The notes under the pieces were generated by a model, which was not told the origin of the DNA, searched no databases, and saw nothing but the letters and a program-made list of their open reading frames with translations. From Fibrobacteria bacterium (GTDB lineage: Bacteria > Fibrobacterota > Fibrobacteria > UBA11236): a DNA stretch of 64,000 nucleotides. This document shows, one piece after another, positions 1 to 64,000 of this stretch. Where the stretch lies: assembly GCA_041746255.1 (NCBI GenBank), contig JBGTHM010000100.1:1-64000 (forward strand), written 5' to 3'. Within the stretch, counting starts at the first letter, position 1, and every line of letters begins with the position of its first letter. The position numbers and the translations under genes were made by a program.

Positions 1-379
1 ATCCCTTGGCATCGTCGTCGGTGATACCGTTGCGAATGAGGAATTCGCAGACTTCAATGGCCTTGTCGACCTCCTTTTGATTCTGGTAGTAGGTGATGAG
101 GGCTTTGCATTGGGTAGCCACGAATTTGGGATTGTAGCCGAAATCCTTGAAAGTGCGCCGGATGAACTCAAGGGAGTATCGGCTCAATTCCACCTTGTCC
201 ATGGCGCACTTCGACTCCTTGATTTTAAGGGTCAATAAATCGAGGAATTCATGCGCGATTTCCACTTTATCGAAGAAAACCATCTCCTTTTTCTGGTAGG
301 CATCGAATTCCGCCAGCGCGGAAATATTATCGTTCCTCAATTCGGTCAATAGGCGTTCCAATAGGTGCTCTTTATTCAC
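1..379 (-). CDS. Hypothetical helical protein (3'-partial, runs off window start)
   Basis: Manually read open frame from GTG at 379: MNKEHLLERLLTELRNDNISALAEFDAYQKKEMVFF...DKAIEVCEFLIRNGITDDDAKG; no stop before base 1. Confidence 0.7.
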   Translation of the reverse strand, partial: MNKEHLLERLLTELRNDNISALAEFDAYQKKEMVFFDKVEIAHEFLDLLTLKIKESKCAMDKVELSRYSLEFIRRTFKDFGYNPKFVATQCKALITYYQNQKEVDKAIEVCEFLIRNGITDDDAKG

Positions 380-486
380 GGTGGCCCTTCAAAAAATACA
401 GGTGGAATGTCCGTGCCTCCCCGCAAGGAATTCGTCGCGGCATACGGGGTTGGTTACCCCATAAGATAAGGCGAAAGTGGAATTTG

Positions 487-1398
487 TCAACCGGGGTCGA
501 TTTTCTGCAAGGCTTTCAACATGGAAGCCACGTCGGCGAATCGGTTTTCTCGGGACGGGGCCAAGGCCATTTGCACGAAATCGTGCCATTCCACGGGCAA
601 TCCCGGCCGGTAATCCCGAACCATGCCGGTAAACATGCCGCTGTCCTCCTTCGCGCGCGTGTTGAATACCTTCTCCGGTCTTTCCACCCTTACGGGTAGA
701 AATCCCACGCTGAGTTCAAGCAAAACACAGCCCAGGGAAAAGATGTCGGCCCGGCCGTCGATCTCTTCGCCGCGCGCTTGTTCGGGAGAAACATACAGCG
801 GCGAGCCCAGCACATAATTCTTCTCCTCCTTATGAACGGTATGATAAACCCATGCCAAGCCGAAATCCGCCACCATGATCTGTTTCTGCTTCTCCAACCA
901 CATCAGGTTTTCCGGTTTGATATCCCGATGCACCACCCCTTCCGCATGTGCATGAGCCAACACCTCAAGCGTTTGCCGGGCAATATTCACAAGCTCGCGC
1001 AGGTCCGGAAGCCTACGGCTCGGAATAGGATGTTTTTTCCGGGTGCGCAGCCACTGTCCCAGATTCACGCCTTCTACCAATTGCATGACATAATACAGGA
1101 AATCGGGTTCCTCATCGAATTCGAAAAGGGTGATGATGCCCGGATGGTCGATATTGGCCACGAGTTCGGCCTCCTGTCGAAATCGTTCCGCTGTGAAAAG
1201 ACGGTTGAATTTCTCCCGGAATACCACCTTGATGGCTACCGGCCGCTTCAGGTTGGTTTGAAAACCACGATAGACCACTCCCAAGCTGCCTTCACCGATT
1301 TTGTTCAGTAAGGTAAAGTGGCCGAGAACGGCTCCCGTCAAATCCCGCCGCTTTCCGGTACCGATTAGTGATGAATCATCCTCTTGACCTAAGGCCAT
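487..1398 (-). CDS. Hanks-type Ser/Thr protein kinase (kinase domain only, cytoplasmic)
   Basis: GEGSLGVVY, VAIKV, HRDIKPEN, DFGLA, GSPLYVSPEQ, DIFSLG motifs; ATG 1398 preceded by a purine-rich RBS (GGGGAGAA). Confidence 0.93.
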   Translation of the reverse strand: MALGQEDDSSLIGTGKRRDLTGAVLGHFTLLNKIGEGSLGVVYRGFQTNLKRPVAIKVVFREKFNRLFTAERFRQEAELVANIDHPGIITLFEFDEEPDFLYYVMQLVEGVNLGQWLRTRKKHPIPSRRLPDLRELVNIARQTLEVLAHAHAEGVVHRDIKPENLMWLEKQKQIMVADFGLAWVYHTVHKEEKNYVLGSPLYVSPEQARGEEIDGRADIFSLGCVLLELSVGFLPVRVERPEKVFNTRAKEDSGMFTGMVRDYRPGLPVEWHDFVQMALAPSRENRFADVASMLKALQKIDPG

Positions 1399-1500
1399 TT
1401 CTCCCCTCTCCCCTGATATCGCCCCAAACAGACCGGAATGCGGCATCACCGGGCGATTTATAGTATTCTTTTTAAGTATTTTACCTTCCAGGATCAGATA

Positions 1501-3639
1501 ATGCCACAAACATCCCCGGAGTTCACAAGGTCGGAGGCGGAAAATGCCGTCCGCATGCTCAATCTCTACTATAACCGTACGATTTCCTATTCGTTCGACC
1601 ACCCAACCGTGCAGGAATTCGTGCCCAAGGTATACGCAGCCTTCCAGCCGTTATGGGCTACCCAGGGAGTGTCCCTGCTTTTCCAGGAATTCGGGTATTT
1701 CATCGGAACGGTCGATATCGTTTATCAGCCCAATAATCGTCGTATCGCCGAACATTTGAAAAGGTTCGGTATCGAAGCCATCAGCTTTTCCACTCCACCC
1801 TCGTTGCCCGAATTTACGGCTTTCCTCGACGCCTGTTCCCTGACGCATGCCGGAGCGGAAGCTTTCATGAAATACTTGCTGCAACGAAGGGTGACCAGCT
1901 TGAGTATTAACGACGTTTCCTTGCGTACCGTCAAGGAAGGAGACTTCGTCAGTTCGGCTCCGCCCCATGCCGGTTCCCCGTCACGGCTTCCGCAAAGCGG
2001 TCCAACCGATCCTTTCGCGGAAATGGCCATGCGCGCCGTTATGGGAAAGTTCACCAACGCCGAAATGGGCGCCAACCTTTCTTTGTTGCAATTATTGGAA
2101 AACCCCACCGCCTTGCCTCAAGCCATGCTGGAGCAAAGCTCGCAAGCCGGTGAACAGCAGCCTCAGGTACTCCAGCAAAGCCTGGCGCGGGTATTGGGTA
2201 TGTTCCAAGAGTCGGCGGAAAGCGCGGATGTTCCGGTGGAAGATTTGCTTCTCGGAATGCATAATATGCGCGGTGAGTTGCTGAAGGCGTTGAAGGCCCA
2301 GCAAAACTTGACGCAGAACGTCGCCGGTTCGGCAGACGCCGTGGACTCAGCCGACGACATGTTCGCCCAAACATCCGCCAAGCTGATTCTCACCGAATAC
2401 CAGAAATCCCAAGGGAACTTCAAGAAGACCGCGCGCATCATACAGCGCATCATTCCGGACCGCGCCAACCTCCAACGCATACTGCCTTTGCTGCGCGAAC
2501 ATTTTCTGCGGGCCGGTATTCCCTTGCTGGAATATTATCACATGCTGGAAGAGCTGAACATCTTGCTGGGTTCGGACGAGGCCTATCAGGGATTGCTGCG
2601 GGCGAGCGAAGGTATGGGCATTGATCAGGAGGAAATCCTGTCCGAATTGCGCAAGGATCCCGCCCAGGCGGCGAAGCTGTTGGTATTGGCGAGCGAAGTA
2701 AAACGGATGAGCGGAGACCAGAGCGGAGAAAGTCTGATTACCGCCCTGGTAAATTACGTGGAAAGCGCGGGCGACGCCATGACATCGACTCCGGCGACCA
2801 CCGACGAAGTAGGACTACTTACGGGAATGCTGCGCCAAATGGAAAACTCCCTCAACGCGGAGCTTGAGGGCCGAACGGTAAGCCCACAGGTGAAGAAGGC
2901 GGGACGGCAGAAAATGCATCTGCGCTTCCAACAAACCATCGCGGGAATGAAAGGCCGGGCGGTTACCCATCAAATGCTCAACCCCGGCGCTTCGGAAGAA
3001 GAAAAGGTGGCTTCGCTGCTGGAAATTTTTTCGGATGCATCGGAACTCGACCAGGTGGAGGAAAGCGTCTTATCGTCGGTTCTTAATGAAGGCATGGCCG
3101 AGGATTTGGCCCGACAAATTCTGACCAAAGCCCGACAACAGTTGGATGCCAAGCGCCATCGCAACCTCTCCCGCGATTTGCCTACGGGCGTTTACGTCAA
3201 AAACGTACTCGACTTCTACCTTAAAATGGAAATCAGCCGCGCCCGGCGTTATCATGTACCCTTCACCGTCATCTTGATATCCTTCGAGGGACTTCCCGAA
3301 GGGGGTACCCCCGGCGTGGAGTTGACCGGCTTGCAGAACGTCCTCATCGGGGACATTCGCAAGTATTTACGCGAAACCGATTTGATTGGCTACCTGGCCT
3401 TTAACCGCTTTCTCATCGTGCTTCCCATGACCACCCAGGAACAGGCCGAAAGGGTAACCCATAAATTGCTGGATGCCCCGGCCAATCATGTCGCCCTGCC
3501 GGACGGCTCGCATGCCTCCATCAAACCGCGGCTGGGAATGGCTGCGTATCAGAATCAAAGTGTGGACGATTACCCCAAGATGATGGCAGCCGTCAAAGCG
3601 AACTGGCAGAATTTCCAACCGGATTCGGAGCGGAAGTAG
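1501..3639 (+). CDS. Large helical protein with C-terminal degenerate GGDEF domain
   Basis: C-terminal EISRARRYHVPFTVILI...RETDLIGYLAFNRFLIVLP...GMA pattern of the GGDEF fold; signature replaced by AFNRF. Confidence 0.8.
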   Translation: MPQTSPEFTRSEAENAVRMLNLYYNRTISYSFDHPTVQEFVPKVYAAFQPLWATQGVSLLFQEFGYFIGTVDIVYQPNNRRIAEHLKRFGIEAISFSTPPSLPEFTAFLDACSLTHAGAEAFMKYLLQRRVTSLSINDVSLRTVKEGDFVSSAPPHAGSPSRLPQSGPTDPFAEMAMRAVMGKFTNAEMGANLSLLQLLENPTALPQAMLEQSSQAGEQQPQVLQQSLARVLGMFQESAESADVPVEDLLLGMHNMRGELLKALKAQQNLTQNVAGSADAVDSADDMFAQTSAKLILTEYQKSQGNFKKTARIIQRIIPDRANLQRILPLLREHFLRAGIPLLEYYHMLEELNILLGSDEAYQGLLRASEGMGIDQEEILSELRKDPAQAAKLLVLASEVKRMSGDQSGESLITALVNYVESAGDAMTSTPATTDEVGLLTGMLRQMENSLNAELEGRTVSPQVKKAGRQKMHLRFQQTIAGMKGRAVTHQMLNPGASEEEKVASLLEIFSDASELDQVEESVLSSVLNEGMAEDLARQILTKARQQLDAKRHRNLSRDLPTGVYVKNVLDFYLKMEISRARRYHVPFTVILISFEGLPEGGTPGVELTGLQNVLIGDIRKYLRETDLIGYLAFNRFLIVLPMTTQEQAERVTHKLLDAPANHVALPDGSHASIKPRLGMAAYQNQSVDDYPKMMAAVKANWQNFQPDSERK

Positions 3640-3643
3640 TTCG

Positions 3644-5038
3644 ATGAGCCGTACCTCGATTCTCATCGTGGATGATGAGAAAATCACCGCGTTCTACCTG
3701 CGGGATTTGCTGGTCGGTCTCGAATGCGACGTCCACCTGGCCCAGAACGGAGAGGAAGCCCTCGAGATTCTGGAAAAACAACATCTGGATATCGTCATAA
3801 CCGACTTGGTCATGCCCGGTATCGATGGATTCGCACTGGTCAAGCGCATAAAAGTCAAGAAACCGGATCTGCCGGTATTCGTGCTGACCGCGCACGGCAA
3901 CCCGGAAGCCGCCCGCAAGGCCAAAGCCCTGGGAGCCGATCAATTCCTGATGAAGCCGGTAAGCGTGGAACAACTGTTCCTGGCCATCCGGAAGTTGAAA
4001 GAGAAATCGGTAACCGGCGGTGACGACGTCGCCACCGCGGCGCGATTTCGCGTGGCGGCAATCGTAGGCACCTCCGAACCCATGCAAAAGGTTTTCCACG
4101 CCATCGAAAAGGCCCGTATTTCGAAGGCCAATGTACTCATCCGCGGCGAAAGCGGTACCGGCAAGGAATTGGTGGCCCGGGCCATCGCCATTCCGGGAGA
4201 GAAGGAAAGCCATCCGTTCGTAATCCTGAATTGCTGCGCCATCTCCGAAGGGCTGCTTGAGAGCGAATTATTCGGACATGTGCGGGGCGCCTTTTCCGGC
4301 GCGGTAGCGGATAGGGAAGGATTGTTCGAAGCCGCTGACGGCGGCTCGCTGTTCCTGGATGAAATCGGAGACATGTCGCTGCATAGTCAGACCAAATTAC
4401 TGCGCGCCATCCAGGAAGGCGAATTCCGGCGCGTAGGCGACAACCAGACTCGACATGCCAATGTCCGTATCGTAGCGGCAACCAACCGCGATCTCGAAAA
4501 GGCCGTGCGCGCAGGCTTCTTCAGGGAGGACTTGTATTATCGACTGAACGTCATACCCATCCGGCTGCCACCCCTGCGGTCTCGACCCAGCGATATCGCC
4601 ATCCTCACCCGTTTCTTCCTGGCCAAGCACCAGAATAAAAGTCCTTACAAGGTGGAGCTGACCCCCGAGGCGATTGAGTTATTGAGCCGTTACGATTTTC
4701 CCGGCAATGTGCGGGAATTGGAAAACATCATCCAGCGGACCATCTCTTTCGCGAGCAACCGCACGGTGGGGCCCGCCGAGGTGGCCGCGCACTTGCATTC
4801 CCAGGAATCTGCGGGGGAAGACGCTGTCGGCCAAGCCGATTTAAGTTACCCTTTTTTCAAAAAGCAATTGTTGCTGTTGGAACGGGATTATCTGTTGTCG
4901 AGGCTCAAGGCCACGGGCGGTAACGTGGCGGATGCGGCTCGCGCGATGCAAATTACCCGGACCGCCCTGCATAACCGCATGAAAAAGTTGGGACTCCGGT
5001 CCAAGGAATTGGATTCCCCAAAACCTCAGGAAGCCTGA
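3644..5038 (+). CDS. Sigma54-dependent response regulator (NtrC/AtoC family: REC-AAA+-HTH)
   Basis: ILIVDDE/ITDLVMP receiver; GESGTGKE, ESELFGHVRGAFSGA, LFLDEIG, FREDLYYRLNV, FPGNVRELEN; C-terminal Fis-like HTH. Confidence 0.95.
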   Translation: MSRTSILIVDDEKITAFYLRDLLVGLECDVHLAQNGEEALEILEKQHLDIVITDLVMPGIDGFALVKRIKVKKPDLPVFVLTAHGNPEAARKAKALGADQFLMKPVSVEQLFLAIRKLKEKSVTGGDDVATAARFRVAAIVGTSEPMQKVFHAIEKARISKANVLIRGESGTGKELVARAIAIPGEKESHPFVILNCCAISEGLLESELFGHVRGAFSGAVADREGLFEAADGGSLFLDEIGDMSLHSQTKLLRAIQEGEFRRVGDNQTRHANVRIVAATNRDLEKAVRAGFFREDLYYRLNVIPIRLPPLRSRPSDIAILTRFFLAKHQNKSPYKVELTPEAIELLSRYDFPGNVRELENIIQRTISFASNRTVGPAEVAAHLHSQESAGEDAVGQADLSYPFFKKQLLLLERDYLLSRLKATGGNVADAARAMQITRTALHNRMKKLGLRSKELDSPKPQEA

Positions 5039-5039
5039 T

Positions 5040-5065
5040 TGCCGGAGCGGAAACCCACTCCGGCA
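5040..5065. terminator. Hairpin between convergent genes, possible terminator
   Basis: TGCCGGAG...CTCCGGCA 8-bp stem just after the regulator stop; no U-tract. Confidence 0.4.
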
Positions 5066-5095
5066 GTCCGACGGTCCGGCAAAACGATCCGCAAT

Positions 5096-5341
5096 TCAAG
5101 AGGCTGAAAGAGTCTTTTCGGAAGAGGTTTCCAACATCCTTTCCAGCTCGGCCGGGCTGGAGATGGGGAAATTAATGGAGCAGAGAAATTCATAGAGATC
5201 CAGCAATATCACTTTTCGGGGCCCCTTGCCGATGCGAAACGAGGCCAAATGGTTTTTTTCAATCCAGGAAATTACGGTTTTGGGGCTGACTTCGCAGATT
5301 TTTGCGATTTCCCCCGTAGTCGCGAAGCGTTTCTTCACCAT
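5096..5341 (-). CDS. Excisionase-like (HTH_17/MerR-type) DNA-binding protein
   Basis: FATTGEIAKICEVSPKTVISWIEKNHLASFR pattern; AAGGAG RBS upstream. Confidence 0.8.
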   Translation of the reverse strand: MVKKRFATTGEIAKICEVSPKTVISWIEKNHLASFRIGKGPRKVILLDLYEFLCSINFPISSPAELERMLETSSEKTLSAS

Positions 5342-5486
5342 TTCCGGCGTCTCCTTCCCACCATTGACATTGGCAGACCGGTGGAACGGCCCTTTTTTGA
5401 TAAAGGAGCCGTGGCATCGAAGTTAGAAAGCTAATTTTAGGACCTCAACCCTTGCGACCCCCATCCCTTGAAAATGGAAAAGCTTT

Positions 5487-6491
5487 ATGTTCATCGATGA
5501 ATCCGTAATCACCGTTTCCGCCGGAAAAGGCGGTGATGGTTGCCAAGCTTTCCGTAGGGAAAAATTCGTCCCCATGGGTGGCCCTGCCGGAGGCAACGGG
5601 GGTCGGGGTGGACATGTCATTTTGGAGGCTACCGACAATGTGCAAACGTTGCACGACATCGGCAGCCGACGCACCTTCAAGGCCCGGGGCGGACAACCCG
5701 GAGGCAATGAATTGTGCACGGGAAAGAACGGCGAGGATACGGTGATTCGGGTTCCGGTAGGCACTCTCGTCAAAGACGCCGAAACGGAAGAGTTGCTCTG
5801 TGACTTGCAGGTTACGGGGGAGAAATTCATCATTGCCAAAGGAGGAAAAGGCGGGTTGGGAAATGCCCATTTCAAATCGGCCACCAATCGCGCCCCCCGT
5901 AAAACAACTCAAGGAGAACCGGGCGAATCGCATCGCATCCGCTTGGAATTGAAATTATTGGCCGACTGCGGTTTGGTAGGTCTCCCCAATGCCGGAAAAA
6001 GTTCCCTGCTTCGCCGTTGTTCCTCAGCGACTCCAAAAGTGGGCGACTTCCCCTTTACCACCACGGCCCCCAACCTCGGAGTTGTCTCATTGGGTCCGGG
6101 CTCCCACTTCGTGATGGTGGATATCCCGGGACTGATTGAAGGCGCCGCCCAAGGCAAGGGGCTGGGCCATCAATTTCTCCGCCATATCGAAAGAACCTCG
6201 GTATTGGCCTTTATATTGGATGGAGCCCGCGCGGAAGAAAAAAAGCAGTATAAACAGCTCTTGAAGGAACTGGGCGAGTTTCACCCGCTCCTTCTCGAAA
6301 AACCACGCATATTGGTAGTGAATAAATCCGACCTCCGTGAAATCGATACACGAGCTTTGGCGAAATCGCTGAAAATACCGGTACTTATGACTTCGGCGGT
6401 TACAGGTCAGGGTATCGAAGAATTTAAGAAAGTGACTTTCGCCACAGTGGAAAAAAACCGGCCCATAAAAAAAGACGCCTGGCTTGCATAA
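5487..6491 (+). CDS. obgE: GTPase ObgE/CgtA
   Basis: MFIDE...GKGGDGCQAFRREKFVPMGGPAGGNGGRGG Obg fold; GLPNAGKS, PFTT, DIPG, NKSD. Confidence 0.97.
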   Translation: MFIDESVITVSAGKGGDGCQAFRREKFVPMGGPAGGNGGRGGHVILEATDNVQTLHDIGSRRTFKARGGQPGGNELCTGKNGEDTVIRVPVGTLVKDAETEELLCDLQVTGEKFIIAKGGKGGLGNAHFKSATNRAPRKTTQGEPGESHRIRLELKLLADCGLVGLPNAGKSSLLRRCSSATPKVGDFPFTTTAPNLGVVSLGPGSHFVMVDIPGLIEGAAQGKGLGHQFLRHIERTSVLAFILDGARAEEKKQYKQLLKELGEFHPLLLEKPRILVVNKSDLREIDTRALAKSLKIPVLMTSAVTGQGIEEFKKVTFATVEKNRPIKKDAWLA

Positions 6492-6504
6492 ATAGCCAGG
6501 CGTC
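6467..6504 (-). terminator. Rho-independent terminator of the SH3-domain gene
   Basis: 11-bp perfect stem GACGCCTGGCT/AGCCAGGCGTC (6474-6504), 9-nt loop, followed on the minus strand by U7 (A-run 6467-6473). Confidence 0.75.
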
Positions 6505-6545
6505 ATCCTTCTCCAGCACCCCGATCAAGGGTAACTCAAAAAAAG

Positions 6546-6998
6546 TCAGTTTTCGTCGTAAACGCGTTCAACCTGTTCGCGATCCTTGGGTTCAACTATT
6601 TCGTTGGCGAAGGAGCGGTCAAGCGGCAGCGCATTGAAATCGGGGTTGGTATTGTCGAGAATGTAAACCGCCGCGGGATTATCGAGCCAGCCTACCACTT
6701 CCACATTGCTGAGGTCATGATGTCCGGCGCCGGATACCTTCAAGATTTGCAGCTTGTCATTGTCCACCCATCCTCGAATTCCGCCCCGGGTCCGGATCAT
6801 GGACCGGTTCTTGCCCTTTTTCATAAAGGTCACTTCCTGGTCCCCGCCGATTTCGGTATTTTTTTCGGCCGGATCCGACATCTCACTTTTATAAACATTC
6901 GCGCCACCGGCCTTGATTTTGGTGACTTCGGTGGTTTTGGCGAAAAGCAGCCCAACAAGCATGAGCAGCGAGAAAATGATGAAGGATGTCTTGCGCAT
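6546..6998 (-). CDS. Secreted protein, SH3b-like domain plus GltF/CglF-like C-terminus
   Basis: Signal peptide MRKTSFIIFSLLMLVGLLFA; IRTRGGIRGWV SH3b-like motif; C-terminal EVVGWLDNPAAVYILD...DRSFANEI. Confidence 0.7.
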   Translation of the reverse strand: MRKTSFIIFSLLMLVGLLFAKTTEVTKIKAGGANVYKSEMSDPAEKNTEIGGDQEVTFMKKGKNRSMIRTRGGIRGWVDNDKLQILKVSGAGHHDLSNVEVVGWLDNPAAVYILDNTNPDFNALPLDRSFANEIVEPKDREQVERVYDEN

Positions 6999-7130
6999 AA
7001 GTTCTTCCTTTAACCTGCCCGTAAAGAGCAATTGATCAGCAATATATAGTGGAATTGGGAAATACACAAGGGGCCCCCCTAAAAATCTCTAAATCCACCC
7101 CATTTCATGGAACCAGGCCCGATACCGCGA

Positions 7131-7160
7131 TTGAATCCAAAAAATTGGAAAGGCTATAAT
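7131..7160 (+). promoter_or_regulatory. Sigma70-type promoter of the motor-polysaccharide operon
   Basis: TTGAAT-N18-TATAAT about 90 nt upstream of ATG 7250. Confidence 0.6.
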
Positions 7161-7249
7161 AGCTCTGCGCCCGAAAATTCATTTTAGGGTTTTTTGAACT
7201 TTGAGTTCGAAGGTCTGGCTGTTTTTCAGCCAAGCGAAGGGATGGGAAG

Positions 7250-7900
7250 ATGTTCGATTCTTGGACCCACTTAGCCAAATATGTGGACGAAGGCGGTTGG
7301 GTCAATTATGTGATTCTAGCGGTTCTCGCCATGTCCATTTCGGTAATGATCGAGCGAATCTGGTACCTCTATTTTCGGTGCAGGCTCAACTCAAAGGGCC
7401 TACTGGACCAAGTAATGGCCTTATTGCGCAAGCAATCCTTTACCCAGGCACGCAAATTGTGCACAAATACCAAAACTCCCCTGGGAGCCATTTTGGAATC
7501 CGGACTGCTCAAATTAGAACAGGCGGGAACTCAAAGCGACGTCAAGGATTCCATGGACGAAGCCTCCCTTCGCGAGATACCCAAACTGCAAAAAAGAACG
7601 CACTATCTCAGTCTTTTCGCCAACATTTCCACCCTGTTTGGACTGCTGGGCACCATTTTTGGATTACAGGAAGCCTTTATGGCACTGGATGCGGCCGATC
7701 CTTCCCAGAAAAGCAAATTGCTGGCCAAGGGCATCGCCATGGCCATGAATACCACGGCCCTGGGTTTAATGGGCGCCATACCCGCCATGATCGCTTTTTC
7801 CTATTTGGGCGCCAAAGCCAACGCGCTGCTGGAACAAATCGACGAAGCCATGGCCAGGTTGTTGAATTTCGTCTCCAACCAATCCGGATCGCCGGGATAA
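7250..7900 (+). CDS. MotA/TolQ/ExbB proton channel (AglR-like)
   Basis: Three TM segments; STLFGLLGTIFGL and GIAMAMNTTALGL motifs. Confidence 0.93.
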   Translation: MFDSWTHLAKYVDEGGWVNYVILAVLAMSISVMIERIWYLYFRCRLNSKGLLDQVMALLRKQSFTQARKLCTNTKTPLGAILESGLLKLEQAGTQSDVKDSMDEASLREIPKLQKRTHYLSLFANISTLFGLLGTIFGLQEAFMALDAADPSQKSKLLAKGIAMAMNTTALGLMGAIPAMIAFSYLGAKANALLEQIDEAMARLLNFVSNQSGSPG

Positions 7901-7925
7901 TCTCCCTTGCCAAGCGAATAACAGC

Positions 7926-8411
7926 GTGCAAAAACCCTCCTTATCCAAGCAAAACAGCAAGGCCCTCTTAGAGCCTATTAATCTGGATTTGACCCCCATC
8001 ATGAATATGATGCTGATTCTCATTCCGTTGCTGGTAACCATGGCCGTTTTCACGCAAATATCCGTTATACAATTCAGCCTGCCTTCCGAGGAGGGGGAAT
8101 CGCTTCCGGGTGAGGAGATAACGCCCAGGCCACCCGGGGACGTGGACATTACCCTGGTTGTTACCGAATCCGGGTTCCAAATTATCGGCGAAGGCAAAAA
8201 AATGGACCCCATCCCTAAAAACCGGGGTGCATTCGATTTTCCCATCCTGAAAAGGTACCTGGAAAAACTGCGGCAGGAATACCCCCTTACCGAAACCATC
8301 GTATTACTGGTAGACCCAGCCGTAGGCTACGAGGACCTAATCGGTACCATGGACATTTGCCGGGAATCGCGCTACACGAATGTCGCGCTTTCGGGAGGCA
8401 TTGAGCCATGA
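7926..8411 (+). CDS. ExbD/TolR family protein (first copy, Asn at conserved Asp site)
   Basis: LDLTPIMNMMLILIPLL TM; C-terminal YEDLIGTMDICRE. Confidence 0.88.
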   Translation: MQKPSLSKQNSKALLEPINLDLTPIMNMMLILIPLLVTMAVFTQISVIQFSLPSEEGESLPGEEITPRPPGDVDITLVVTESGFQIIGEGKKMDPIPKNRGAFDFPILKRYLEKLRQEYPLTETIVLLVDPAVGYEDLIGTMDICRESRYTNVALSGGIEP

Positions 8412-8887
8412 GCCAGCCCCGGCGAAGGAAACCGCCGCAATCGATGAAGCCGCAGATGACCTCTTTGGTGGACATCCTGACCATCCTGCTGGTTTTTCTC
8501 ATCAAAAGCTTCTCCTCCGATGGTGAAATCATGGTCATGGACAAAAACCTCGATTTACCGGTGAGCTCGGCGGCTGGCACGCCCGTCCCCGCCCTGATTA
8601 TCGGCATTAGCCGCGACCACATCCTGGCGGGCGGCTTTCCCGTGGCCCGGGTCGACGAAGAATCCGCGCGAAAAGGTCCCCTGATTCCCACCCTTATGGA
8701 TTGGCTGGTGGAGAAAAAAGCGCAAACGCTGCGTATTTCTGAATTCGATGAAAGCGTGGAATTCGAAGGGCAGATTACCATTCAGGGCGATCGGAAAATC
8801 CCGTATTGGATCCTGCAAAAGGTTTTGCGTACCTGCGGAGAAGCGGGTTACAATAATTTTTCGCTGGCCGTGGTTAAAAAGGAATGA
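8408..8887 (+). CDS. ExbD/TolR family protein (second copy, AglS-like)
   Basis: MTSLVDILTILLVFLIKS TM; IQGDRKIPY...KVLRTCGEAGY; ATGA overlap with the previous gene. Confidence 0.9.
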   Translation: MSQPRRRKPPQSMKPQMTSLVDILTILLVFLIKSFSSDGEIMVMDKNLDLPVSSAAGTPVPALIIGISRDHILAGGFPVARVDEESARKGPLIPTLMDWLVEKKAQTLRISEFDESVEFEGQITIQGDRKIPYWILQKVLRTCGEAGYNNFSLAVVKKE

Positions 8888-9858
8888 TACCGGAGCAGCC
8901 ATTGCCGAAGCGGGAAAGCGGCTCCGAGAGCGGCTGGGATGTCGCATACCTGGTATCGTGGCTGATATGCATCTCGGTTTTCATCGCCTTCATAGTGTGG
9001 GTGAAATCGGTGGATTACAGCATGTTGTCGCAACAAGTCGATTTGCAAAAACTTTCTCCACGAGTTTTGAAAATAATCTTACCCCCGAAATCGAAGACCC
9101 CCGACGCGGCTGAGCGGAAGGCGAAACTCGCGGCCGAAGCGAAGGCGAAACAATCCGCTCCCGCCGACTTGGCCGTGCGGATACAGAAGGCGCGCGAGAG
9201 CGTTCAAGAAAACATGCAACAGGCCCAGGAACGGGTAACCAAAGCGGCGGTCCTGAGCATCCTTACCGGCAAAGGCCCGAGCAAAAAAGGAGGCGAAGCC
9301 GGTGGGAAATTGAAGAAGGCCGGCTTCGGTGATTGGGACGATTTGAACAAACGTTTGGAGACTCTCGAAGGGCTTACCCGTTACGATGCCAAGCAGGGGT
9401 CGCAAAACCGGGACGGCGTCCGGCCCAGTGCTACGGAGGGGAGCGCCGCCACCCTCACCGATTTGGTTCGGGGATTCGAGGACGCCAAGGTAGGAGCTTT
9501 GAAGAAAATCGGAGACCTCAAGGTCGAGAAACCGGAAATCCTCACCTCCGGTCATCAGGGAGGCAATCGCGATCCGGCGCAAATGTCCGCTTTCATCAAT
9601 CAAAGACAGGCCTCGATTTCGATGCTCTACGAGGAGAGGCTTAAAATCAATCCTTCCATGGAAGGAAAAGTAACCTTGTTAATCGTGATCGAAGCGGACG
9701 GAAGAGTCTCGACGGTTCGAGTCGTTCCGGGAGAAACGACCCTCAAAGATACCGCATTTCACGAGGCGCTCATGCGGAGAATCCGCAATTGGAGATTCCC
9801 AACCACGCAGGGCGGGGCCGTGGAAATAAAATCGCCATTCGTGTTCAGGCCGGTTTAG
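8884..9858 (+). CDS. TonB/TolA-like energy transducer with AgmX/PglI (GltG/GltJ-like) C-terminal domain
   Basis: N-terminal TM, Lys/Ala/Gly-rich linker, C-terminal YEERLKINPSMEGKVTL...IRNWRFP...PFVF. Confidence 0.85.
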   Translation: MIPEQPLPKRESGSESGWDVAYLVSWLICISVFIAFIVWVKSVDYSMLSQQVDLQKLSPRVLKIILPPKSKTPDAAERKAKLAAEAKAKQSAPADLAVRIQKARESVQENMQQAQERVTKAAVLSILTGKGPSKKGGEAGGKLKKAGFGDWDDLNKRLETLEGLTRYDAKQGSQNRDGVRPSATEGSAATLTDLVRGFEDAKVGALKKIGDLKVEKPEILTSGHQGGNRDPAQMSAFINQRQASISMLYEERLKINPSMEGKVTLLIVIEADGRVSTVRVVPGETTLKDTAFHEALMRRIRNWRFPTTQGGAVEIKSPFVFRPV

Positions 9859-9867
9859 GAGTTCATT

Positions 9868-10773
9868 ATGAAGACACTCAGTATGGGTTGGTTCCGATTT
9901 CTCGCGCTGCTGGCGGTCTGTTCTTTTCCGGCCTTCGGCGCCGTCATCAAGGCGGGCATGACCCTGAACATTATCGTGAAAAACGATCCGCAACTTTCGC
10001 AAATCGTCAAGGTACAGGAGAACGGGACCCTGGAATATCCCCTTTACCAGGATGTGTCGGTGATTGATAAGACCACCAGCGAGTTACAGGACATTCTTAC
10101 TTTCCGGTTGGCCAGGGTCATCGAATCCCCGCTGGTGCTTGTGAGTATAGTCACCGAAGTTCCCCTACAAATTTACGTACTGGGTCAAGTGCCCAAACCG
10201 GGAATGGTAAGCGTATCGCCGCGGGCGAGCTTACAGGAAGTGTTGCAGGCCGCGGGAGGCCCTTCGGAGCATGCCGATCTGGAAAAGGTGAAGGTTGTCC
10301 ATAGGAATCAGGGAGACGAAAGCGCCAGCTATTATAACCTGCAGAAATTCCTCACCGTTGGAGACCTGGCCTTGCTGCCTACTCTGCGGGACGGAGATCG
10401 AATCATTGTTTTGGCCTCGAAAAGTTCCAAATACGTCAAGGTGCTGGGAGCGGTTTCCAAGCCGGGCTTCTATACACTCAACGAAAGCGCCTCGGTTTTC
10501 GATATGTTGTATCTGGCCGGAGGGCCGAGCGCGGACGCCAACCTTACGAAAGTACGCGTTATGGGCCAACGCGGAGGCCAGTCAGCCGATTTTATGCTGG
10601 ACCTGCAGCGGTTTATCGACGAGGGGGGCACCGAAAAACTTCCCTTGCTGTCCCAAGGCGATGTTATAATCGTCTATAATAAGACACTTACCTGGTCGAA
10701 AAGTTTGACGGTGTTACGGGACATTGTCACCATCGTAACCGCGTGGTTCGTAATATCCCGATTGCTGGATTAA
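9868..10773 (+). CDS. wza: Polysaccharide export (OPX/Wza-like) protein with SLBB repeats
   Basis: Poly_export region (VQENGTLEYP), two VLGxVxKPG...AGG SLBB repeats, amphipathic C-terminal helix. Confidence 0.88.
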   Translation: MKTLSMGWFRFLALLAVCSFPAFGAVIKAGMTLNIIVKNDPQLSQIVKVQENGTLEYPLYQDVSVIDKTTSELQDILTFRLARVIESPLVLVSIVTEVPLQIYVLGQVPKPGMVSVSPRASLQEVLQAAGGPSEHADLEKVKVVHRNQGDESASYYNLQKFLTVGDLALLPTLRDGDRIIVLASKSSKYVKVLGAVSKPGFYTLNESASVFDMLYLAGGPSADANLTKVRVMGQRGGQSADFMLDLQRFIDEGGTEKLPLLSQGDVIIVYNKTLTWSKSLTVLRDIVTIVTAWFVISRLLD

Positions 10774-10775
10774 GT

Positions 10776-12911
10776 ATGAGCAGAGGATTCCGCAAAGAAT
10801 TAGGCTTGGCAGACTATTTCGAAGTTCTGGCCCGGAACAAGTGGATTATCCTTTTCACCATTTTCGCTTTTACGGCCCCGACCTGGTATTTCGTACAAAG
10901 TATTCCCGACCGATATATCGCCACCAGCCAATTGGTGATGGACGACAGGCAGGAAACCTTTCTCTCCCTGGGAAACATCGGAGGGAAAAAGAATCTCAGC
11001 TATTACCGCACCATTCTCCAAAGCCAAGCCTTCGCCCAAAAGGTCGTAGCACCATTGCAGGACCGGTTTAGGGATGCGGGCATAGGGAATCCCTCCGCTT
11101 TCGTCAGGGAGCGCCTGACGATTACCGAGGGCAGTTCGCCTTCCTTTCTTTCGGTGAAGGCCGATTCGCCGCAACCCAACCTTAGCCATGCTCTAGCCAT
11201 CACCGCAACCGACAGCCTGGTGGTTTTCTGCCGGCGGGTGGAAAATGACGAGGCCGCCAATACGGTGCTGGCCATACAGGAACAAATTGAAATCTGCATA
11301 CTCAAGCGCGATGAGATTGAAGAGCAACGGCGGCAATTGACCGACGTTTCCAAATTAGGCGTTAAAGGCGACATGGAAGGCCTCAAGGCCTTGGAGCATA
11401 GCTATCAACAGGAGTTGGTCAAATTCGAATTAGAGAAAGCCAGCCTGGAGGCGCAGAAGATTTTTTTCAATTCGCTGGACAAGACCATTAATAAGCCTTC
11501 CAACAGCGCCAACGAAGGCCGACTGGCGGAACTCCGGCAGAAGCTCCGCTCCTTGGAAACGGAGAAGGATAAAATGCTCCGACTGGGCGTGCCTGTCATT
11601 CCGGACAGCAAATTGAGCCGGGACATCCAGGCGGCCGAAGAGGAAATCGTCAGGCTGAGCAAAACCAATGTGGTCACCGACGTAAGCATGCTGAGACAAT
11701 GGCAATCCACACGCAGGGAAATCCAGTCCGGCGAAGGCGACTTGATGCTGAAACAAGCCCGCCTGACGGCATTTAAAAGCGCAATCGTGGGCTATCGCAA
11801 GAACCATCCCGATCTGGGAAAACACGAGTTGGAGGTCCAACAGTTGGATAACCTCCTGGACCGGTATACCCAAACCCATCGACGCCTGACCGAGCGCCTG
11901 GAAGACGCCGTTATCATCATGCAGTCGAAATCGGGAGGGATCAAAGTTGTGGACAAGGCCGTCGTCCCGACCACTCCCGTTTCCAAAAAGGATTACATCT
12001 ATTATTTGCTGGCTTTGGTTATCGGCACGGGTGTGGGGGTATCGTTGGGTTTGCTGCGCGAATTCATGGACGACAGCGTGAAAGGTCCCGAAGACGTGGA
12101 AAAAGAAATGGCGCTCTCCCTGTTAGGCACCATACCCCATATCATCCCCAAGAAAACCGATTTGGAAATCCGCCGCAGCATTCCCGGCGCGAAGCACCAG
12201 CGCTTGCGAAACCGCTATCCGGAACTCATCATGCGCGCTCAAGGCCAGGAAAGCATTATCGCGGAAGCCTATCGCTCCCTGCGTACCAACATCGTCTTCG
12301 CGAGTCCCGACAAACCCGTGCGCACCATGCTGATAACCAGCAGCGGTCCCAGCGAGGGCAAATCGCTCACCATGTGCAATACCGCCTTGTCGTTTTCCCA
12401 TCAAGGCGAGCCTACTCTCATCGTCGACACGGATCTCCGAAGACCCGTCTGCCACCACCTGTTCGGAATGGAGCGAGGACCCGGATTCGGGGAGTTTTTC
12501 GCGGGTACTTGCACGTTGGAAGAAATCGTACGCGAGGTTCCGGGAACCAATTTGAAAATCATCACCGCGGGAGCGCATACTCCAAGTCCCGCCGAACTGC
12601 TTTCGTCCCATAAAATGGATCTCATGATCGCCGAACTTAAAAAATCCTTCCAATATATTTTCTTCGATACGCCTCCCGTCATCGCGGTGACCGACGCCTG
12701 CATCCTGGCCACCAAAGTGGATGGCGTGATGCTGGTGACCCGGGCGGGAATAACCCGCATGGGCGCCGCGGAAAGGACGCTGCAATCGCTCCGCAACGTC
12801 AAGGCGCGCGTGTTGGGATGCATTCTCAATGACATCGACCTGAATAAAGGCCGCGGTTCTTACGGTTACTATAAGAACTACTATCACCACTACCTCGCCA
12901 AAAAGGACTGA
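10776..12911 (+). CDS. wzc: Polysaccharide co-polymerase / BY tyrosine kinase
   Basis: Two TMs flanking a coiled coil; EAYRSLRTN, Walker A SSGPSEGKS, DTDLRRP, FDTPP, Tyr cluster YGYYKNYYHHY. Confidence 0.95.
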   Translation: MSRGFRKELGLADYFEVLARNKWIILFTIFAFTAPTWYFVQSIPDRYIATSQLVMDDRQETFLSLGNIGGKKNLSYYRTILQSQAFAQKVVAPLQDRFRDAGIGNPSAFVRERLTITEGSSPSFLSVKADSPQPNLSHALAITATDSLVVFCRRVENDEAANTVLAIQEQIEICILKRDEIEEQRRQLTDVSKLGVKGDMEGLKALEHSYQQELVKFELEKASLEAQKIFFNSLDKTINKPSNSANEGRLAELRQKLRSLETEKDKMLRLGVPVIPDSKLSRDIQAAEEEIVRLSKTNVVTDVSMLRQWQSTRREIQSGEGDLMLKQARLTAFKSAIVGYRKNHPDLGKHELEVQQLDNLLDRYTQTHRRLTERLEDAVIIMQSKSGGIKVVDKAVVPTTPVSKKDYIYYLLALVIGTGVGVSLGLLREFMDDSVKGPEDVEKEMALSLLGTIPHIIPKKTDLEIRRSIPGAKHQRLRNRYPELIMRAQGQESIIAEAYRSLRTNIVFASPDKPVRTMLITSSGPSEGKSLTMCNTALSFSHQGEPTLIVDTDLRRPVCHHLFGMERGPGFGEFFAGTCTLEEIVREVPGTNLKIITAGAHTPSPAELLSSHKMDLMIAELKKSFQYIFFDTPPVIAVTDACILATKVDGVMLVTRAGITRMGAAERTLQSLRNVKARVLGCILNDIDLNKGRGSYGYYKNYYHHYLAKKD

Positions 12912-12938
12912 ACAGGGCCTGGGTCCCAGGCGAAACGC

Positions 12939-14543
12939 ATGGAAGCGATCCGGAGAATCATCGGAAACATAGGGCATGCCTTGGCCTCTCAGGCGATGAA
13001 CTTGAGCTTGGGTCTGGTGGCCTCCATTGTCCTGGCCCGTACCCTCGGCCCCAACGATCTGGGTATTTTCCACCAGGTGCAATGGTTTGCCGGGACGGTC
13101 TCCGTAATCATCTCGCTGGGATTCATCACCTCAGTCACCAAATTCACGGCGCAATACCGCGGCAAGGGAGATGCGGCCACGCTGACGGCGGTCATTCGCT
13201 TCATACTCTATTTTGAAGTCGCGGTGGCGGCGGCGACAACCATCGCCCTCCTGTTTTTCGCCACGGCCATCGCCACCCACTATTTCTCACCCGATCAAAC
13301 CTTCCTGTTCAAGCTTTCCTTTCTCGCGATTACTCCGGGCATCGCCACCGCCGTCTTCTCGGCTGCGCTGGAAGGCGCGCAGGTATTCCGCTATCAAAGT
13401 CTGCAGGCCTTCACCGTCACCCCGCTTTCACTTGGATTGAAAATCGCGTTGATGCTGGGGGGATACGGAATCGAATCCCTGCTTTGGAGCAATCTGCTTT
13501 TCTCTTTCGTGAACCTGATTTTCTATTTTTTCGCAGCCCGAAAAGAGGGTCTTTTGAAAGACTGGCTCGGCCGTGTAAAAGCCGATGGGGGGTGGCGAAG
13601 CGAACTCTTCCGTTTCAACCGTTCCGTAACCGGAATCCATTTCATCGATTTGTTGGTCTGGTCGCGTTCTGAAAATTATTTTCTGGGCCGTTATTGCCAG
13701 GCTCCCCAAATCGCCTATTATAATCTCGCCCAAAACCTGATCGCACGGTTCACGTCCTTTTTGCCGGGATTAGTTTGGAAGATTCTGCTTCCGCTGTCCT
13801 CGGAACAACACGGCCGCAACGAAAACGCCAAAATGTTCCGCACCTATACCGCCGCGTTGCGCTATACAGCCGCCTTCACCATGCCCGGAATCGTAATCTG
13901 CTTCGTTTGCGCTTACGAGTTGGTCGTCATTCTTTTCGGCATCGAATACGCTCCGGTTAAAACCTCTTTCCGGATTCTTTGCGTGGGAGCGCTGTTTTCT
14001 TCCCTGGCCCAACCCTCGTCCGCAGCCATCTACGCCACCAACAGACAGGCTTTCATTTTGCGATATGGTTCCTTTCTCGCGGTGTTGAACATCGCCCTGA
14101 ACATATGGCTTATCCCCAAACACGGCGCCACGGGCGCTTCGGTATGTTACGCCGTCGTAACCACCATGGGCGTGGTAGGCGGTTTCATCTACGCCCGGCT
14201 AAGTATGGCATTCGGAGTTCCCTGGTTCTCCTGGTTGAAAATCGGACTTAACGCCGTTACCATGGGTATTTGCCTTTGGCTGCTAATCAGCCTCGACTTG
14301 GAATTTTTCCGGCTTTTCGAACCCTGGCAAAATTGGCTTGAGCAAAATACCGGTTACCGATTCGACGTATTTCTAGGCAAGCGCGCCGTTCGCTTGGTCC
14401 TGGCCTGCTGCATATCGCTTGGGCTTTACGTCGGCCTATGCTTCATGATGTTCCATCCCCAAGCGGATGACGATAAAATATTGGATGCCCTGCAACTAGC
14501 CATTCCCTGGCTTCCCATTCGAAAATTTATCCGTAAGCCATAG
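12939..14543 (+). CDS. wzx: Oligosaccharide flippase
   Basis: Multi-TM; LARTLGPNDLG MOP-family start; position in polysaccharide cluster. Confidence 0.88.
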   Translation: MEAIRRIIGNIGHALASQAMNLSLGLVASIVLARTLGPNDLGIFHQVQWFAGTVSVIISLGFITSVTKFTAQYRGKGDAATLTAVIRFILYFEVAVAAATTIALLFFATAIATHYFSPDQTFLFKLSFLAITPGIATAVFSAALEGAQVFRYQSLQAFTVTPLSLGLKIALMLGGYGIESLLWSNLLFSFVNLIFYFFAARKEGLLKDWLGRVKADGGWRSELFRFNRSVTGIHFIDLLVWSRSENYFLGRYCQAPQIAYYNLAQNLIARFTSFLPGLVWKILLPLSSEQHGRNENAKMFRTYTAALRYTAAFTMPGIVICFVCAYELVVILFGIEYAPVKTSFRILCVGALFSSLAQPSSAAIYATNRQAFILRYGSFLAVLNIALNIWLIPKHGATGASVCYAVVTTMGVVGGFIYARLSMAFGVPWFSWLKIGLNAVTMGICLWLLISLDLEFFRLFEPWQNWLEQNTGYRFDVFLGKRAVRLVLACCISLGLYVGLCFMMFHPQADDDKILDALQLAIPWLPIRKFIRKP

Positions 14544-14550
14544 GAAAAGC

Positions 14551-15711
14551 ATGCGGTTCGTGTTCATAGATCCAGAGCCTCCAACCGCTACCGGGGGAGG
14601 CATCCGTACCTATTTGCGCCTGATGGAAAGTCAGTTGTTGCGCTCGGGCCATGCTTGCATCATTTTTTCGCATACTCCCCAGGCCTATGCAGGCGATGCC
14701 CGCGCCATCGGCCGCCTCCCCTACCTTCCCCGGCTGCTGCGCATGCCGGCCTACCGCTGGCTGCATGCGGAGGTGGTGCTGACGGAACAATCGCGTTGGC
14801 TGCGGGAAGAGCTCCTACCTTTATGCGATGGCCAAACTCTCTTCGAGTTCGCCGATTTTCTGGGCTATGCCTTCTTTCCCTTACGGAATTCAAGGCTACG
14901 GAAATTTATCGTGGTTCGCGTGCATACCCCCGCCTTTCTGATCCCCTTCGGTAGACAGGGAATCGCGAGCTCTTGCGAGCGCATGCTTTGTTCACGCAGG
15001 GAACGTTGGGTGCTAAGACGGGCCCAGACCTTGACCGCTCCATCGCGAGCATTCATGCAGGAGAAACTTCCCGGGTTCCCGAACTTCCGTTACCTTCCCA
15101 ATCCCCCTCCCCAGTCGGAAAACCCTGCTCCAACAAACCCTCCCCAGGAGCGTTACACTTTCCTTTACCTTGGCCGCATGGAACCCCGCAAGGGCACGCA
15201 TATCCTGCTTTCGGCATTCGAGGAACTGCTGGAGTCTCGGCCACAAGCCCGGTTGACCCTTGCCGGTGAGGGAGGTGATAGCCTTTATGGGAAAACCCTC
15301 ATGGAATCGGTGAATCGGTGGCCCGCATGGAAAAAGGATCGGGTGCAATGGTTACCCGGTCAATCCCCCGCCGAGGTGACACGTATGTTGGGTGAACATG
15401 CTTTTCTGGTAACCCCTTCCTTATGGGAAAACAGCCCCTATGTTTTTTTCGAGGCCATTTCCGCTGGACGGGTCTCCATCGGAACACTTACAGGCGAAAT
15501 GGGTTCGATATTGGAGGAATGCGACTCGCCACGCGCGACTCCGGGTAATATCGCTTCATTGACGACCGCAATGGAAACGGTTTTAAGCCCACAGTTTGGC
15601 TATGCCGAACATTCCCGGCTGCAGAAAAAAGCGATGGGCCATCGGCAGAGCCGGGCTGTGCAAGGATTTTTCGCATTGGCCGGGGAAATAGTGGATACCC
15701 GGGAACCATGA
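14551..15711 (+). CDS. Glycosyltransferase family 4
   Basis: GGGIRTY, YLGRMEPRKG, PSLWENSPYVFFEA. Confidence 0.9.
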   Translation: MRFVFIDPEPPTATGGGIRTYLRLMESQLLRSGHACIIFSHTPQAYAGDARAIGRLPYLPRLLRMPAYRWLHAEVVLTEQSRWLREELLPLCDGQTLFEFADFLGYAFFPLRNSRLRKFIVVRVHTPAFLIPFGRQGIASSCERMLCSRRERWVLRRAQTLTAPSRAFMQEKLPGFPNFRYLPNPPPQSENPAPTNPPQERYTFLYLGRMEPRKGTHILLSAFEELLESRPQARLTLAGEGGDSLYGKTLMESVNRWPAWKKDRVQWLPGQSPAEVTRMLGEHAFLVTPSLWENSPYVFFEAISAGRVSIGTLTGEMGSILEECDSPRATPGNIASLTTAMETVLSPQFGYAEHSRLQKKAMGHRQSRAVQGFFALAGEIVDTREP

Positions 15712-16940
15712 AAATAGCCATCATCTCCCGGGAATATCCTCCGGAAACCCATATCGGAGGCATCGCGACCTATAGCCGGATTGCCGCGGAATTGCTGGCC
15801 CGGCATGGCCACGAAGTCCATGTGCTTTGCAATGGAAAAATAGGTTCCCGAAAAATCCAGGCAGGCGTGGAGGTGCATCGAATTCCCATGGGACCGCATG
15901 CCCTTCCCCAGGGAAGATTCTGGTACCGTTTCCGATCTTTATACCGTCGATACCTACCCGTGTATTTGGAGACGCGCACCTGGGCAACCACCCTGTTGGA
16001 GTATGTCACCACCCAATTCGATTTAAGCGGCTTCGACGCGTTGGAATACCCGGAGACGCATGCCGAGGGATTGCTGGTGGCGCAGCGCTTATCCGGCTTG
16101 CGCAAAATCTGCCGTATCCATTCTTCCTGGTTGGACGAATATCCAGCGAATTTTCTGGAAGCGCGTTTGTTACTGCGCTGGCAGAAATCCGGATGCGAAG
16201 CAGCCGATCGGGTAGTGAGCCCCAGTCGATATATGATTGGAAATTATGCGAAGAACAGACTGGGATTTTCAGGAACCGTGGAATATTCCCCCAATCCCTT
16301 GCAGTTTTGGAAGCAGCCCATCGACTGGAATTCCAAGGCGGTGAATCACCTCCTTTTCGTCGGCCGCGTAGAGCACCGCAAGGGTTTGCACATTCTCCTC
16401 AAAGCCTTGGAATCTGCGCCCGCACAAGCCGGCCTTGTTCTCCGAATAATCGGCGCGCCGGCCCCCGGAGATACCGAACCGGACCGGCGCTGCCTGGAAA
16501 GTTTCCGGCGAGCCGAATCCCAAGGGATTCCCGGTGTCAGAATGGAATACCTGGGAGCGATACCTCATGAAGATTTACCCCGCCATTACGATTGGGCGGG
16601 CATCGTGGTAATGCCGACGCTAATGGACAACTACCCCTACGTTGCCCTGGAAGCGCTTTCGCGCGGTTGCCATGTCCTGGGAAGCCGTGTAGGCGGCATG
16701 CCCGAAATAATTTCCGAATCGGGGGCAGGCGGGTTATTCGAACCGGAAAACAGCGCACAACTGGCTCAAAAAATAGGAGAATGTCAAGAAAGCGGAGAAA
16801 GGATTCTCTCGGAGGCCAAGGAGCATGCGGAGCGATTCCATGCGCGTTATTCCGAAGTTATCGCCTACCGCCGGCTCTTATCTCTATTCGGAGGGCAATC
16901 TGACCCGCACAACCTACCAGGTGGTGAAAAGAGGAATTGA
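15708..16940 (+). CDS. Glycosyltransferase family 4
   Basis: SREYPP...GGIATY, FVGRVEHRKG, DNYPYVALEA, SRVGGMPE. Confidence 0.92.
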   Translation: MKIAIISREYPPETHIGGIATYSRIAAELLARHGHEVHVLCNGKIGSRKIQAGVEVHRIPMGPHALPQGRFWYRFRSLYRRYLPVYLETRTWATTLLEYVTTQFDLSGFDALEYPETHAEGLLVAQRLSGLRKICRIHSSWLDEYPANFLEARLLLRWQKSGCEAADRVVSPSRYMIGNYAKNRLGFSGTVEYSPNPLQFWKQPIDWNSKAVNHLLFVGRVEHRKGLHILLKALESAPAQAGLVLRIIGAPAPGDTEPDRRCLESFRRAESQGIPGVRMEYLGAIPHEDLPRHYDWAGIVVMPTLMDNYPYVALEALSRGCHVLGSRVGGMPEIISESGAGGLFEPENSAQLAQKIGECQESGERILSEAKEHAERFHARYSEVIAYRRLLSLFGGQSDPHNLPGGEKRN

Positions 16941-17511
16941 CATTGTAGGCGCCCTCTTCGGGCTGGTCCTCCTATTTTTACTGTTTCCCTTCGTCGCGCT
17001 GGCCATCAAATTGAACTCGCGTGGCCCTGTCTTATTCGTGCAGACACGGGTGGGAAGATATGGTCAGCGCTTCAAGTTCATCAAGTTTCGCACCATGCAT
17101 GTTCGCGCCCACTTGCGGCAATGGGATCTGGATAACCTCAACGAGGCCGGATCGGTGACTTTCAAGATGACGTCCGACCCCCGTATTACCGCCGTGGGTA
17201 GATACTTGCGCCGAACCAGTATCGATGAAATGCCTCAGTTTTGGAATGTGCTCATGGGAGAAATGTCCCTGGTAGGCCCCCGTCCTCCGCTGCTGCGCGA
17301 AGTCCCTCAATACGACGACTTGCAAAAAGTACGCATGAGCGTTCCCCAAGGCATGACGGGGTTATGGCAAGTGCGTGGACGTTCGCTCCTGCATTTCAGC
17401 GATATGATCGATCTCGACGTCTACTATGCGCTGAACCCCTCCCTGAGCCTGGACTTCCGTATCATGATGGCCACGCTACCCGCTGTCCTGTGCGGGCGGG
17501 GCGCCTACTAG
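16825..17511 (+). CDS. Priming undecaprenyl-phosphate sugar-1-phosphate transferase (small form)
   Basis: KRGIDI, KFRTM, DPRITAVGRYLRRTSIDEMPQFWNVLMGEMSLVGPRP, GMTGLWQV; start uncertain. Confidence 0.93.
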   Translation: MRSDSMRVIPKLSPTAGSYLYSEGNLTRTTYQVVKRGIDIVGALFGLVLLFLLFPFVALAIKLNSRGPVLFVQTRVGRYGQRFKFIKFRTMHVRAHLRQWDLDNLNEAGSVTFKMTSDPRITAVGRYLRRTSIDEMPQFWNVLMGEMSLVGPRPPLLREVPQYDDLQKVRMSVPQGMTGLWQVRGRSLLHFSDMIDLDVYYALNPSLSLDFRIMMATLPAVLCGRGAY

Positions 17512-17517
17512 AATTTT

Positions 17518-18462
17518 ATGCCGAATATCAGCCTGGCTTTGGTCACTTACAACCAAATCGATTACCTGAGGCAATTCGTGTCAAATTATTTAAGGCATTG
17601 TCCCCTGGGTAAGGTACCGTTGCTCGTGGTCAATGACGGATCAACCGACGGAACCCGCGACTATCTGGATTCCTTACAAAATCCCCATATGGTAATCTTG
17701 CATTGCCCGCATGTATCGATAGCCCATGCCCGGAATCATGCCCTGAAAAACGCATCTACTGCCTGGCTGGCGTTCTCCGACACCGACTGTCGCTTGGATT
17801 CGGACTATTTCGAAAAACTCGTGGATATTCCGCATCTGTTTCCGGATTGCGCGGCGGTCGAAGGCGCAGTCCACCCTCCGATTGGATTGCGTCCTCCCTT
17901 CTGCCACTTCCTGACCAACTTACAGGGAGGAATGTACGTCACCGCCAATATGGTTTTCAGCGTGGAGGCAGCCCGACGCATCGGAGGTTTCGATGAGGCC
18001 TTTGCGAATTATCGGGAGGACGTGGATTTGGGCCTGCGCCTTTTGGAAAATGGCGGCAGCATACCCTTCTGTTCCGAGTTACGGATTATCCACCCGTATA
18101 TCCCGCGCGGATTTTTCCGTTCGCTGTTGGAGGCCTTCACTCATATTCCCCGCTTGGTCGAATCCGAACTACGGCTTTATCGGAAACACCCGACAACCTA
18201 TTCCCGGGTGCGCCACCATCCGGATTTCCGCAGCACCCTGCACACTTGGTGCACGCGCCAGACCTGGATGGCCTTTCGCGACTGCCGACGCTTTTTTCGA
18301 GATCGGACGGCGCTTCCATCGGAAGCCCCACGAGACCTATCGCTACCGCGAATGGTAATGAAATGCATGCAAGCCCTCACGGTCGCCCTCGCGGAACAAG
18401 TCGGTTTTACCTTACAGTTATTGGGCAGATGGAAAAGCGTGGTCGTAGGCGGTCGAACATGA
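17518..18462 (+). CDS. Glycosyltransferase family 2
   Basis: VVNDGSTDGT, ARN, FSDTD (DxD), GGFDE, EDVDL. Confidence 0.92.
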   Translation: MPNISLALVTYNQIDYLRQFVSNYLRHCPLGKVPLLVVNDGSTDGTRDYLDSLQNPHMVILHCPHVSIAHARNHALKNASTAWLAFSDTDCRLDSDYFEKLVDIPHLFPDCAAVEGAVHPPIGLRPPFCHFLTNLQGGMYVTANMVFSVEAARRIGGFDEAFANYREDVDLGLRLLENGGSIPFCSELRIIHPYIPRGFFRSLLEAFTHIPRLVESELRLYRKHPTTYSRVRHHPDFRSTLHTWCTRQTWMAFRDCRRFFRDRTALPSEAPRDLSLPRMVMKCMQALTVALAEQVGFTLQLLGRWKSVVVGGRT

Positions 18463-19574
18463 GGATATTAGTGGTATGGGTAGGAGCCATCGTACCGGCA
18501 TACCGTACCTTCTTCGATGAACTTGCCGGCCAAGCGGAAGTGCACATCCTGACGCCGAAAAAATGGACGCATGGATCCGTCCCATACCATTGGAAGAAAT
18601 GCCTTCCCAGCGGTTCCGAGTCTTACCGTCTGAACTTCACCCGCTTCTGGCCCGGTGATTCAAAATATTTGCTTCCCGGATTGCCCGCGCACCTCCTGCG
18701 CATCCGCCCAGACAGGGTTTATTTTATGGACGAACTCGATCGCCTGAACCTGACCTTGCATATCATCATCACTAAAATCTTTGCGCCCACGGCTCGGGTA
18801 GTCACTTATGCCTTGCAGAATCTCGAAAAACCCGCTTACTACGGTTGGAGTCATCGCATCGCCCTCTCCACCAACACCCATATGGTAAATGGGGTAATCG
18901 CCGCTTCCAGCGAGGCGGGTCGAATTGTCAGGAAACACGGATTCACGGGCCCCTTAACCCGGATTCCCCTGTCGGCTTCGCCGGATTTTTTTTCACCTGT
19001 TTCCCGGGATGAAAAAATCCGTCTGCAAGCGGAGTTGGGCTTGACTGCGGAAGCCGGAAAAATAATCGTCTATGCCGGAAGCTTAGTACAGGCCAAGGGG
19101 GTTTCCTTGTTGGCGGAAATATTGCCGCGGTTTCCCCATTTCGTTCTGGTCACGGCGGGTGACGGGCCGCTGCGCACAAAGTTGCAGGATATGCTCGGGT
19201 CCCGTTTCCTTTGGCGGGGCGCATTAAGAGGTCGGGATTTGGTACGGTTCTACCAATGCGGGGATTACGTCCTATTGCCGTCGAGGGACACTCCGGCTTG
19301 GAAGGAGCAGGTGGGACGCTCCCTCATCGAGGGGATCCTGTGCGGATGCCTTGGTTTGGGAAGCGATTCCGGCAGCATCCCCGAAGTGGTCGGCTTGCCT
19401 GAACTGCTTTTCAAGCAGAACGATCCGGAATCGTTGGCCTCTTTGCTTGCTTCTCTCCCCCTTCGTGACGAAGAAGGTTGGCGTGCGCGTCAGCTTCGGC
19501 ATGTCTCGGATATTTACGCGCATCCGGTATGCGCGCGTCAAACGGCGGAATTTATGGCGGGGTTGGCCACATGA
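18459..19574 (+). CDS. Glycosyltransferase family 4
   Basis: YAGSLVQAKG, AGDGPL, WKEQVGRSLIEG, SDSGSIPE; ATGA overlap. Confidence 0.9.
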   Translation: MRILVVWVGAIVPAYRTFFDELAGQAEVHILTPKKWTHGSVPYHWKKCLPSGSESYRLNFTRFWPGDSKYLLPGLPAHLLRIRPDRVYFMDELDRLNLTLHIIITKIFAPTARVVTYALQNLEKPAYYGWSHRIALSTNTHMVNGVIAASSEAGRIVRKHGFTGPLTRIPLSASPDFFSPVSRDEKIRLQAELGLTAEAGKIIVYAGSLVQAKGVSLLAEILPRFPHFVLVTAGDGPLRTKLQDMLGSRFLWRGALRGRDLVRFYQCGDYVLLPSRDTPAWKEQVGRSLIEGILCGCLGLGSDSGSIPEVVGLPELLFKQNDPESLASLLASLPLRDEEGWRARQLRHVSDIYAHPVCARQTAEFMAGLAT

Positions 19575-20659
19575 AACCCTTGCGCATCCTGCACCTGCAC
19601 CGGGACCTCCCGCCGGATAGCTACACCGGCGTTGCCGTGCAAGTCCATCGCCTGGCGAATGCGCTTACCGGCATTGGACATGACGTTACGGTAGCCACAC
19701 TCTCCCCGCGCCCGCCGGATGCCGATTATTCGGTACTCGCATTGCCGCAAATTCCTGCCGGTTTCACCCGCTGTAAACGGGTTTTGCTGCCGATTGCTTT
19801 TCGCGGATTGGATTCGGAGGGCTTCGATGCCGTGCATGTACACGGCGACGGGGCATTTTTGCGTATCGATTCCCGTTTCGTCCGTACCTTTTACGGTACC
19901 GCTTCCCAGGAGGCGCGCCATGCCCGCGGAATCAAGGGCAGGATGGCCCAGTCCCTTTCGTACTGGATGGAGAGCCGCGAAGCGCGCGCATATCCGGTTT
20001 GCACGGCCATTTCCGGCCATGTCCGGCTCCACCTAAGCCGTATTTCCCATGTGATACCCTGCATGCTTGCGTCAGAACCGCCGAATCGAATTCCCCGAAA
20101 ACATACCGACCCTACCCTCATTTATCTGGGTTCGCGATTTACCCGCAAGCGCGGCGAATCGGCTTTACGGATTTACTCCCGGTTGCGAAAGGTTATCCCC
20201 CGGCTACGCATGCATTACATCGGTCCGGAACCGGATGTAATGGCCCTGCGAAAAGAAACGGATGGCATGTCGCCTTGGGAAAACCTGTATTGCCACACCC
20301 GGTTGAGCCGGAATTCGCTGGAGGAACTCTATGCCGAGAGTTGGATTTACCTATCCACTGCCGGCTATGAAGGTTTCGGAGTCTCCCTTATCGAAGCCAT
20401 GGCGGCCGGATGCATACCCGTATCCGTCCCACACCCAGGAGCTTTGGAAATAATCACCCCGGGGGAAACGGGCTATTTGGGTAGCGAGGAAGATATCCCC
20501 GGATTGGTAAAGCGGTTGATAGCCGAGCCCACTCTTGTCAAAAACGTAGCGGAAAAAGCCTTAATCCGTTCCCGCGATTTCGCGCCCGGAAAAATTGCGC
20601 GCGAATACGAAAGCCTTTACCATGCATCGGTTTCACGCCGAAACCGTGGAGAAGACTGA
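19571..20659 (+). CDS. Glycosyltransferase family 4
   Basis: YEGFGVSLIEAMAAG (Ex7E); ATGA overlap. Confidence 0.9.
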   Translation: MKPLRILHLHRDLPPDSYTGVAVQVHRLANALTGIGHDVTVATLSPRPPDADYSVLALPQIPAGFTRCKRVLLPIAFRGLDSEGFDAVHVHGDGAFLRIDSRFVRTFYGTASQEARHARGIKGRMAQSLSYWMESREARAYPVCTAISGHVRLHLSRISHVIPCMLASEPPNRIPRKHTDPTLIYLGSRFTRKRGESALRIYSRLRKVIPRLRMHYIGPEPDVMALRKETDGMSPWENLYCHTRLSRNSLEELYAESWIYLSTAGYEGFGVSLIEAMAAGCIPVSVPHPGALEIITPGETGYLGSEEDIPGLVKRLIAEPTLVKNVAEKALIRSRDFAPGKIAREYESLYHASVSRRNRGED

Positions 20660-22152
20660 TGCAAGTGAAAGTCGATTCTCCCTGGATTTATCCCCTAATC
20701 GCCGCGCTGGGAATCCTTTTCGCCTATAAAATGGTGAATATTCCCTCCCGCACCGAAATTGCGATTTTCGCCATTGGGATTTTTCTGATTCCCGCCTTGA
20801 AGTATCCCAAGTTCAGCACCTACTACCTGCTCACCTTCCCGCTTTTCGTCCCCTTCTTCCGGCGCCTTTATTACCTCGTAGGCGAAAGGGTGCAAACCGA
20901 TCCAATCATGCTCATTTCGGACGGCGTGATGATCGCTTTTCTGGCCAGCCTGATCCTCCTGTGGATTTACAACAAGGAAAGGTGCCGGGACATCCTTTCC
21001 GCCCTGATCGTAGCCTTCACTCTATGGCTTTTCGCGAAAGTCTTTTTGCAAAACCTGATTCCCATTGTCCAAGCCCTTTACGGTTTCAAATTCAACGGAT
21101 TATACGTGCCTTTCTTTTTCGCGGGCAGTTATTTTCTCTATAGCCTCGCCGGGCTTCAGCGAATCATCACTGTCGTCACGATAACCTTCATGGCGACGGC
21201 CTGCTATACCATCTGGCAAATCGTAATCGGCTTTCCCGCCTTCGATCAGGCTTGGATGGACTCGGTAACCTTCACGACACTCTATATCGAAGGCATCCCC
21301 CGGCCTTTCGGAACCTACGTCTCCCCCGCGGCCCTTTCCGATGCCATGTGCATCCTTTTGATCTTGGGCGCATACTGGCTGGCTCGCGGGGGAATGGTAC
21401 AGAAATCTTTCGGCCTTATAGTCATGGCTGCCGGTACCTATCCCCTGCTCATCGCCACGGTGCGCACGAATTGGATAGCTGCTGTCATGGGCTTATATTT
21501 CTTTTTCATTTTCCTCCGCATCATGGGGCCCTGGAAAAAGGGAATTCACCTGGTTCTCCTGGTTTTAGTGGCCGTAGCCCTCTCAGCCGGAAGCAAAACC
21601 GAGGATGAAACCCAGAATCGCCAATTGAGCAGTCATATGCAAAATGACGAACGCGGAATCCACGACATCATGGTCAAGGAACGGGTGCAGGCCGTTTCCA
21701 ATCCCATGCAAGAATACAGCCTTCTCAAGCGCATGGATACTTGGAAAGGCATCTGGAATTACTCCTTCACCTATCCGCTGGGGCGAGGCCAGAATACCAC
21801 GGGGTATGCCCACAGTTATTATTTCCAAATTTTGGGAGAAACGGGGTATCCCGGATTACTGTTTTTCCTTGCCATACTTTGTCTCTTCTTCCACCGTGGA
21901 TTTTACGTGGTTCGCATGGCGACAGACCCCGCCGCCATCCTTTTGGCCCGATTATTCCTTACCATGGTCTTCATGTTTTCCATTCTTAACCTGACGGGTA
22001 CCCACCTCCACTCCAATCCGGGAGATATCTATTTCTGGTTCAGCGGAGGAGCGCTGGCTTTCCTGTACCGACATGTCCGCGACGAAGCTGCGACAGTCAA
22101 GGACGAACCCGCTACTACCCATTCCTTGCAAGTGGAGAGCAGCGGTGCTTGA
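20659..22152 (+). CDS. Wzy polymerase / O-antigen ligase family membrane protein
   Basis: Many TMs; RPFGTY, ATVRTNW, YPLGRG, AHSYYFQILGETGYPGL (Wzy_C-like). Confidence 0.82.
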   Translation: MQVKVDSPWIYPLIAALGILFAYKMVNIPSRTEIAIFAIGIFLIPALKYPKFSTYYLLTFPLFVPFFRRLYYLVGERVQTDPIMLISDGVMIAFLASLILLWIYNKERCRDILSALIVAFTLWLFAKVFLQNLIPIVQALYGFKFNGLYVPFFFAGSYFLYSLAGLQRIITVVTITFMATACYTIWQIVIGFPAFDQAWMDSVTFTTLYIEGIPRPFGTYVSPAALSDAMCILLILGAYWLARGGMVQKSFGLIVMAAGTYPLLIATVRTNWIAAVMGLYFFFIFLRIMGPWKKGIHLVLLVLVAVALSAGSKTEDETQNRQLSSHMQNDERGIHDIMVKERVQAVSNPMQEYSLLKRMDTWKGIWNYSFTYPLGRGQNTTGYAHSYYFQILGETGYPGLLFFLAILCLFFHRGFYVVRMATDPAAILLARLFLTMVFMFSILNLTGTHLHSNPGDIYFWFSGGALAFLYRHVRDEAATVKDEPATTHSLQVESSGA

Positions 22153-23263
22153 AGGCAAAACCATCGTGATTATCGGCCATCCGCTGGCAGCGGAGGAAAA
22201 CCGTCTCCCCTTCAGGTATTTCCAGGGCGCACAGATCCATTTGATAGTTCCGGAAAGATGGAAGGCGCGTTCTGCCGGACGGGAATTCCGCTTCGATGCC
22301 GGTTCCGGTGGTGGAGAACCGTCCCATCCCTACCAGTCCCATTCCCTCCCCGTTCTTTTCTCAGGAAGTAATACTTTTTTCAGTTGGCGCGGATTGTGGC
22401 CGTTACTTGATCGGCTACGGCCCGATTTAATCTATGGATGGGAAGAAGCTTGGTGCCTCGCATCCTGGCAGGTTCTGCGGTTTTGCCGGACGCACTCCAT
22501 CCCCTTACTTTTTTACGCGGCGGAGAACCGGAAGAAAAGACTACCCTGGCCCATAAGCACCCTCTGCCGGAAAGTGCTCGCGGGAACTTGCGCCGCCTTG
22601 GCTGTCAGCGAAGAGGCCTCATTGCGGTTGCGTGAGCTGGGTTTCACGCGACGAATCTTTACCATCCCCCTACCCATACGCGCATATCCTTCCATCCTTG
22701 CGAGCCGAGACAATCGTCTCTTGTTGTATATCGGAAGGCTTATCCCCTTGAAGCGGGTGGACCTGCTGGTGAAAACGCTCCCGCATCTTAAGCAGTGGCG
22801 CCTGCGCATTATCGGTGACGGTCCGGAAAAGAAGTACCTCCATGACCTTTCGCTGCAATTGGGAGTTGTTGAGAGAGTGGAGTTTCTCGGACATGTACCC
22901 AACCGGCAGTTGGCGGCCGTTAGTGAGGGAGCCACGTTCGCCTGTATTCCCACGGGCGAAAACCCCTGGCAGGCGGAACAATTCGGCAAATCCGCATTGG
23001 AAGCCGTTGCATTCGGATTGCCCGTGCTGGTCAGCGCCGGAGGACACTTTGTAAAAATTGCCAACGAATTCGAAACTCTTTACGCCCAGGCGTGGCGAAA
23101 TGAGGAGGAACTCGCCCGCAGTATCGAATATTCATGGGATAATTATCCCTCCCAGGCGCAACTGGCCCTATCTCGCGAACGTGTGATTTCGCGTTATGGC
23201 TCAGAGGCGGTGGGACGCCTCATGGCTGATGCGTTCGCCTCCATATTGACCGGGGAAAAGTGA
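22145..23263 (+). CDS. Glycosyltransferase family 4
   Basis: YIGRLIPLKR, IGDGPE, EQFGKSALEA; GTG start overlapping the upstream stop. Confidence 0.9.
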   Translation: MLEGKTIVIIGHPLAAEENRLPFRYFQGAQIHLIVPERWKARSAGREFRFDAGSGGGEPSHPYQSHSLPVLFSGSNTFFSWRGLWPLLDRLRPDLIYGWEEAWCLASWQVLRFCRTHSIPLLFYAAENRKKRLPWPISTLCRKVLAGTCAALAVSEEASLRLRELGFTRRIFTIPLPIRAYPSILASRDNRLLLYIGRLIPLKRVDLLVKTLPHLKQWRLRIIGDGPEKKYLHDLSLQLGVVERVEFLGHVPNRQLAAVSEGATFACIPTGENPWQAEQFGKSALEAVAFGLPVLVSAGGHFVKIANEFETLYAQAWRNEEELARSIEYSWDNYPSQAQLALSRERVISRYGSEAVGRLMADAFASILTGEK

Positions 23264-23264
23264 G

Positions 23265-24446
23265 ATGGCCGGAAGCAATAGTCTCATGCGCCTGATGGAA
23301 AGCTGGGTAGTACGGACTTACCTGTTTTTTCGACGCCTTCCGCGCGCCTTCGGATCCACAACTCTGCCGGTACAACCCAAACGCGTTCTCATCTGTAAAT
23401 CATGCTGCCTGGGAGACGCCTTGCTTTCGCTCTATGCCATTCGCGACTACCGCAAAAAAAATCCCGACGTGGTTCTGGACGTCCTGGGTTCCGCACGCGT
23501 TGAATCCATCTATAGGAACAGTCCGGATATCGACCAGGTATTTTCCTTGCCGGTCACGGGGCGAAACCTATTGCAGGAATTGCTCCATCCACGTTTCTGG
23601 CTGTCCGCTTTCTCAACCCTGCGAAGGCTAAGAGCCCGGCGCTACGATTGTCTTTTCGATTTGGAACTCTATCGGGGATATGGCGCCATACTACCCGTCC
23701 TGTTGAACATCCCCTATTCCCGTGGATTCAGGGTGGAAGGCACCTATTCCAAAGGGCATAATGAATTGGTGGATAGACCTAAGGACGAGCCGGAGTGGAG
23801 ATGCTTTTACCCATTATTCGAAGTGCCCTTTCCTGAGAGTGATCCGGAACCGTTGTTTACGCCCAAGGCCCGGGGCAAGTCAGACATTCTCCCGCTCACA
23901 ACCGGCAAGCGCCGCATCGGATTAGTCTATGGCTCGTCTTTCAATTGGCCCCAGAAAAAATGGCCGATTTCCCATTTTGTTTCCCTGATCCGCCTTTTAG
24001 ATGGGGTTGATTTCGAATTCGTCTTGCTCGGGAGTGATTGTGAAAAAGACGAGGCCGCCTATCTTTGCCGCGAGAGCGGGTTTCCACTTCACAATCTATC
24101 CGGGAAATTGGATTTTGAAGGTCTCCTGGATGCCGTGGCCGAATGCGATTTGGTAGTCGGGAACGATACCGGTACCATGCATGTGGCTGGAGCCCTCGGT
24201 ATTCCCGCCCTGACCCTATTCGGCCCGACCAATCCTCTGAAATGGCGGGGACTTTCTGCGCGCAGCCTATACCGGGGAGGCTTGCCCTGCCGCCCCTGTT
24301 ATTACTTGAGCGCCATGCCCGCCTGCCCCCATCGCAATTGCCTACAAACCCTGGAACCGGCGCGGGTGGCAACCGAAATCAAGGATTTTTGCAATCAGGA
24401 ACCCATATCGTTAGCCGACTGGACCCAAAACCTGGAATTGGGATGA
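23265..24446 (+). CDS. Glycosyltransferase family 9 (heptosyltransferase-like)
   Basis: LGDALLS, KKWP, GNDTGTMHVAGALG, LFGPT, CRPC. Confidence 0.92.
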   Translation: MAGSNSLMRLMESWVVRTYLFFRRLPRAFGSTTLPVQPKRVLICKSCCLGDALLSLYAIRDYRKKNPDVVLDVLGSARVESIYRNSPDIDQVFSLPVTGRNLLQELLHPRFWLSAFSTLRRLRARRYDCLFDLELYRGYGAILPVLLNIPYSRGFRVEGTYSKGHNELVDRPKDEPEWRCFYPLFEVPFPESDPEPLFTPKARGKSDILPLTTGKRRIGLVYGSSFNWPQKKWPISHFVSLIRLLDGVDFEFVLLGSDCEKDEAAYLCRESGFPLHNLSGKLDFEGLLDAVAECDLVVGNDTGTMHVAGALGIPALTLFGPTNPLKWRGLSARSLYRGGLPCRPCYYLSAMPACPHRNCLQTLEPARVATEIKDFCNQEPISLADWTQNLELG

Positions 24447-24580
24447 TTCGGGAAGGATCCCTCACCGGCCTCGCATCCGGGCTGTATTTATACATTATTT
24501 TTTTGCGGGTTTCGCTGTATCCTCTAAGATGAGTCAGGCAGCGCCGCCTCAGGTCGATTCCACAACTTCCAGGAAACAAG

Positions 24581-25633
24581 ATGCCTAGCAAGCCATGGAA
24601 TACTTTCTTTCGGACCGGAATATTTATCTTCGCGGGCTGTATCTTGTTTCTTACCTATTCCGCCTTCGAAATCACCCGCATACCTCCTCCCGGAGACTCT
24701 GAAATGACCCGCTCCCCACAAACGGTCGAAGTCCTTTACGAGGTTCCACGCAATATCGGCCTTTCCGCGCTGGCCAAAGACCTGGCCGCCAAAGGCCTGA
24801 TCGGTAACGCGCGTTATTTCAATCTCTACCTACGCCTGACACGCATGGACAAACGAATCCGGGCTGGGTTTTATTTTCTACCAGCTTCCAACAGCATATA
24901 TGCCTTGGCCCATCGGCTCACATCCGGTCGCATGGCCACCAAGACCATCACCATTCCCGAAGGCAAGGCTTCCTGGGAAATCTATTCCATTTTGAGCGGT
25001 CATTATGAACTCGACAGCCTGGTTTTCGATTCGCTCGTACATAATCGCGACTTCGCAATAAGGGTGGGAATGGACTCGAATGGATTGGAGGGTTATCTCT
25101 TTCCCGACACCTATGTGTTACCCTGGGAACTCACCGAGGCCGAAGCCCTGCTTATTCTTTCCAGACGATTCAAGCAGGTGCTGGGGGAACTGGACACCGC
25201 CGAGGCCCCGATTTTGAAACATGGACTGCATGGATTGGTGACACTCGCTTCCATCGTCGAAAAAGAGGCTGCGGTAGAATCGGAACAGCGCCTGATCGCC
25301 GGGGTTTTCTGGAATAGATTGGAAAAAGGCTGGACCCTGGGCGCTGACCCCACCGTCCGCTACGCGATTCGCAAGTTGACCGGGCCGCTCTACGTCTCCG
25401 AGCTCAACTCCAACTCACCCTATAACACCCGGAAATTCGCGGGACTTCCACCGGGACCGATTTGCAGCCCGGGAAGGGGCGCATTGCGGGCGACCTTGAA
25501 CCCTCTCAGCACCGACATGATGTATTTCGTGGCCAAGGATGATGGATCCCGCGAACACTTTTTTTCCAAGAATGGCGGAGAGCATAACCGCTTCAAAGCC
25601 GAAGCCGCGGCCAACCGGAAAAAACAAAAATAA
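24581..25633 (+). CDS. mltG: Endolytic transglycosylase MltG
   Basis: TIPEG, LEGYLFPDTY, LASIVEKE, DPTV, SPYNT, GLPPGPICSPG, YFVA. Confidence 0.95.
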   Translation: MPSKPWNTFFRTGIFIFAGCILFLTYSAFEITRIPPPGDSEMTRSPQTVEVLYEVPRNIGLSALAKDLAAKGLIGNARYFNLYLRLTRMDKRIRAGFYFLPASNSIYALAHRLTSGRMATKTITIPEGKASWEIYSILSGHYELDSLVFDSLVHNRDFAIRVGMDSNGLEGYLFPDTYVLPWELTEAEALLILSRRFKQVLGELDTAEAPILKHGLHGLVTLASIVEKEAAVESEQRLIAGVFWNRLEKGWTLGADPTVRYAIRKLTGPLYVSELNSNSPYNTRKFAGLPPGPICSPGRGALRATLNPLSTDMMYFVAKDDGSREHFFSKNGGEHNRFKAEAAANRKKQK

Positions 25634-25639
25634 AGACTT

Positions 25640-26647
25640 TTAATTCGAGCGGTCCGTCATCATCTCGCACAAGTTGCGCAGATGAACCGTCGAGGGCGAT
25701 TCGGGAAACCTTTCCAAAAGGCCGAGGCAGGTGCGAATCCGATCCAAGGCCATATCCCGGGCCTGGGAGAAGGACAGGTGCTCATCCAGCTTGCGCGTGA
25801 TAATTTTCTGGTTGTTTTCGGATTCCGGTTCTCGCAATAAATCCCGCATTTCGTCCCGTTCCTGTAGAGAACATCCCGAGAAATACAGGATAAAAGGCAG
25901 GGTAAAAAATCCGTTTTTCACATCCGAAAAGGTTTTCTTGTCGAGATTTTGGGCGCCGTAGCCAAAGTCCAGCAAATCGTCGATGATTTGGAAGGCCACG
26001 CCGAAATTGCGCCCCAATTCGGAACCCGCAACAATCAAATCGCCATCCAAATCCGCCAGGATGGCGCCGCATTCGCCGCATGCCTCCATCAAGGCGGCGG
26101 TTTTACCCTCAATGACGGTGAAATATTGTTCCAAGGTCAACTCGGTATTACCGGCCTGCTCTACTTCAAGCACTTCACCACGAATCAGGTTGCTGGAGGC
26201 CCGACTCAGGCTTAAGGGGATGCGTGAATCTTTTTCCTGCCAGACCATCTCCATCGACTTGGCCAGGGCATAATCACCAAGTAGCACCGCCGTGCGGTTT
26301 CCCCAGCGTTTATGCGCGGTTTTTTCATTGCGTCGCAGGTCGGAATCGTCGATAATGTCGTCGTGAACCAGGGAGGCCAGATGAATCAATTCCAAAGCCG
26401 AGGCCACCCTGACCGCCCGCTCCCAACCCGATTTTTCCCGGGTTGTGGCCATTAGTAACAAAAAGGTGGAGCGGATGCGCTTTCCTCTACGATTGAGCAG
26501 CAACCCCAGCGATTCGGATAATCGACCGGGAGCCCCTTGCGCCACCTCCACCATGGTCTGCTGAACCTGTTCCAGACCTTCGCGAACGATCTCCCGCGCC
26601 CCTTCCAGCACCTCCCAATAGGAGACCGCCGTATTCACCCGCCCCAT
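25640..26647 (-). CDS. Long-chain polyprenyl diphosphate synthase (IspB/HepT-like)
   Basis: GKRIR, HLASLVHDDIID, KTA, FQIIDDLLD; small residues before the first DDxxD suggest a long-chain product. Confidence 0.93.
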   Translation of the reverse strand: MGRVNTAVSYWEVLEGAREIVREGLEQVQQTMVEVAQGAPGRLSESLGLLLNRRGKRIRSTFLLLMATTREKSGWERAVRVASALELIHLASLVHDDIIDDSDLRRNEKTAHKRWGNRTAVLLGDYALAKSMEMVWQEKDSRIPLSLSRASSNLIRGEVLEVEQAGNTELTLEQYFTVIEGKTAALMEACGECGAILADLDGDLIVAGSELGRNFGVAFQIIDDLLDFGYGAQNLDKKTFSDVKNGFFTLPFILYFSGCSLQERDEMRDLLREPESENNQKIITRKLDEHLSFSQARDMALDRIRTCLGLLERFPESPSTVHLRNLCEMMTDRSN

Positions 26648-26848
26648 TCCAAACCTTTGGTTTAATTTCAGATCCAGCAGAAATATATAATAAGAAAAAA
26701 CCTTTTGGCCGGAGCCTAAGCAACCTGCAGGCAGGACTATGGCCAAATTGAGCCGTAATTCCTATTCTGGCAAACCAGGTCCTTTATGTCCTTTCGGCTG
26801 CCCGAAAAGGGCGGGAATGCATATCAAATTCGAAAGGTCGGGGTAACC

Positions 26849-27703
26849 GTGGATTTTCACTGGATTCGCATCCGCTCGCGGGCGGATCGCTTGGAGGAGG
26901 ACTCCTTCAGACTGTTCGAATGCGGCGCCTCCGGAGTGGTCGAGGAGGAGATTCCCTCGGAAGCTAAGGGTTCACCGGAGGAACTCTTCCTGCGTGGTTA
27001 CTATACCGATTCCGTGCGATGGGCAGAGGCCCAGTCTGAATTTAGCGGCCGGATTGGTTTCGAAAGCGGGAGCGAAGCCAACCGGGATTGGCTGGAAGAT
27101 TGGCATAGCGAGCAAAAACCCATAGAGGTCACCCCGGGATTACGGGTCGACCCGCCTTGGTGGGCGACCCCCTACCCGGAAGGGCATATTCTGAAATTAG
27201 AGCCCAAGATGGCTTTCGGAATGGGGTCGCATGAGTCCACCCGTCTGGCGGCATTCCTCCTGGAAAGCCTGGAACTTCGGGGAAAAAGCGCCTTGGATAT
27301 CGGAGCCGGTACAGGGATACTGGGACTCTACGCCGCGGTATTGGGAGCATCGTGGGTGGTCGCCCATGACAACGACCCCGTAACCGGACCCTGCCTACGC
27401 GAAAACGCGAACTTGAACCTCGATAGGGGGAAAGTTGCATTCAGCGCGCTGGTTGCAACCACCGACGCCTTGAAACCAACGGCCCGCTTCGACGTAATTA
27501 TCTGCAATATGTTACGCACCGAACTTTGGTCCTTTCGCAGTGAACTGGTGTCCCGTCTGAAGCCCAAAGGCGTTTTCGTGGTTTCCGGACAATTATTGCG
27601 CGATAAGGAATATTTCACTGCGGATGCGCAAACCACCGGTTATCGCATTGTCCGCGAACAAACCATGGACCCTTGGTGGGCCTTTATCGGAGAAAAAGCA
27701 TGA
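26849..27703 (+). CDS. prmA: Ribosomal protein L11 methyltransferase
   Basis: PKMAFGMGSHEST, LDIGAGTGIL, ICN, VSG; alternative start 26786. Confidence 0.9.
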   Translation: MDFHWIRIRSRADRLEEDSFRLFECGASGVVEEEIPSEAKGSPEELFLRGYYTDSVRWAEAQSEFSGRIGFESGSEANRDWLEDWHSEQKPIEVTPGLRVDPPWWATPYPEGHILKLEPKMAFGMGSHESTRLAAFLLESLELRGKSALDIGAGTGILGLYAAVLGASWVVAHDNDPVTGPCLRENANLNLDRGKVAFSALVATTDALKPTARFDVIICNMLRTELWSFRSELVSRLKPKGVFVVSGQLLRDKEYFTADAQTTGYRIVREQTMDPWWAFIGEKA

Positions 27704-28743
27704 GCGGAGGAATGGAAAAAATCGCCAATACCTGTTTATTGGACACTTTGGCCGGAAGGCCGGCGCAGCGTAGGCCCGCCTGGATCATGCGTCAAGCGGG
27801 CAGGTACCTGCCGGAATACCGCCGGGTGAGATCACAATTCAAAAATTTTCTCGACTTCTGCCGTTCTCCCGACGAAGTCGCGGAAGTTACCATCCAACCG
27901 GTGGATAGGTTGGATGTCGACGCGGCCATCCTTTTCTCCGACATCCTCGTACTGCTTCCCCCCATGGGTGTGGACGTGGTCTTCGAGGAAGGACGCGGTC
28001 CGGTGGTCGCCGACCCGGTACGGAGCTTCGGTCGCATCAGCGCGATGCCGGCAGGGAATCTCAACGCTGAGCTGGAATATGTCTTCGAAGGTATTCGGCG
28101 CACCAAAAAAAACCTGGGAGGTAGAGTCCCTCTCATCGGTTTCGCGGGAGGCCCGTTCACGGTGGCGTCCTATATGGTGGAAGGCGGATCCTCGAAGGAA
28201 TTGGTGCATTTGAAATCGCTGCTGTTCACCGCCCCGAAAGAATTCGCGGTCCTGCTCGGCAAGCTCGCCGAGGTAACCGGCGAGTATCTCTGCGAACAGG
28301 CCCGTAACGGAGCCAACGTACTTACCATAATGGACTCCTGGGCCGGTTTTCTGTCGCCGGAGGACTATCGCGACAAGGTGTTTCCGCACACCGCTGCCAT
28401 CATAGCCCGGGTGAAAAAGGAGTATCCCGACCTGCCCGTCATCCATTATGCCAACGGCGCGCCCGCCCTGGTGGATCAATTCGTGCGTTTGGGCGCCGAC
28501 GGGCTCGGACTGGATTGGCGCAGCGATCTCGGCGCCGTCTTGCAGCAATATCCGGATAAGATTTTTCAGGGAAACATGGACCCTTGCCGGCTTTTCGGAT
28601 CTCCCGAAGCGGTTACCGAAAAGGTGAAGGCCCTGTTAGCCTTGGTGGGCGATCGCCCGCATGTCTATAACCTCGGGCACGGTATCCTACCGGCGACTCC
28701 GGTGGAAAGCGCCCGCGCTTTCATCGACGCCGTTCACGGTTGA
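27700..28743 (+). CDS. hemE: Uroporphyrinogen decarboxylase
   Basis: WIMRQAGRYLPEY, AAILFSDIL, GFAGGPFT, QGNMDP, NLGHGI. Confidence 0.97.
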   Translation: MSGGMEKIANTCLLDTLAGRPAQRRPAWIMRQAGRYLPEYRRVRSQFKNFLDFCRSPDEVAEVTIQPVDRLDVDAAILFSDILVLLPPMGVDVVFEEGRGPVVADPVRSFGRISAMPAGNLNAELEYVFEGIRRTKKNLGGRVPLIGFAGGPFTVASYMVEGGSSKELVHLKSLLFTAPKEFAVLLGKLAEVTGEYLCEQARNGANVLTIMDSWAGFLSPEDYRDKVFPHTAAIIARVKKEYPDLPVIHYANGAPALVDQFVRLGADGLGLDWRSDLGAVLQQYPDKIFQGNMDPCRLFGSPEAVTEKVKALLALVGDRPHVYNLGHGILPATPVESARAFIDAVHG

Positions 28744-29828
28744 ATCAGCATGGCGTCGCCGTAGCTGAAAAGCCGGAATCCCTTTCGGAAGGCCTTTTGA
28801 TACAAGGCCTGCGCCCGCTCCACACCCAACAAACTGCATACCAGAATGAAAAGTGAGGACCTGGGCCAATGAAAATTGGTGAGCAGGCCGTCGACGCCTC
28901 GCCAGACATGCCCGGAGCGGATGTAGATGGAAGTCTCTCCCCCACCGGCGCGAAACCGGGCGTCTCCCTCGCGAACCACACAGGATTCCAAAACCCGCGC
29001 CGCCGTGGTCCCCACGGCGATGATGCGCCCGCCATCGGAACGGACCCGGTTTAAAACCGCGGCAGACTCGTTGGACAGGTGATAGCGCTCGGAATGCATG
29101 ACATGGTCGGCGATATTTTCGCTTTGCACCGGCCTGAAGGTTCCCGCGCCGACATGCAAAGTAACCCGGACGATATGGACTCCCCTTTCCTCCGCGCGGG
29201 CAAGCATTTCTTCGCTCCAATGCAAACCCGCCGTGGGCGCGGCTACCGAACCGGGAGTGCGCGCGAAAACGCATTGGTAATCCCTCACGTCTTCGTCTCT
29301 GGGTTCCCGTCGGATATACGGCGGCAGCGGTACCTTTCCCAAGCGTTCCAGCACTGCGAAAGCATCCTCTCCACCCCAATCGAATTCCAAAATACGGGTT
29401 CCATCTTCGCGGGTCGCCACCACCCGTGCCGACACCCTGGTCTTAACCGTCGCTTCACCCCTGCCTCCCGGTTCCGTTTTTTCCCCGGCCTCGGGAAAAT
29501 GGATTTCTACGCCCTCACGGCAACGTTTCCCCGGCTTGACCATGGCTTGCCAGAGCGTATCGCCGGGAGGATCCGCTTGCAGGAGCAGTACCTCCACCTT
29601 GCCTCCGGAAGGGAAACGCCCCAACAGGCGCGCCGGTATCACGCGGGAATCGTTTAGCACCAAGGCATCGCCTCGCTGTAAAAATTCCGGTAAATCGCGA
29701 GTGTGCGCGGACCAGTGTTCTTCTGGGTCCGAGAGGGAAAGCGCCAGCAGCCGCGCCTCTCCGCGTGGACGGGGCGCCAGGGCGATAAGTTCAGGGGGAA
29801 ATTCGAAATCGAAATCGTTGAGTTTCAC
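28734..29828 (-). CDS. queA: S-adenosylmethionine:tRNA ribosyltransferase-isomerase
   Basis: FDFEFPPELIA, PLPPYI, GSVAAPTAGLH, LHVGAGTF, AVGTT, TNFH, FSYGDAM. Confidence 0.97.
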   Translation of the reverse strand: MKLNDFDFEFPPELIALAPRPRGEARLLALSLSDPEEHWSAHTRDLPEFLQRGDALVLNDSRVIPARLLGRFPSGGKVEVLLLQADPPGDTLWQAMVKPGKRCREGVEIHFPEAGEKTEPGGRGEATVKTRVSARVVATREDGTRILEFDWGGEDAFAVLERLGKVPLPPYIRREPRDEDVRDYQCVFARTPGSVAAPTAGLHWSEEMLARAEERGVHIVRVTLHVGAGTFRPVQSENIADHVMHSERYHLSNESAAVLNRVRSDGGRIIAVGTTAARVLESCVVREGDARFRAGGGETSIYIRSGHVWRGVDGLLTNFHWPRSSLFILVCSLLGVERAQALYQKAFRKGFRLFSYGDAMLIQP

Positions 29829-29838
29829 GAAGGCTAAA

Positions 29839-31365
29839 TTACATTCCCTCCGAAGGCTTCCCAATTTTTGCCGGGGGCTTCAGCGGAACCGGTGCCACCG
29901 GCGCCACCGGGGTCGAAGAGGCTTCCAGTCGCTTCACTGCTTCACGTGCCGCTAAAACTACGGCTGCATCCTCATCGGTTGTGAGTTCCCCGGCTTTTTC
30001 CCGCGCTCCCGGACCACCCACTCTCCCCAAGGCATTCACGGCTTCCCGCCGGATACGCGGATTTTCGTCGTGCATGGCCGAATGGATGGTGGGGGAAAAC
30101 CGGATATTCCCGCTTTGTCCCATTATCAGAAAAGCCCGCAAACGCAGTGGCTCGGGCTCCCGCTTATCCAGAGCCAGGTTGGCCAAGGCATCCGTTAACG
30201 CATCCCCGCCATCGATTATCGATTGTGTCAGAGCCCGTACCTCCAAAGGATTGAAAGCCGTTTCTGAATTGATTTTCGTTTCGATCAACGCCAGGATAGT
30301 GCGGACACTATCGAGTAGCTGCGTTTTGGAACGGCCTCCGGGTACACCTCGAGCCGAGAGGCTGTCTACGGCCAAACGCAGCATGGCGAGGGAGTCTTGC
30401 AGCACTTTCCGGTTTTGATTGAGCGCCGAATATTCCCCCTCAAGCGAAGCCACGCGGTCATAAATGGTCATTTGGCTTAACTTGGGAATGCGGCCGTTGA
30501 GATGGACCACAAAGCGGACACCGGGAGAATTATATCCCGTTTTGGCCTCGCGCGAGGGAGCCGTGAAAAGACCCCAGCGACCGTCCTGCCGAATCCAGGA
30601 TTGCAGTTCCGTAAGGTTGAGTGCGATAGCCAAACTTTTACCGAATCTCCATTCGAACCCCACCGCCTGATGGAAATCCGCGAATCTTTCGAAAACCTCA
30701 TACGTCACGAAAGCGCCGGCGCCCAAGCCATGCTCCATCGCTCCGTTTATGCCCGCCAGGCTTTTGTTGGCGTGGTTCCACACGGAAAGTCCCAAGTGGA
30801 GACGCGTGGCGCCGGCGAGGTGTTTACCCAGGGTGAAATAGGTTTCCCCCCGCAATCTGCGCAATTGGCCGGCGTCTTCCAAGCCGTAAAGGCGGCCCTC
30901 CTGGCTGTTGAAAAGATTGCGCGCGCCCACCACAATTGACGGCCAATAAACGTCCTCGTGTAGCAGCAAAGCTTTGAAGGACAGGGAAAACCGATCACCG
31001 TACTGAAATCCGATTTCGGCGCGGTTTTCAATCCCGAAAAGCAATTCGGAGGAATAGGGCAAATGCCATTGCGAGGTGGTGTCTGCTTGGCCGCTGTCGT
31101 CCCGGTCGATTATCTCCGTATTAAAATATTGCATGCGGGCGGCCAATTGCACCTGGCCATGTGAAAGGATTTCCGAGGCGGGAATCGCAAAAGTTCCCGT
31201 CATCGATTGTACGGGTGCGATGGTAATCGAGGGCCGGGCCAGCGGCGAGGCGCAAGGAATCAAAGCGCAAAACGTGCCTACCGCCATCCCCAAACGGAAG
31301 GCCAACCGGAGCGTTGGGACGCTCTTCCTTATTCCATTGCTCTCATTCCGACGACGTAGGCGCAT
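29839..31365 (-). CDS. Secreted protein: YjbH-like beta-barrel, coiled coil, HEAT repeats
   Basis: Signal-like segment; TGTFAIPA and K...E...PSIVVG patterns with alternating beta strands; C-terminal DENPRIRREAVNALG HEAT repeats; start uncertain. Confidence 0.65.
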   Translation of the reverse strand: MRLRRRNESNGIRKSVPTLRLAFRLGMAVGTFCALIPCASPLARPSITIAPVQSMTGTFAIPASEILSHGQVQLAARMQYFNTEIIDRDDSGQADTTSQWHLPYSSELLFGIENRAEIGFQYGDRFSLSFKALLLHEDVYWPSIVVGARNLFNSQEGRLYGLEDAGQLRRLRGETYFTLGKHLAGATRLHLGLSVWNHANKSLAGINGAMEHGLGAGAFVTYEVFERFADFHQAVGFEWRFGKSLAIALNLTELQSWIRQDGRWGLFTAPSREAKTGYNSPGVRFVVHLNGRIPKLSQMTIYDRVASLEGEYSALNQNRKVLQDSLAMLRLAVDSLSARGVPGGRSKTQLLDSVRTILALIETKINSETAFNPLEVRALTQSIIDGGDALTDALANLALDKREPEPLRLRAFLIMGQSGNIRFSPTIHSAMHDENPRIRREAVNALGRVGGPGAREKAGELTTDEDAAVVLAAREAVKRLEASSTPVAPVAPVPLKPPAKIGKPSEGM

Positions 31366-32086
31366 GCAACTGGTGGATTTCGGATTCTTCGAGTAAACGA
31401 TACCGCCCCTCCGGTAATCCCTGTAAACGGATTCCCGCAAATTCGATCCGTTGTAAGTCTACAACCCTACGGCCCATCGCTTCCAGCATTCTGCGTATTT
31501 CCCGTTTTTTTCCTTCCCGAAGCCAGACATCCAGCTGCGCCCCCTCCGCCGAAATCCGGGAGGGTCGGGCCATTTCATCGGGCCCTATCAAAACCCCTTG
31601 GGAGAGCTTCTCCAACTCTTCGGGAGAAAGACTTTTATCGATGCGAACCCGGTAATGCTTCTCGCGGCCGTAGCGCGGATGCAGGAGGCGATTGGTCAGT
31701 TCCCCTTCATCGGTCAGCAGCAGTACGCCGCGACTACCGAAATCAAGACGCCCCACATAGTGCAATGACGCGAAATCGTCCGGCAGCAACTCATAGATAA
31801 GCGGCCTTCCCCAGGGGTCTTGTTTGGAGCAAAGATAGCCCGCGGGTTTATTGAGAAGCACATATTTATGGCTGCCCGGGGGCTCAGCGGGGCGCCCATC
31901 CACCGTTACCTTGTCGCCGGGCACCACGCGTCGGCCTAAATCGGTGATGATTTCCCCGTTCAGGGCCACCCGTCCGGCATTCACCAGCACCTCCACCGAG
32001 CGGCGGCTTCCGAAGCCGGAATGGGCCAGATAACGATTGAGGCGCATGCCGTGCTTTTCCGGTGTAGGTTCCAAAGGGGTCGGCAT
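31343..32086 (-). CDS. rluB: rRNA pseudouridine synthase (RsuA/RluB family)
   Basis: S4 domain MRLNRYLAHSGFGSRR, LNKPAG, catalytic GRLD, LLLTDEG, EGKKREIRRM. Confidence 0.88.
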   Translation of the reverse strand: MPTPLEPTPEKHGMRLNRYLAHSGFGSRRSVEVLVNAGRVALNGEIITDLGRRVVPGDKVTVDGRPAEPPGSHKYVLLNKPAGYLCSKQDPWGRPLIYELLPDDFASLHYVGRLDFGSRGVLLLTDEGELTNRLLHPRYGREKHYRVRIDKSLSPEELEKLSQGVLIGPDEMARPSRISAEGAQLDVWLREGKKREIRRMLEAMGRRVVDLQRIEFAGIRLQGLPEGRYRLLEESEIHQLHAPTSSE

Positions 32087-32403
32087 CAATTTTTCATTCC
32101 TAGGCGTGAGCCCATAAGTTTGCGCATTTCTTCGGGCTTGAGTAAAAATTCGCGTGCGATTTGAATGGCGACCTCGACTTCGGCGGGACCATATTTCCGG
32201 GACCACTCCGAAACCAGCGCGCCGGTTTCCGATCCCACTGGGCGGCCTGTGCGGATTTCCTCCGCCATTCCCAAAGCCAATCGCATGCCCAGACCGACCC
32301 GGATTTTTTCCACGTCCTCGGTTTTCGCCAACAGCCCATCGATGCGGCTGATAGTCGCGGTTATTTCTTCGGGTTGAAAAGGAGTTTGTGATGCGTCTTC
32401 CAT
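32086..32403 (-). CDS. Hypothetical helical protein (105 aa)
   Basis: One-base stop/start overlaps with both neighbours; GGAGG RBS. Confidence 0.75.
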   Translation of the reverse strand: MEDASQTPFQPEEITATISRIDGLLAKTEDVEKIRVGLGMRLALGMAEEIRTGRPVGSETGALVSEWSRKYGPAEVEVAIQIAREFLLKPEEMRKLMGSRLGMKN

Positions 32404-34994
32404 CAGGCCTCCTTTATCGCCGGCTTGCGAACGCCTTCGGAGTAATCCAATTTGCTGATGCGTTCGGCGCGCAGGGATTCCGGCTCCACCGACAGCAATG
32501 CGGCAAAGGCCGCGTAGGGGCTTAGCGTGGATCCGCTCTCTCCCGTTCTTAATTTCAAAATGAGACCCTCGTGTTCCAAACGCATTTCCAAAATTTCTTC
32601 TTTGACATCGGTTTGCTTGTCCCGATGCTCCACCACTAAATCAAGCGCACCCGCCTCGAAGTCGGCGACCACTTTTTGCAGGTCTGCATAAATCCGGTCT
32701 CCCATATCCAGGCGATAGGAAACCGCTTCGATTCGCGGCATGCGACCGGTGCGTGCCCTCGTCAAAGACAGGGCTTCCATGCCTTCGGGCAGCATCGGCG
32801 ATAACAAATCACAGAGCTGCCACGAATCCCCTTGCAATTCCTGGGCGAATTCTACCACCAGCAATTCGCGCTCCGTTTGCAAACCCAGGGGAAGCGCTCC
32901 GGTATTCTTGAGTATGGCGCGCGGATTGAATCCCGACGAATAGTTGAGGGGGAATTTAAGGCGACGGAAAGCCCGCTCGAAAATATCCAGCGTATTTTGA
33001 TGCGCGATGAATCGCGACAGGCCGGTCTTACGATAGACCAAATGGTAGGCATGCGGAGAGGTTTCGCGACGGCGGCGCGCGGCCAGTTCTTTCACCTCTT
33101 CCGGCGTGCGGTTGGGCGCCTGGTATTTGACGGGAGCGGCGGCCAGCTTGGTATCTTCTCCAATGCCGGGTATGCCGCATTTTTGGCAATCGCCCCACTT
33201 GCAATCCGGAACCGGCTCCGACTCCTTGAACATCTTGCCGTATTCCAGCTTGAGAAAACCCTTGTTCGCACCCGCGTGGATGAAATCCCAGGGAAATACT
33301 TCGGTCAATTCCCGCTGCCGGAAAATACGCTCCTGCGGATAGCCGGCCTCTTGCCACAAGGCTTCCCACCCCGCGTAACTGAAATGCTCCGAAAACGATT
33401 CGAATACCATTCCGCGCTTATATGCTTTATAAATCAAGGCCGCCAAGGAGCGGTCTCCGCGCGAATAAAAAGCTTCGACATGGGAAATCCCGTAATCCGC
33501 CCAGGTAATTCTCACGTTACGGTCTCCGCGAAAGGCCTCGCACACGAAACGGATATGCTCCATGGCCGTGTCCTTGTCCATGAAAGGCACCCATTGCATG
33601 GGCGTGAAGGGCTTGGGCACCATGATGCCGATGCTGGCATGGACGGTATTGCGCTTGCCGTACTTCATGGCGATATCCCTGAGGTTGGCGATCAGGCCGC
33701 AAAAGGCGCGCATGTCGTCGAGATTCTCGGTAGGTAGGCCCACCATGGTATAGAGCTTGACGTTATGGAACCCGCTGGCGAATACGCTCTCGGCGGCGTC
33801 GTACATGTCTTTGTCGCTGATGGTTTTGTTGATGAGCTTGCGCAGTCTTTCCGACCCGGTTTCGGGAGCGAAGGTCGAACTCTTGCCGCCCGCCAGGGCA
33901 GCGACTTTACGCGCCAACCCCTGCCCGAAACTATTGGCCCGCAGCGAGGGCAGCGAAAGGTTGAGACCTTCGAAGCTCTCGTCGTCGATGAGGGCGTCCA
34001 CCACGTTTTCCACCTGTCCGTAATCCGCCGTCGAAAGTGAAAGCAGGCCCAGCTCCCTTTCACCCGTGGCTTGCAAGCCTTCCCGGGCCAAATCGATGAC
34101 GTCGTCGGGATGCAATTCGCGATTGGGGCGATACCAATATCCGGCTTGGCAGAAACGGCAACCCTGCGTGCAACCGCGCATCACCTCCACGGAATAACGA
34201 TCATGCACCAGCTTCATATGCGGCACCAGGTTCTTGACGGGATAATCGTCGCGATTTAAAACCTCGACCCAGGTACGTTGAATACTTTTCGCACGCAGAT
34301 AAGGCCCTTGCGAACCGTCGACGACGGGAACGGTTTCACCGCCCGGACTCTGGGTTACCGACAATAAGGTGGGCACATAAACGCCCTTGAGCGTCGAAAG
34401 TTCCAGGAGAATCTCTGCTTTGGATTTATGCTCGCGGCGTCCTTTACCGATGGCCCTTAAAATGGCGGGCGCCAGGATTTCACCGTCGCCGATTACGAAG
34501 AGATCGAAAAAATCGGCCACCGGCTCGGGGTTGGCCATGCAGGGTCCGCCGCCGATTACCAAAGGCTCCCCATCCGTGCGATCACGGGCGAAAGCCTGCA
34601 TTCCACCCAATTCCAAGAGAAAGGGAACGTTGGTATAATTCAATTCCGTTTGCAACGAAATTCCCACCGCCTCGAAGTCCTTAAGGGGCCGGTACGATTC
34701 CAGGGAGTAAAGCGGGATACCTTCCCGGCGCAGCAGTTCCGCCATGTCCGGCATGGGAGCGAAAGCGCGTTCAGCGCACAGGTCGGGTTGTTTATTGAGA
34801 ATATGGTAAAGCACCTTGGTCCCGTTATGCGACATGCCCAATTCATAGGCGTCCGGGAACAGGAGCAACATCGAGGCATCCACCGAGGAGGGGTCTTTGA
34901 CGACCTGATTACTCTCCCCACCGATATACCTTCCGGGATTGCGCACGAGGTGCAGGATTTTTTCCAAACGTTCTTTAATCTGCTCGTTGCGCAT
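32403..34994 (-). CDS. Radical SAM protein (TIGR03960-type) fused to TIGR03936-type C-terminal domain
   Basis: PGRYIGGE, FPDAYELGMS, RGCTQGCRFC, FAPETG, PKPFTPMQW; C-terminal KTGLSRFIAH...YSSGFNP...ALPLG. Confidence 0.88.
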   Translation of the reverse strand: MRNEQIKERLEKILHLVRNPGRYIGGESNQVVKDPSSVDASMLLLFPDAYELGMSHNGTKVLYHILNKQPDLCAERAFAPMPDMAELLRREGIPLYSLESYRPLKDFEAVGISLQTELNYTNVPFLLELGGMQAFARDRTDGEPLVIGGGPCMANPEPVADFFDLFVIGDGEILAPAILRAIGKGRREHKSKAEILLELSTLKGVYVPTLLSVTQSPGGETVPVVDGSQGPYLRAKSIQRTWVEVLNRDDYPVKNLVPHMKLVHDRYSVEVMRGCTQGCRFCQAGYWYRPNRELHPDDVIDLAREGLQATGERELGLLSLSTADYGQVENVVDALIDDESFEGLNLSLPSLRANSFGQGLARKVAALAGGKSSTFAPETGSERLRKLINKTISDKDMYDAAESVFASGFHNVKLYTMVGLPTENLDDMRAFCGLIANLRDIAMKYGKRNTVHASIGIMVPKPFTPMQWVPFMDKDTAMEHIRFVCEAFRGDRNVRITWADYGISHVEAFYSRGDRSLAALIYKAYKRGMVFESFSEHFSYAGWEALWQEAGYPQERIFRQRELTEVFPWDFIHAGANKGFLKLEYGKMFKESEPVPDCKWGDCQKCGIPGIGEDTKLAAAPVKYQAPNRTPEEVKELAARRRRETSPHAYHLVYRKTGLSRFIAHQNTLDIFERAFRRLKFPLNYSSGFNPRAILKNTGALPLGLQTERELLVVEFAQELQGDSWQLCDLLSPMLPEGMEALSLTRARTGRMPRIEAVSYRLDMGDRIYADLQKVVADFEAGALDLVVEHRDKQTDVKEEILEMRLEHEGLILKLRTGESGSTLSPYAAFAALLSVEPESLRAERISKLDYSEGVRKPAIKEA

Positions 34995-35106
34995 CCACTT
35001 CGCCTCTTATTTTCCGGATTGTCCAAGCCTACTGGGCCGGCTCGACACAAAAGCTAATATACAGGCATGCAATCCGCGAAATCCAATTTTGCTACTATTG
35101 AGCTTG

Positions 35107-35310
35107 ATGGTCAAAAAACCAAATAAAACTCTGCTCCTGGACCGCGAGACCTGTATTTCATGCGCCGGATGCGTAGGAACCTGCCCGGATTTCGCTCTCG
35201 ACATGTTCGGCGTGGACTTACAGGTATTCCAGGATAAATGCACTTATTGCACCATTTGCGTGCGGTTCTGCCCCGTAGGAGCCCTTTCGATTGAAAAATC
35301 GAAAATATGA
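35107..35310 (+). CDS. 2x[4Fe-4S] ferredoxin
   Basis: CISCAGCVGTCP and CTYCTICVRFCP. Confidence 0.92.
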   Translation: MVKKPNKTLLLDRETCISCAGCVGTCPDFALDMFGVDLQVFQDKCTYCTICVRFCPVGALSIEKSKI

Positions 35311-36490
35311 CGTTATCGTAATCGGTGCGGGACCGGCCGGAAGCCTTTGCGCGCGTAATCTCGCCGCTCAAGGCTATTCCGTGCTCTTGGCCGAAAAACG
35401 ACCCGTGGTCGGCGCACCCGTTCGGTGTGGAGAAGCCACGGGGCGGCGCTCCCGGCTGGCGCAATTCGTCCCCATCAACGAAGACTACATCGAAACCGAT
35501 TTGGAAGGCGTAATTCTTCATGGCCCGGGCGGCGTCACGGTTCGGCATGACCAGAACGACGTCGGGCTCATGCTCGATAGAAAACTTTTCGACCAGGACC
35601 TCGCACGCCAGGCGCAAGCCGCCGGAGCGGAGTTGAGTCTGGAAACGCGCATTACCGACGTAAAACCCGTGGTAGGCAGTACCCGTAGGGTCACGGCTAT
35701 CGTGCGGGAAACCGAAAGCGTGGAATTGGAGGCTTCGCTGGTGGTGGGAGCCGATGGAGCCGAAGCCCTGACCGGCCGTTGGGTGGGACTCAAATCCCGG
35801 CAACTGCCTCCCCATGTCTGTTCCGCCATCGAGTTCCGGGTCAAGGCCGAAGATGCCCATCCCCGCCATCTCACTTTCTGGCATGGGCATGATGACATCA
35901 ACAAAGGATATGTCTGGGTATTCCCCAAAGAAAAATCCGGGGTGGTAAACCTGGGTGCGGGAATTCTTACGCCAAAATTGGGCGCCAAAAACATGTACGA
36001 CTTGACCATGGAGTATAAACAGAAACTCTATCCCGAAGCGATTATCGAGGAAGTTCACGGCGGCGCCGTACCCGTCAGCGGCAGCCTTGCCGAATATGTG
36101 GCAGACCGGTTTTTACTGGTGGGCGACGCCGCGCACCATACCAATCCCCTCACCGGCGGCGGCATCATGGCGGGCATCGTCTCCGCCGATATCGCTTCCA
36201 CATGGATAGACAAGGCTTTTAAAGCAGGCCGTTTCGACGCCGGCTACCTTACGCAATACCGCCTGGATTGCTGGAAGCAATTCGCGGGCAATCACGAAAA
36301 ACAATTGCGTATCCGGAATTTCATGATGGGGCTCGATAGAAAAGCGCAAGTAGGCTTTTACTCCGCTTTCAAGGGAATGGTAGACGGGAAGCTCTCTAAA
36401 AGGGCTAAAGCCATGGGGTATGCGAAACTGCTCCTGCTCGCAATCCGGAATTGGGGAGTCACCCGGAAAGCCTTTTTTCCTCCGAAGTGA
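35291..36490 (+). CDS. Geranylgeranyl reductase family FAD-dependent oxidoreductase
   Basis: IGAGPAG, PVRCGE, DRKLFD, GADG, GYVWVFPK, VGDAA, PLTGGGI. Confidence 0.9.
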   Translation: MKNRKYDVIVIGAGPAGSLCARNLAAQGYSVLLAEKRPVVGAPVRCGEATGRRSRLAQFVPINEDYIETDLEGVILHGPGGVTVRHDQNDVGLMLDRKLFDQDLARQAQAAGAELSLETRITDVKPVVGSTRRVTAIVRETESVELEASLVVGADGAEALTGRWVGLKSRQLPPHVCSAIEFRVKAEDAHPRHLTFWHGHDDINKGYVWVFPKEKSGVVNLGAGILTPKLGAKNMYDLTMEYKQKLYPEAIIEEVHGGAVPVSGSLAEYVADRFLLVGDAAHHTNPLTGGGIMAGIVSADIASTWIDKAFKAGRFDAGYLTQYRLDCWKQFAGNHEKQLRIRNFMMGLDRKAQVGFYSAFKGMVDGKLSKRAKAMGYAKLLLLAIRNWGVTRKAFFPPK

Positions 36491-37538
36491 CGCGAACGAA
36501 TTCCGGCGGCAAAAAATTTCTTAACGCGTGAAAAGGCGTGACGAAGTCAGGGTGTACGCGCAGCGTTTCACATGCTCCCGAATCCCGATGGCAAATCACT
36601 TCACAGCCTGCGCGTATACCTTCGACAATAACCCGCCCGAAGGGCTCGGGTTCACGCGTACAGTGCAGCAGCAAATCCGTTCCCGCCAACAACTCGGCCA
36701 CTGAGGGGGAGGAGCCGCGGTCGTCTACCGCTCCCCAGAACCGGACACGCCCCTCCAAATTCAAATTCTTTGCCAGCCGATAAACGGATTCCCGATACTG
36801 CGCATACACTTTCTGAGGATAAATGACATCGCCTACCAGCCAGAAGTCGGCGTCGATTCCCGCGTCGATAGCTTTTCGCGCCGTCAGCAAAAAAAGATCC
36901 TGGCCTTTATACGGAGCGAAAAAGGCCACATGGGTCATGACCAGGCGGCCCTTCCCTCGTGTAGCCGGAGACGGGGTGAATTTTACTCGCGGATAAACGA
37001 CTTCCGCGCGGGAATAGTCTCTTCCCACCGCATGGCTATTCACTCGTATGCGACATCCGCAAACGCGCGCCACCGCGCTTATCATCTTTCGCAGCCACAG
37101 CGGTTGTATGAAATCGCGGATGTCGAAGATTAACCTTTCACGCAGCGCCGGCGCTAAAACGAGGAGTTGCACGTGGCTGCGCAAACCATGGGAAAGAATG
37201 CGATCCCGGCCCCGACATCGCAGCGCCAAGCGAACCACGCCGACCATCCCGAACAGCATAGCCGCGGGAACGAAGAGAGCCAGGGAGAAAAAGCTTTTTC
37301 CGGAATCCCGCTGGGAAATCCGATCGAACACAGGGTTACGGGAAAGGAAGGAATAACTCCAACCCTTCTCACTGACAGCTTGGGAGAGTTTGCCCCGTGA
37401 AGGAATCAGAAAGTGTAGAGAAGGGTCGGAAGCCCGGTTTTCCAGATCTTCCAGAAGGCTCAATTCGCCGCCACCCAAATGCGGTTGCGAACATACGACC
37501 AGGGTTCCCGATGCGCGGGAAAACCGCGCATGCTTCAA
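36459..37538 (-). CDS. Glycosyltransferase family 4 (divergent, short C-terminus)
   Basis: GGGE, YKGQDLF, EPFGRVIVEG; TTG start overlapping the upstream stop. Confidence 0.82.
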   Translation of the reverse strand: MKHARFSRASGTLVVCSQPHLGGGELSLLEDLENRASDPSLHFLIPSRGKLSQAVSEKGWSYSFLSRNPVFDRISQRDSGKSFFSLALFVPAAMLFGMVGVVRLALRCRGRDRILSHGLRSHVQLLVLAPALRERLIFDIRDFIQPLWLRKMISAVARVCGCRIRVNSHAVGRDYSRAEVVYPRVKFTPSPATRGKGRLVMTHVAFFAPYKGQDLFLLTARKAIDAGIDADFWLVGDVIYPQKVYAQYRESVYRLAKNLNLEGRVRFWGAVDDRGSSPSVAELLAGTDLLLHCTREPEPFGRVIVEGIRAGCEVICHRDSGACETLRVHPDFVTPFHALRNFLPPEFVRVTSEEKRLSG

Positions 37539-38749
37539 TGCAGTCCGGCCTTGAGAATATCCCGGCCTGTTTTCGCGTTGACCCCTATCTGCCAGGTATG
37601 GTTGATGCGAAGGAGCCATTTTTTCTCTTCTTCATCCATAAGATCCGGGTTGCTGTCGACGTACATATCCTCCAGCTTCCGCATGATGTCCCTGCCGAGT
37701 GAAGTCGTTCCCAACATCATATACAGCACGATGCAGAAATAATATGTCTTCACCAAAAACGGTCGCTCCAGGCTTTTGTCCTTTAATTGGTTTTCACAGC
37801 TCATCAGTGCTTGCCGGTAGAATTTCTCTCCCCGGGGGCTGTGCAGGGCTGCCAATACGGTGCTATACTGGGCGGCCTGGACATAGGATCCGGCCTTACC
37901 GGCCAGCACCAAACCATTGCAGCACTTCTCCGCCAGTAACAGGGAGCTGATGACGTTATCCTTGTTCCTGTCCGGTATGCTGAAACGCAAATCCAGGTCG
38001 ATGGCTTCGGGCACCATCTTTTTCCGATGGCTGAGCGATCGAGCCATGATTTTCTTGGAGTCTTCGCTGTAGGGATAGGGCTTTCCCGCGCTATCGGCGA
38101 AATCCTCCGGCGCCCCGGAGGCGAAAAAACAATAGGGACAGACCGTCACCCAGGTTTTGAGTAAATCCCACTCCCTGAATCCCGCATGGCTGGTGAATAC
38201 CGGATAGGGGCCTGCGCTCCAATCTTCGGAAAAGGCTCCGGGAATGGGGGTGAATTGGGTAACCTTGTCGTAACTGCATATGTAACAGTGGCGGTTGACG
38301 GAACGGAATGGCAATTTCAATCCGGATTCCTTATCCACCCACTCCCTGCCCGCAATATCCACCTTACCCTGTTGAACGCACCGGGCCACCGCCTCTAAAA
38401 GCCTGGGATAATCGATTGGTTTGGAAAAAACGGCGTCCACCTCCAAACCAAGCACTTCCCGTTTGACTTCCTCCGAAGGCCTGGCGGATACCACAATTAC
38501 AGGTGTCATGTCGCCTCGAGACCTCAAATAGCGCAGGACCTCGATGCCATCCACTTTAGGCATTATCAAATCGAGTACGACACAGGCGAATTTTCCGGAG
38601 CCAAGCAAGGCCTTGGCCGCTTCCCCGTCGGAAACCACCTGAACCTCGTATTGGGAAGCAAGCTTCTGCGCCATGACCTTGGCCAGAATTAGCGAATCTT
38701 CCGCTAAAAGTATGCGTGTTTTAGAAATTGAACTGGAAATGGAAGCCAT
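37535..38749 (-). CDS. Response regulator with DUF2225-like Zn-binding/TPR output domain
   Basis: ILLAEDS, LDLIMP, VVSA, SKP receiver; CYIC...VTVCPYCFFA followed by helical repeats. Confidence 0.8.
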   Translation of the reverse strand: MASISSSISKTRILLAEDSLILAKVMAQKLASQYEVQVVSDGEAAKALLGSGKFACVVLDLIMPKVDGIEVLRYLRSRGDMTPVIVVSARPSEEVKREVLGLEVDAVFSKPIDYPRLLEAVARCVQQGKVDIAGREWVDKESGLKLPFRSVNRHCYICSYDKVTQFTPIPGAFSEDWSAGPYPVFTSHAGFREWDLLKTWVTVCPYCFFASGAPEDFADSAGKPYPYSEDSKKIMARSLSHRKKMVPEAIDLDLRFSIPDRNKDNVISSLLLAEKCCNGLVLAGKAGSYVQAAQYSTVLAALHSPRGEKFYRQALMSCENQLKDKSLERPFLVKTYYFCIVLYMMLGTTSLGRDIMRKLEDMYVDSNPDLMDEEEKKWLLRINHTWQIGVNAKTGRDILKAGLH

Positions 38750-38965
38750 GTATCCCCGGATCCGCAGTCAAGACGATGCCACCTACGCGTACCAGGTATT
38801 ATATTCCATGGTGGGTCCCGATTTCCAGGATCACCTTGGTTTGTTTTTCGAAAACATTTTTCGGGGATGTTCGAGAAAAGTCGATTTTCGCTTCTTAATA
38901 ATGGGATGATTGGCCCTATATCGGATGGAAGGTTCCCTTACCAAGAAAAGTGGGGTCCGGTGAAA

Positions 38966-39274
38966 ATGGAATTGGAATTGGAGCGGCAGAGAATAGGTAT
39001 GTTTTTTCTGGGTTTCAACGGCACGCGGCATCCCCTGAAGTCGGGCATGAACATCATTGGCCGCGAGAATACCTGCGACATTCTCGTTTTTGAACCGCAT
39101 ATCTCGCGTAAACACGCATCTGTCGACGTCGTCGGCGACGGCACCATCACCGTCATCGATTTGGGGTCCACCAACGGGATCCTGGTGAACGGCGAGAGAG
39201 TGCCAAGCGCCATTCTCCATCCCGGGGAAAGCTTTACCCTCGGTAAAACGGTGTTCGTCCTCGAAACCGCATGA
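38966..39274 (+). CDS. Stand-alone FHA domain protein
   Basis: IGR, SRKH, DLGSTNG, VNG motifs. Confidence 0.9.
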   Translation: MELELERQRIGMFFLGFNGTRHPLKSGMNIIGRENTCDILVFEPHISRKHASVDVVGDGTITVIDLGSTNGILVNGERVPSAILHPGESFTLGKTVFVLETA

Positions 39275-39297
39275 CCCCATTCGGGACAGGAGCTTGG

Positions 39298-40506
39298 CTA
39301 ATCTGTTTTTCGCCCTTGATGCTCACCTTCCCTCTCTAAAGCTTCCGCGAAAAAAACGATTTTTTGGCCTAGTACCCGGGCGAATATCAAAGTTCCTTCC
39401 GCCTCTCCGCTTAGCCGTAATTTTGAGCGTACCTCTTCGGGAGTGATGTTCCATCCCCGCTTCTTGATCTCCAAGCGACCGATATCCGCTTTGCGCAGAT
39501 AAAGTTGGATCTCCTTCCAGTTCGCTCCGAAAGATTTTATCAGGCGATAGCCCTTAAGAAGAGGGTGCCTGATTGGCTGGTTACCCGATAAGTAGGCCAA
39601 AGTGGCATCTATGCGCCACAATCCGCATTTTTCTGCCAGCACTCCGAAAAGATGGGAGCGCACTACCGCCTTCACCGGTTCATACAGGTATTCCCCCGGT
39701 TCACCGGGTTCTCCGAAACTATCCGCAATGGATTCGCGGTCTGCCACCAGGGTTGCCCCTCCCGGCAACTCGGTAGCTCGCACCTTGCCTCGGGCCCCCA
39801 AATCGCCCGTCCACACGCATAGTTCCAAACATTGGTCTCGCAACCCCAAATACTCGCATTCTGCCTCCTCCAAAAATTCCGGAATTTGGGCGCCAGGGGG
39901 TAATTTGAGGATCGTGCGTTTATATCGATTTACGAGTTTTTCCACTTCGGACCAACCCGGAGATAGGTCGTTTTCGTTCCAAGTTGCCTTCCGAGAGCGG
40001 CTTGAGCGCCTGGCCGGATCCAGCATGGCCGCATCGGCCCTCACAGGGCTGTTTACCACGTCCGCGCGTACCACGGCGGCATTGTCCCGCCAGACTCCGG
40101 AATTATGGAGGTAGGCCCTGCATGGGGCTTCCTCCCGATCCACACCTACAACCCGCACTTGCCGTGGGGCATGCCAGGTATCCCCCCCCAGGCCACAGCA
40201 CAAATCCGCAAGGGTTTGCAAACCGGAAGGAAGGCGGGACATTTTATACCGGGAAATTGTTTCGGGGGTCAATTGCTCCAAACCCAGGGGAGTAAAAATT
40301 AATTCGCCGGCACGGGAAGTTTTGCGCGCGGCTTTGATTCGAAGCGCCCGTTGCTCAAGCAACGCCTGACGCTGGTCGGCCGGTACACCCCGTGAGGCCA
40401 AGCCTTGCGAGACGGCCAGGTCGTCACGAAAATCCGAATCGAGCTCCCGCAACAGCGCCTGGCCCGCCGGCTGGAGCAAATATGCTAGTTTTTCCCCTGT
40501 ATTCAT
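39298..40506 (-). CDS. Class I SAM-dependent methyltransferase with THUMP-like C-terminus
   Basis: GLEQ, LADLCCGLGGD, LDPARR, YLYEP, EIKKRG. Confidence 0.85.
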   Translation of the reverse strand: MNTGEKLAYLLQPAGQALLRELDSDFRDDLAVSQGLASRGVPADQRQALLEQRALRIKAARKTSRAGELIFTPLGLEQLTPETISRYKMSRLPSGLQTLADLCCGLGGDTWHAPRQVRVVGVDREEAPCRAYLHNSGVWRDNAAVVRADVVNSPVRADAAMLDPARRSSRSRKATWNENDLSPGWSEVEKLVNRYKRTILKLPPGAQIPEFLEEAECEYLGLRDQCLELCVWTGDLGARGKVRATELPGGATLVADRESIADSFGEPGEPGEYLYEPVKAVVRSHLFGVLAEKCGLWRIDATLAYLSGNQPIRHPLLKGYRLIKSFGANWKEIQLYLRKADIGRLEIKKRGWNITPEEVRSKLRLSGEAEGTLIFARVLGQKIVFFAEALEREGEHQGRKTD

Positions 40507-40551
40507 GGGCTGAAATGCTTGTCGTGGTTTTCTTCGCGGTTGGGAGTCGTC

Positions 40552-40914
40552 ATGGTGGTGGGAGTGGGTACCGATATCGCCAGTGTGGAAAGGATAAAAA
40601 AAATGGAGCGTTCGGCCATCGAGCGTATCCTGACTCCTAAAGAAATCGAATATTGTTTTCGCTTCAACCCGCCCCATGAACGCATCGCAGGTCGCTTCGC
40701 CGCCAAGGAAGCAATTCTGAAAGCGTTGGGAACCGGATGGAGTCAGGGTCTGGCTTGGAGGCAAATCGAAATACTTCCCGATGAGCAAGGTGCGCCGCTG
40801 GTGCGATTGACCGATACGGCGCAGAAGCGCATGCATGAAATCGGCGCCACCTCTTGTCTACTCTCCATCTCGCATGAACGCGAGTTCGCAGTCGCTTTCG
40901 CATTGTTCCAATAA
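40552..40914 (+). CDS. acpS: Holo-ACP synthase
   Basis: GVGTDI, AGRFAAKEAILKALGTG, LSISHE. Confidence 0.96.
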   Translation: MVVGVGTDIASVERIKKMERSAIERILTPKEIEYCFRFNPPHERIAGRFAAKEAILKALGTGWSQGLAWRQIEILPDEQGAPLVRLTDTAQKRMHEIGATSCLLSISHEREFAVAFALFQ

Positions 40915-41015
40915 TCAACGGCTTAGGGCGGCATTGGCCGGCGCGCCCACAGGCACAATGTCCACCAAAGCCTGAATTAGAGGCTCGTGGAGGGCTTTCC
41001 ACCGCCAGAAATATC

Positions 41016-41044
41016 TTGACACACTTGGGGGTAATCGATATCCT
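41016..41044 (+). promoter_or_regulatory. Sigma70-type promoter
   Basis: TTGACA-N17-TATCCT upstream of the AGGAGG RBS and ATG 41106. Confidence 0.65.
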
Positions 41045-41105
41045 TAAAAAGGAAGGGTCGGAAAATTTGTTATTTTCATGATTATGACCAGCCAGGAGGA
41101 TTCCC

Positions 41106-41498
41106 ATGAAGCCCCTTAATGTCAAGTGCCCGCATTGCAAAGAAGTCAGCGAATTGTTCCTGGGTTCCGAAGCCTATATGATTGTATTGAACTGCCCTTC
41201 CTGCGGGGCCGCGCTCATGTATTATTATGGGAAAACCTTTGAGATAGACGAAAACGAAGTTGAGAAAATCCAAGGTAACCTGCAAATGACCACGGTCCAG
41301 GGAATCCTGAAAAACATCAACTCGCGGGAGACCTCCAAAAACCATACTTCCTTCATGGTCAAACCCGCCGAACACCGTGCGACGCATAAAGCGGGCGCGC
41401 CGGTTCGGGAGCGCTATATCGAGTCGGATGATATCACCAATCTGAAAATTGATTTGGCGCTCATCAAAGACGTGAACGAGTTCATCAAGGGTATCTGA
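41106..41498 (+). CDS. Hypothetical Zn-ribbon protein
   Basis: CPHC...CPSC; strong AGGAGG RBS. Confidence 0.82.
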   Translation: MKPLNVKCPHCKEVSELFLGSEAYMIVLNCPSCGAALMYYYGKTFEIDENEVEKIQGNLQMTTVQGILKNINSRETSKNHTSFMVKPAEHRATHKAGAPVRERYIESDDITNLKIDLALIKDVNEFIKGI

Positions 41499-41530
41499 CA
41501 GGCGCTTGACCCCTGTCCGGCCGGGCTGTT

Positions 41531-41546
41531 CGGGACGAAAGTCCCG
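41531..41546. terminator. GAAA-tetraloop hairpin between convergent genes
   Basis: CGGGAC-GAAA-GTCCCG; no U-tract. Confidence 0.35.
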
Positions 41547-41550
41547 GCGG

Positions 41551-43638
41551 CTAAACGGCGAGGTGGCAGGCTACGCGTGAATTTCCCTCGAAATTCCGTA
41601 ACTCGGGCACTACCTGTTCGCATCGCGATTCCCGGCTTTCCAGATAAAGCGGACATCGGTTCCTGAAAGGGCATCCTTCGCGTAGCCGTACCGGTTCCGT
41701 GTCTGGATAGGTGGCCAGCAATGCTTGATGTGCCTGCTGGGCGTCTCCCGCCGGGACGGATGCCAACAGCAGCTTCGAATAGGGATGCCGCGCCGCCTCG
41801 GCTGTGAAGTTCCCGGCATCCGCCTCCTCCACCAGACGTCCCATGTACATCACCCCTATGCGTGAGGCCAAGAGCTTGACCATGGCCAGGTTGTGGGAGA
41901 TAAAGAGATAGGTCATTCCCAAATCACGTTGGAATCCGCTCAGCAACGCCAGTATCTGGGACTGGATGGCCAGATCAAGGCTGGCCACCGGCTCATCGCA
42001 AACCAGTACCGCCGGACGCGTCGCAATGGCCCTGGCTATGCAAACCCGTTGTTTCTCCCCCGAGCTGAGGTGGCTGGGGAATCTTTCCAGATAGGACTCA
42101 TCCAAACGGACTTGCCGTAACGATTCCAAAATACGCTCGCGCCTGGCACCCGGCTGCATTCCCTCGCGCTCCAAGCCTTCATGCAGCGTCTGACCGATGG
42201 TCATGCCGGAATTGAGTACCGCCTCCGGATGCTGGAACAGCATACGGATTTTTTTCCGCATGTTGCGCAGTTCTCCGGGAGCGGCCGAAAGCAGATTCTT
42301 CCCTTCAATCCAAACCTCACCCGCCTCGGGCCGTTGCAGGCCCAACAAGGCCAGCGCGAGCGTCGTCTTCCCCGAACCGCTCTCCCCCACCAACCCATAA
42401 GTGGTTCCCGCAGGTACTTCCAGCGAAACCTCGGCGACCGCTAAAAAGGGATCGCCTCCGCCCCCGAAACGCTTCCGAATCGAAATTGCACGTAAGGCGG
42501 GGACACTTCCGCTTCCCGTCTTTTCGGAAGCATCGGCTTGTGGAAGCGAATCGTTTAACGCCCGCAATTCCTTGGATTGCCCGGGGAAATGGCAGCGGCC
42601 GCCGCCGGTGACGCCCGGGGATTCAGAATCTACCCCGGATGAAAACCCGGGTTTTTCCTTCGCGCAGAGATTTTTTTCAGATTCGGTCAAGCTGCGCGAG
42701 TAAATCGCGCACATGTTCCGGTAGGCGCAACCAGGGCCCGCTTCCGGATTTCCCGGCGGCAGCACCGGCCTCTCTCCGAAACGGGCAAACGCCCCCAATA
42801 GTGAGGCGGTATACGGATGCTTCGGCGATTCCAGTACCTGTGCTGTCGGACCGCTTTCGACAATCCAGCCCTTGTGCATGACATAAACCCGACTGCATAT
42901 TTCACGAATGACGCCGATGTCATGCGAAATGAGCAGAACGCTCAATCCCTGGTCCCGGTTCAGGCTTCCCAAGAGCTGGAGCAGTTTGGCCTGGGTCGTT
43001 ACATCCAAGGCCGTGGTGGGTTCATCGGCGATCAAAAGGCGTGGCGATGCGCATAATGCCATGGCTATCATCACCCGTTGGGCCATACCGCCGCTGATTT
43101 GATGCGGGTACAGGTCCCAAAGCTTATCCGCTTCGGCCAGCCCCACATCCCGCAACGAAGCTTCTCCGCGGGTGCGGCGCGTGGCGACGGGAAACCCGTT
43201 TCTCCGCATCACCTCCGTCAGATGGTCGCCCACGGTATAGAAGGGATCCAGAGAGGCCTTCGGCTCCTGAAAAATGGCGGCGAGTTCGCGGCCCAGAAGG
43301 GGGGCGAGCAATTTGCGCTGGTCGCGTTGGAATTGGAAATGCCTTTTCCGAGTCCCATCCGAATTCTTGAGGTAATCTTCGGGTAAAGGGAAAAGCGATT
43401 TACCCGCCAACTCGGCACGCCCACCGATAATTCCGGGCTTGGCATCGAGAAGCCCCAGCAGGCTGAGGGCCAGGGTAGTTTTGCCGCTACCCGATTCCCC
43501 GATAAGGCCGACTACTTCCCCGGCACCGACGCGGAAATCGACGCCGTTGACGGCCTTTACGCTTTCAGTTCCCTCACCGAAAGTGATTCGGAGATCGGAA
43601 ACCACCAGGAGAGAGGGTGAAAAGTCATTTTCCTTCAC
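41551..43638 (-). CDS. Opp/Dpp-type ABC transporter ATPase, fused DppD-DppF
   Basis: Two GESGSGKT Walker A motifs; ISGGMAQR and LSSGEKQR signatures; two HPY plus Cys-rich tails. Confidence 0.94.
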   Translation of the reverse strand: MKENDFSPSLLVVSDLRITFGEGTESVKAVNGVDFRVGAGEVVGLIGESGSGKTTLALSLLGLLDAKPGIIGGRAELAGKSLFPLPEDYLKNSDGTRKRHFQFQRDQRKLLAPLLGRELAAIFQEPKASLDPFYTVGDHLTEVMRRNGFPVATRRTRGEASLRDVGLAEADKLWDLYPHQISGGMAQRVMIAMALCASPRLLIADEPTTALDVTTQAKLLQLLGSLNRDQGLSVLLISHDIGVIREICSRVYVMHKGWIVESGPTAQVLESPKHPYTASLLGAFARFGERPVLPPGNPEAGPGCAYRNMCAIYSRSLTESEKNLCAKEKPGFSSGVDSESPGVTGGGRCHFPGQSKELRALNDSLPQADASEKTGSGSVPALRAISIRKRFGGGGDPFLAVAEVSLEVPAGTTYGLVGESGSGKTTLALALLGLQRPEAGEVWIEGKNLLSAAPGELRNMRKKIRMLFQHPEAVLNSGMTIGQTLHEGLEREGMQPGARRERILESLRQVRLDESYLERFPSHLSSGEKQRVCIARAIATRPAVLVCDEPVASLDLAIQSQILALLSGFQRDLGMTYLFISHNLAMVKLLASRIGVMYMGRLVEEADAGNFTAEAARHPYSKLLLASVPAGDAQQAHQALLATYPDTEPVRLREGCPFRNRCPLYLESRESRCEQVVPELRNFEGNSRVACHLAV

Positions 43639-44647
43639 GATATGCCATTCTCGCGCTCAATCCATCCCCGAGGTAAAAGAATCCGAGTATGGCCATCACG
43701 ATGGCCGCCGCGGGAAAAAAGGTGATCCAATAAATGCCGCTGAAAAAGGTCATCCGGCTGCCTTCGATGATATTTCCCCAGGAAACGTCGGGGGCTTTGG
43801 TTCCGAATTGCAAATAGCTCAAGGTGGTTTCCACCAGAATGGATTCAGCCATTACCAGCGCGAAATGAATGAACAACAAGGCCCGGTTCTGGTACCAGAA
43901 AATATGCTTGGTTAAAATGGAGATATCGTCCAACCCCCCTTCCCGGGCGGCAGTGACAAATCCCGAACCCGCTTGCGAACGCACCCGGCTGGCGATATGC
44001 TCTGATATGCGGGGAACCAGCGTCAATCCAAGCACCGCCATGATGTAATAGACATTGGGCGCCAAGGCGGAAATGACGACCAGAATGAGCACGAATCGCG
44101 GCAGGGACAACACCACTCCGCTGAAACCTCCCAACAAGGCGCTTGGCAAGCCTCCGTAGAATCCGGCGATAAGTCCGAGAGGCAAACCTACTCCCAGAGC
44201 CACCAGACAGGCCACCAGACCGGGAAGCAATGCGTTACGGGAGCCGGCCACAAGCAGTGCCATCATGTCGCGACCGTTGTTATCGGTACCTAGGATATGG
44301 CCTTGGGGTTTCGCCTCCGGCTCTTCCACGGGTTGCGAAAAACTATCCTCGTCCATCCGCAGGAAATCGAGTCCCCCTTCGGAGTCGGGAAGTTCATCTG
44401 TTCCGCTCTTGGGAATGCCGGCACGGTCTCTAGCCTTCAGCAATTCGCTTCCCCGTTCGGTGACCAGCACTGAGCGTAACCACCGCCACTCCGGCGGAGC
44501 CAGTATTTGTTCCAGGTCCATTTCGTCGTGGGCATAGGAAGTCAAATGCGGACCCGCTATCGCGGAGATAAGCAGTAGCAAAACCATGGAACCACCCAAA
44601 GTGATTCGCCAACCGCCCGGTTCCTGCAAAAATCGTCTCAAAGCCAT
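43625..44647 (-). CDS. ABC transporter permease (DppC/OppC-like)
   Basis: LGTDNNGRD, AAREGG, ETTLSYL, SWG, GDGL. Confidence 0.92.
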   Translation of the reverse strand: MALRRFLQEPGGWRITLGGSMVLLLLISAIAGPHLTSYAHDEMDLEQILAPPEWRWLRSVLVTERGSELLKARDRAGIPKSGTDELPDSEGGLDFLRMDEDSFSQPVEEPEAKPQGHILGTDNNGRDMMALLVAGSRNALLPGLVACLVALGVGLPLGLIAGFYGGLPSALLGGFSGVVLSLPRFVLILVVISALAPNVYYIMAVLGLTLVPRISEHIASRVRSQAGSGFVTAAREGGLDDISILTKHIFWYQNRALLFIHFALVMAESILVETTLSYLQFGTKAPDVSWGNIIEGSRMTFFSGIYWITFFPAAAIVMAILGFFYLGDGLSARMAYREGK

Positions 44648-44648
44648 C

Positions 44649-45557
44649 TCAGCTCCGCCTCCGGGGGTCGAGCCAATAGGCCAGAAAATCATTGGCGAGC
44701 ATGAATGAACGCACCGCCAAGGCCATGAAAATGGTTATTCCCATCACGACATAGAAATCGCGTTTCAATGTCGCTTCCCAACTCAGCCACCCCAGTCCAT
44801 GGAAGTTGAATATTCTTTCCACTACGACCACGCCTCCGAGTAACACCGCCAGGTTGGCTACCACGATGCTGAACATGGGCAATACCATCGATTTGAAGAA
44901 ATGGCGGAATAGCGAAGCCCCCCGGGCGCGGGCGGCTTGTATGAAATAGGCTCCGTTCAGCCCCTGCACTTCCATGGCTATGAAGCGCACAAACTGTCCC
45001 ATGGTGCCGTTGCCGATGGCCAGCACGGCTATTGGGAGAATATAATAACCGACCCAGGGCCAGAATCGGAAAGGGCCCTCCGGAGGAGTGGTTACATAAA
45101 ACTCGAAGACTCCGAAAACCACTGCGAGTACCATATAACCCAGTACGAAAACCGGTACCGACGAAACCGTATAAACGACCAACCCCGCCAACTTGCCCCA
45201 ACGCGAGTTGGGATGCAAGCCCAGCATTACCCCCATGGGGAGCGCAATCAGAAACGATAAGAATAAGGATCCGAAGGTCAGCAAAACGGTCGGTGGAGCG
45301 TAGCGGGCCAGCAGTTGGCTGACGGGCGTACCATCCACCAAGGATAGGCCGAAGTCGGCGTGAAGAAAATCGCTCAACCATAGAACGAAGCGCAACGGCA
45401 GGGGCTTATCGAGATGGAGCCTCTCCGCCGTGGCAGGCGCGAGGTTATGGATTTCCGCGATATTGCCGGGAGTGAGCCCAATAATGAAAAATACGAGAAC
45501 GGCCACGCAAAGCAGCGAGCCGGTAAACAGGACAATGGTACGAATTGCAAATTTCAT
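44649..45557 (-). CDS. ABC transporter permease (DppB/OppB-like)
   Basis: LDKPLP, DFGLS, ARARG, GVVVVERIF, RDF, LDPR. Confidence 0.93.
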   Translation of the reverse strand: MKFAIRTIVLFTGSLLCVAVLVFFIIGLTPGNIAEIHNLAPATAERLHLDKPLPLRFVLWLSDFLHADFGLSLVDGTPVSQLLARYAPPTVLLTFGSLFLSFLIALPMGVMLGLHPNSRWGKLAGLVVYTVSSVPVFVLGYMVLAVVFGVFEFYVTTPPEGPFRFWPWVGYYILPIAVLAIGNGTMGQFVRFIAMEVQGLNGAYFIQAARARGASLFRHFFKSMVLPMFSIVVANLAVLLGGVVVVERIFNFHGLGWLSWEATLKRDFYVVMGITIFMALAVRSFMLANDFLAYWLDPRRRS

Positions 45558-45596
45558 GCGGCATAACAGGCCCTGTCAAAGCGGATGGCTTTGGAT

Positions 45597-46010
45597 TCAG
45601 GGGCTGGACTTGAAGATTTTTTCGCCGATTCCGCTGGGATTATTGGCCGGCATGCCACCTTCAAGCATGGCTTCCTTGGCATCGACTTCTCGCGATAACC
45701 GCAAAAGGATGTTTTCGTTCTTCCCCTTTTTGGGTTGATAGGAACGGACATATCCCATGTTGCCGTCGTCGTCCTCGGCTATCAGGGTATATTCATTCCC
45801 TTCCACCACGTTGGCCCGCAAAACGAAATTACCGTTCTTGGTGACTTTGACGCTTTCGGTACGCGGTGCGGTATAAACAATGACATTCGCGTTATCCAGT
45901 TGCGTACCGTCCGGTTTGACCACCCTTCCGCTCATGGTGGTGCCGCAGGCGGTAAGTAATAAAGCGGTCGATATTCCGAAGAGTACGATTCTGATTGATC
46001 GGATTTTCAT
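45597..46010 (-). CDS. Lipoprotein with carboxypeptidase-regulatory-like beta-sandwich
   Basis: Lipobox LTAC; SGRVVKPDG...NANV...GNF...YTLIA. Confidence 0.8.
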   Translation of the reverse strand: MKIRSIRIVLFGISTALLLTACGTTMSGRVVKPDGTQLDNANVIVYTAPRTESVKVTKNGNFVLRANVVEGNEYTLIAEDDDGNMGYVRSYQPKKGKNENILLRLSREVDAKEAMLEGGMPANNPSGIGEKIFKSSP

Positions 46011-46015
46011 TACAA

Positions 46016-47614
46016 CTAGTCCCTTTCGTCTTCCGGAATAAACCATTCATTCACGAAGGTGAAGAAACGGTAGGGATGAACGACCACTTTCTTGACTTTA
46101 TTGTCGATAGCGGCGTTCTTTTCCAAAGTCCAGAGAAATGTATAAGGGCTTTCATCCGCCAGAATCTCATGAAGCTCGTAATTGATTCGGCGCCGAACCT
46201 CATGGTTGATGGTATTGTTGAATTTATCCAGCAAGGCGTCAATTTTAGGGTTTCCATAGGAAATGAAATTATCGCCTAACGGCGGAGTGCTCTTGCTCGA
46301 ATGGAAAAGTGAAGAGATGTCGGAGGAGTTATCGAAAAGCCATTCGCCGAACACAATGTCGAAATCGTGCTTGCCCTTGACTTCCTCTTTCCACTTCTCG
46401 TATTCCCTATGCTGCAAGTCTACCACCACCCCCAGGGCTTTCAGATAGTTCTGGAAGCGCAGACAAACCGAAAGTCCGCCTTCATTTCCGCTGTAGATGG
46501 GTATCTTCAACGTGAAACGCAACGGCTTGCCGTTGTGCTCGACAATGCCGTCTCCATCGGTGTCACGTATGCCGGCTTTTGCGAGTAGGGACTTGGCCTT
46601 CGCAAGATCGAATACCCAGGGTTCCACGTCCGGATTATAACCCCAGGATGCGGGCGAAAAGGGTCCCGAGATAATCTCGCCTTTTCCGAAATAGATGTCT
46701 TCCAGCATTTTCCGCCGGTCGATGGCGAGGGAAAATGCCTGCCGCACCTCCTTGATGCGAAGAATCGGATTCTTATGGTTGTACCCGAAAAAAGCGAAGG
46801 CAAGGGAGTTATAGGGAATGATGGAAAACTTGCCGGTATTGGCAATTTCCGCGATTTTTCCTGGAGGTACCTCCACGACCATTTCGATGGCATTGAGGAG
46901 CAGGCTCTGAACCAACAGGGACATTTCCGGCTGATAAGCCATCTTGATCTCACCGATATTAGCGGACTTGTTATAGTGATCCGGAAATGCCTTGAGGATG
47001 ACGTCGCGGTTACGGGTCTCACGATCGAATTTATAATAACCCGTCCCTATCGGGTTTTTCGAGAATTTCGAAAATTTAGTGAGGGCGGTTTTCCCGTCCA
47101 ATGCATGAGAAGGTATGATTTTGAAAAGGAAGCGCCGTTCCGGCTCGGCTACGCTCGTTGCGAAATCGAACCGGATGACATGGTCGCCCAGCACAGTCAC
47201 TTTTTCAATGATATCGAGAGCTTGGCGGCTTTCGGGTCGGACGTCGGACATCGTATTGGCGATGACGTCATAGGTGAATTTTACGTCTTTGGCGGTAAAG
47301 GGCTTTCCGTCATGCCATTTAACGTCTTTACGGAGATAGAACGTGATACGGCGATTGCCATTGAAAACATTCCACTTTTCGGCGAGACGGCCCTTCACTT
47401 CGCCTTTGTAATCGATGAAGACCAACGACTCGAATAAAAGCTCGGAAAGTCGCAACGATGTCTCGTTATCCGAAGTGGTTATGGGATCGTACGTATCGGG
47501 CAGAACCGGTTCCGCATAAGTCAGGTTTCCGCCCTTAGCCGCCCCATCCGCGTATGCGATGAGGAGAAGCGGTGCTACCCAAAGAAAACATTTGTCGAGA
47601 TTCCGTTTTTGCAT
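46016..47614 (-). CDS. ABC transporter substrate-binding protein, family 5
   Basis: LAEKW, LRKDVKWHDGKPFTAKDVKFT, PIGTGYY, VRQAFSLAIDR; start uncertain (ORF open to 47665). Confidence 0.93.
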   Translation of the reverse strand: MQKRNLDKCFLWVAPLLLIAYADGAAKGGNLTYAEPVLPDTYDPITTSDNETSLRLSELLFESLVFIDYKGEVKGRLAEKWNVFNGNRRITFYLRKDVKWHDGKPFTAKDVKFTYDVIANTMSDVRPESRQALDIIEKVTVLGDHVIRFDFATSVAEPERRFLFKIIPSHALDGKTALTKFSKFSKNPIGTGYYKFDRETRNRDVILKAFPDHYNKSANIGEIKMAYQPEMSLLVQSLLLNAIEMVVEVPPGKIAEIANTGKFSIIPYNSLAFAFFGYNHKNPILRIKEVRQAFSLAIDRRKMLEDIYFGKGEIISGPFSPASWGYNPDVEPWVFDLAKAKSLLAKAGIRDTDGDGIVEHNGKPLRFTLKIPIYSGNEGGLSVCLRFQNYLKALGVVVDLQHREYEKWKEEVKGKHDFDIVFGEWLFDNSSDISSLFHSSKSTPPLGDNFISYGNPKIDALLDKFNNTINHEVRRRINYELHEILADESPYTFLWTLEKNAAIDNKVKKVVVHPYRFFTFVNEWFIPEDERD

Positions 47615-47693
47615 AATAATTTTCGTGGATTGACGAACCATTTTTACTCCGGTTTCCGATTTCAATCAGCCTTCGGGCCTACCGCGACCAAGC

Positions 47694-49109
47694 CTATCCA
47701 CCCTTCCTGAATATTTTTTGGGATTCATAACCTCTGGCCAAAGCCGCCGAAATTCCTTGCATGCTGTAATACATTTGACGGCAGGCCGGAAATTCCCTTT
47801 GCAAGTGGTAGAGTGTTTCAACAACTTCTTCATAACGCAATTTATTGGTTCGGAACAGGGCATGCGCGTATTCCGCCATGAATTCGGGATCGATTTGGTC
47901 GATGCGATTACGGAATTCAATTTTATAGCCTTGCGAATACCGGGCCACCGCCTCCTCACTTTTCCCTTGCGCGAGCAGAATCCCGCCCCATACCCGGTGA
48001 TACGGAGGAGTATTTCTTTCCCGTGCGGCCTCGGAGGCCCATTTAAGCCCCTTGGCCAAATCCAATCCGTGGTCCAGATAGGCCTGGGCAACCTCCCGCT
48101 TGATGACGGGTGAGGCGCCTTGTCCGACTTTTTCCAGGATAGCCTCTGCTTCGTTCGCTTTACCCTGCCTGGCCAAAAGGCGGGCGCTGAGAATTTGTCC
48201 TTCGGGAGTACGATTATTCCCCAAGTATTTCTCGGCAGCATCCAATTGGTTGAGTCGCAAGGAAATTTCCGTCAAAGCCAAATCGGTACCGAACCGGGAG
48301 GCCAAGGTACGAAACCGGCGTTCATTATCAAGTATCAGTAAATTCGTGGCCTTGGCCAGGGCGAAATAGCCTTCGGACAATGTGGCCATGAGCAAGGGGT
48401 CGTAAAAATTTATTTGGGTATTCTTACCCTTGTCGAAATAAACTTCTGGTGTATGCGCCGCATTAAGCACCGGCAGCAAAAGTTTATCCAATTCACGGAT
48501 ATCGATCTCCTCCGAGCTCAGGTAAATTTGCACTCGGCACCGGTAGGAACGCGGAGAAACTACTTTCAGGTTTGCGGGAATCTTTCCATACGCGACTCCC
48601 CCAAGTTCAAGCGATTGCCAGGCGGCAGCATTATCCTCGGTTGAAAAAGCCCAGGGTTTTGCCTGGGCACCCAATTTACGATTCACATGGTAGAGATATA
48701 CCTCTCCCATGTTTTTAGCGGAAGGCGTTAAATCGTTTGACTTTAATGCCGTCTGCAAGGATTTTTGGGCCCCTTGCATATCTCCGGTATAAAACTGGAT
48801 TTGGGCCAGATAAATCTGGGCCATGGGAATTTTCAGATCCGGGGACATGGAGGTATAATACTCTTCCATCAGAATCATGGAAAAATCGTGGAATTCGGCG
48901 TAAAGGCTTCCCAGACCCTGGTAGGCCAGCGCTTGACCTTTCAAGGCACGCATCCCGTTCGCGTCCATTTTGTCGATATTGATCTGCTTGCTCCACTGTT
49001 CCACAGCTTCTAAGTAGCGGTGGCGCTTAAGCAATTCCAATGGATTGGCGAACAAGCCCCAAGCCGAGAAAAGCAGTATCGAGAATGCCTTATTACTTGA
49101 AAATGTCAT
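47694..49109 (-). CDS. Secreted TPR-repeat protein
   Basis: Signal peptide ending LFA; repeated helical TPR-like motifs (e.g. WGGILLAQGKSEEAVARY). Confidence 0.8.
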   Translation of the reverse strand: MTFSSNKAFSILLFSAWGLFANPLELLKRHRYLEAVEQWSKQINIDKMDANGMRALKGQALAYQGLGSLYAEFHDFSMILMEEYYTSMSPDLKIPMAQIYLAQIQFYTGDMQGAQKSLQTALKSNDLTPSAKNMGEVYLYHVNRKLGAQAKPWAFSTEDNAAAWQSLELGGVAYGKIPANLKVVSPRSYRCRVQIYLSSEEIDIRELDKLLLPVLNAAHTPEVYFDKGKNTQINFYDPLLMATLSEGYFALAKATNLLILDNERRFRTLASRFGTDLALTEISLRLNQLDAAEKYLGNNRTPEGQILSARLLARQGKANEAEAILEKVGQGASPVIKREVAQAYLDHGLDLAKGLKWASEAARERNTPPYHRVWGGILLAQGKSEEAVARYSQGYKIEFRNRIDQIDPEFMAEYAHALFRTNKLRYEEVVETLYHLQREFPACRQMYYSMQGISAALARGYESQKIFRKGG

Positions 49110-50385
49110 ATTGCTCGTAATTGATTTTCTGTGCACCCACCCGGACATCGGCCCCAATCAAGACGGAGGCGAAGATTTGGAACTCCACGCCTTGCTGACC
49201 TGCGAAAAGAATAATGGGGTGATTCGGCAGGGCGACGACATCGCGATGGATGCTCGACTCGGTGGTAATGGTAGCCCGTTTATAATTCTGATCGTAAAGC
49301 CATTTTTCCAGATTGACAACTTCCAGAGGATTCATGCGCACCGCTTCCCGTTTCGCATAGACCAAGGCCCGCGAGCCCGGCAGCCAGGTGGGGCCGCTAT
49401 AACTGCTGGGAAACACGTTCTCAGCGATTTTGGGTGTGCTCCCATACAAATCCGCGACCTCAACCAAGTGGCCCTGGGGATCGATTTTCAATTGCATGAC
49501 TCCGATATCAACGACACGGTCCTTCAAATCGTTGGAGATCTGGTACGCCACGAAATGCCCGTCGAATGACCAGGAAGGATGACTTTTGTTATTCGTAACC
49601 TGGTTATTGAACACCAGTACCTTGTTTTTATCATTGAAATCCATCAAAGCGATGGTGTACTGTCCCCGCTTTCGGGTCCCACTGGTTCTGGCCGTGTAAG
49701 CCAAAAACCTCCCGTTCGGCGAAAAAACGGGAAACATCTCCTCCCCGGGGCTTTGCGTCAGCCGAATGAATTCCTTTTTCGGCTCACGTTTAAGGTTGGT
49801 ACCGAAAAATTGCGTGACATCTTTAACCATGTAAATGTCTCCGTCGCCGGTGCGGGCGGAAACCCAAATAAGTGATTTTCCATCGGGTGACCATTTCGGG
49901 CTCGCGTCCACTTCCGGGTCGAAGGTAAGCCGGGTATGTATTTCGGACCCAACGGCGCCCAGGTAGATGTCATGGTTGTTCACCCCGCCCGCACTGACAT
50001 AGGCGTAATATTGCACGCCATTATGCAGAACCGGGCTCCATTCCAATTCGTCTTCATAGCCTTTAAAAAGCCATTCCTCTTCCATGTCCAGGTCTTCAAT
50101 ATTCTGCTTTTTGGCAACCGGAGTGATTTGCTGCAGTTCCTTGCGCTTCGAATCATAAAGCCAGAGCTGGCGGTTGTCTCTGACTTGCCGAACAAACGAA
50201 ATGAAATTGACGAAGTTGGTGCTGATCTTGGGATGAAACAGCTGCCCGGAAAGCTTGGGGTCGGAACTGGAAACCACCACCACGGTTTTCGAGGCGTCGG
50301 TAGCGTCAGCCGCCGCATCCTGAACACCGAATAGCATGACCGTCAAAACCAGGAGGAATAGAGGCGAAGAATATTTTTTTTTCAT
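49093..50385 (-). CDS. Secreted TolB-like beta-propeller (PD40 repeats)
   Basis: Signal peptide; PKWSPDG, PVFSPNG, PSWSFDG, PTWLPG repeats. Confidence 0.87.
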   Translation of the reverse strand: MKKKYSSPLFLLVLTVMLFGVQDAAADATDASKTVVVVSSSDPKLSGQLFHPKISTNFVNFISFVRQVRDNRQLWLYDSKRKELQQITPVAKKQNIEDLDMEEEWLFKGYEDELEWSPVLHNGVQYYAYVSAGGVNNHDIYLGAVGSEIHTRLTFDPEVDASPKWSPDGKSLIWVSARTGDGDIYMVKDVTQFFGTNLKREPKKEFIRLTQSPGEEMFPVFSPNGRFLAYTARTSGTRKRGQYTIALMDFNDKNKVLVFNNQVTNNKSHPSWSFDGHFVAYQISNDLKDRVVDIGVMQLKIDPQGHLVEVADLYGSTPKIAENVFPSSYSGPTWLPGSRALVYAKREAVRMNPLEVVNLEKWLYDQNYKRATITTESSIHRDVVALPNHPIILFAGQQGVEFQIFASVLIGADVRVGAQKINYEQYDIFK

Positions 50386-50401
50386 GCCGTGCATCCGATG
50401 A

Positions 50402-51616
50402 CTAAGTGGTACCCAGGCTCTTGAGGTAGTTTTCCGCCTTGACGTTGTCCTGCTTGAATTTATCATTCGAGGAATACCAGACAAGGTAGTCCTTCCATTT
50501 CAGGACGGCCTGTTGCTGATAGAATTTTTGTTTATCCGGATCGGTTGAGCTGCGGTACATCCGCGTCCATGCCAATGCCCAAAAATAGCGGGTACGCTGC
50601 ATGACGTCGTCGAACAATTCAGGTTCAATGAAGCTTTGGTCGCGAACGACGGCTTCGAAAGCCCGATGCGCCTTAGCGTATTGCTTTAGTTCCACATAGC
50701 AAATCCCTTGATTCATGCTTGCGACCGGATGATATCGCTCATACTCCAACACGGTATTGTACGCGGCGGCCGCTTCGCTGAGACGACCGGTTTGCTGAAG
50801 CGAGAGCCCACGGAAGTAATTGGCTTTGACGTACTCGTCACGCTCGGGGTTGCCCCTTTGCTTGGTGGTAGGTTTGGGAATGTTCGCAAATAATTTTACC
50901 GCGTTATGAAAGTCATTTTGACGGTAGGCTGCAACTCCCATGGCGAATGCCGGCGTACCGACACCCTCGGTTCCGGGTTTCGGTGCGGATTCCGGCGCGC
51001 TTTTCAGTTTGGCGCGCGCGTCTTCCGAAATTTCTGGAGCGGCGGGCATAGGCAAGTCTTCCGGCTGGAATACCGGAGGGGGTTTGCTGGGTTCAGGCGA
51101 TGTCATGGCCAGCTTTTCCGGCTGGACAGTCGGTGTAGACTCCGCTTTTTCAACCGTTTTGGGCGGCTCCGGAGCTTTTGGTGCGGGAGGTTGATTCGGA
51201 ACCGGCGTCGCCTCTGCGCGCGGGGTGGGTACGGGCGTCACTTCAGCTTTAGGGGCGGGAGGGGGGGCCTTTTCGATCGGAGGACTGTACTCGCTGCGCG
51301 GTGTGGGAGTGGCTTGCGGGCTGGGAGGGGGGCCTTGCAGGGATGGCTTGTTCGGTTCCGGGGTCTCTTGCGGGATGGATTCGATATAGGGATCTTCAAA
51401 GCGCGTCGGACTTTCGGGAAAGGACGTCTCCATCTGGCTGGTCAGCGCGCTTTTGATACGCTCCGCGTTTCTCCGTTTTTCCAGCTCGATCCAGCCCCAG
51501 ACAATCGCGCCGACGAGCAGAATGGCTACAACTATCACTATCGAAATCAGTTGATTTCTTTTTTTTCGCTTGGCCGAAGCTTCGGTATAATTGAAATCGG
51601 AGTCGGTCATTTTCAT
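50402..51616 (-). CDS. Bitopic membrane protein with Pro-rich linker and C-terminal TPR domain
   Basis: Basic stretch plus TM, long P/E/K/T-rich spacer, TPR motifs (YFRGLSLQQTGRLSEAAAAY). Confidence 0.85.
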   Translation of the reverse strand: MKMTDSDFNYTEASAKRKKRNQLISIVIVVAILLVGAIVWGWIELEKRRNAERIKSALTSQMETSFPESPTRFEDPYIESIPQETPEPNKPSLQGPPPSPQATPTPRSEYSPPIEKAPPPAPKAEVTPVPTPRAEATPVPNQPPAPKAPEPPKTVEKAESTPTVQPEKLAMTSPEPSKPPPVFQPEDLPMPAAPEISEDARAKLKSAPESAPKPGTEGVGTPAFAMGVAAYRQNDFHNAVKLFANIPKPTTKQRGNPERDEYVKANYFRGLSLQQTGRLSEAAAAYNTVLEYERYHPVASMNQGICYVELKQYAKAHRAFEAVVRDQSFIEPELFDDVMQRTRYFWALAWTRMYRSSTDPDKQKFYQQQAVLKWKDYLVWYSSNDKFKQDNVKAENYLKSLGTT

Positions 51617-51651
51617 GTTTCCCGTGTAAATCGTATACAGGCTTATTCAGT

Positions 51652-52791
51652 TTATTTGGCTATGTCAGGAGGCGGTAAGGGAGGGGCCCCGGGATCCCAA
51701 CCGGGCTTTTCTTCTTCGCCGTTCAAACTCCAATATGCTGCCACTCCGCCTCCCAAGCCTAATACCGCTAGCGACACCCATAGGGCCGAATTGGCCTTTC
51801 CCAGGGATTGCGCCTTTTTGGAGCCGGCCACCGCACCCTTCTTTCCGGTTTTGGCGTTCAAAGCATCGAAAAAATCCCTCTCATAGGTAAAAAGGGACGA
51901 AACCTCTACGGATGGTTGTGCCGGCATCTGCAAAATCTGTTCTTTCCTTTCCACATCATAGTGGGATAAAAGGTAAATGAACTCACTTTCTTGCTTATAC
52001 AATCGGAAATAGAGTAATTGTCCGACACCTAACTTTTCGCCCAAGTTTATCATATTATCGTTCGATGGGACAACTGAATACTTGTTGATCTCCAGAGCTT
52101 TCAAAAGTTCCGCTTGTTCGCCTTGGTCCATGACTTGGTAATGCTGGTTTCGATAAATGTAGGTGGATACCCTTTCATGCAATACCCGGGACTGGATTGA
52201 CGGTTGGCTTAAATCAAGCACCGCGAGCGTGGTCTTGGCCGTGCCATCGCTGCGCTCCGATACCTGGGGGGAGAGTTTTTTGATCGAGGCCTGGAAAGCT
52301 TGCGCCAACAAGGGACTTCGTTCCATAAGGATATCGGTCTTCGATTCCCCTACATCCGTCCAGACCACTTGTGCCGAAGGTACGTGGAGCAGCTTCAAGG
52401 TGAACGAATTGTATTTGTCCAAAGCGGCAACCGTCCCGAACAGGACGTATTGGACTTGGAGAATATTTCCCGCATCGAAACTGCATTGAGGGGCGTTACA
52501 GGCTAAAGCCGGATTGAAATTGAATTCCCGCAATTTCCGGGCCGCCGAATCGGCCGGAAATAAATCCCACCGGCCGGATTCCACCACCAGCTTCCTGATC
52601 ATGTCGGTTACCATACCCCTGCGCTGGTTGTCGACCATGTCAACTAAATCCAGAATCGCGATGGATGGCAACGAGGATGTCGAAGCCGGTTTTCCGTCAA
52701 CCCCTACGGGGAAAAATCCCATGCACATCGCAAGGCAGGCTGCCGCAGGCAGTCGGCGGAAGCCGGTCTTATGCAATAATTTTGAGGTCAC
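51652..52791 (-). CDS. Secreted protein with two CsgG/TolB-N-like domains and a C-terminal Gly-rich TM plus Pro tail
   Basis: Duplicated IAILDL/LAVLDL...G-x-L-x-V units; C-terminus LWVSLAVLGLGGGVAAYW...PGAPPLPPP; start uncertain. Confidence 0.7.
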   Translation of the reverse strand: MTSKLLHKTGFRRLPAAACLAMCMGFFPVGVDGKPASTSSLPSIAILDLVDMVDNQRRGMVTDMIRKLVVESGRWDLFPADSAARKLREFNFNPALACNAPQCSFDAGNILQVQYVLFGTVAALDKYNSFTLKLLHVPSAQVVWTDVGESKTDILMERSPLLAQAFQASIKKLSPQVSERSDGTAKTTLAVLDLSQPSIQSRVLHERVSTYIYRNQHYQVMDQGEQAELLKALEINKYSVVPSNDNMINLGEKLGVGQLLYFRLYKQESEFIYLLSHYDVERKEQILQMPAQPSVEVSSLFTYERDFFDALNAKTGKKGAVAGSKKAQSLGKANSALWVSLAVLGLGGGVAAYWSLNGEEEKPGWDPGAPPLPPPDIAK

Positions 52792-52957
52792 AATGTGCAA
52801 GGTTCTTCTAACGTATCTAAAATAAACAAATCCTTCTAGAATTGGGCCGATTTCCTGACGCGCCGATTGATACTCACCACTCCCTGGTTTACGCAAGGCC
52901 GTTTCCAAAAAGGACTGCTTGGATTCGGATGGTTTTTTTATAGATTAGCCTCGGCTA

Positions 52958-53032
52958 GGCGACATACCCAAGTGGTAAGGGGGAGCTCTGCAAAAGCTTT
53001 ATTCAGCGGTTCGAATCCGCTTGTCGCCTCCA
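52958..53032 (+). tRNA. tRNA-Cys (GCA)
   Basis: Cloverleaf: GGCGACA/TGTCGCC acceptor stem, anticodon loop CTGCAAA, TTCGAAT T-loop, U discriminator, encoded CCA. Confidence 0.96.
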
Positions 53033-53063
53033 CCTCCCCATTTCAACTCGAATCGGATTAGCG

Positions 53064-53603
53064 CTAATTCAAATCGACGTGAACTTCGACGTTTTCTTCG
53101 GGAATTACTTTAACCTCAACCTGCTTTTTGGCTTTTCCGCGGGTTACGGTAAATATTCGCGATCCGGCCTCGATATTATTGATTCTCAAGGGCCCACCTT
53201 CCGTCTCCCCAATAGGCTCCCCATCAATGGAAACCCGCACATTTTTCTCAGGTTTGGTCGTCAGAGTCACTGATCCATAGGGGGTAACCAGCTTTCGCTC
53301 GATAACCAATTTTCGGTCGGGCCAGACATTCACCCTTTCCGTGATTAATTCTTCCCCATTATACATAATGGTCAGAGTGTGTCTTCCGCTGGCAAAGGAG
53401 GTATCCACGGGCGAAAGGCCCAACTTGGCACCCCCTAGGTATACCATGGCACGAGGGGGATCGGTTATGATTGATACTTCGCCCATACCGCCGCGGGGAG
53501 GTACAGCGTCCTCTTCGCTTTGCACGGAAACCGCCGCAACGGAAACCAGCAGCGCCATGGAGAATACTGTTCTAAAATTTCGCAATCGGGTAACAATAGG
53601 CAT
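53064..53603 (-). CDS. Secreted PEGA-domain protein (two repeats)
   Basis: ITDPPRAMVYLGG..LGLSP...GRHTL and TKPE...IDGEPIGET. Confidence 0.85.
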   Translation of the reverse strand: MPIVTRLRNFRTVFSMALLVSVAAVSVQSEEDAVPPRGGMGEVSIITDPPRAMVYLGGAKLGLSPVDTSFASGRHTLTIMYNGEELITERVNVWPDRKLVIERKLVTPYGSVTLTTKPEKNVRVSIDGEPIGETEGGPLRINNIEAGSRIFTVTRGKAKKQVEVKVIPEENVEVHVDLN

Positions 53604-53713
53604 GCCTACCTCCAGAACAATCGGGTTAAATCAGTGACCCCTACAATATACATCCGGATGAATTTCCGCATGATAAGGAATGCATTTTTCGTAAAAGCGG
53701 TTAAAAGGACTCT

Positions 53714-55546
53714 CTAAAAGGCTTGAGCCAAGTCCAAAACCCACTGGCTTTGGCCCTCGAGTCGGGGGTCCCAAGCATAATCCAGCCGGAGATTGAAAAT
53801 TGAGAGCAGATTATATCGCACCCCTAACCCCAAAGCCAATCCAACTCCTTCGGGATGAATGGCTTTGCCAACAGGCCAAACAGAACCATAATCCACGAAA
53901 GGTACCCATTGAAATTGGCTAATATGCCTCAAATAGCTATCCCTTCCTACCCATCCGGGTGGAATCGGCTGGAACCTCCATTCGAATGAGCCCAGTCCGT
54001 ACATCGGCTCCAAGTCGCTTTCGCAACCCACTTCAACCTGCAGGCGCGGACAAAGCCTCCGCCAACCGTAACTGCGAACACTGCGAGGCCCCCCCAGAAA
54101 AAATCGTTGTGAATTGAGTCCCCCCTTTTCGAAGAAACGGCCCCCTTCTAGCCTGACGGCAACCCCGAACGGAAGATAGGCCGCAATTTTTGACTCCACC
54201 CAATTATGCCGGAAGTCGTAAAATTGGAGATTGCCTTTTCTAATCAAAGGGCCACCGTTACCCCAGGTCAAGGAGGTGCGCCATCCCGACGTTGGACTAA
54301 ACAGGTTATCCAGCACGGTGAGGAAGGCGGAATTGATATAATTGAGATTGACACCGCGAATGCGCGAATTGTCCCCACGAAGCTGGCTTTCGCCTCGAAG
54401 CTCCGTGCTACTGATAAGACGGGCGAAACGGGAAAAACTTCGCGACAATTGGGCGTCGTTCGCAATCTCAAAATCCCCGTCATAAAGTCCGCGATGGTAA
54501 GCCTGCCCCTGATCCTGATACCAGTTCATATACAGATCGTTGTCGAAACGAACACTGGTCCCGAAAAAAAGCGGTGAACCATACCCCAAGCTATGGCTTT
54601 GGCGCCTTTGGGCAAAAGAGATCCCCCATTTACCCTCATGCATCCTGCCGGCCAGATTGTAATGCCTCCACTCTAAGGAAACTCCCGGGCCGTATTGGGT
54701 TTCATAAAACAAACCAGCCTGCAATTCGCCTGGAAATGCTTCTTCGGCCTTTAAAACCAGAGCGCTCCGTCCTTCAGCGTTCTCAAGAACGGAATCCCTG
54801 ACTTGCACATAGTTGAAAATTCCTGTTGACCGGAGTTTTTTCTCCAGTTCCGCGACTGCTTCGGCGCTGACGGTATCTCCTCGGCGAAGGCCCAACAGAG
54901 AGCGGAAAACCACGGGATTGGTCAGTCCCGCCTTCGTATGCTGCGCCCCCTCCCTACTATTGGCCACCATGAGAGTGTCGAAAACCACCAGATTTCCGGG
55001 ATTAACCTTGTAGTTGACGCGAACGGAATGGGACTGCGATACAAGGGCTATATCTTCGGCCACCCTGGCATGAACGTAACCTTTGTTTCCATATACTCTG
55101 GCGATGAGCCTGCGATCCCGGTAAATTCCCTCTAATTCGAATGGCTCTCCGCTAATGGCTTCCAATGCGTCCAAATCGATGAGGACAGGCGCACCATCCC
55201 CCACGGTAACCTCGATTCCCGCGAACCGGTATCGAATTCCCTCGGTCACCCTGAACACCAACGCTTTTCCGGATCCGCTCTCCCTGCCCGGACCTGCTTC
55301 GCTTTCCACCTTGACGTCAAAAAAGCCCCTGTCCGCATAGAGCGCTGCCAGGACCTCCTCTGCGCGGATTTCCCAGTCACGCCATTCTGCCTCGCTTAGC
55401 GAATCCGATATGCGGGGGGCATGCAATTCCGAACGCAATCGTTTCGAATCGAAGTATTGGTTTCCTTCGAACCGGATGATCCTTTCGGCCCGCACCAAAC
55501 TCGGCAGAAAAAGCGCCAGGATTGCGACAATCGTTACATTCACCAT
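53714..55546 (-). CDS. tamA: Omp85/TamA-like outer membrane protein (about 3 POTRA domains plus barrel)
   Basis: FEGN, RGFF, KGY POTRA motifs; FFLGGPRSVRSY, GLGVRY, LDYA, terminal Phe. Confidence 0.8.
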   Translation of the reverse strand: MVNVTIVAILALFLPSLVRAERIIRFEGNQYFDSKRLRSELHAPRISDSLSEAEWRDWEIRAEEVLAALYADRGFFDVKVESEAGPGRESGSGKALVFRVTEGIRYRFAGIEVTVGDGAPVLIDLDALEAISGEPFELEGIYRDRRLIARVYGNKGYVHARVAEDIALVSQSHSVRVNYKVNPGNLVVFDTLMVANSREGAQHTKAGLTNPVVFRSLLGLRRGDTVSAEAVAELEKKLRSTGIFNYVQVRDSVLENAEGRSALVLKAEEAFPGELQAGLFYETQYGPGVSLEWRHYNLAGRMHEGKWGISFAQRRQSHSLGYGSPLFFGTSVRFDNDLYMNWYQDQGQAYHRGLYDGDFEIANDAQLSRSFSRFARLISSTELRGESQLRGDNSRIRGVNLNYINSAFLTVLDNLFSPTSGWRTSLTWGNGGPLIRKGNLQFYDFRHNWVESKIAAYLPFGVAVRLEGGRFFEKGGLNSQRFFLGGPRSVRSYGWRRLCPRLQVEVGCESDLEPMYGLGSFEWRFQPIPPGWVGRDSYLRHISQFQWVPFVDYGSVWPVGKAIHPEGVGLALGLGVRYNLLSIFNLRLDYAWDPRLEGQSQWVLDLAQAF

Positions 55547-58500
55547 AGTTCCCAAAACTTGTAACGGTAGCGTAACCCCACTTGTCGGTTCACCCTTTCC
55601 CCGTCCTGATCCCTCCGCAAATTTTTAGGCATGGTTTCCACGGCGGCCTCCACACGAAATCGATCTTTCACGCGAGCTTGCCATTTGGGGTCATTCGACC
55701 ATTCCGCTACGGGCGGCCGCCATTGAATCGCAAGGCGATGCTCCCACGGACGGTTGCTGGGATCGTCGGATCGATATCCCGACTTGGCCCGGACGCTCAT
55801 ACGCATAAACTCCCGTGATTCCAATTCCAACGATAAAGCTTCCGACAACCCCGAAGTATCCGCAACCTCTCCCTTTTCCCCTCCCATCATGGCGCCCAAA
55901 CCCGTGACTTGCACCGTTTGAATCCAATTCCCGCTCATTTTTTCCACTACTCTGGAGAGATTACGGTTCAAGGTCGGCTCCAGCAACGATAAAACGGTTT
56001 CACCGTACCCTCCTCCTTCGGTGGATACGAAACAGCCGCGGCGCACCGAATTGAGCATGTCCGGTATGGTAACGGCCTCACCTAGACCGGCGCCACAGTC
56101 GCTGTCATACCCGAAATCAATTTTTTGCAAAGTCCCATGCAGCGATACAAATACCCTGCAAGAATCGGATGCCCGTGGACGACAATCCGCCGCGAGGGTT
56201 TTATCTCCATCCACGGAAATTTCCCCGTCTTCAACCCGGGAATTACGCCAGTTTACCGCGAAGTTTCGAATATCATATGCCTGATTCCGTTGTCCCAATT
56301 CTCCCTTGAGAGCCGAAACCTCACCGGTAACCAATGAATAGGGGTAGGTACCCCTGACCCTTACCCCGCCGGTGAATTGTAGTCTAATCACATCCGATTC
56401 AATCCGGTTACCGGATCCAATGGCGTCCAAATCCACCGATAGATGCATGGGTTTAACCTTTTGTCGACCATCTTGTTTTTTTCGTTTCACGAAAAAAGAT
56501 TGGATTTCCTGAATATCGAAGCGATGGGTAAAAAGCGAATTTTCGAGGCGGGCCTTAAGCTGCAGGGTAGGGACTGGAGACAATACCGGAACCGATCCGT
56601 TACGGGGTCGTTCATAGGAAACGGACGCCTCCCCCAATTCACTACGAAACCTTACCCCCCCTTGGCCGCCCCGTAACCTGACGCGGGAAGCCTGCGCCTC
56701 GGCCCGCAGATATTCATCCTGCATATGCAAAGTGGCGCGGATTTCCGCCAGTCGCAATTCCTCTACCCCCGCCAGCTTCAGGTTCAAGCCGTCGCCTTCC
56801 AGGTTAGCCGTCAACAGTCTATCGACGAGCCGGTACTCTGCCGCGCCACGGAGGGAATTACCGACCTGGTTGCGGACTATCGCGTCCTCGAGCTTCAGTC
56901 GGCTGTCATGTAATCTAAGCTTCGCCGAAACCATTTGGGTATCCAGCGGAGCCACCAGATATCGACCATATACATCGCCGTCACCTTGCGCACGGAGCCA
57001 AGGCGCGCTGCCCCAAAGAGGCGAGCTGATACGCGCCGTAAGGAGCAAATCACGGATTTCACCGCTATTTTCCGGCAATGGCAGATTACCCGAAAGTGTC
57101 GCCAAACCCGACACATTCCGCCAGGCATCGGAGGTCCCGTCAAACTGGAGGTGCAAACCGTTCCCATCGGCCTTGAGTTTGATTTGCTGATGCTCGCTCA
57201 ACGGTCCGATAACACTCAGTTCCACGGTATCATTGAGAATTTCGTAGCGGCGTGAGTGTAGTTGGGTGGAGAGCGACAGAGTATCGCCACGGCCTTTCAA
57301 AGTAACCTGCATGGGTATGAACCATTCCTCCAAACCCACGAGGTGAAATTGCTGAAAACGGTAATCCCCCGAGAATTGGCCGTGCGCATCCGTGTTCTCC
57401 GCAGCCGTATAATCCATGCGGCCATCTATACGCCCGGAGAGTAATGGGGATTCAGGAAGAAAGGCTCCGAGGAAAGCACGCATATCCAGGGATTGGAAGG
57501 AGACGCTGGCATAGCGAATATCTTCCGGCCTGACTTGTTTCCAATTCAGAAGTGCGGCACGGGGTAACCCGAGGGAGCCCTCACCTTCGGCCCGGGAATA
57601 GGCGAACCCGACGGAAATCTTATCAATGTTCAGGACCGCCTCGTTCCAGCGCCCTTTGAAGGTCCCATCCCACTCCATCCCGGAATGCCGCGCGAATCCC
57701 TGCACATCGGCTTCGGCTTTTTCCTCTTCGACATCGATATCCACCGTACCCGAAAGTCGTGGCTGATAGCTATCCCACTTCCGGAGAAATCGAAAGGGAA
57801 CCTTCTCCACATGCAAAGCCTCCGCGTCGAATTGATAACGTGTCAGCGAGGGCATGGCGAAACTCAATTTTCCGAGCCCGGGACTTTGCGCGGAGAATTC
57901 CAGCGAAACCGGACGCATACCTCTGCCGTCCCAACCGGTGGAGTGTAAGCCCCACCGGACTTCGCCATTTCCCTGCCAGACCACGCCTTTTCCGAAAACC
58001 CGCCCCAAGTCCAACCGGTAGCTTTTTGCATCTATGGTCTGCTCGGCATAGGCAGAATCCGCATAGCTTCCATAGGCGGTTGGTTGACGCAACCAAGCCG
58101 AAACTTTCACCTTTTTATCCGCATACCTCCCTTGCACCCCCCCGCTTTGGAAAGTCACGTTGGTGTCGTTGGTCCAGGCAAGCGCCCAGGGTTCAGATGG
58201 CGATACCGTTCCATGAAAATCGGTTTGCCATCCCATTTTGGTATAGGCCGTTCCCTGCAACTCGGAACCCGCTCCGGTTTTGACATCAAAATCAAGCACA
58301 CCACCCGACCGCAACGAAAGCCGACGGAACTCCGCATCGCCCGGCAGGATAAATCCGGCTATATCGAACTCATAGTCGCTTACCGAACCGGTCAACTCAC
58401 CTTGTAAGTCGAGCGAATCCGGCCAATCATTCCATTGGAATCTCTGGAGAAACCCCGACAGACGAAACGCTCCCCGGGTAACCCCCTTCCCTTCCAAGTT

Positions 58501-59412
58501 GATCCGGAATACGCTATCCGCCCGTATCCGCGCCGAGACACGGTGTTCCCCCAAACTTGAGATTGAAGGCGTGATTCTCGCCTGAAAATCAGCGATTAGG
58601 CTATCGACTTCCCCCTGAACCATTATCGCCTCAGCACGGAAGTCCCTGACCTCGGGCAAGTTCCCGGCTTCGGCGCTGTCGTTAAAAAAAACCGTGAAGG
58701 GTGAAAGCGTGGGCAGGCTTATCCGCACCGTGTCCCGACTTTGCAGCAAATCCTGCCGGCGTCGGGATCCGCTAATATTCAGCGTGGCGCGATCATGCCT
58801 GGCATCTCCGGCATAATAGATACGGTTCAGAGCGCTCCAGTCCAACTCCACGCGCACAGAAGGCGTCATTTTTTCCACCCGCGAATCGGATACTCCCGCG
58901 GCCTCGAAACGGATTCGAGTGGGTTGACGGGACGAAATCAGAAGTTCATCTATCCACTGCCGTGCCTCTGAACCGCTTGCAACCTTTAGGGAGCGGATTC
59001 GCACGGAGAAGGGAAAGGGAATTCGGACCAACGGAAACGAGATTTTATCGATAATCTCCTTAGGGTCCTTAGGATCGGTTTCGCGCTCTTCCCAATCTAC
59101 CCGCATCGATGCAACTGTCATGGACAGTGCCGGCTTCAGGGCCAGCAGGCTTTCCCATAAATCCACACCCGCAGAGACTCCGGCGGCAGCCGCGTGAACC
59201 CGGCTACCCGTAAAGAGCAATGTGTCGGCTGAGAAGTGGAATGCAGGGGATACTTTGGCTCGTCGAATTTCAAGGGAGTAAACTCCCAGGCTGCGTTTCC
59301 CCTCGACCAAGGAAGGCAGCCAAAATCCAATACCCAACCAGGCCAGTACCAGGGTAGCGCCCAATACCGCAAAAAGCGGCCTAAAGCGGAATACTTTGGT
59401 CTTTTGCGGCAT
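55540..59412 (-). CDS. tamB: TamB/AsmA-like large beta-taco protein
   Basis: N-terminal TM, about 1290 aa beta-rich, C-terminal VGLRYRYKF; stop overlaps the Omp85 start. Confidence 0.72.
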   Translation of the reverse strand: MPQKTKVFRFRPLFAVLGATLVLAWLGIGFWLPSLVEGKRSLGVYSLEIRRAKVSPAFHFSADTLLFTGSRVHAAAAGVSAGVDLWESLLALKPALSMTVASMRVDWEERETDPKDPKEIIDKISFPLVRIPFPFSVRIRSLKVASGSEARQWIDELLISSRQPTRIRFEAAGVSDSRVEKMTPSVRVELDWSALNRIYYAGDARHDRATLNISGSRRRQDLLQSRDTVRISLPTLSPFTVFFNDSAEAGNLPEVRDFRAEAIMVQGEVDSLIADFQARITPSISSLGEHRVSARIRADSVFRINLEGKGVTRGAFRLSGFLQRFQWNDWPDSLDLQGELTGSVSDYEFDIAGFILPGDAEFRRLSLRSGGVLDFDVKTGAGSELQGTAYTKMGWQTDFHGTVSPSEPWALAWTNDTNVTFQSGGVQGRYADKKVKVSAWLRQPTAYGSYADSAYAEQTIDAKSYRLDLGRVFGKGVVWQGNGEVRWGLHSTGWDGRGMRPVSLEFSAQSPGLGKLSFAMPSLTRYQFDAEALHVEKVPFRFLRKWDSYQPRLSGTVDIDVEEEKAEADVQGFARHSGMEWDGTFKGRWNEAVLNIDKISVGFAYSRAEGEGSLGLPRAALLNWKQVRPEDIRYASVSFQSLDMRAFLGAFLPESPLLSGRIDGRMDYTAAENTDAHGQFSGDYRFQQFHLVGLEEWFIPMQVTLKGRGDTLSLSTQLHSRRYEILNDTVELSVIGPLSEHQQIKLKADGNGLHLQFDGTSDAWRNVSGLATLSGNLPLPENSGEIRDLLLTARISSPLWGSAPWLRAQGDGDVYGRYLVAPLDTQMVSAKLRLHDSRLKLEDAIVRNQVGNSLRGAAEYRLVDRLLTANLEGDGLNLKLAGVEELRLAEIRATLHMQDEYLRAEAQASRVRLRGGQGGVRFRSELGEASVSYERPRNGSVPVLSPVPTLQLKARLENSLFTHRFDIQEIQSFFVKRKKQDGRQKVKPMHLSVDLDAIGSGNRIESDVIRLQFTGGVRVRGTYPYSLVTGEVSALKGELGQRNQAYDIRNFAVNWRNSRVEDGEISVDGDKTLAADCRPRASDSCRVFVSLHGTLQKIDFGYDSDCGAGLGEAVTIPDMLNSVRRGCFVSTEGGGYGETVLSLLEPTLNRNLSRVVEKMSGNWIQTVQVTGLGAMMGGEKGEVADTSGLSEALSLELESREFMRMSVRAKSGYRSDDPSNRPWEHRLAIQWRPPVAEWSNDPKWQARVKDRFRVEAAVETMPKNLRRDQDGERVNRQVGLRYRYKFWELW

Positions 59413-59529
59413 TTTCCGTCGCTGGATATCTGAACTCAACTGGGGAAAACCAGCCCGGCTTTAAGCTTGCAGCTTCCCTTCGGAGCTGACCAGATTCTAT
59501 AATCTAATATTATCCCGAACCGGACCATC

Positions 59530-59880
59530 ATGAACCTACCCACAAAATTGAAACTGGCCGTAGCCCTCAAATACAAATTCAAGGAAGATGTGGCTCCCAT
59601 GGTGTTAGCGACCGGACAGGGTAGACTTGCGGAAGCCATTTTGGCAAAAGCCAGGGAATCCGATGTACCCGTGCACGAAAACGGTCCTTTGGCGGAAGCA
59701 CTCAGCCAAGTTGAAACCGGACACGCGGTTCCAGAAGAGCTTTTCGAGCTGGTTGCACAAGTCATGGCCATGATTTATAATATTGACGCTAAGCTGAATA
59801 AGGAAATGACAGCCGCAGCGGTAAACCACCGTATGGATCCAGCCGATCCGAATCCGGATCCCCGCGCGGTGCGAGGATAG
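59530..59880 (+). CDS. Stand-alone FlhB/YscU C-terminal domain protein
   Basis: AVALKY...APMVLATG...AEAI...VPVHE...LAEAL...VPEELFELVAQV. Confidence 0.88.
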   Translation: MNLPTKLKLAVALKYKFKEDVAPMVLATGQGRLAEAILAKARESDVPVHENGPLAEALSQVETGHAVPEELFELVAQVMAMIYNIDAKLNKEMTAAAVNHRMDPADPNPDPRAVRG

Positions 59881-59907
59881 TGGCGAAAAAAAACGAAGGA
59901 CAAGCAG

Positions 59908-60396
59908 TTGCAAACCGAAACTTCCTCATCCGCCCTATATGATGTCAAGCTGCCCAGCGATTTGGATTATATCCCTCCCCTACGCCAATTTATTTCGGAA
60001 ATCGCCAAGATAGAAGGATTTCCCAAGAAATTCTGCTTCCGCACGGAAATCCTGGTGGATGAGCTTTGTTCAAATGCCATCATTCATGGTTCGCAGGACA
60101 TCCAGAGTCGTGTCGCCCTCATCGCCGAGTTCGTGAAGGACGAGCTTCGGCTCTCCGTCCAGGACCAGGGAGGTTCACAGCCCAACGTAGACAACCTGAA
60201 AAGGGCGGTCTCCTCGGTAAAACCTGCAAGCCCGTCCAAACTGGGAAAGGGTATGGTCATTGTACAGATGTTGAGCAATGAACTGAAACTCAAGCTTGAT
60301 GACAACGGTAAAACTGAAGTCCATGTGGTTCGTCGCCGCGACATGGACGACAGCCCGGCCTTCCGAGAAACCCCTATTCCTGATCGGGACCAATGA
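59908..60396 (+). CDS. Anti-sigma factor / RsbW-like HATPase_c kinase
   Basis: DELCSNAIIHG, VQDQG, GKGMVIV. Confidence 0.85.
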   Translation: MQTETSSSALYDVKLPSDLDYIPPLRQFISEIAKIEGFPKKFCFRTEILVDELCSNAIIHGSQDIQSRVALIAEFVKDELRLSVQDQGGSQPNVDNLKRAVSSVKPASPSKLGKGMVIVQMLSNELKLKLDDNGKTEVHVVRRRDMDDSPAFRETPIPDRDQ

Positions 60397-61172
60397 AAAT
60401 TACGCAGCAGGTTAGCCCATTCGATGATAAAATCGTACTCTTGCATTTCGAAGGCGACTTGAACGCCACCGACTGCAAGCAGACCAGTGTCCTTTTTCAG
60501 GAAATCATCGATTCGAAGCGATATTTCATTATGGCCATCATGGAGCAGGTAACATTCATTTCCTCCCCCTTCCTGGGTGAACTGATGGGGTGCAAGCTCC
60601 GGCTGGTCGAAAAGGGAGGCAATCTGGTCATCGTCGGTTTAAACTACGATCAACGCGAAAAATTAATTATGATGGGCGCGGACCATATCTTCAAATTTTA
60701 TCCCGACACCCATACCGCCTATAATCAATTTCAATGGGACTATAATGACGGAGTGCAGATACTCCAACTCACCGTTCCTCCCAAAATGCATGTGGTACCC
60801 GCCATGCGTCGGCTGATTTCGGGTATCGCCCGGCAAAAGGGCTATTCCTCCAAGGATGCGTTCCGGATCGAAACCATAGTGGACGAAATCGCCAACAATG
60901 CCATAGAACATGGTGACAAGACTCAAGCGGATATCGACCTGGAGTTACGCATTGGAAAGACCAAGGTTGAAGTTCTGATCCGAAATAAGACCAGTACCGA
61001 AAAGGTGCGGAACCTGGAAAACGCAGTCAGCCAAGGCCAACAGGCTATTCAGCAGGACAGTACGCGAGGGCGCGGCTTAGCTCTGGTCAAGTTGATCAGC
61101 AATGCCATTGACGTTTCCTTCGATAATAATGGAACTTTCATCAGGATAACGAAAAACCGGGGAGATGGCTGA
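60393..61172 (+). CDS. STAS plus RsbW-like HATPase fusion
   Basis: EGDL...FISSPFLG STAS domain; DEIANNAIEHG...GRGLALVK. Confidence 0.85.
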   Translation: MKITQQVSPFDDKIVLLHFEGDLNATDCKQTSVLFQEIIDSKRYFIMAIMEQVTFISSPFLGELMGCKLRLVEKGGNLVIVGLNYDQREKLIMMGADHIFKFYPDTHTAYNQFQWDYNDGVQILQLTVPPKMHVVPAMRRLISGIARQKGYSSKDAFRIETIVDEIANNAIEHGDKTQADIDLELRIGKTKVEVLIRNKTSTEKVRNLENAVSQGQQAIQQDSTRGRGLALVKLISNAIDVSFDNNGTFIRITKNRGDG

Positions 61173-61536
61173 CATGGACACCCAAATCGAATTGCAAATT
61201 TCCGATCTGCCCAACTTGCCAAACGGTAAGCTCATCAAATTCGTGGGAGACCTCGACGCAACCAACGTCGAGTCCACTTTGGATCAGGTGACCCGACTCA
61301 TCCGGGAGGGTTATGTCAATATGGTGGCGGATTTCAGCAATCTCCGCTACGTCAACAGTACCGGCCTGGGAATTTTACTTCATTTCAGCAAGACTTCACG
61401 GGAAAAGGGCGGACGGTTCCGTATCGCCAATGTGAACGACAACGTCTACGAAATTATCGAAATCATCGGCGCCAACACGCTCCTCGATATTTACGAAAGC
61501 GTCAACGACGCGATTGCCTCCTTCTCGCAAACCTGA
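61165..61536 (+). CDS. Anti-sigma factor antagonist (RsbV/SpoIIAA STAS)
   Basis: GDLDA, DFSNLRYVNSTGLG with phosphoacceptor Ser. Confidence 0.92.
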   Translation: MADMDTQIELQISDLPNLPNGKLIKFVGDLDATNVESTLDQVTRLIREGYVNMVADFSNLRYVNSTGLGILLHFSKTSREKGGRFRIANVNDNVYEIIEIIGANTLLDIYESVNDAIASFSQT

Positions 61537-61847
61537 AAAATTGATTCGGGCCCTTTGCCGCCCAATCCGGGAAATACCAAGTGGTGCTCCCGTCCCCGGC
61601 ACTCTTACCATCCGTTTCCAGCCCCAAATCTTAAAAAGATCGGATTTCGAGGGTGCCAGGCTAAGGTTACGAGCCTTATTTGATAAGATTTTATAGATTT
61701 AATCCGGCAATTGCCGTTCCATGGCAGAAACACGGCGAGGAAACCGATCCCGTTGCGCTTCCAAAGGAACGGAAATACCTAAATGCCGGCCGGTGCATTC
61801 AGCGGATGCGCCCGGACGGGTCATTCAAACCATCAGGAATAAAAATT

Positions 61848-64000
61848 ATGCGAGCCATTTTAGGTCTTCTTCCAATTGTTTTTTTGCTGGCCTGCGATGG
61901 CCGACGCGACGATAGGAATGTTCTGGCCAAGATAGGTAAGGAAAAGTACTACCAGAGTGATCTCGAAAAGCTGGTACAAACGCTTCCGCCGACGAGACAA
62001 ACGGAGGTTTTGCAACAGCCGGACGAAAGGCGCAAATTTTTCGAACAGATTTTGAAACAAAGGTTGATGGCCTTGGCGGCGAAGGAAGAGGGCTTCGCCG
62101 ATAACAAAGACTTACAAAAACGCTTGGCGGTTACCAATCAACGCATTATCACCCAGTATTACTACGAGACTTTCCTGGGTGAAAACGCTGGATTCTCCGA
62201 CGCCGAATTACAGAATTACTTCAAGGCGAATCTCGAATCTTTTAAGAACGATTCGGGTAAAACCCCGGCATTTGCCGAGGTTAAGAGTGGAGTGGTGGAT
62301 TCACTCCTCTTGTCCAAAGCCAATCTCGATTCCTTTTACCTGGCAAATTCCTCGAATTACGAGCAAAAGGCCAGTTGCGATATTTCCTTCATCCGGACCG
62401 AATCGAAAAAGGACGCTGAGGCCGCTTATAAGAGCCTGACGACCGGCTCGCCCATGAAGCAGGTTAGTGAAAAATTCGACATGGGCAAACAATTACGGAA
62501 TGCGAAACTGGTGAAGGGAGAGACGCATTGGGAATTGGGCTCGAATTATGACTGGGACAATTTATTCTTCCATGAAAGTTCCGCCCTCAAACCTGGAACT
62601 TATGCCGGACCCATTTCGAAGGAGAAAGAATTCGTGGTGGTACGCGCGGACAGCTGCAACCCCCATACGGTTCCGAAGTTGCAGGCTATTTTTGAAAAAG
62701 TCGCAACCGATTATATCAGCAGCCATCGCACCAAGCTGAGCGAGCAGGCATTGGATCAGCTCAAGGCGAAATATGCCGTGAAAATCGTGGATATGAACAA
62801 GCCATTGACCGATGAGGAGCTGAAGCCCTATTATGAGGCCAATAAAGAAAGCTACATGAGCCCTCCCACCTACTCGGTTTACCACATCGAAGCCAAAGCT
62901 AAGGAGCCGGTGTCGGCCAAATTGCAAGCGGTCAAGGATTTGGACGCTTTCAAAAAGCTCGCCGGCGAAATTTCCGAAAACTCCTGGACCCGAGCCTCTC
63001 AAGGCGAAGCCGGCGTCATTAAGCGCGATCATGCTCTTCCCTATGGAATCGGTATGCTTCCCACGCTATTCCCGGCACTGGATTCACTGAAGCCCGGAGC
63101 GATTACCGCCGCCATTCTGAATCCGGAAACCGAGAAATGGCATTGGTTCTGGCTGGTGGAAAAAAAGGAAAAACAGATAAAGCCATTCGACCGAGTCAAG
63201 CTCCTGGTTCGTCAAGACATACAATCGGATCAAACGCGCAAGGTCGCTCCCGAGGACACGCTGGCCACTTTCGCCGGCTCGAAGGTAATTCGCGAATCGG
63301 ACGTGATTTTTCTGGCCGAAGAAGTACCCGAGCATTTGCGCAGCCGCTATACGCGTGATAGGCTTGTCGATTATCTTTTGACCTGGGAATTGATGACGCT
63401 TGAAGCCGAAGCGCTCAAGCTAACCGAAAACATCAAGCTGCAAGCCTCATTGATCGAAAGCCAGGACCGCTATTGGGCGGATATCTATCGGGATTCGGTA
63501 TTACAAAAATCCTTCGGACTGGAATCGTCGCTGCTGCAGAAGACTTTCACCGGGAACCGCGACTATTTTCTCCGCGATGGCGAAGAGGGGGAATATTCCA
63601 CGCATGTCAAGGACATTGCCGCCTTCCTCACACTCGACAGCAACCACTTCGCCTTGGAATATCATCTGAACCCAGAGCGTTATACACGCAGCGATACGTT
63701 GCTTCCTTTCGAAAAAGCCGGTCATGATATTTTCCAGAATCTGAAAAGCGAAGGGCATCAACGCGCCGATAACGAATTGGTGGAGCGCTTGAAAAAGCGT
63801 TTCAACGTAGTGATAGTCGACGAAAGCTTGAAGCAGCCGAAAATCTCCGACGCCAACGCGGTTTTTCTGCAGGCTCAAAACCTCCATTACGATCGTAACC
63901 TGGAAAAGGCGTTAGAGCTTTACGAAAAGTTGCGTACCCAGTTTCCCGAAAACCATTCCCTGCAAGATTCGGTCGCCTTCGGAATGGCTCAGATATTCAT
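61848..64000 (+). CDS. Large lipoprotein with SurA/PrsA-like PPIase domains and TPR (3'-partial)
   Basis: Manually translated from ATG 61848 (AGGA RBS): MRAILGLLPIVFLLAC lipobox; parvulin-like YHIE...FKKLAGEISE...GEAG; TPR LEKALELYEKLRTQFP; open to window end. Confidence 0.82.
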   Translation, partial: MRAILGLLPIVFLLACDGRRDDRNVLAKIGKEKYYQSDLEKLVQTLPPTRQTEVLQQPDERRKFFEQILKQRLMALAAKEEGFADNKDLQKRLAVTNQRIITQYYYETFLGENAGFSDAELQNYFKANLESFKNDSGKTPAFAEVKSGVVDSLLLSKANLDSFYLANSSNYEQKASCDISFIRTESKKDAEAAYKSLTTGSPMKQVSEKFDMGKQLRNAKLVKGETHWELGSNYDWDNLFFHESSALKPGTYAGPISKEKEFVVVRADSCNPHTVPKLQAIFEKVATDYISSHRTKLSEQALDQLKAKYAVKIVDMNKPLTDEELKPYYEANKESYMSPPTYSVYHIEAKAKEPVSAKLQAVKDLDAFKKLAGEISENSWTRASQGEAGVIKRDHALPYGIGMLPTLFPALDSLKPGAITAAILNPETEKWHWFWLVEKKEKQIKPFDRVKLLVRQDIQSDQTRKVAPEDTLATFAGSKVIRESDVIFLAEEVPEHLRSRYTRDRLVDYLLTWELMTLEAEALKLTENIKLQASLIESQDRYWADIYRDSVLQKSFGLESSLLQKTFTGNRDYFLRDGEEGEYSTHVKDIAAFLTLDSNHFALEYHLNPERYTRSDTLLPFEKAGHDIFQNLKSEGHQRADNELVERLKKRFNVVIVDESLKQPKISDANAVFLQAQNLHYDRNLEKALELYEKLRTQFPENHSLQDSVAFGMAQIF

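Follow-up and report, generated by a model that had tools for sequence, protein, structure and literature searches.

A predicted Agl-Glt/Nfs-class motor coupled to a Wzx/Wzy polysaccharide operon across Fibrobacterota

In an uncultured Fibrobacteria bacterium, the genes of an Agl-type motor run directly into those of a Wzx/Wzy polysaccharide pathway, and the coupling of motor and wza is far beyond chance, because 66 of the 69 Fibrobacterota genomes with the GltG orthologue retain the gltG–wza junction, while the gene after wzc varies. The block lies in a window of 64,000 nt (contig JBGTHM010000100.1, assembly GCA_041746255.1). By analogy with the Agl-Nfs system of Myxococcus, we think it likely (probability about 0.6) that the block joins a Wzx/Wzy pathway to the inner-membrane half of an Agl-Glt/Nfs-class machine that would position the exported glycan.

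The original prediction described 16 co-oriented genes, and all are present on the forward strand at spacings of 27 nt or less, with the motor immediately upstream of wza. In order from exbB to the closing GT9 gene the spacings are 25, -4, -4, 9, 2, 27, 7, -4, an overlap, 6, -4, -4, -1, an overlap, and 1 nt; mltG follows 134 nt downstream. As predicted, the AGGAG ribosome-binding site of wza (9857–9861, +) shares bases with the TAG stop of gltG, and a pattern scan found no terminator-like site at this junction. The proposed upstream sigma-70-like promoter is weaker. A candidate in the intergenic gap (7131–7160, +) has 10 of 12 consensus matches and is among the two best sites, but promoter-like sites are as numerous as in shuffled sequence (13 versus 13.2 ± 3.8). 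Terminator-like sites are also near the shuffled count (32 versus 26.2 ± 6.0), so neither scan rises above chance, and the hairpin 3' of the GT9 gene (24466–24484, +) is a pattern match from a scan at chance level overall. Genes for a TonB-dependent receptor, TolB, or Pal are absent from the block.

The first three genes encode the stator: an AglR-type wheel subunit of the ExbB/TolQ family (7250–7900, +; PF01618, E = 3e-26) and, as in the Agl-Glt/Nfs class, two distinct ExbD/TolR-like subunits (7926–8411 and 8408–8887, +; both PF02472). The wheel subunit is 38–42% identical across about 200 residues to Myxococcota homologues, which, rather than M. xanthus AglR itself, were used for the AglR-type assignment. 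It matches TolQ at E = 1e-12, its equivalog scores fall below the cut-offs for TolQ (78 of 221 bits) and ExbB (51 of 206 bits), and the 27 wza-linked stator rows form one clade in the tree (support 100/100). Identity, TolQ E value, and tree thus agree with the claim of an Agl-like motor, the stator being of the AglR/core-complex type and not ExbBD/TolQR. A second stator paralogue in Fibrobacterota adjoins mreBCD. Among wza-linked copies, the channel threonines Thr135 and Thr169 are kept in 62/63 and 63/63, respectively. Subunit 1 carries Asn (Asn27 here) in place of the proton-binding Asp in 63/63 copies, and subunit 2 has the Asp (Asp22 here) in 63 of 64, the remaining one being a gap. The AglRQS gliding motor, in contrast, has Asp in both AglQ and AglS (PMC9389320).

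The next gene (8884–9858, +), predicted to be an AgmX/PglI-type TonB-C gene, indeed encodes a GltG-like force transducer (NF033768, 80.8 bits; cut-off 40) with one transmembrane helix from residue 16, a long linker, and an AgmX/PglI TonB-type C-terminal domain. It is not a full-length GltG equivalog: the N-terminal FHA domain is missing, and NF033760 scores 61.5 bits against a cut-off of 650, covering model positions 343–647. A related-locus search with the GltG protein alone as query gave no match, and complex prediction of its C-terminal domain with the GltF-like peptide described below scored 0.01.

Downstream, all on the forward strand, lie the OPX exporter Wza (9868–10773; PF02563 plus SLBB; Wza structures at E = 1e-14) and the co-polymerase Wzc with a fused tyrosine kinase (10776–12911; domain and profile matches), whose Walker A, A', and B motifs and six-tyrosine tail are intact. 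Wza has a hydrophobic C-terminal segment and a signal peptide without a lipobox; of 38 scored, two gave chance-like lipobox matches. The Wzx flippase (12939–14543; PF13440, E = 5.5e-26) is followed by two GT4 glycosyltransferases (14551–15711 and 15708–16940; both PF00534), the initiating phosphoglycosyl transferase (16825–17511, start uncertain within 16825–16924; PF02397, E = 1e-59), a GT2 enzyme (17518–18462; PF00535), and two further GT4 enzymes (18459–19574, PF13692; 19571–20659, PF00534). Next is a Wzy-like polymerase or O-antigen-ligase-like protein (20659–22152) with about 11 hydrophobic segments; its PF04932 match (E = 2.6e-7) reaches 31.0 bits against a cut-off of 31.7, in a family that includes ligases too. 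A last GT4 enzyme (22145–23263, start 22073 or 22145; PF00534) and the GT9 enzyme (23265–24446; PF01075, E = 1e-27) close the block. OPX, a PCP with kinase motifs, flippase, and initiating transferase, the marks of a Wzx/Wzy capsule or EPS pathway, are thus all in place. In such pathways Wzx flips, Wzy polymerizes, and Wzc and Wza export the chain; to our knowledge, Wza/Wzc export runs without a TonB-type motor. The E. coli group 1 capsule resembles this block in Wza, tyrosine-kinase Wzc, Wzx, a Wzy-like protein, and the initiating transferase, but here Wza lacks a lipobox and the block has no Wzb phosphatase gene. We know of no motor genes in the E. coli group 1 locus.

All 69 phylum genomes with a GltG-like orthologue also have a wza orthologue, and gltG adjoins wza in 66 (65 on one contig and one across a contig break), with the GltG profile built from wza-linked copies, genome G021 excluded, and the genomes, being kin, not independent. 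The synteny check proposed originally therefore shows a link kept phylum-wide. General synteny was rejected as the cause of the pairing: beyond the family the neighboring genes change, yet the junction persists. In two small relatives, all 16 genes are absent and the divergent gene upstream of the block joins mltG directly, so the 16 genes go together. In G116, G295, and G044, the three genomes in which motor and wza are separated, the motor stays with a set of TPR genes (below) instead. G027, G029, and G030 keep wza-wzc-wzx and have no such GltG. Plain motor loss in their family, f2, was rejected, because G027 and G030 still have a stator of this clade at another site, which in G027 adjoins genes for a classical TonB and a receptor with a plug domain; the stator is thus not bound to glycan work. 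G026 was rejected as a counter-example, its exbB orthologue lying at a contig end. A literature search found no published description of a motor–wza operon.

Upstream of motor and wza, 31 genomes have a pair of outer-membrane barrels, two TPR proteins, and a GltF-like gene, which with the motor would complete a Glt/Nfs-like machine. In the present genome, this outer half is on other contigs, apart from the motor. The two TPR proteins, found in the operon of relatives and at G000 C82/C113, correspond as a set to the TPR scaffold proteins GltC/D/E. A barrel orthologue occurs in 74 of 295 genomes, 71 of which also have wza; in 33 genomes no more than 14 kb separate the barrel from gltG, and gltG adjoins wza in 31 of these. 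One barrel homologue is CHISP_0916 of Chitinispirillum alkaliphilum. The order merR-barrel-barrel-TPR-TPR is seen in 7 of 10 upstream regions, and GltF-like-motor-STAS-gltG-wza-wzc in most other genomes. The first gene of the block is of the MerR type, and in most relatives a STAS gene lies between the exbD genes. In the family, the TPR lipoprotein, though unlinked, has the same distribution as motor and wza (14 of 24 genomes). The barrels, candidate GltA/B counterparts, are a paralogous pair that by predicted fold resemble FapF and KdgM; the model of one member is 12-stranded and FapF-like (pLDDT 65). Neither the barrels nor the GltF-like peptide match a Pfam family, and none of 26 GltF-like members match CglF, but the GltF-like profile weakly matches Myxococcota genes that do (E = 3e-6 and 9e-3), and the position fits. 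For the C-terminal domain of the TPR lipoprotein, matches include a rhamnosidase that has a carbohydrate-binding module (3W5M, E = 1.5e-23) as well as a lectin and sugar-binding domains of GH2 enzymes. Most genomes have this sugar-binding-type domain, but it is lost here and in two relatives, and Asp occupies the position aligned to what we take to be the calcium motif in only 8 of 40 copies. Where GltG is missing, the lipoprotein is shortened to about 355 residues (3/3 complete genes).

The divergent gene itself (6546–6998, -) encodes a secreted protein with an SH3 domain; an orthologue matches SH3_3 (E = 1.6e-4), and the product from this genome matches no family. Its supposed GltF-like tail is a faint match (hhalign probability 8%, E = 0.004, 47 columns). 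Homologues occur in 273 of 296 phylum genomes, including 148 of 151 in one family without the system, and on this near-universal distribution we rejected it as a dedicated GltF; it is probably a neighbor. In this genome, the better GltF-like candidate is a gene that accompanies the TPR and barrel genes on a different contig.

The closest functional parallel is AglRQS-NfsA-H of M. xanthus, in which Agl-Nfs moves Exo after export, export itself not needing it (PMC3858216). Both systems have an ExbB-type wheel, two different ExbD-type subunits, a TonB-like transducer, a TPR scaffold, a Wzx/Wzy polymer as likely cargo, and, as candidates in Fibrobacterota, a GltF-like peptide and paired outer-membrane barrels. 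The Fibrobacterota system differs in having its own motor within the polysaccharide operon, an Asn/Asp stator, GltG without FHA, FapF-like barrels with helical tails, a sugar-binding-type domain on most TPR lipoproteins, and a full-length Wza with a C-terminal helix instead of the short OPX plus porin of the Exo system. The Exo polymer handled by AglRQS-NfsA-H is the spore-coat polysaccharide. The statement that motor and exopolysaccharide loci are separate in myxobacteria does not hold generally. Myxococcota have a motor-Glt-OPX cassette that parallels this one: among 74 of their genomes with a WzaB-like OPX, 30 place an AglR-type gene upstream of it. M. xanthus G4 (MXAN_1919-1923), three locus tags from wzpB-wzaB (MXAN_1916/1915), likewise places a Glt-like module beside a polysaccharide exit, although that exit is a class-3 short OPX plus porin; in other Myxococcota the stator genes are included, often with wzc next. 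AU tests rejected a clade that unites only the wza-linked motors of Fibrobacterota and the OPX-linked motors of Myxococcota (p = 0.005 and 0.018, on 36 of 52 concatenated rows, the second grouping having been named after the tree was seen), and a common origin of the link in the two phyla is therefore not supported. The Agl-Glt core complex (PMC3169522), F. succinogenes Fisuc_1892-1897 included, also gathers TPR-TPR-small gene-aglR-two exbD-gltG in one cluster; the system described here is in addition tied to wza-wzc-wzx-wzy. The F. succinogenes cluster is probably the second paralogue beside mreBCD. The word "polysaccharide" is absent from the main text of that paper, by Luciano et al. (2011).

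The motor might instead be part of secretion, with GltG exerting a direct pull on Wza or Wzc that opens the pore or brings the chain out. That would suit a Wza without a clear lipobox, which might need help, as well as the translational coupling at the gltG–wza junction and the split of the ancestral block in this genome's family, where the motor remained with wza and not the barrel/TPR half. However, the three genomes with wza-wzc-wzx but without GltG, the three that pair the motor with the TPR half, and the intact Wzc kinase all weigh against it, as does the persistence of export in Myxococcus agl mutants (PMC3858216), and we regard energized export as improbable. A little less improbable, but still unlikely, is that the genes share only their regulation, the motor doing another envelope job (Tol-like outer-membrane tethering or import through the barrels) that is required whenever the glycan is, as in a biofilm or in resting cells. 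The MerR and STAS genes, the 3/69 genomes with motor and wza apart, the stator beside the TonB–receptor pair in G027, and the resemblance of the barrel fold to the small-solute porins KdgM and NanC would all fit. But the gltG–wza junction is steadier than that after wzc, the machine's own TPR lipoprotein has a sugar-binding-type domain in most genomes, and the pairing recurs in Myxococcota, there alongside another class of OPX.

Gliding or active adhesion, in which the motor would pull its own slime and so move the cell, seems very unlikely. An AglR-type stator does occur with a GltG-like protein, and in Myxococcus adhesion by Glt benefits from slime (PMC7310880). Yet this GltG lacks the cytoplasmic FHA domain that the gliding model uses (PMC11761067), no GltJ scored above cut-off in this genome, and the stator is Asn/Asp rather than Asp in both subunits. 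Moreover, the core genes alone were judged insufficient for gliding, and a G4 mutant glides normally (PMC3169522). Thus, of the dedicated PMF-driven machine originally proposed to act on a glycan, the Agl-type motor, the GltG-like transducer, and the wza-wzc link stand, whereas energized export and gliding have less in their favor, given that three genomes keep wza-wzc-wzx without GltG and that GltG lacks FHA.

Stators of the ExbB5-ExbD2 type turn proton flow into a pull on a TonB-like protein. If the machine positions exported glycan, the stator, with one Asp and one Asn subunit, would pull GltG, which would contact the TPR/GltF scaffold beneath the barrel pair; the complex could then catch the chain and drag, wind, or anchor it into a compact surface layer, analogous to the action of Agl-Nfs on the Myxococcus spore coat. 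The conservation of the pairing across Fibrobacterota suggests, short of proof, that motors of this kind organize exported polysaccharide at the cell surface. More tentatively, the Agl-Glt core may have served from the start to handle secreted polysaccharide. In Fibrobacterota, a one-aspartate (Asn/Asp) stator would drive a lectin-tipped trans-envelope arm that winds Wza-exported glycan over the cell surface; the position of G4 beside wzpB-wzaB would be explained, and the gliding and spore-coat machines would be derived.

Many bacteria that do not glide have the core of the Myxococcus gliding machine, and what it does has been an open question since 2011 (PMC3169522). An operon that links motor and Wza-Wzc throughout one phylum, and is echoed in a second, gives this core a candidate substrate, and the question of its function thereby becomes testable. 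The invariant Asn/Asp pair also lends itself to testing if two proton sites are required in rotary motors of 5:2 stoichiometry. If the reading is correct, active, proton-driven capsule shaping would join a field that has viewed Wza/Wzc export as motor-free.

In the window, the proton motor and the polysaccharide pathway form a single block of 16 genes, all of them found as the original prediction had described. One ExbB-family gene (7250–7900) and two ExbD-family genes (7926–8411 and 8408–8887) precede a GltG-like TonB_C gene (8884–9858), whose assignment to the AgmX/PglI type is borne out by a domain score of 80.8 bits against a cut-off of 40. Then come wza (9868–10773), wzc, wzx, five GT4 genes, a GT2, a GT9, an initiating transferase and a Wzy_C protein; in Wzc, the kinase motifs are intact and the tyrosine tail is present. 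The predicted tight spacing also holds, with intergenic gaps of 27 nt or less and a wza ribosome-binding site that overlaps the stop codon of the TonB-like gene. A pattern scan shows no terminator-like site at the gltG–wza junction, as predicted, in a scan whose promoter-like and terminator-like site counts are at chance level. Elsewhere in the window, TamB, Omp85, PEGA, TPR and TolB-like propeller genes precede an ABC peptide transporter in an ordinary-looking envelope cluster (47694–59439).

The divergent gene before the motor (6546–6998, minus strand) encodes an uncharacterised SH3 protein whose C-terminal tail is almost invariant. The GltF-like character proposed for this tail is faint. 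Homologues occur in 273 of 296 Fibrobacterota genomes, and the gene is a neighbour, probably without a dedicated role in the system. Its product is likely a phylum signature protein and perhaps a partner of a second, mreB-linked motor. This core-type motor (C115:969–15746 of the same genome) consists of an OmpA/beta-helix protein, two TPR proteins, exbB, two exbD (the first also with Asn), a gltG-like gene and a 432-aa secreted protein, and runs directly into mreBCD; L048–L050 hold similar clusters.

Synteny around close orthologues of the TonB-like gene upholds the motor–wza–wzc–wzx order in all 13 loci retrieved of the 14 found (G021 left out). In a survey of 296 Fibrobacterota genomes (G021 dropped from the counts), orthologues of wza, GltG and the barrel, an outer-membrane protein of a paralogous pair, are present in 74, 69 and 74 genomes, respectively, the GltG profile being built from 41 wza-linked copies and cut at E < 1e-75, in the gap between 5e-80 and 2e-58. 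All 69 genomes with GltG have wza, adjacent on one contig in 65 and across a contig break in one more, counts that overstate the number of events because kin genomes are not independent; in the remaining three (G116, G295 and G044), unrelated genes follow gltG. Five genomes have wza without GltG: in two that are 77% complete (G119 and G026) the locus lies at contig ends, and in three (G027, G029 and G030) the divergent gene directly adjoins wza. None of the three orthologues occurs in the 151 genomes of the phylum's largest family. Two small relatives have the divergent gene right beside mltG, the next gene after the block, and so lack precisely the 16 genes as a set. Because the gene 3′ of wzc varies among 51 loci outside the order and the genes flanking the block differ among relatives, the motor–wza link does not reflect general synteny.

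Upstream of the motor, most other families carry merR, two paralogous secreted proteins, two TPR proteins (one of ~1150 aa and a lipoprotein of ~1000 aa) and a GltF-like peptide of ~97 aa, a block seen in 7 of 10 upstream regions examined and not in the other 3. Its counterpart in the window's genome occupies C82 from 14427 up to the end of the contig, and C113:115–2898. In 33 genomes the barrel is found no more than 14 kb from gltG, and in 31 of these wza adjoins gltG. One secreted protein was modelled as a 12-stranded barrel with a helical tail (pLDDT 65), structurally matching FapF (Z 19.7), COG4313 (19.3) and KdgM (18.5). Within the window's family, 14 of 24 genomes have the motor and wza, and it is these 14 that also carry the TPR lipoprotein. 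Its last 200 residues match a lectin, GH2 sugar-binding domains and a Streptomyces rhamnosidase (3W5M, E 1.5e-23), in the last case presumably on the CBM67 module. The rhamnosidase is described as bearing a rhamnose-binding CBM67 (PMC4690510). This sugar-binding-type domain is absent, with flanks kept, in the window's genome, G001 and G003, and the lipoprotein is shortened to ~355 aa in G027, G030 and G031, where the barrels and first TPR protein are still there. Most other families also have a STAS (anti-sigma antagonist) gene between the exbD genes (L163:4994–5368 and most of L159–L209), which the window's family lacks. Further along the window, a partner-switching module with two anti-sigma kinases and STAS proteins lies at 59908–61536.

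The motor resembles those of myxobacteria. ExbB is 38–42% identical over ~200 aa to its best homologues in a sample of 121 Myxococcota genomes (matched in 101), as against a match to TolQ at E 1e-12. In a stator tree with long branches flagged, the 27 wza-linked rows group as a single clade (100/100) inside a group with myxobacterial motors, and generic paralogues from the window's genome fall apart from it. The channel threonines of ExbB are conserved. Whereas Asp is described in both AglQ and AglS (PMC9389320), the first ExbD has Asn at this position in 63 of 63 wza-linked copies and the second keeps Asp in 63 of 64. First subunits from 27 other loci have Asn (9), Ser (2) or Asp (16); the pattern, which has exceptions, is Asn mainly in core-type operons and Asp in those of the stand-alone AglRQS type. 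Clusters of the order TPR-gltF-exbB-exbD-exbD-gltG that do not adjoin wza occur in KSB1-type genomes (L325, L326 and L327), where two of the long TPR proteins likewise end in a sugar-binding-type domain. In a third motor type (L044:9177–12760 and L363:7664–11187), exbB is present twice, the second copy being lengthened to ~430 aa and probably an ExbD fusion, and gltG-like and secA-like genes follow.

A comparable linkage exists in Myxococcota. In 3 of the 16 loci first examined, a TPR-TPR-TPR-gltF-exbB-exbD-exbD-gltG cluster is followed by a barrel and a short OPX (WzaB-like) protein. In the 121-genome sample, a co-oriented AglR-type gene lies upstream of a short OPX gene in 30 of 74 OPX-bearing genomes, at 5.0–6.2 kb in 29 of the 30; all eight positive loci examined contain the cassette, with wzc next in five. 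Three loci (L316:5431–9263, L317 and L319) have a pair of exbB-exbD-exbD sets in divergent, back-to-back arrangement. In Myxococcus xanthus, the Glt-like cluster G4 is MXAN_1919–1923, given as of unknown function (PMC3169522 and its supplement), and wzpB–wzaB, termed orphan-like (PMC7310880), is MXAN_1916/1915 (PMC9603273). An exclusive clade of the linked motors of both phyla was rejected by AU tests, so the motor–OPX link either predates both phyla, with losses, or arose twice.

The analysis establishes gene content and linkage; all interactions between parts, and the function of the system, we infer. Together with Nfs (spore coat), the M. xanthus Agl motor is described as moving Exo polymer after export, and export persists without the motor (PMC3858216, PMC12288465); in a predicted model, GltF bridges GltG and a TPR scaffold beneath barrels (PMC11761067). 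The anatomy of the window-type system appears to match that of Agl–Nfs part for part, with candidate counterparts of GltF and of the outer-membrane barrels, but here motor and polymer pathway share one operon. By inference it would work like Agl–Nfs, and since that machine acts after export, we favor a motor that positions the glycan once exported (probability roughly 0.6).

Mere co-regulation of motor and glycan pathway we consider unlikely given the matching anatomy, and a motor that energizes export itself is a slightly less likely reading in light of the motor-independent export in M. xanthus. That the motor drives gliding is improbable: the system belongs to the same class as Glt but is not the gliding machinery, profile and sequence matching find no FHA domain in the window's GltG, and no protein of its genome exceeds the cut-off for GltJ. 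In G027 and G030, a stator belonging to the wza-linked clade persists elsewhere in the genome; in G027 (L362:5131–10232) it precedes a classical TonB and a receptor whose TonB_C domain precedes its plug domain, an apparent re-use for import. This reusability counts against a fixed glycan role of the stator.

The system is a real, deeply conserved variant of the Agl–Glt/Nfs class. Agrebi et al. (2015) reportedly proposed that such machines derive from a capsule-assembly system and may mention the linkage; our literature searches listed no description of the motor–wza operon, the reading also taking in PMC12819527, PMC12204202, PMC5349195 and bioRxiv 10.64898/2026.08.28.747804, and the variant is apparently unpublished. 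It brings what the ancestral core does within reach of experiment.
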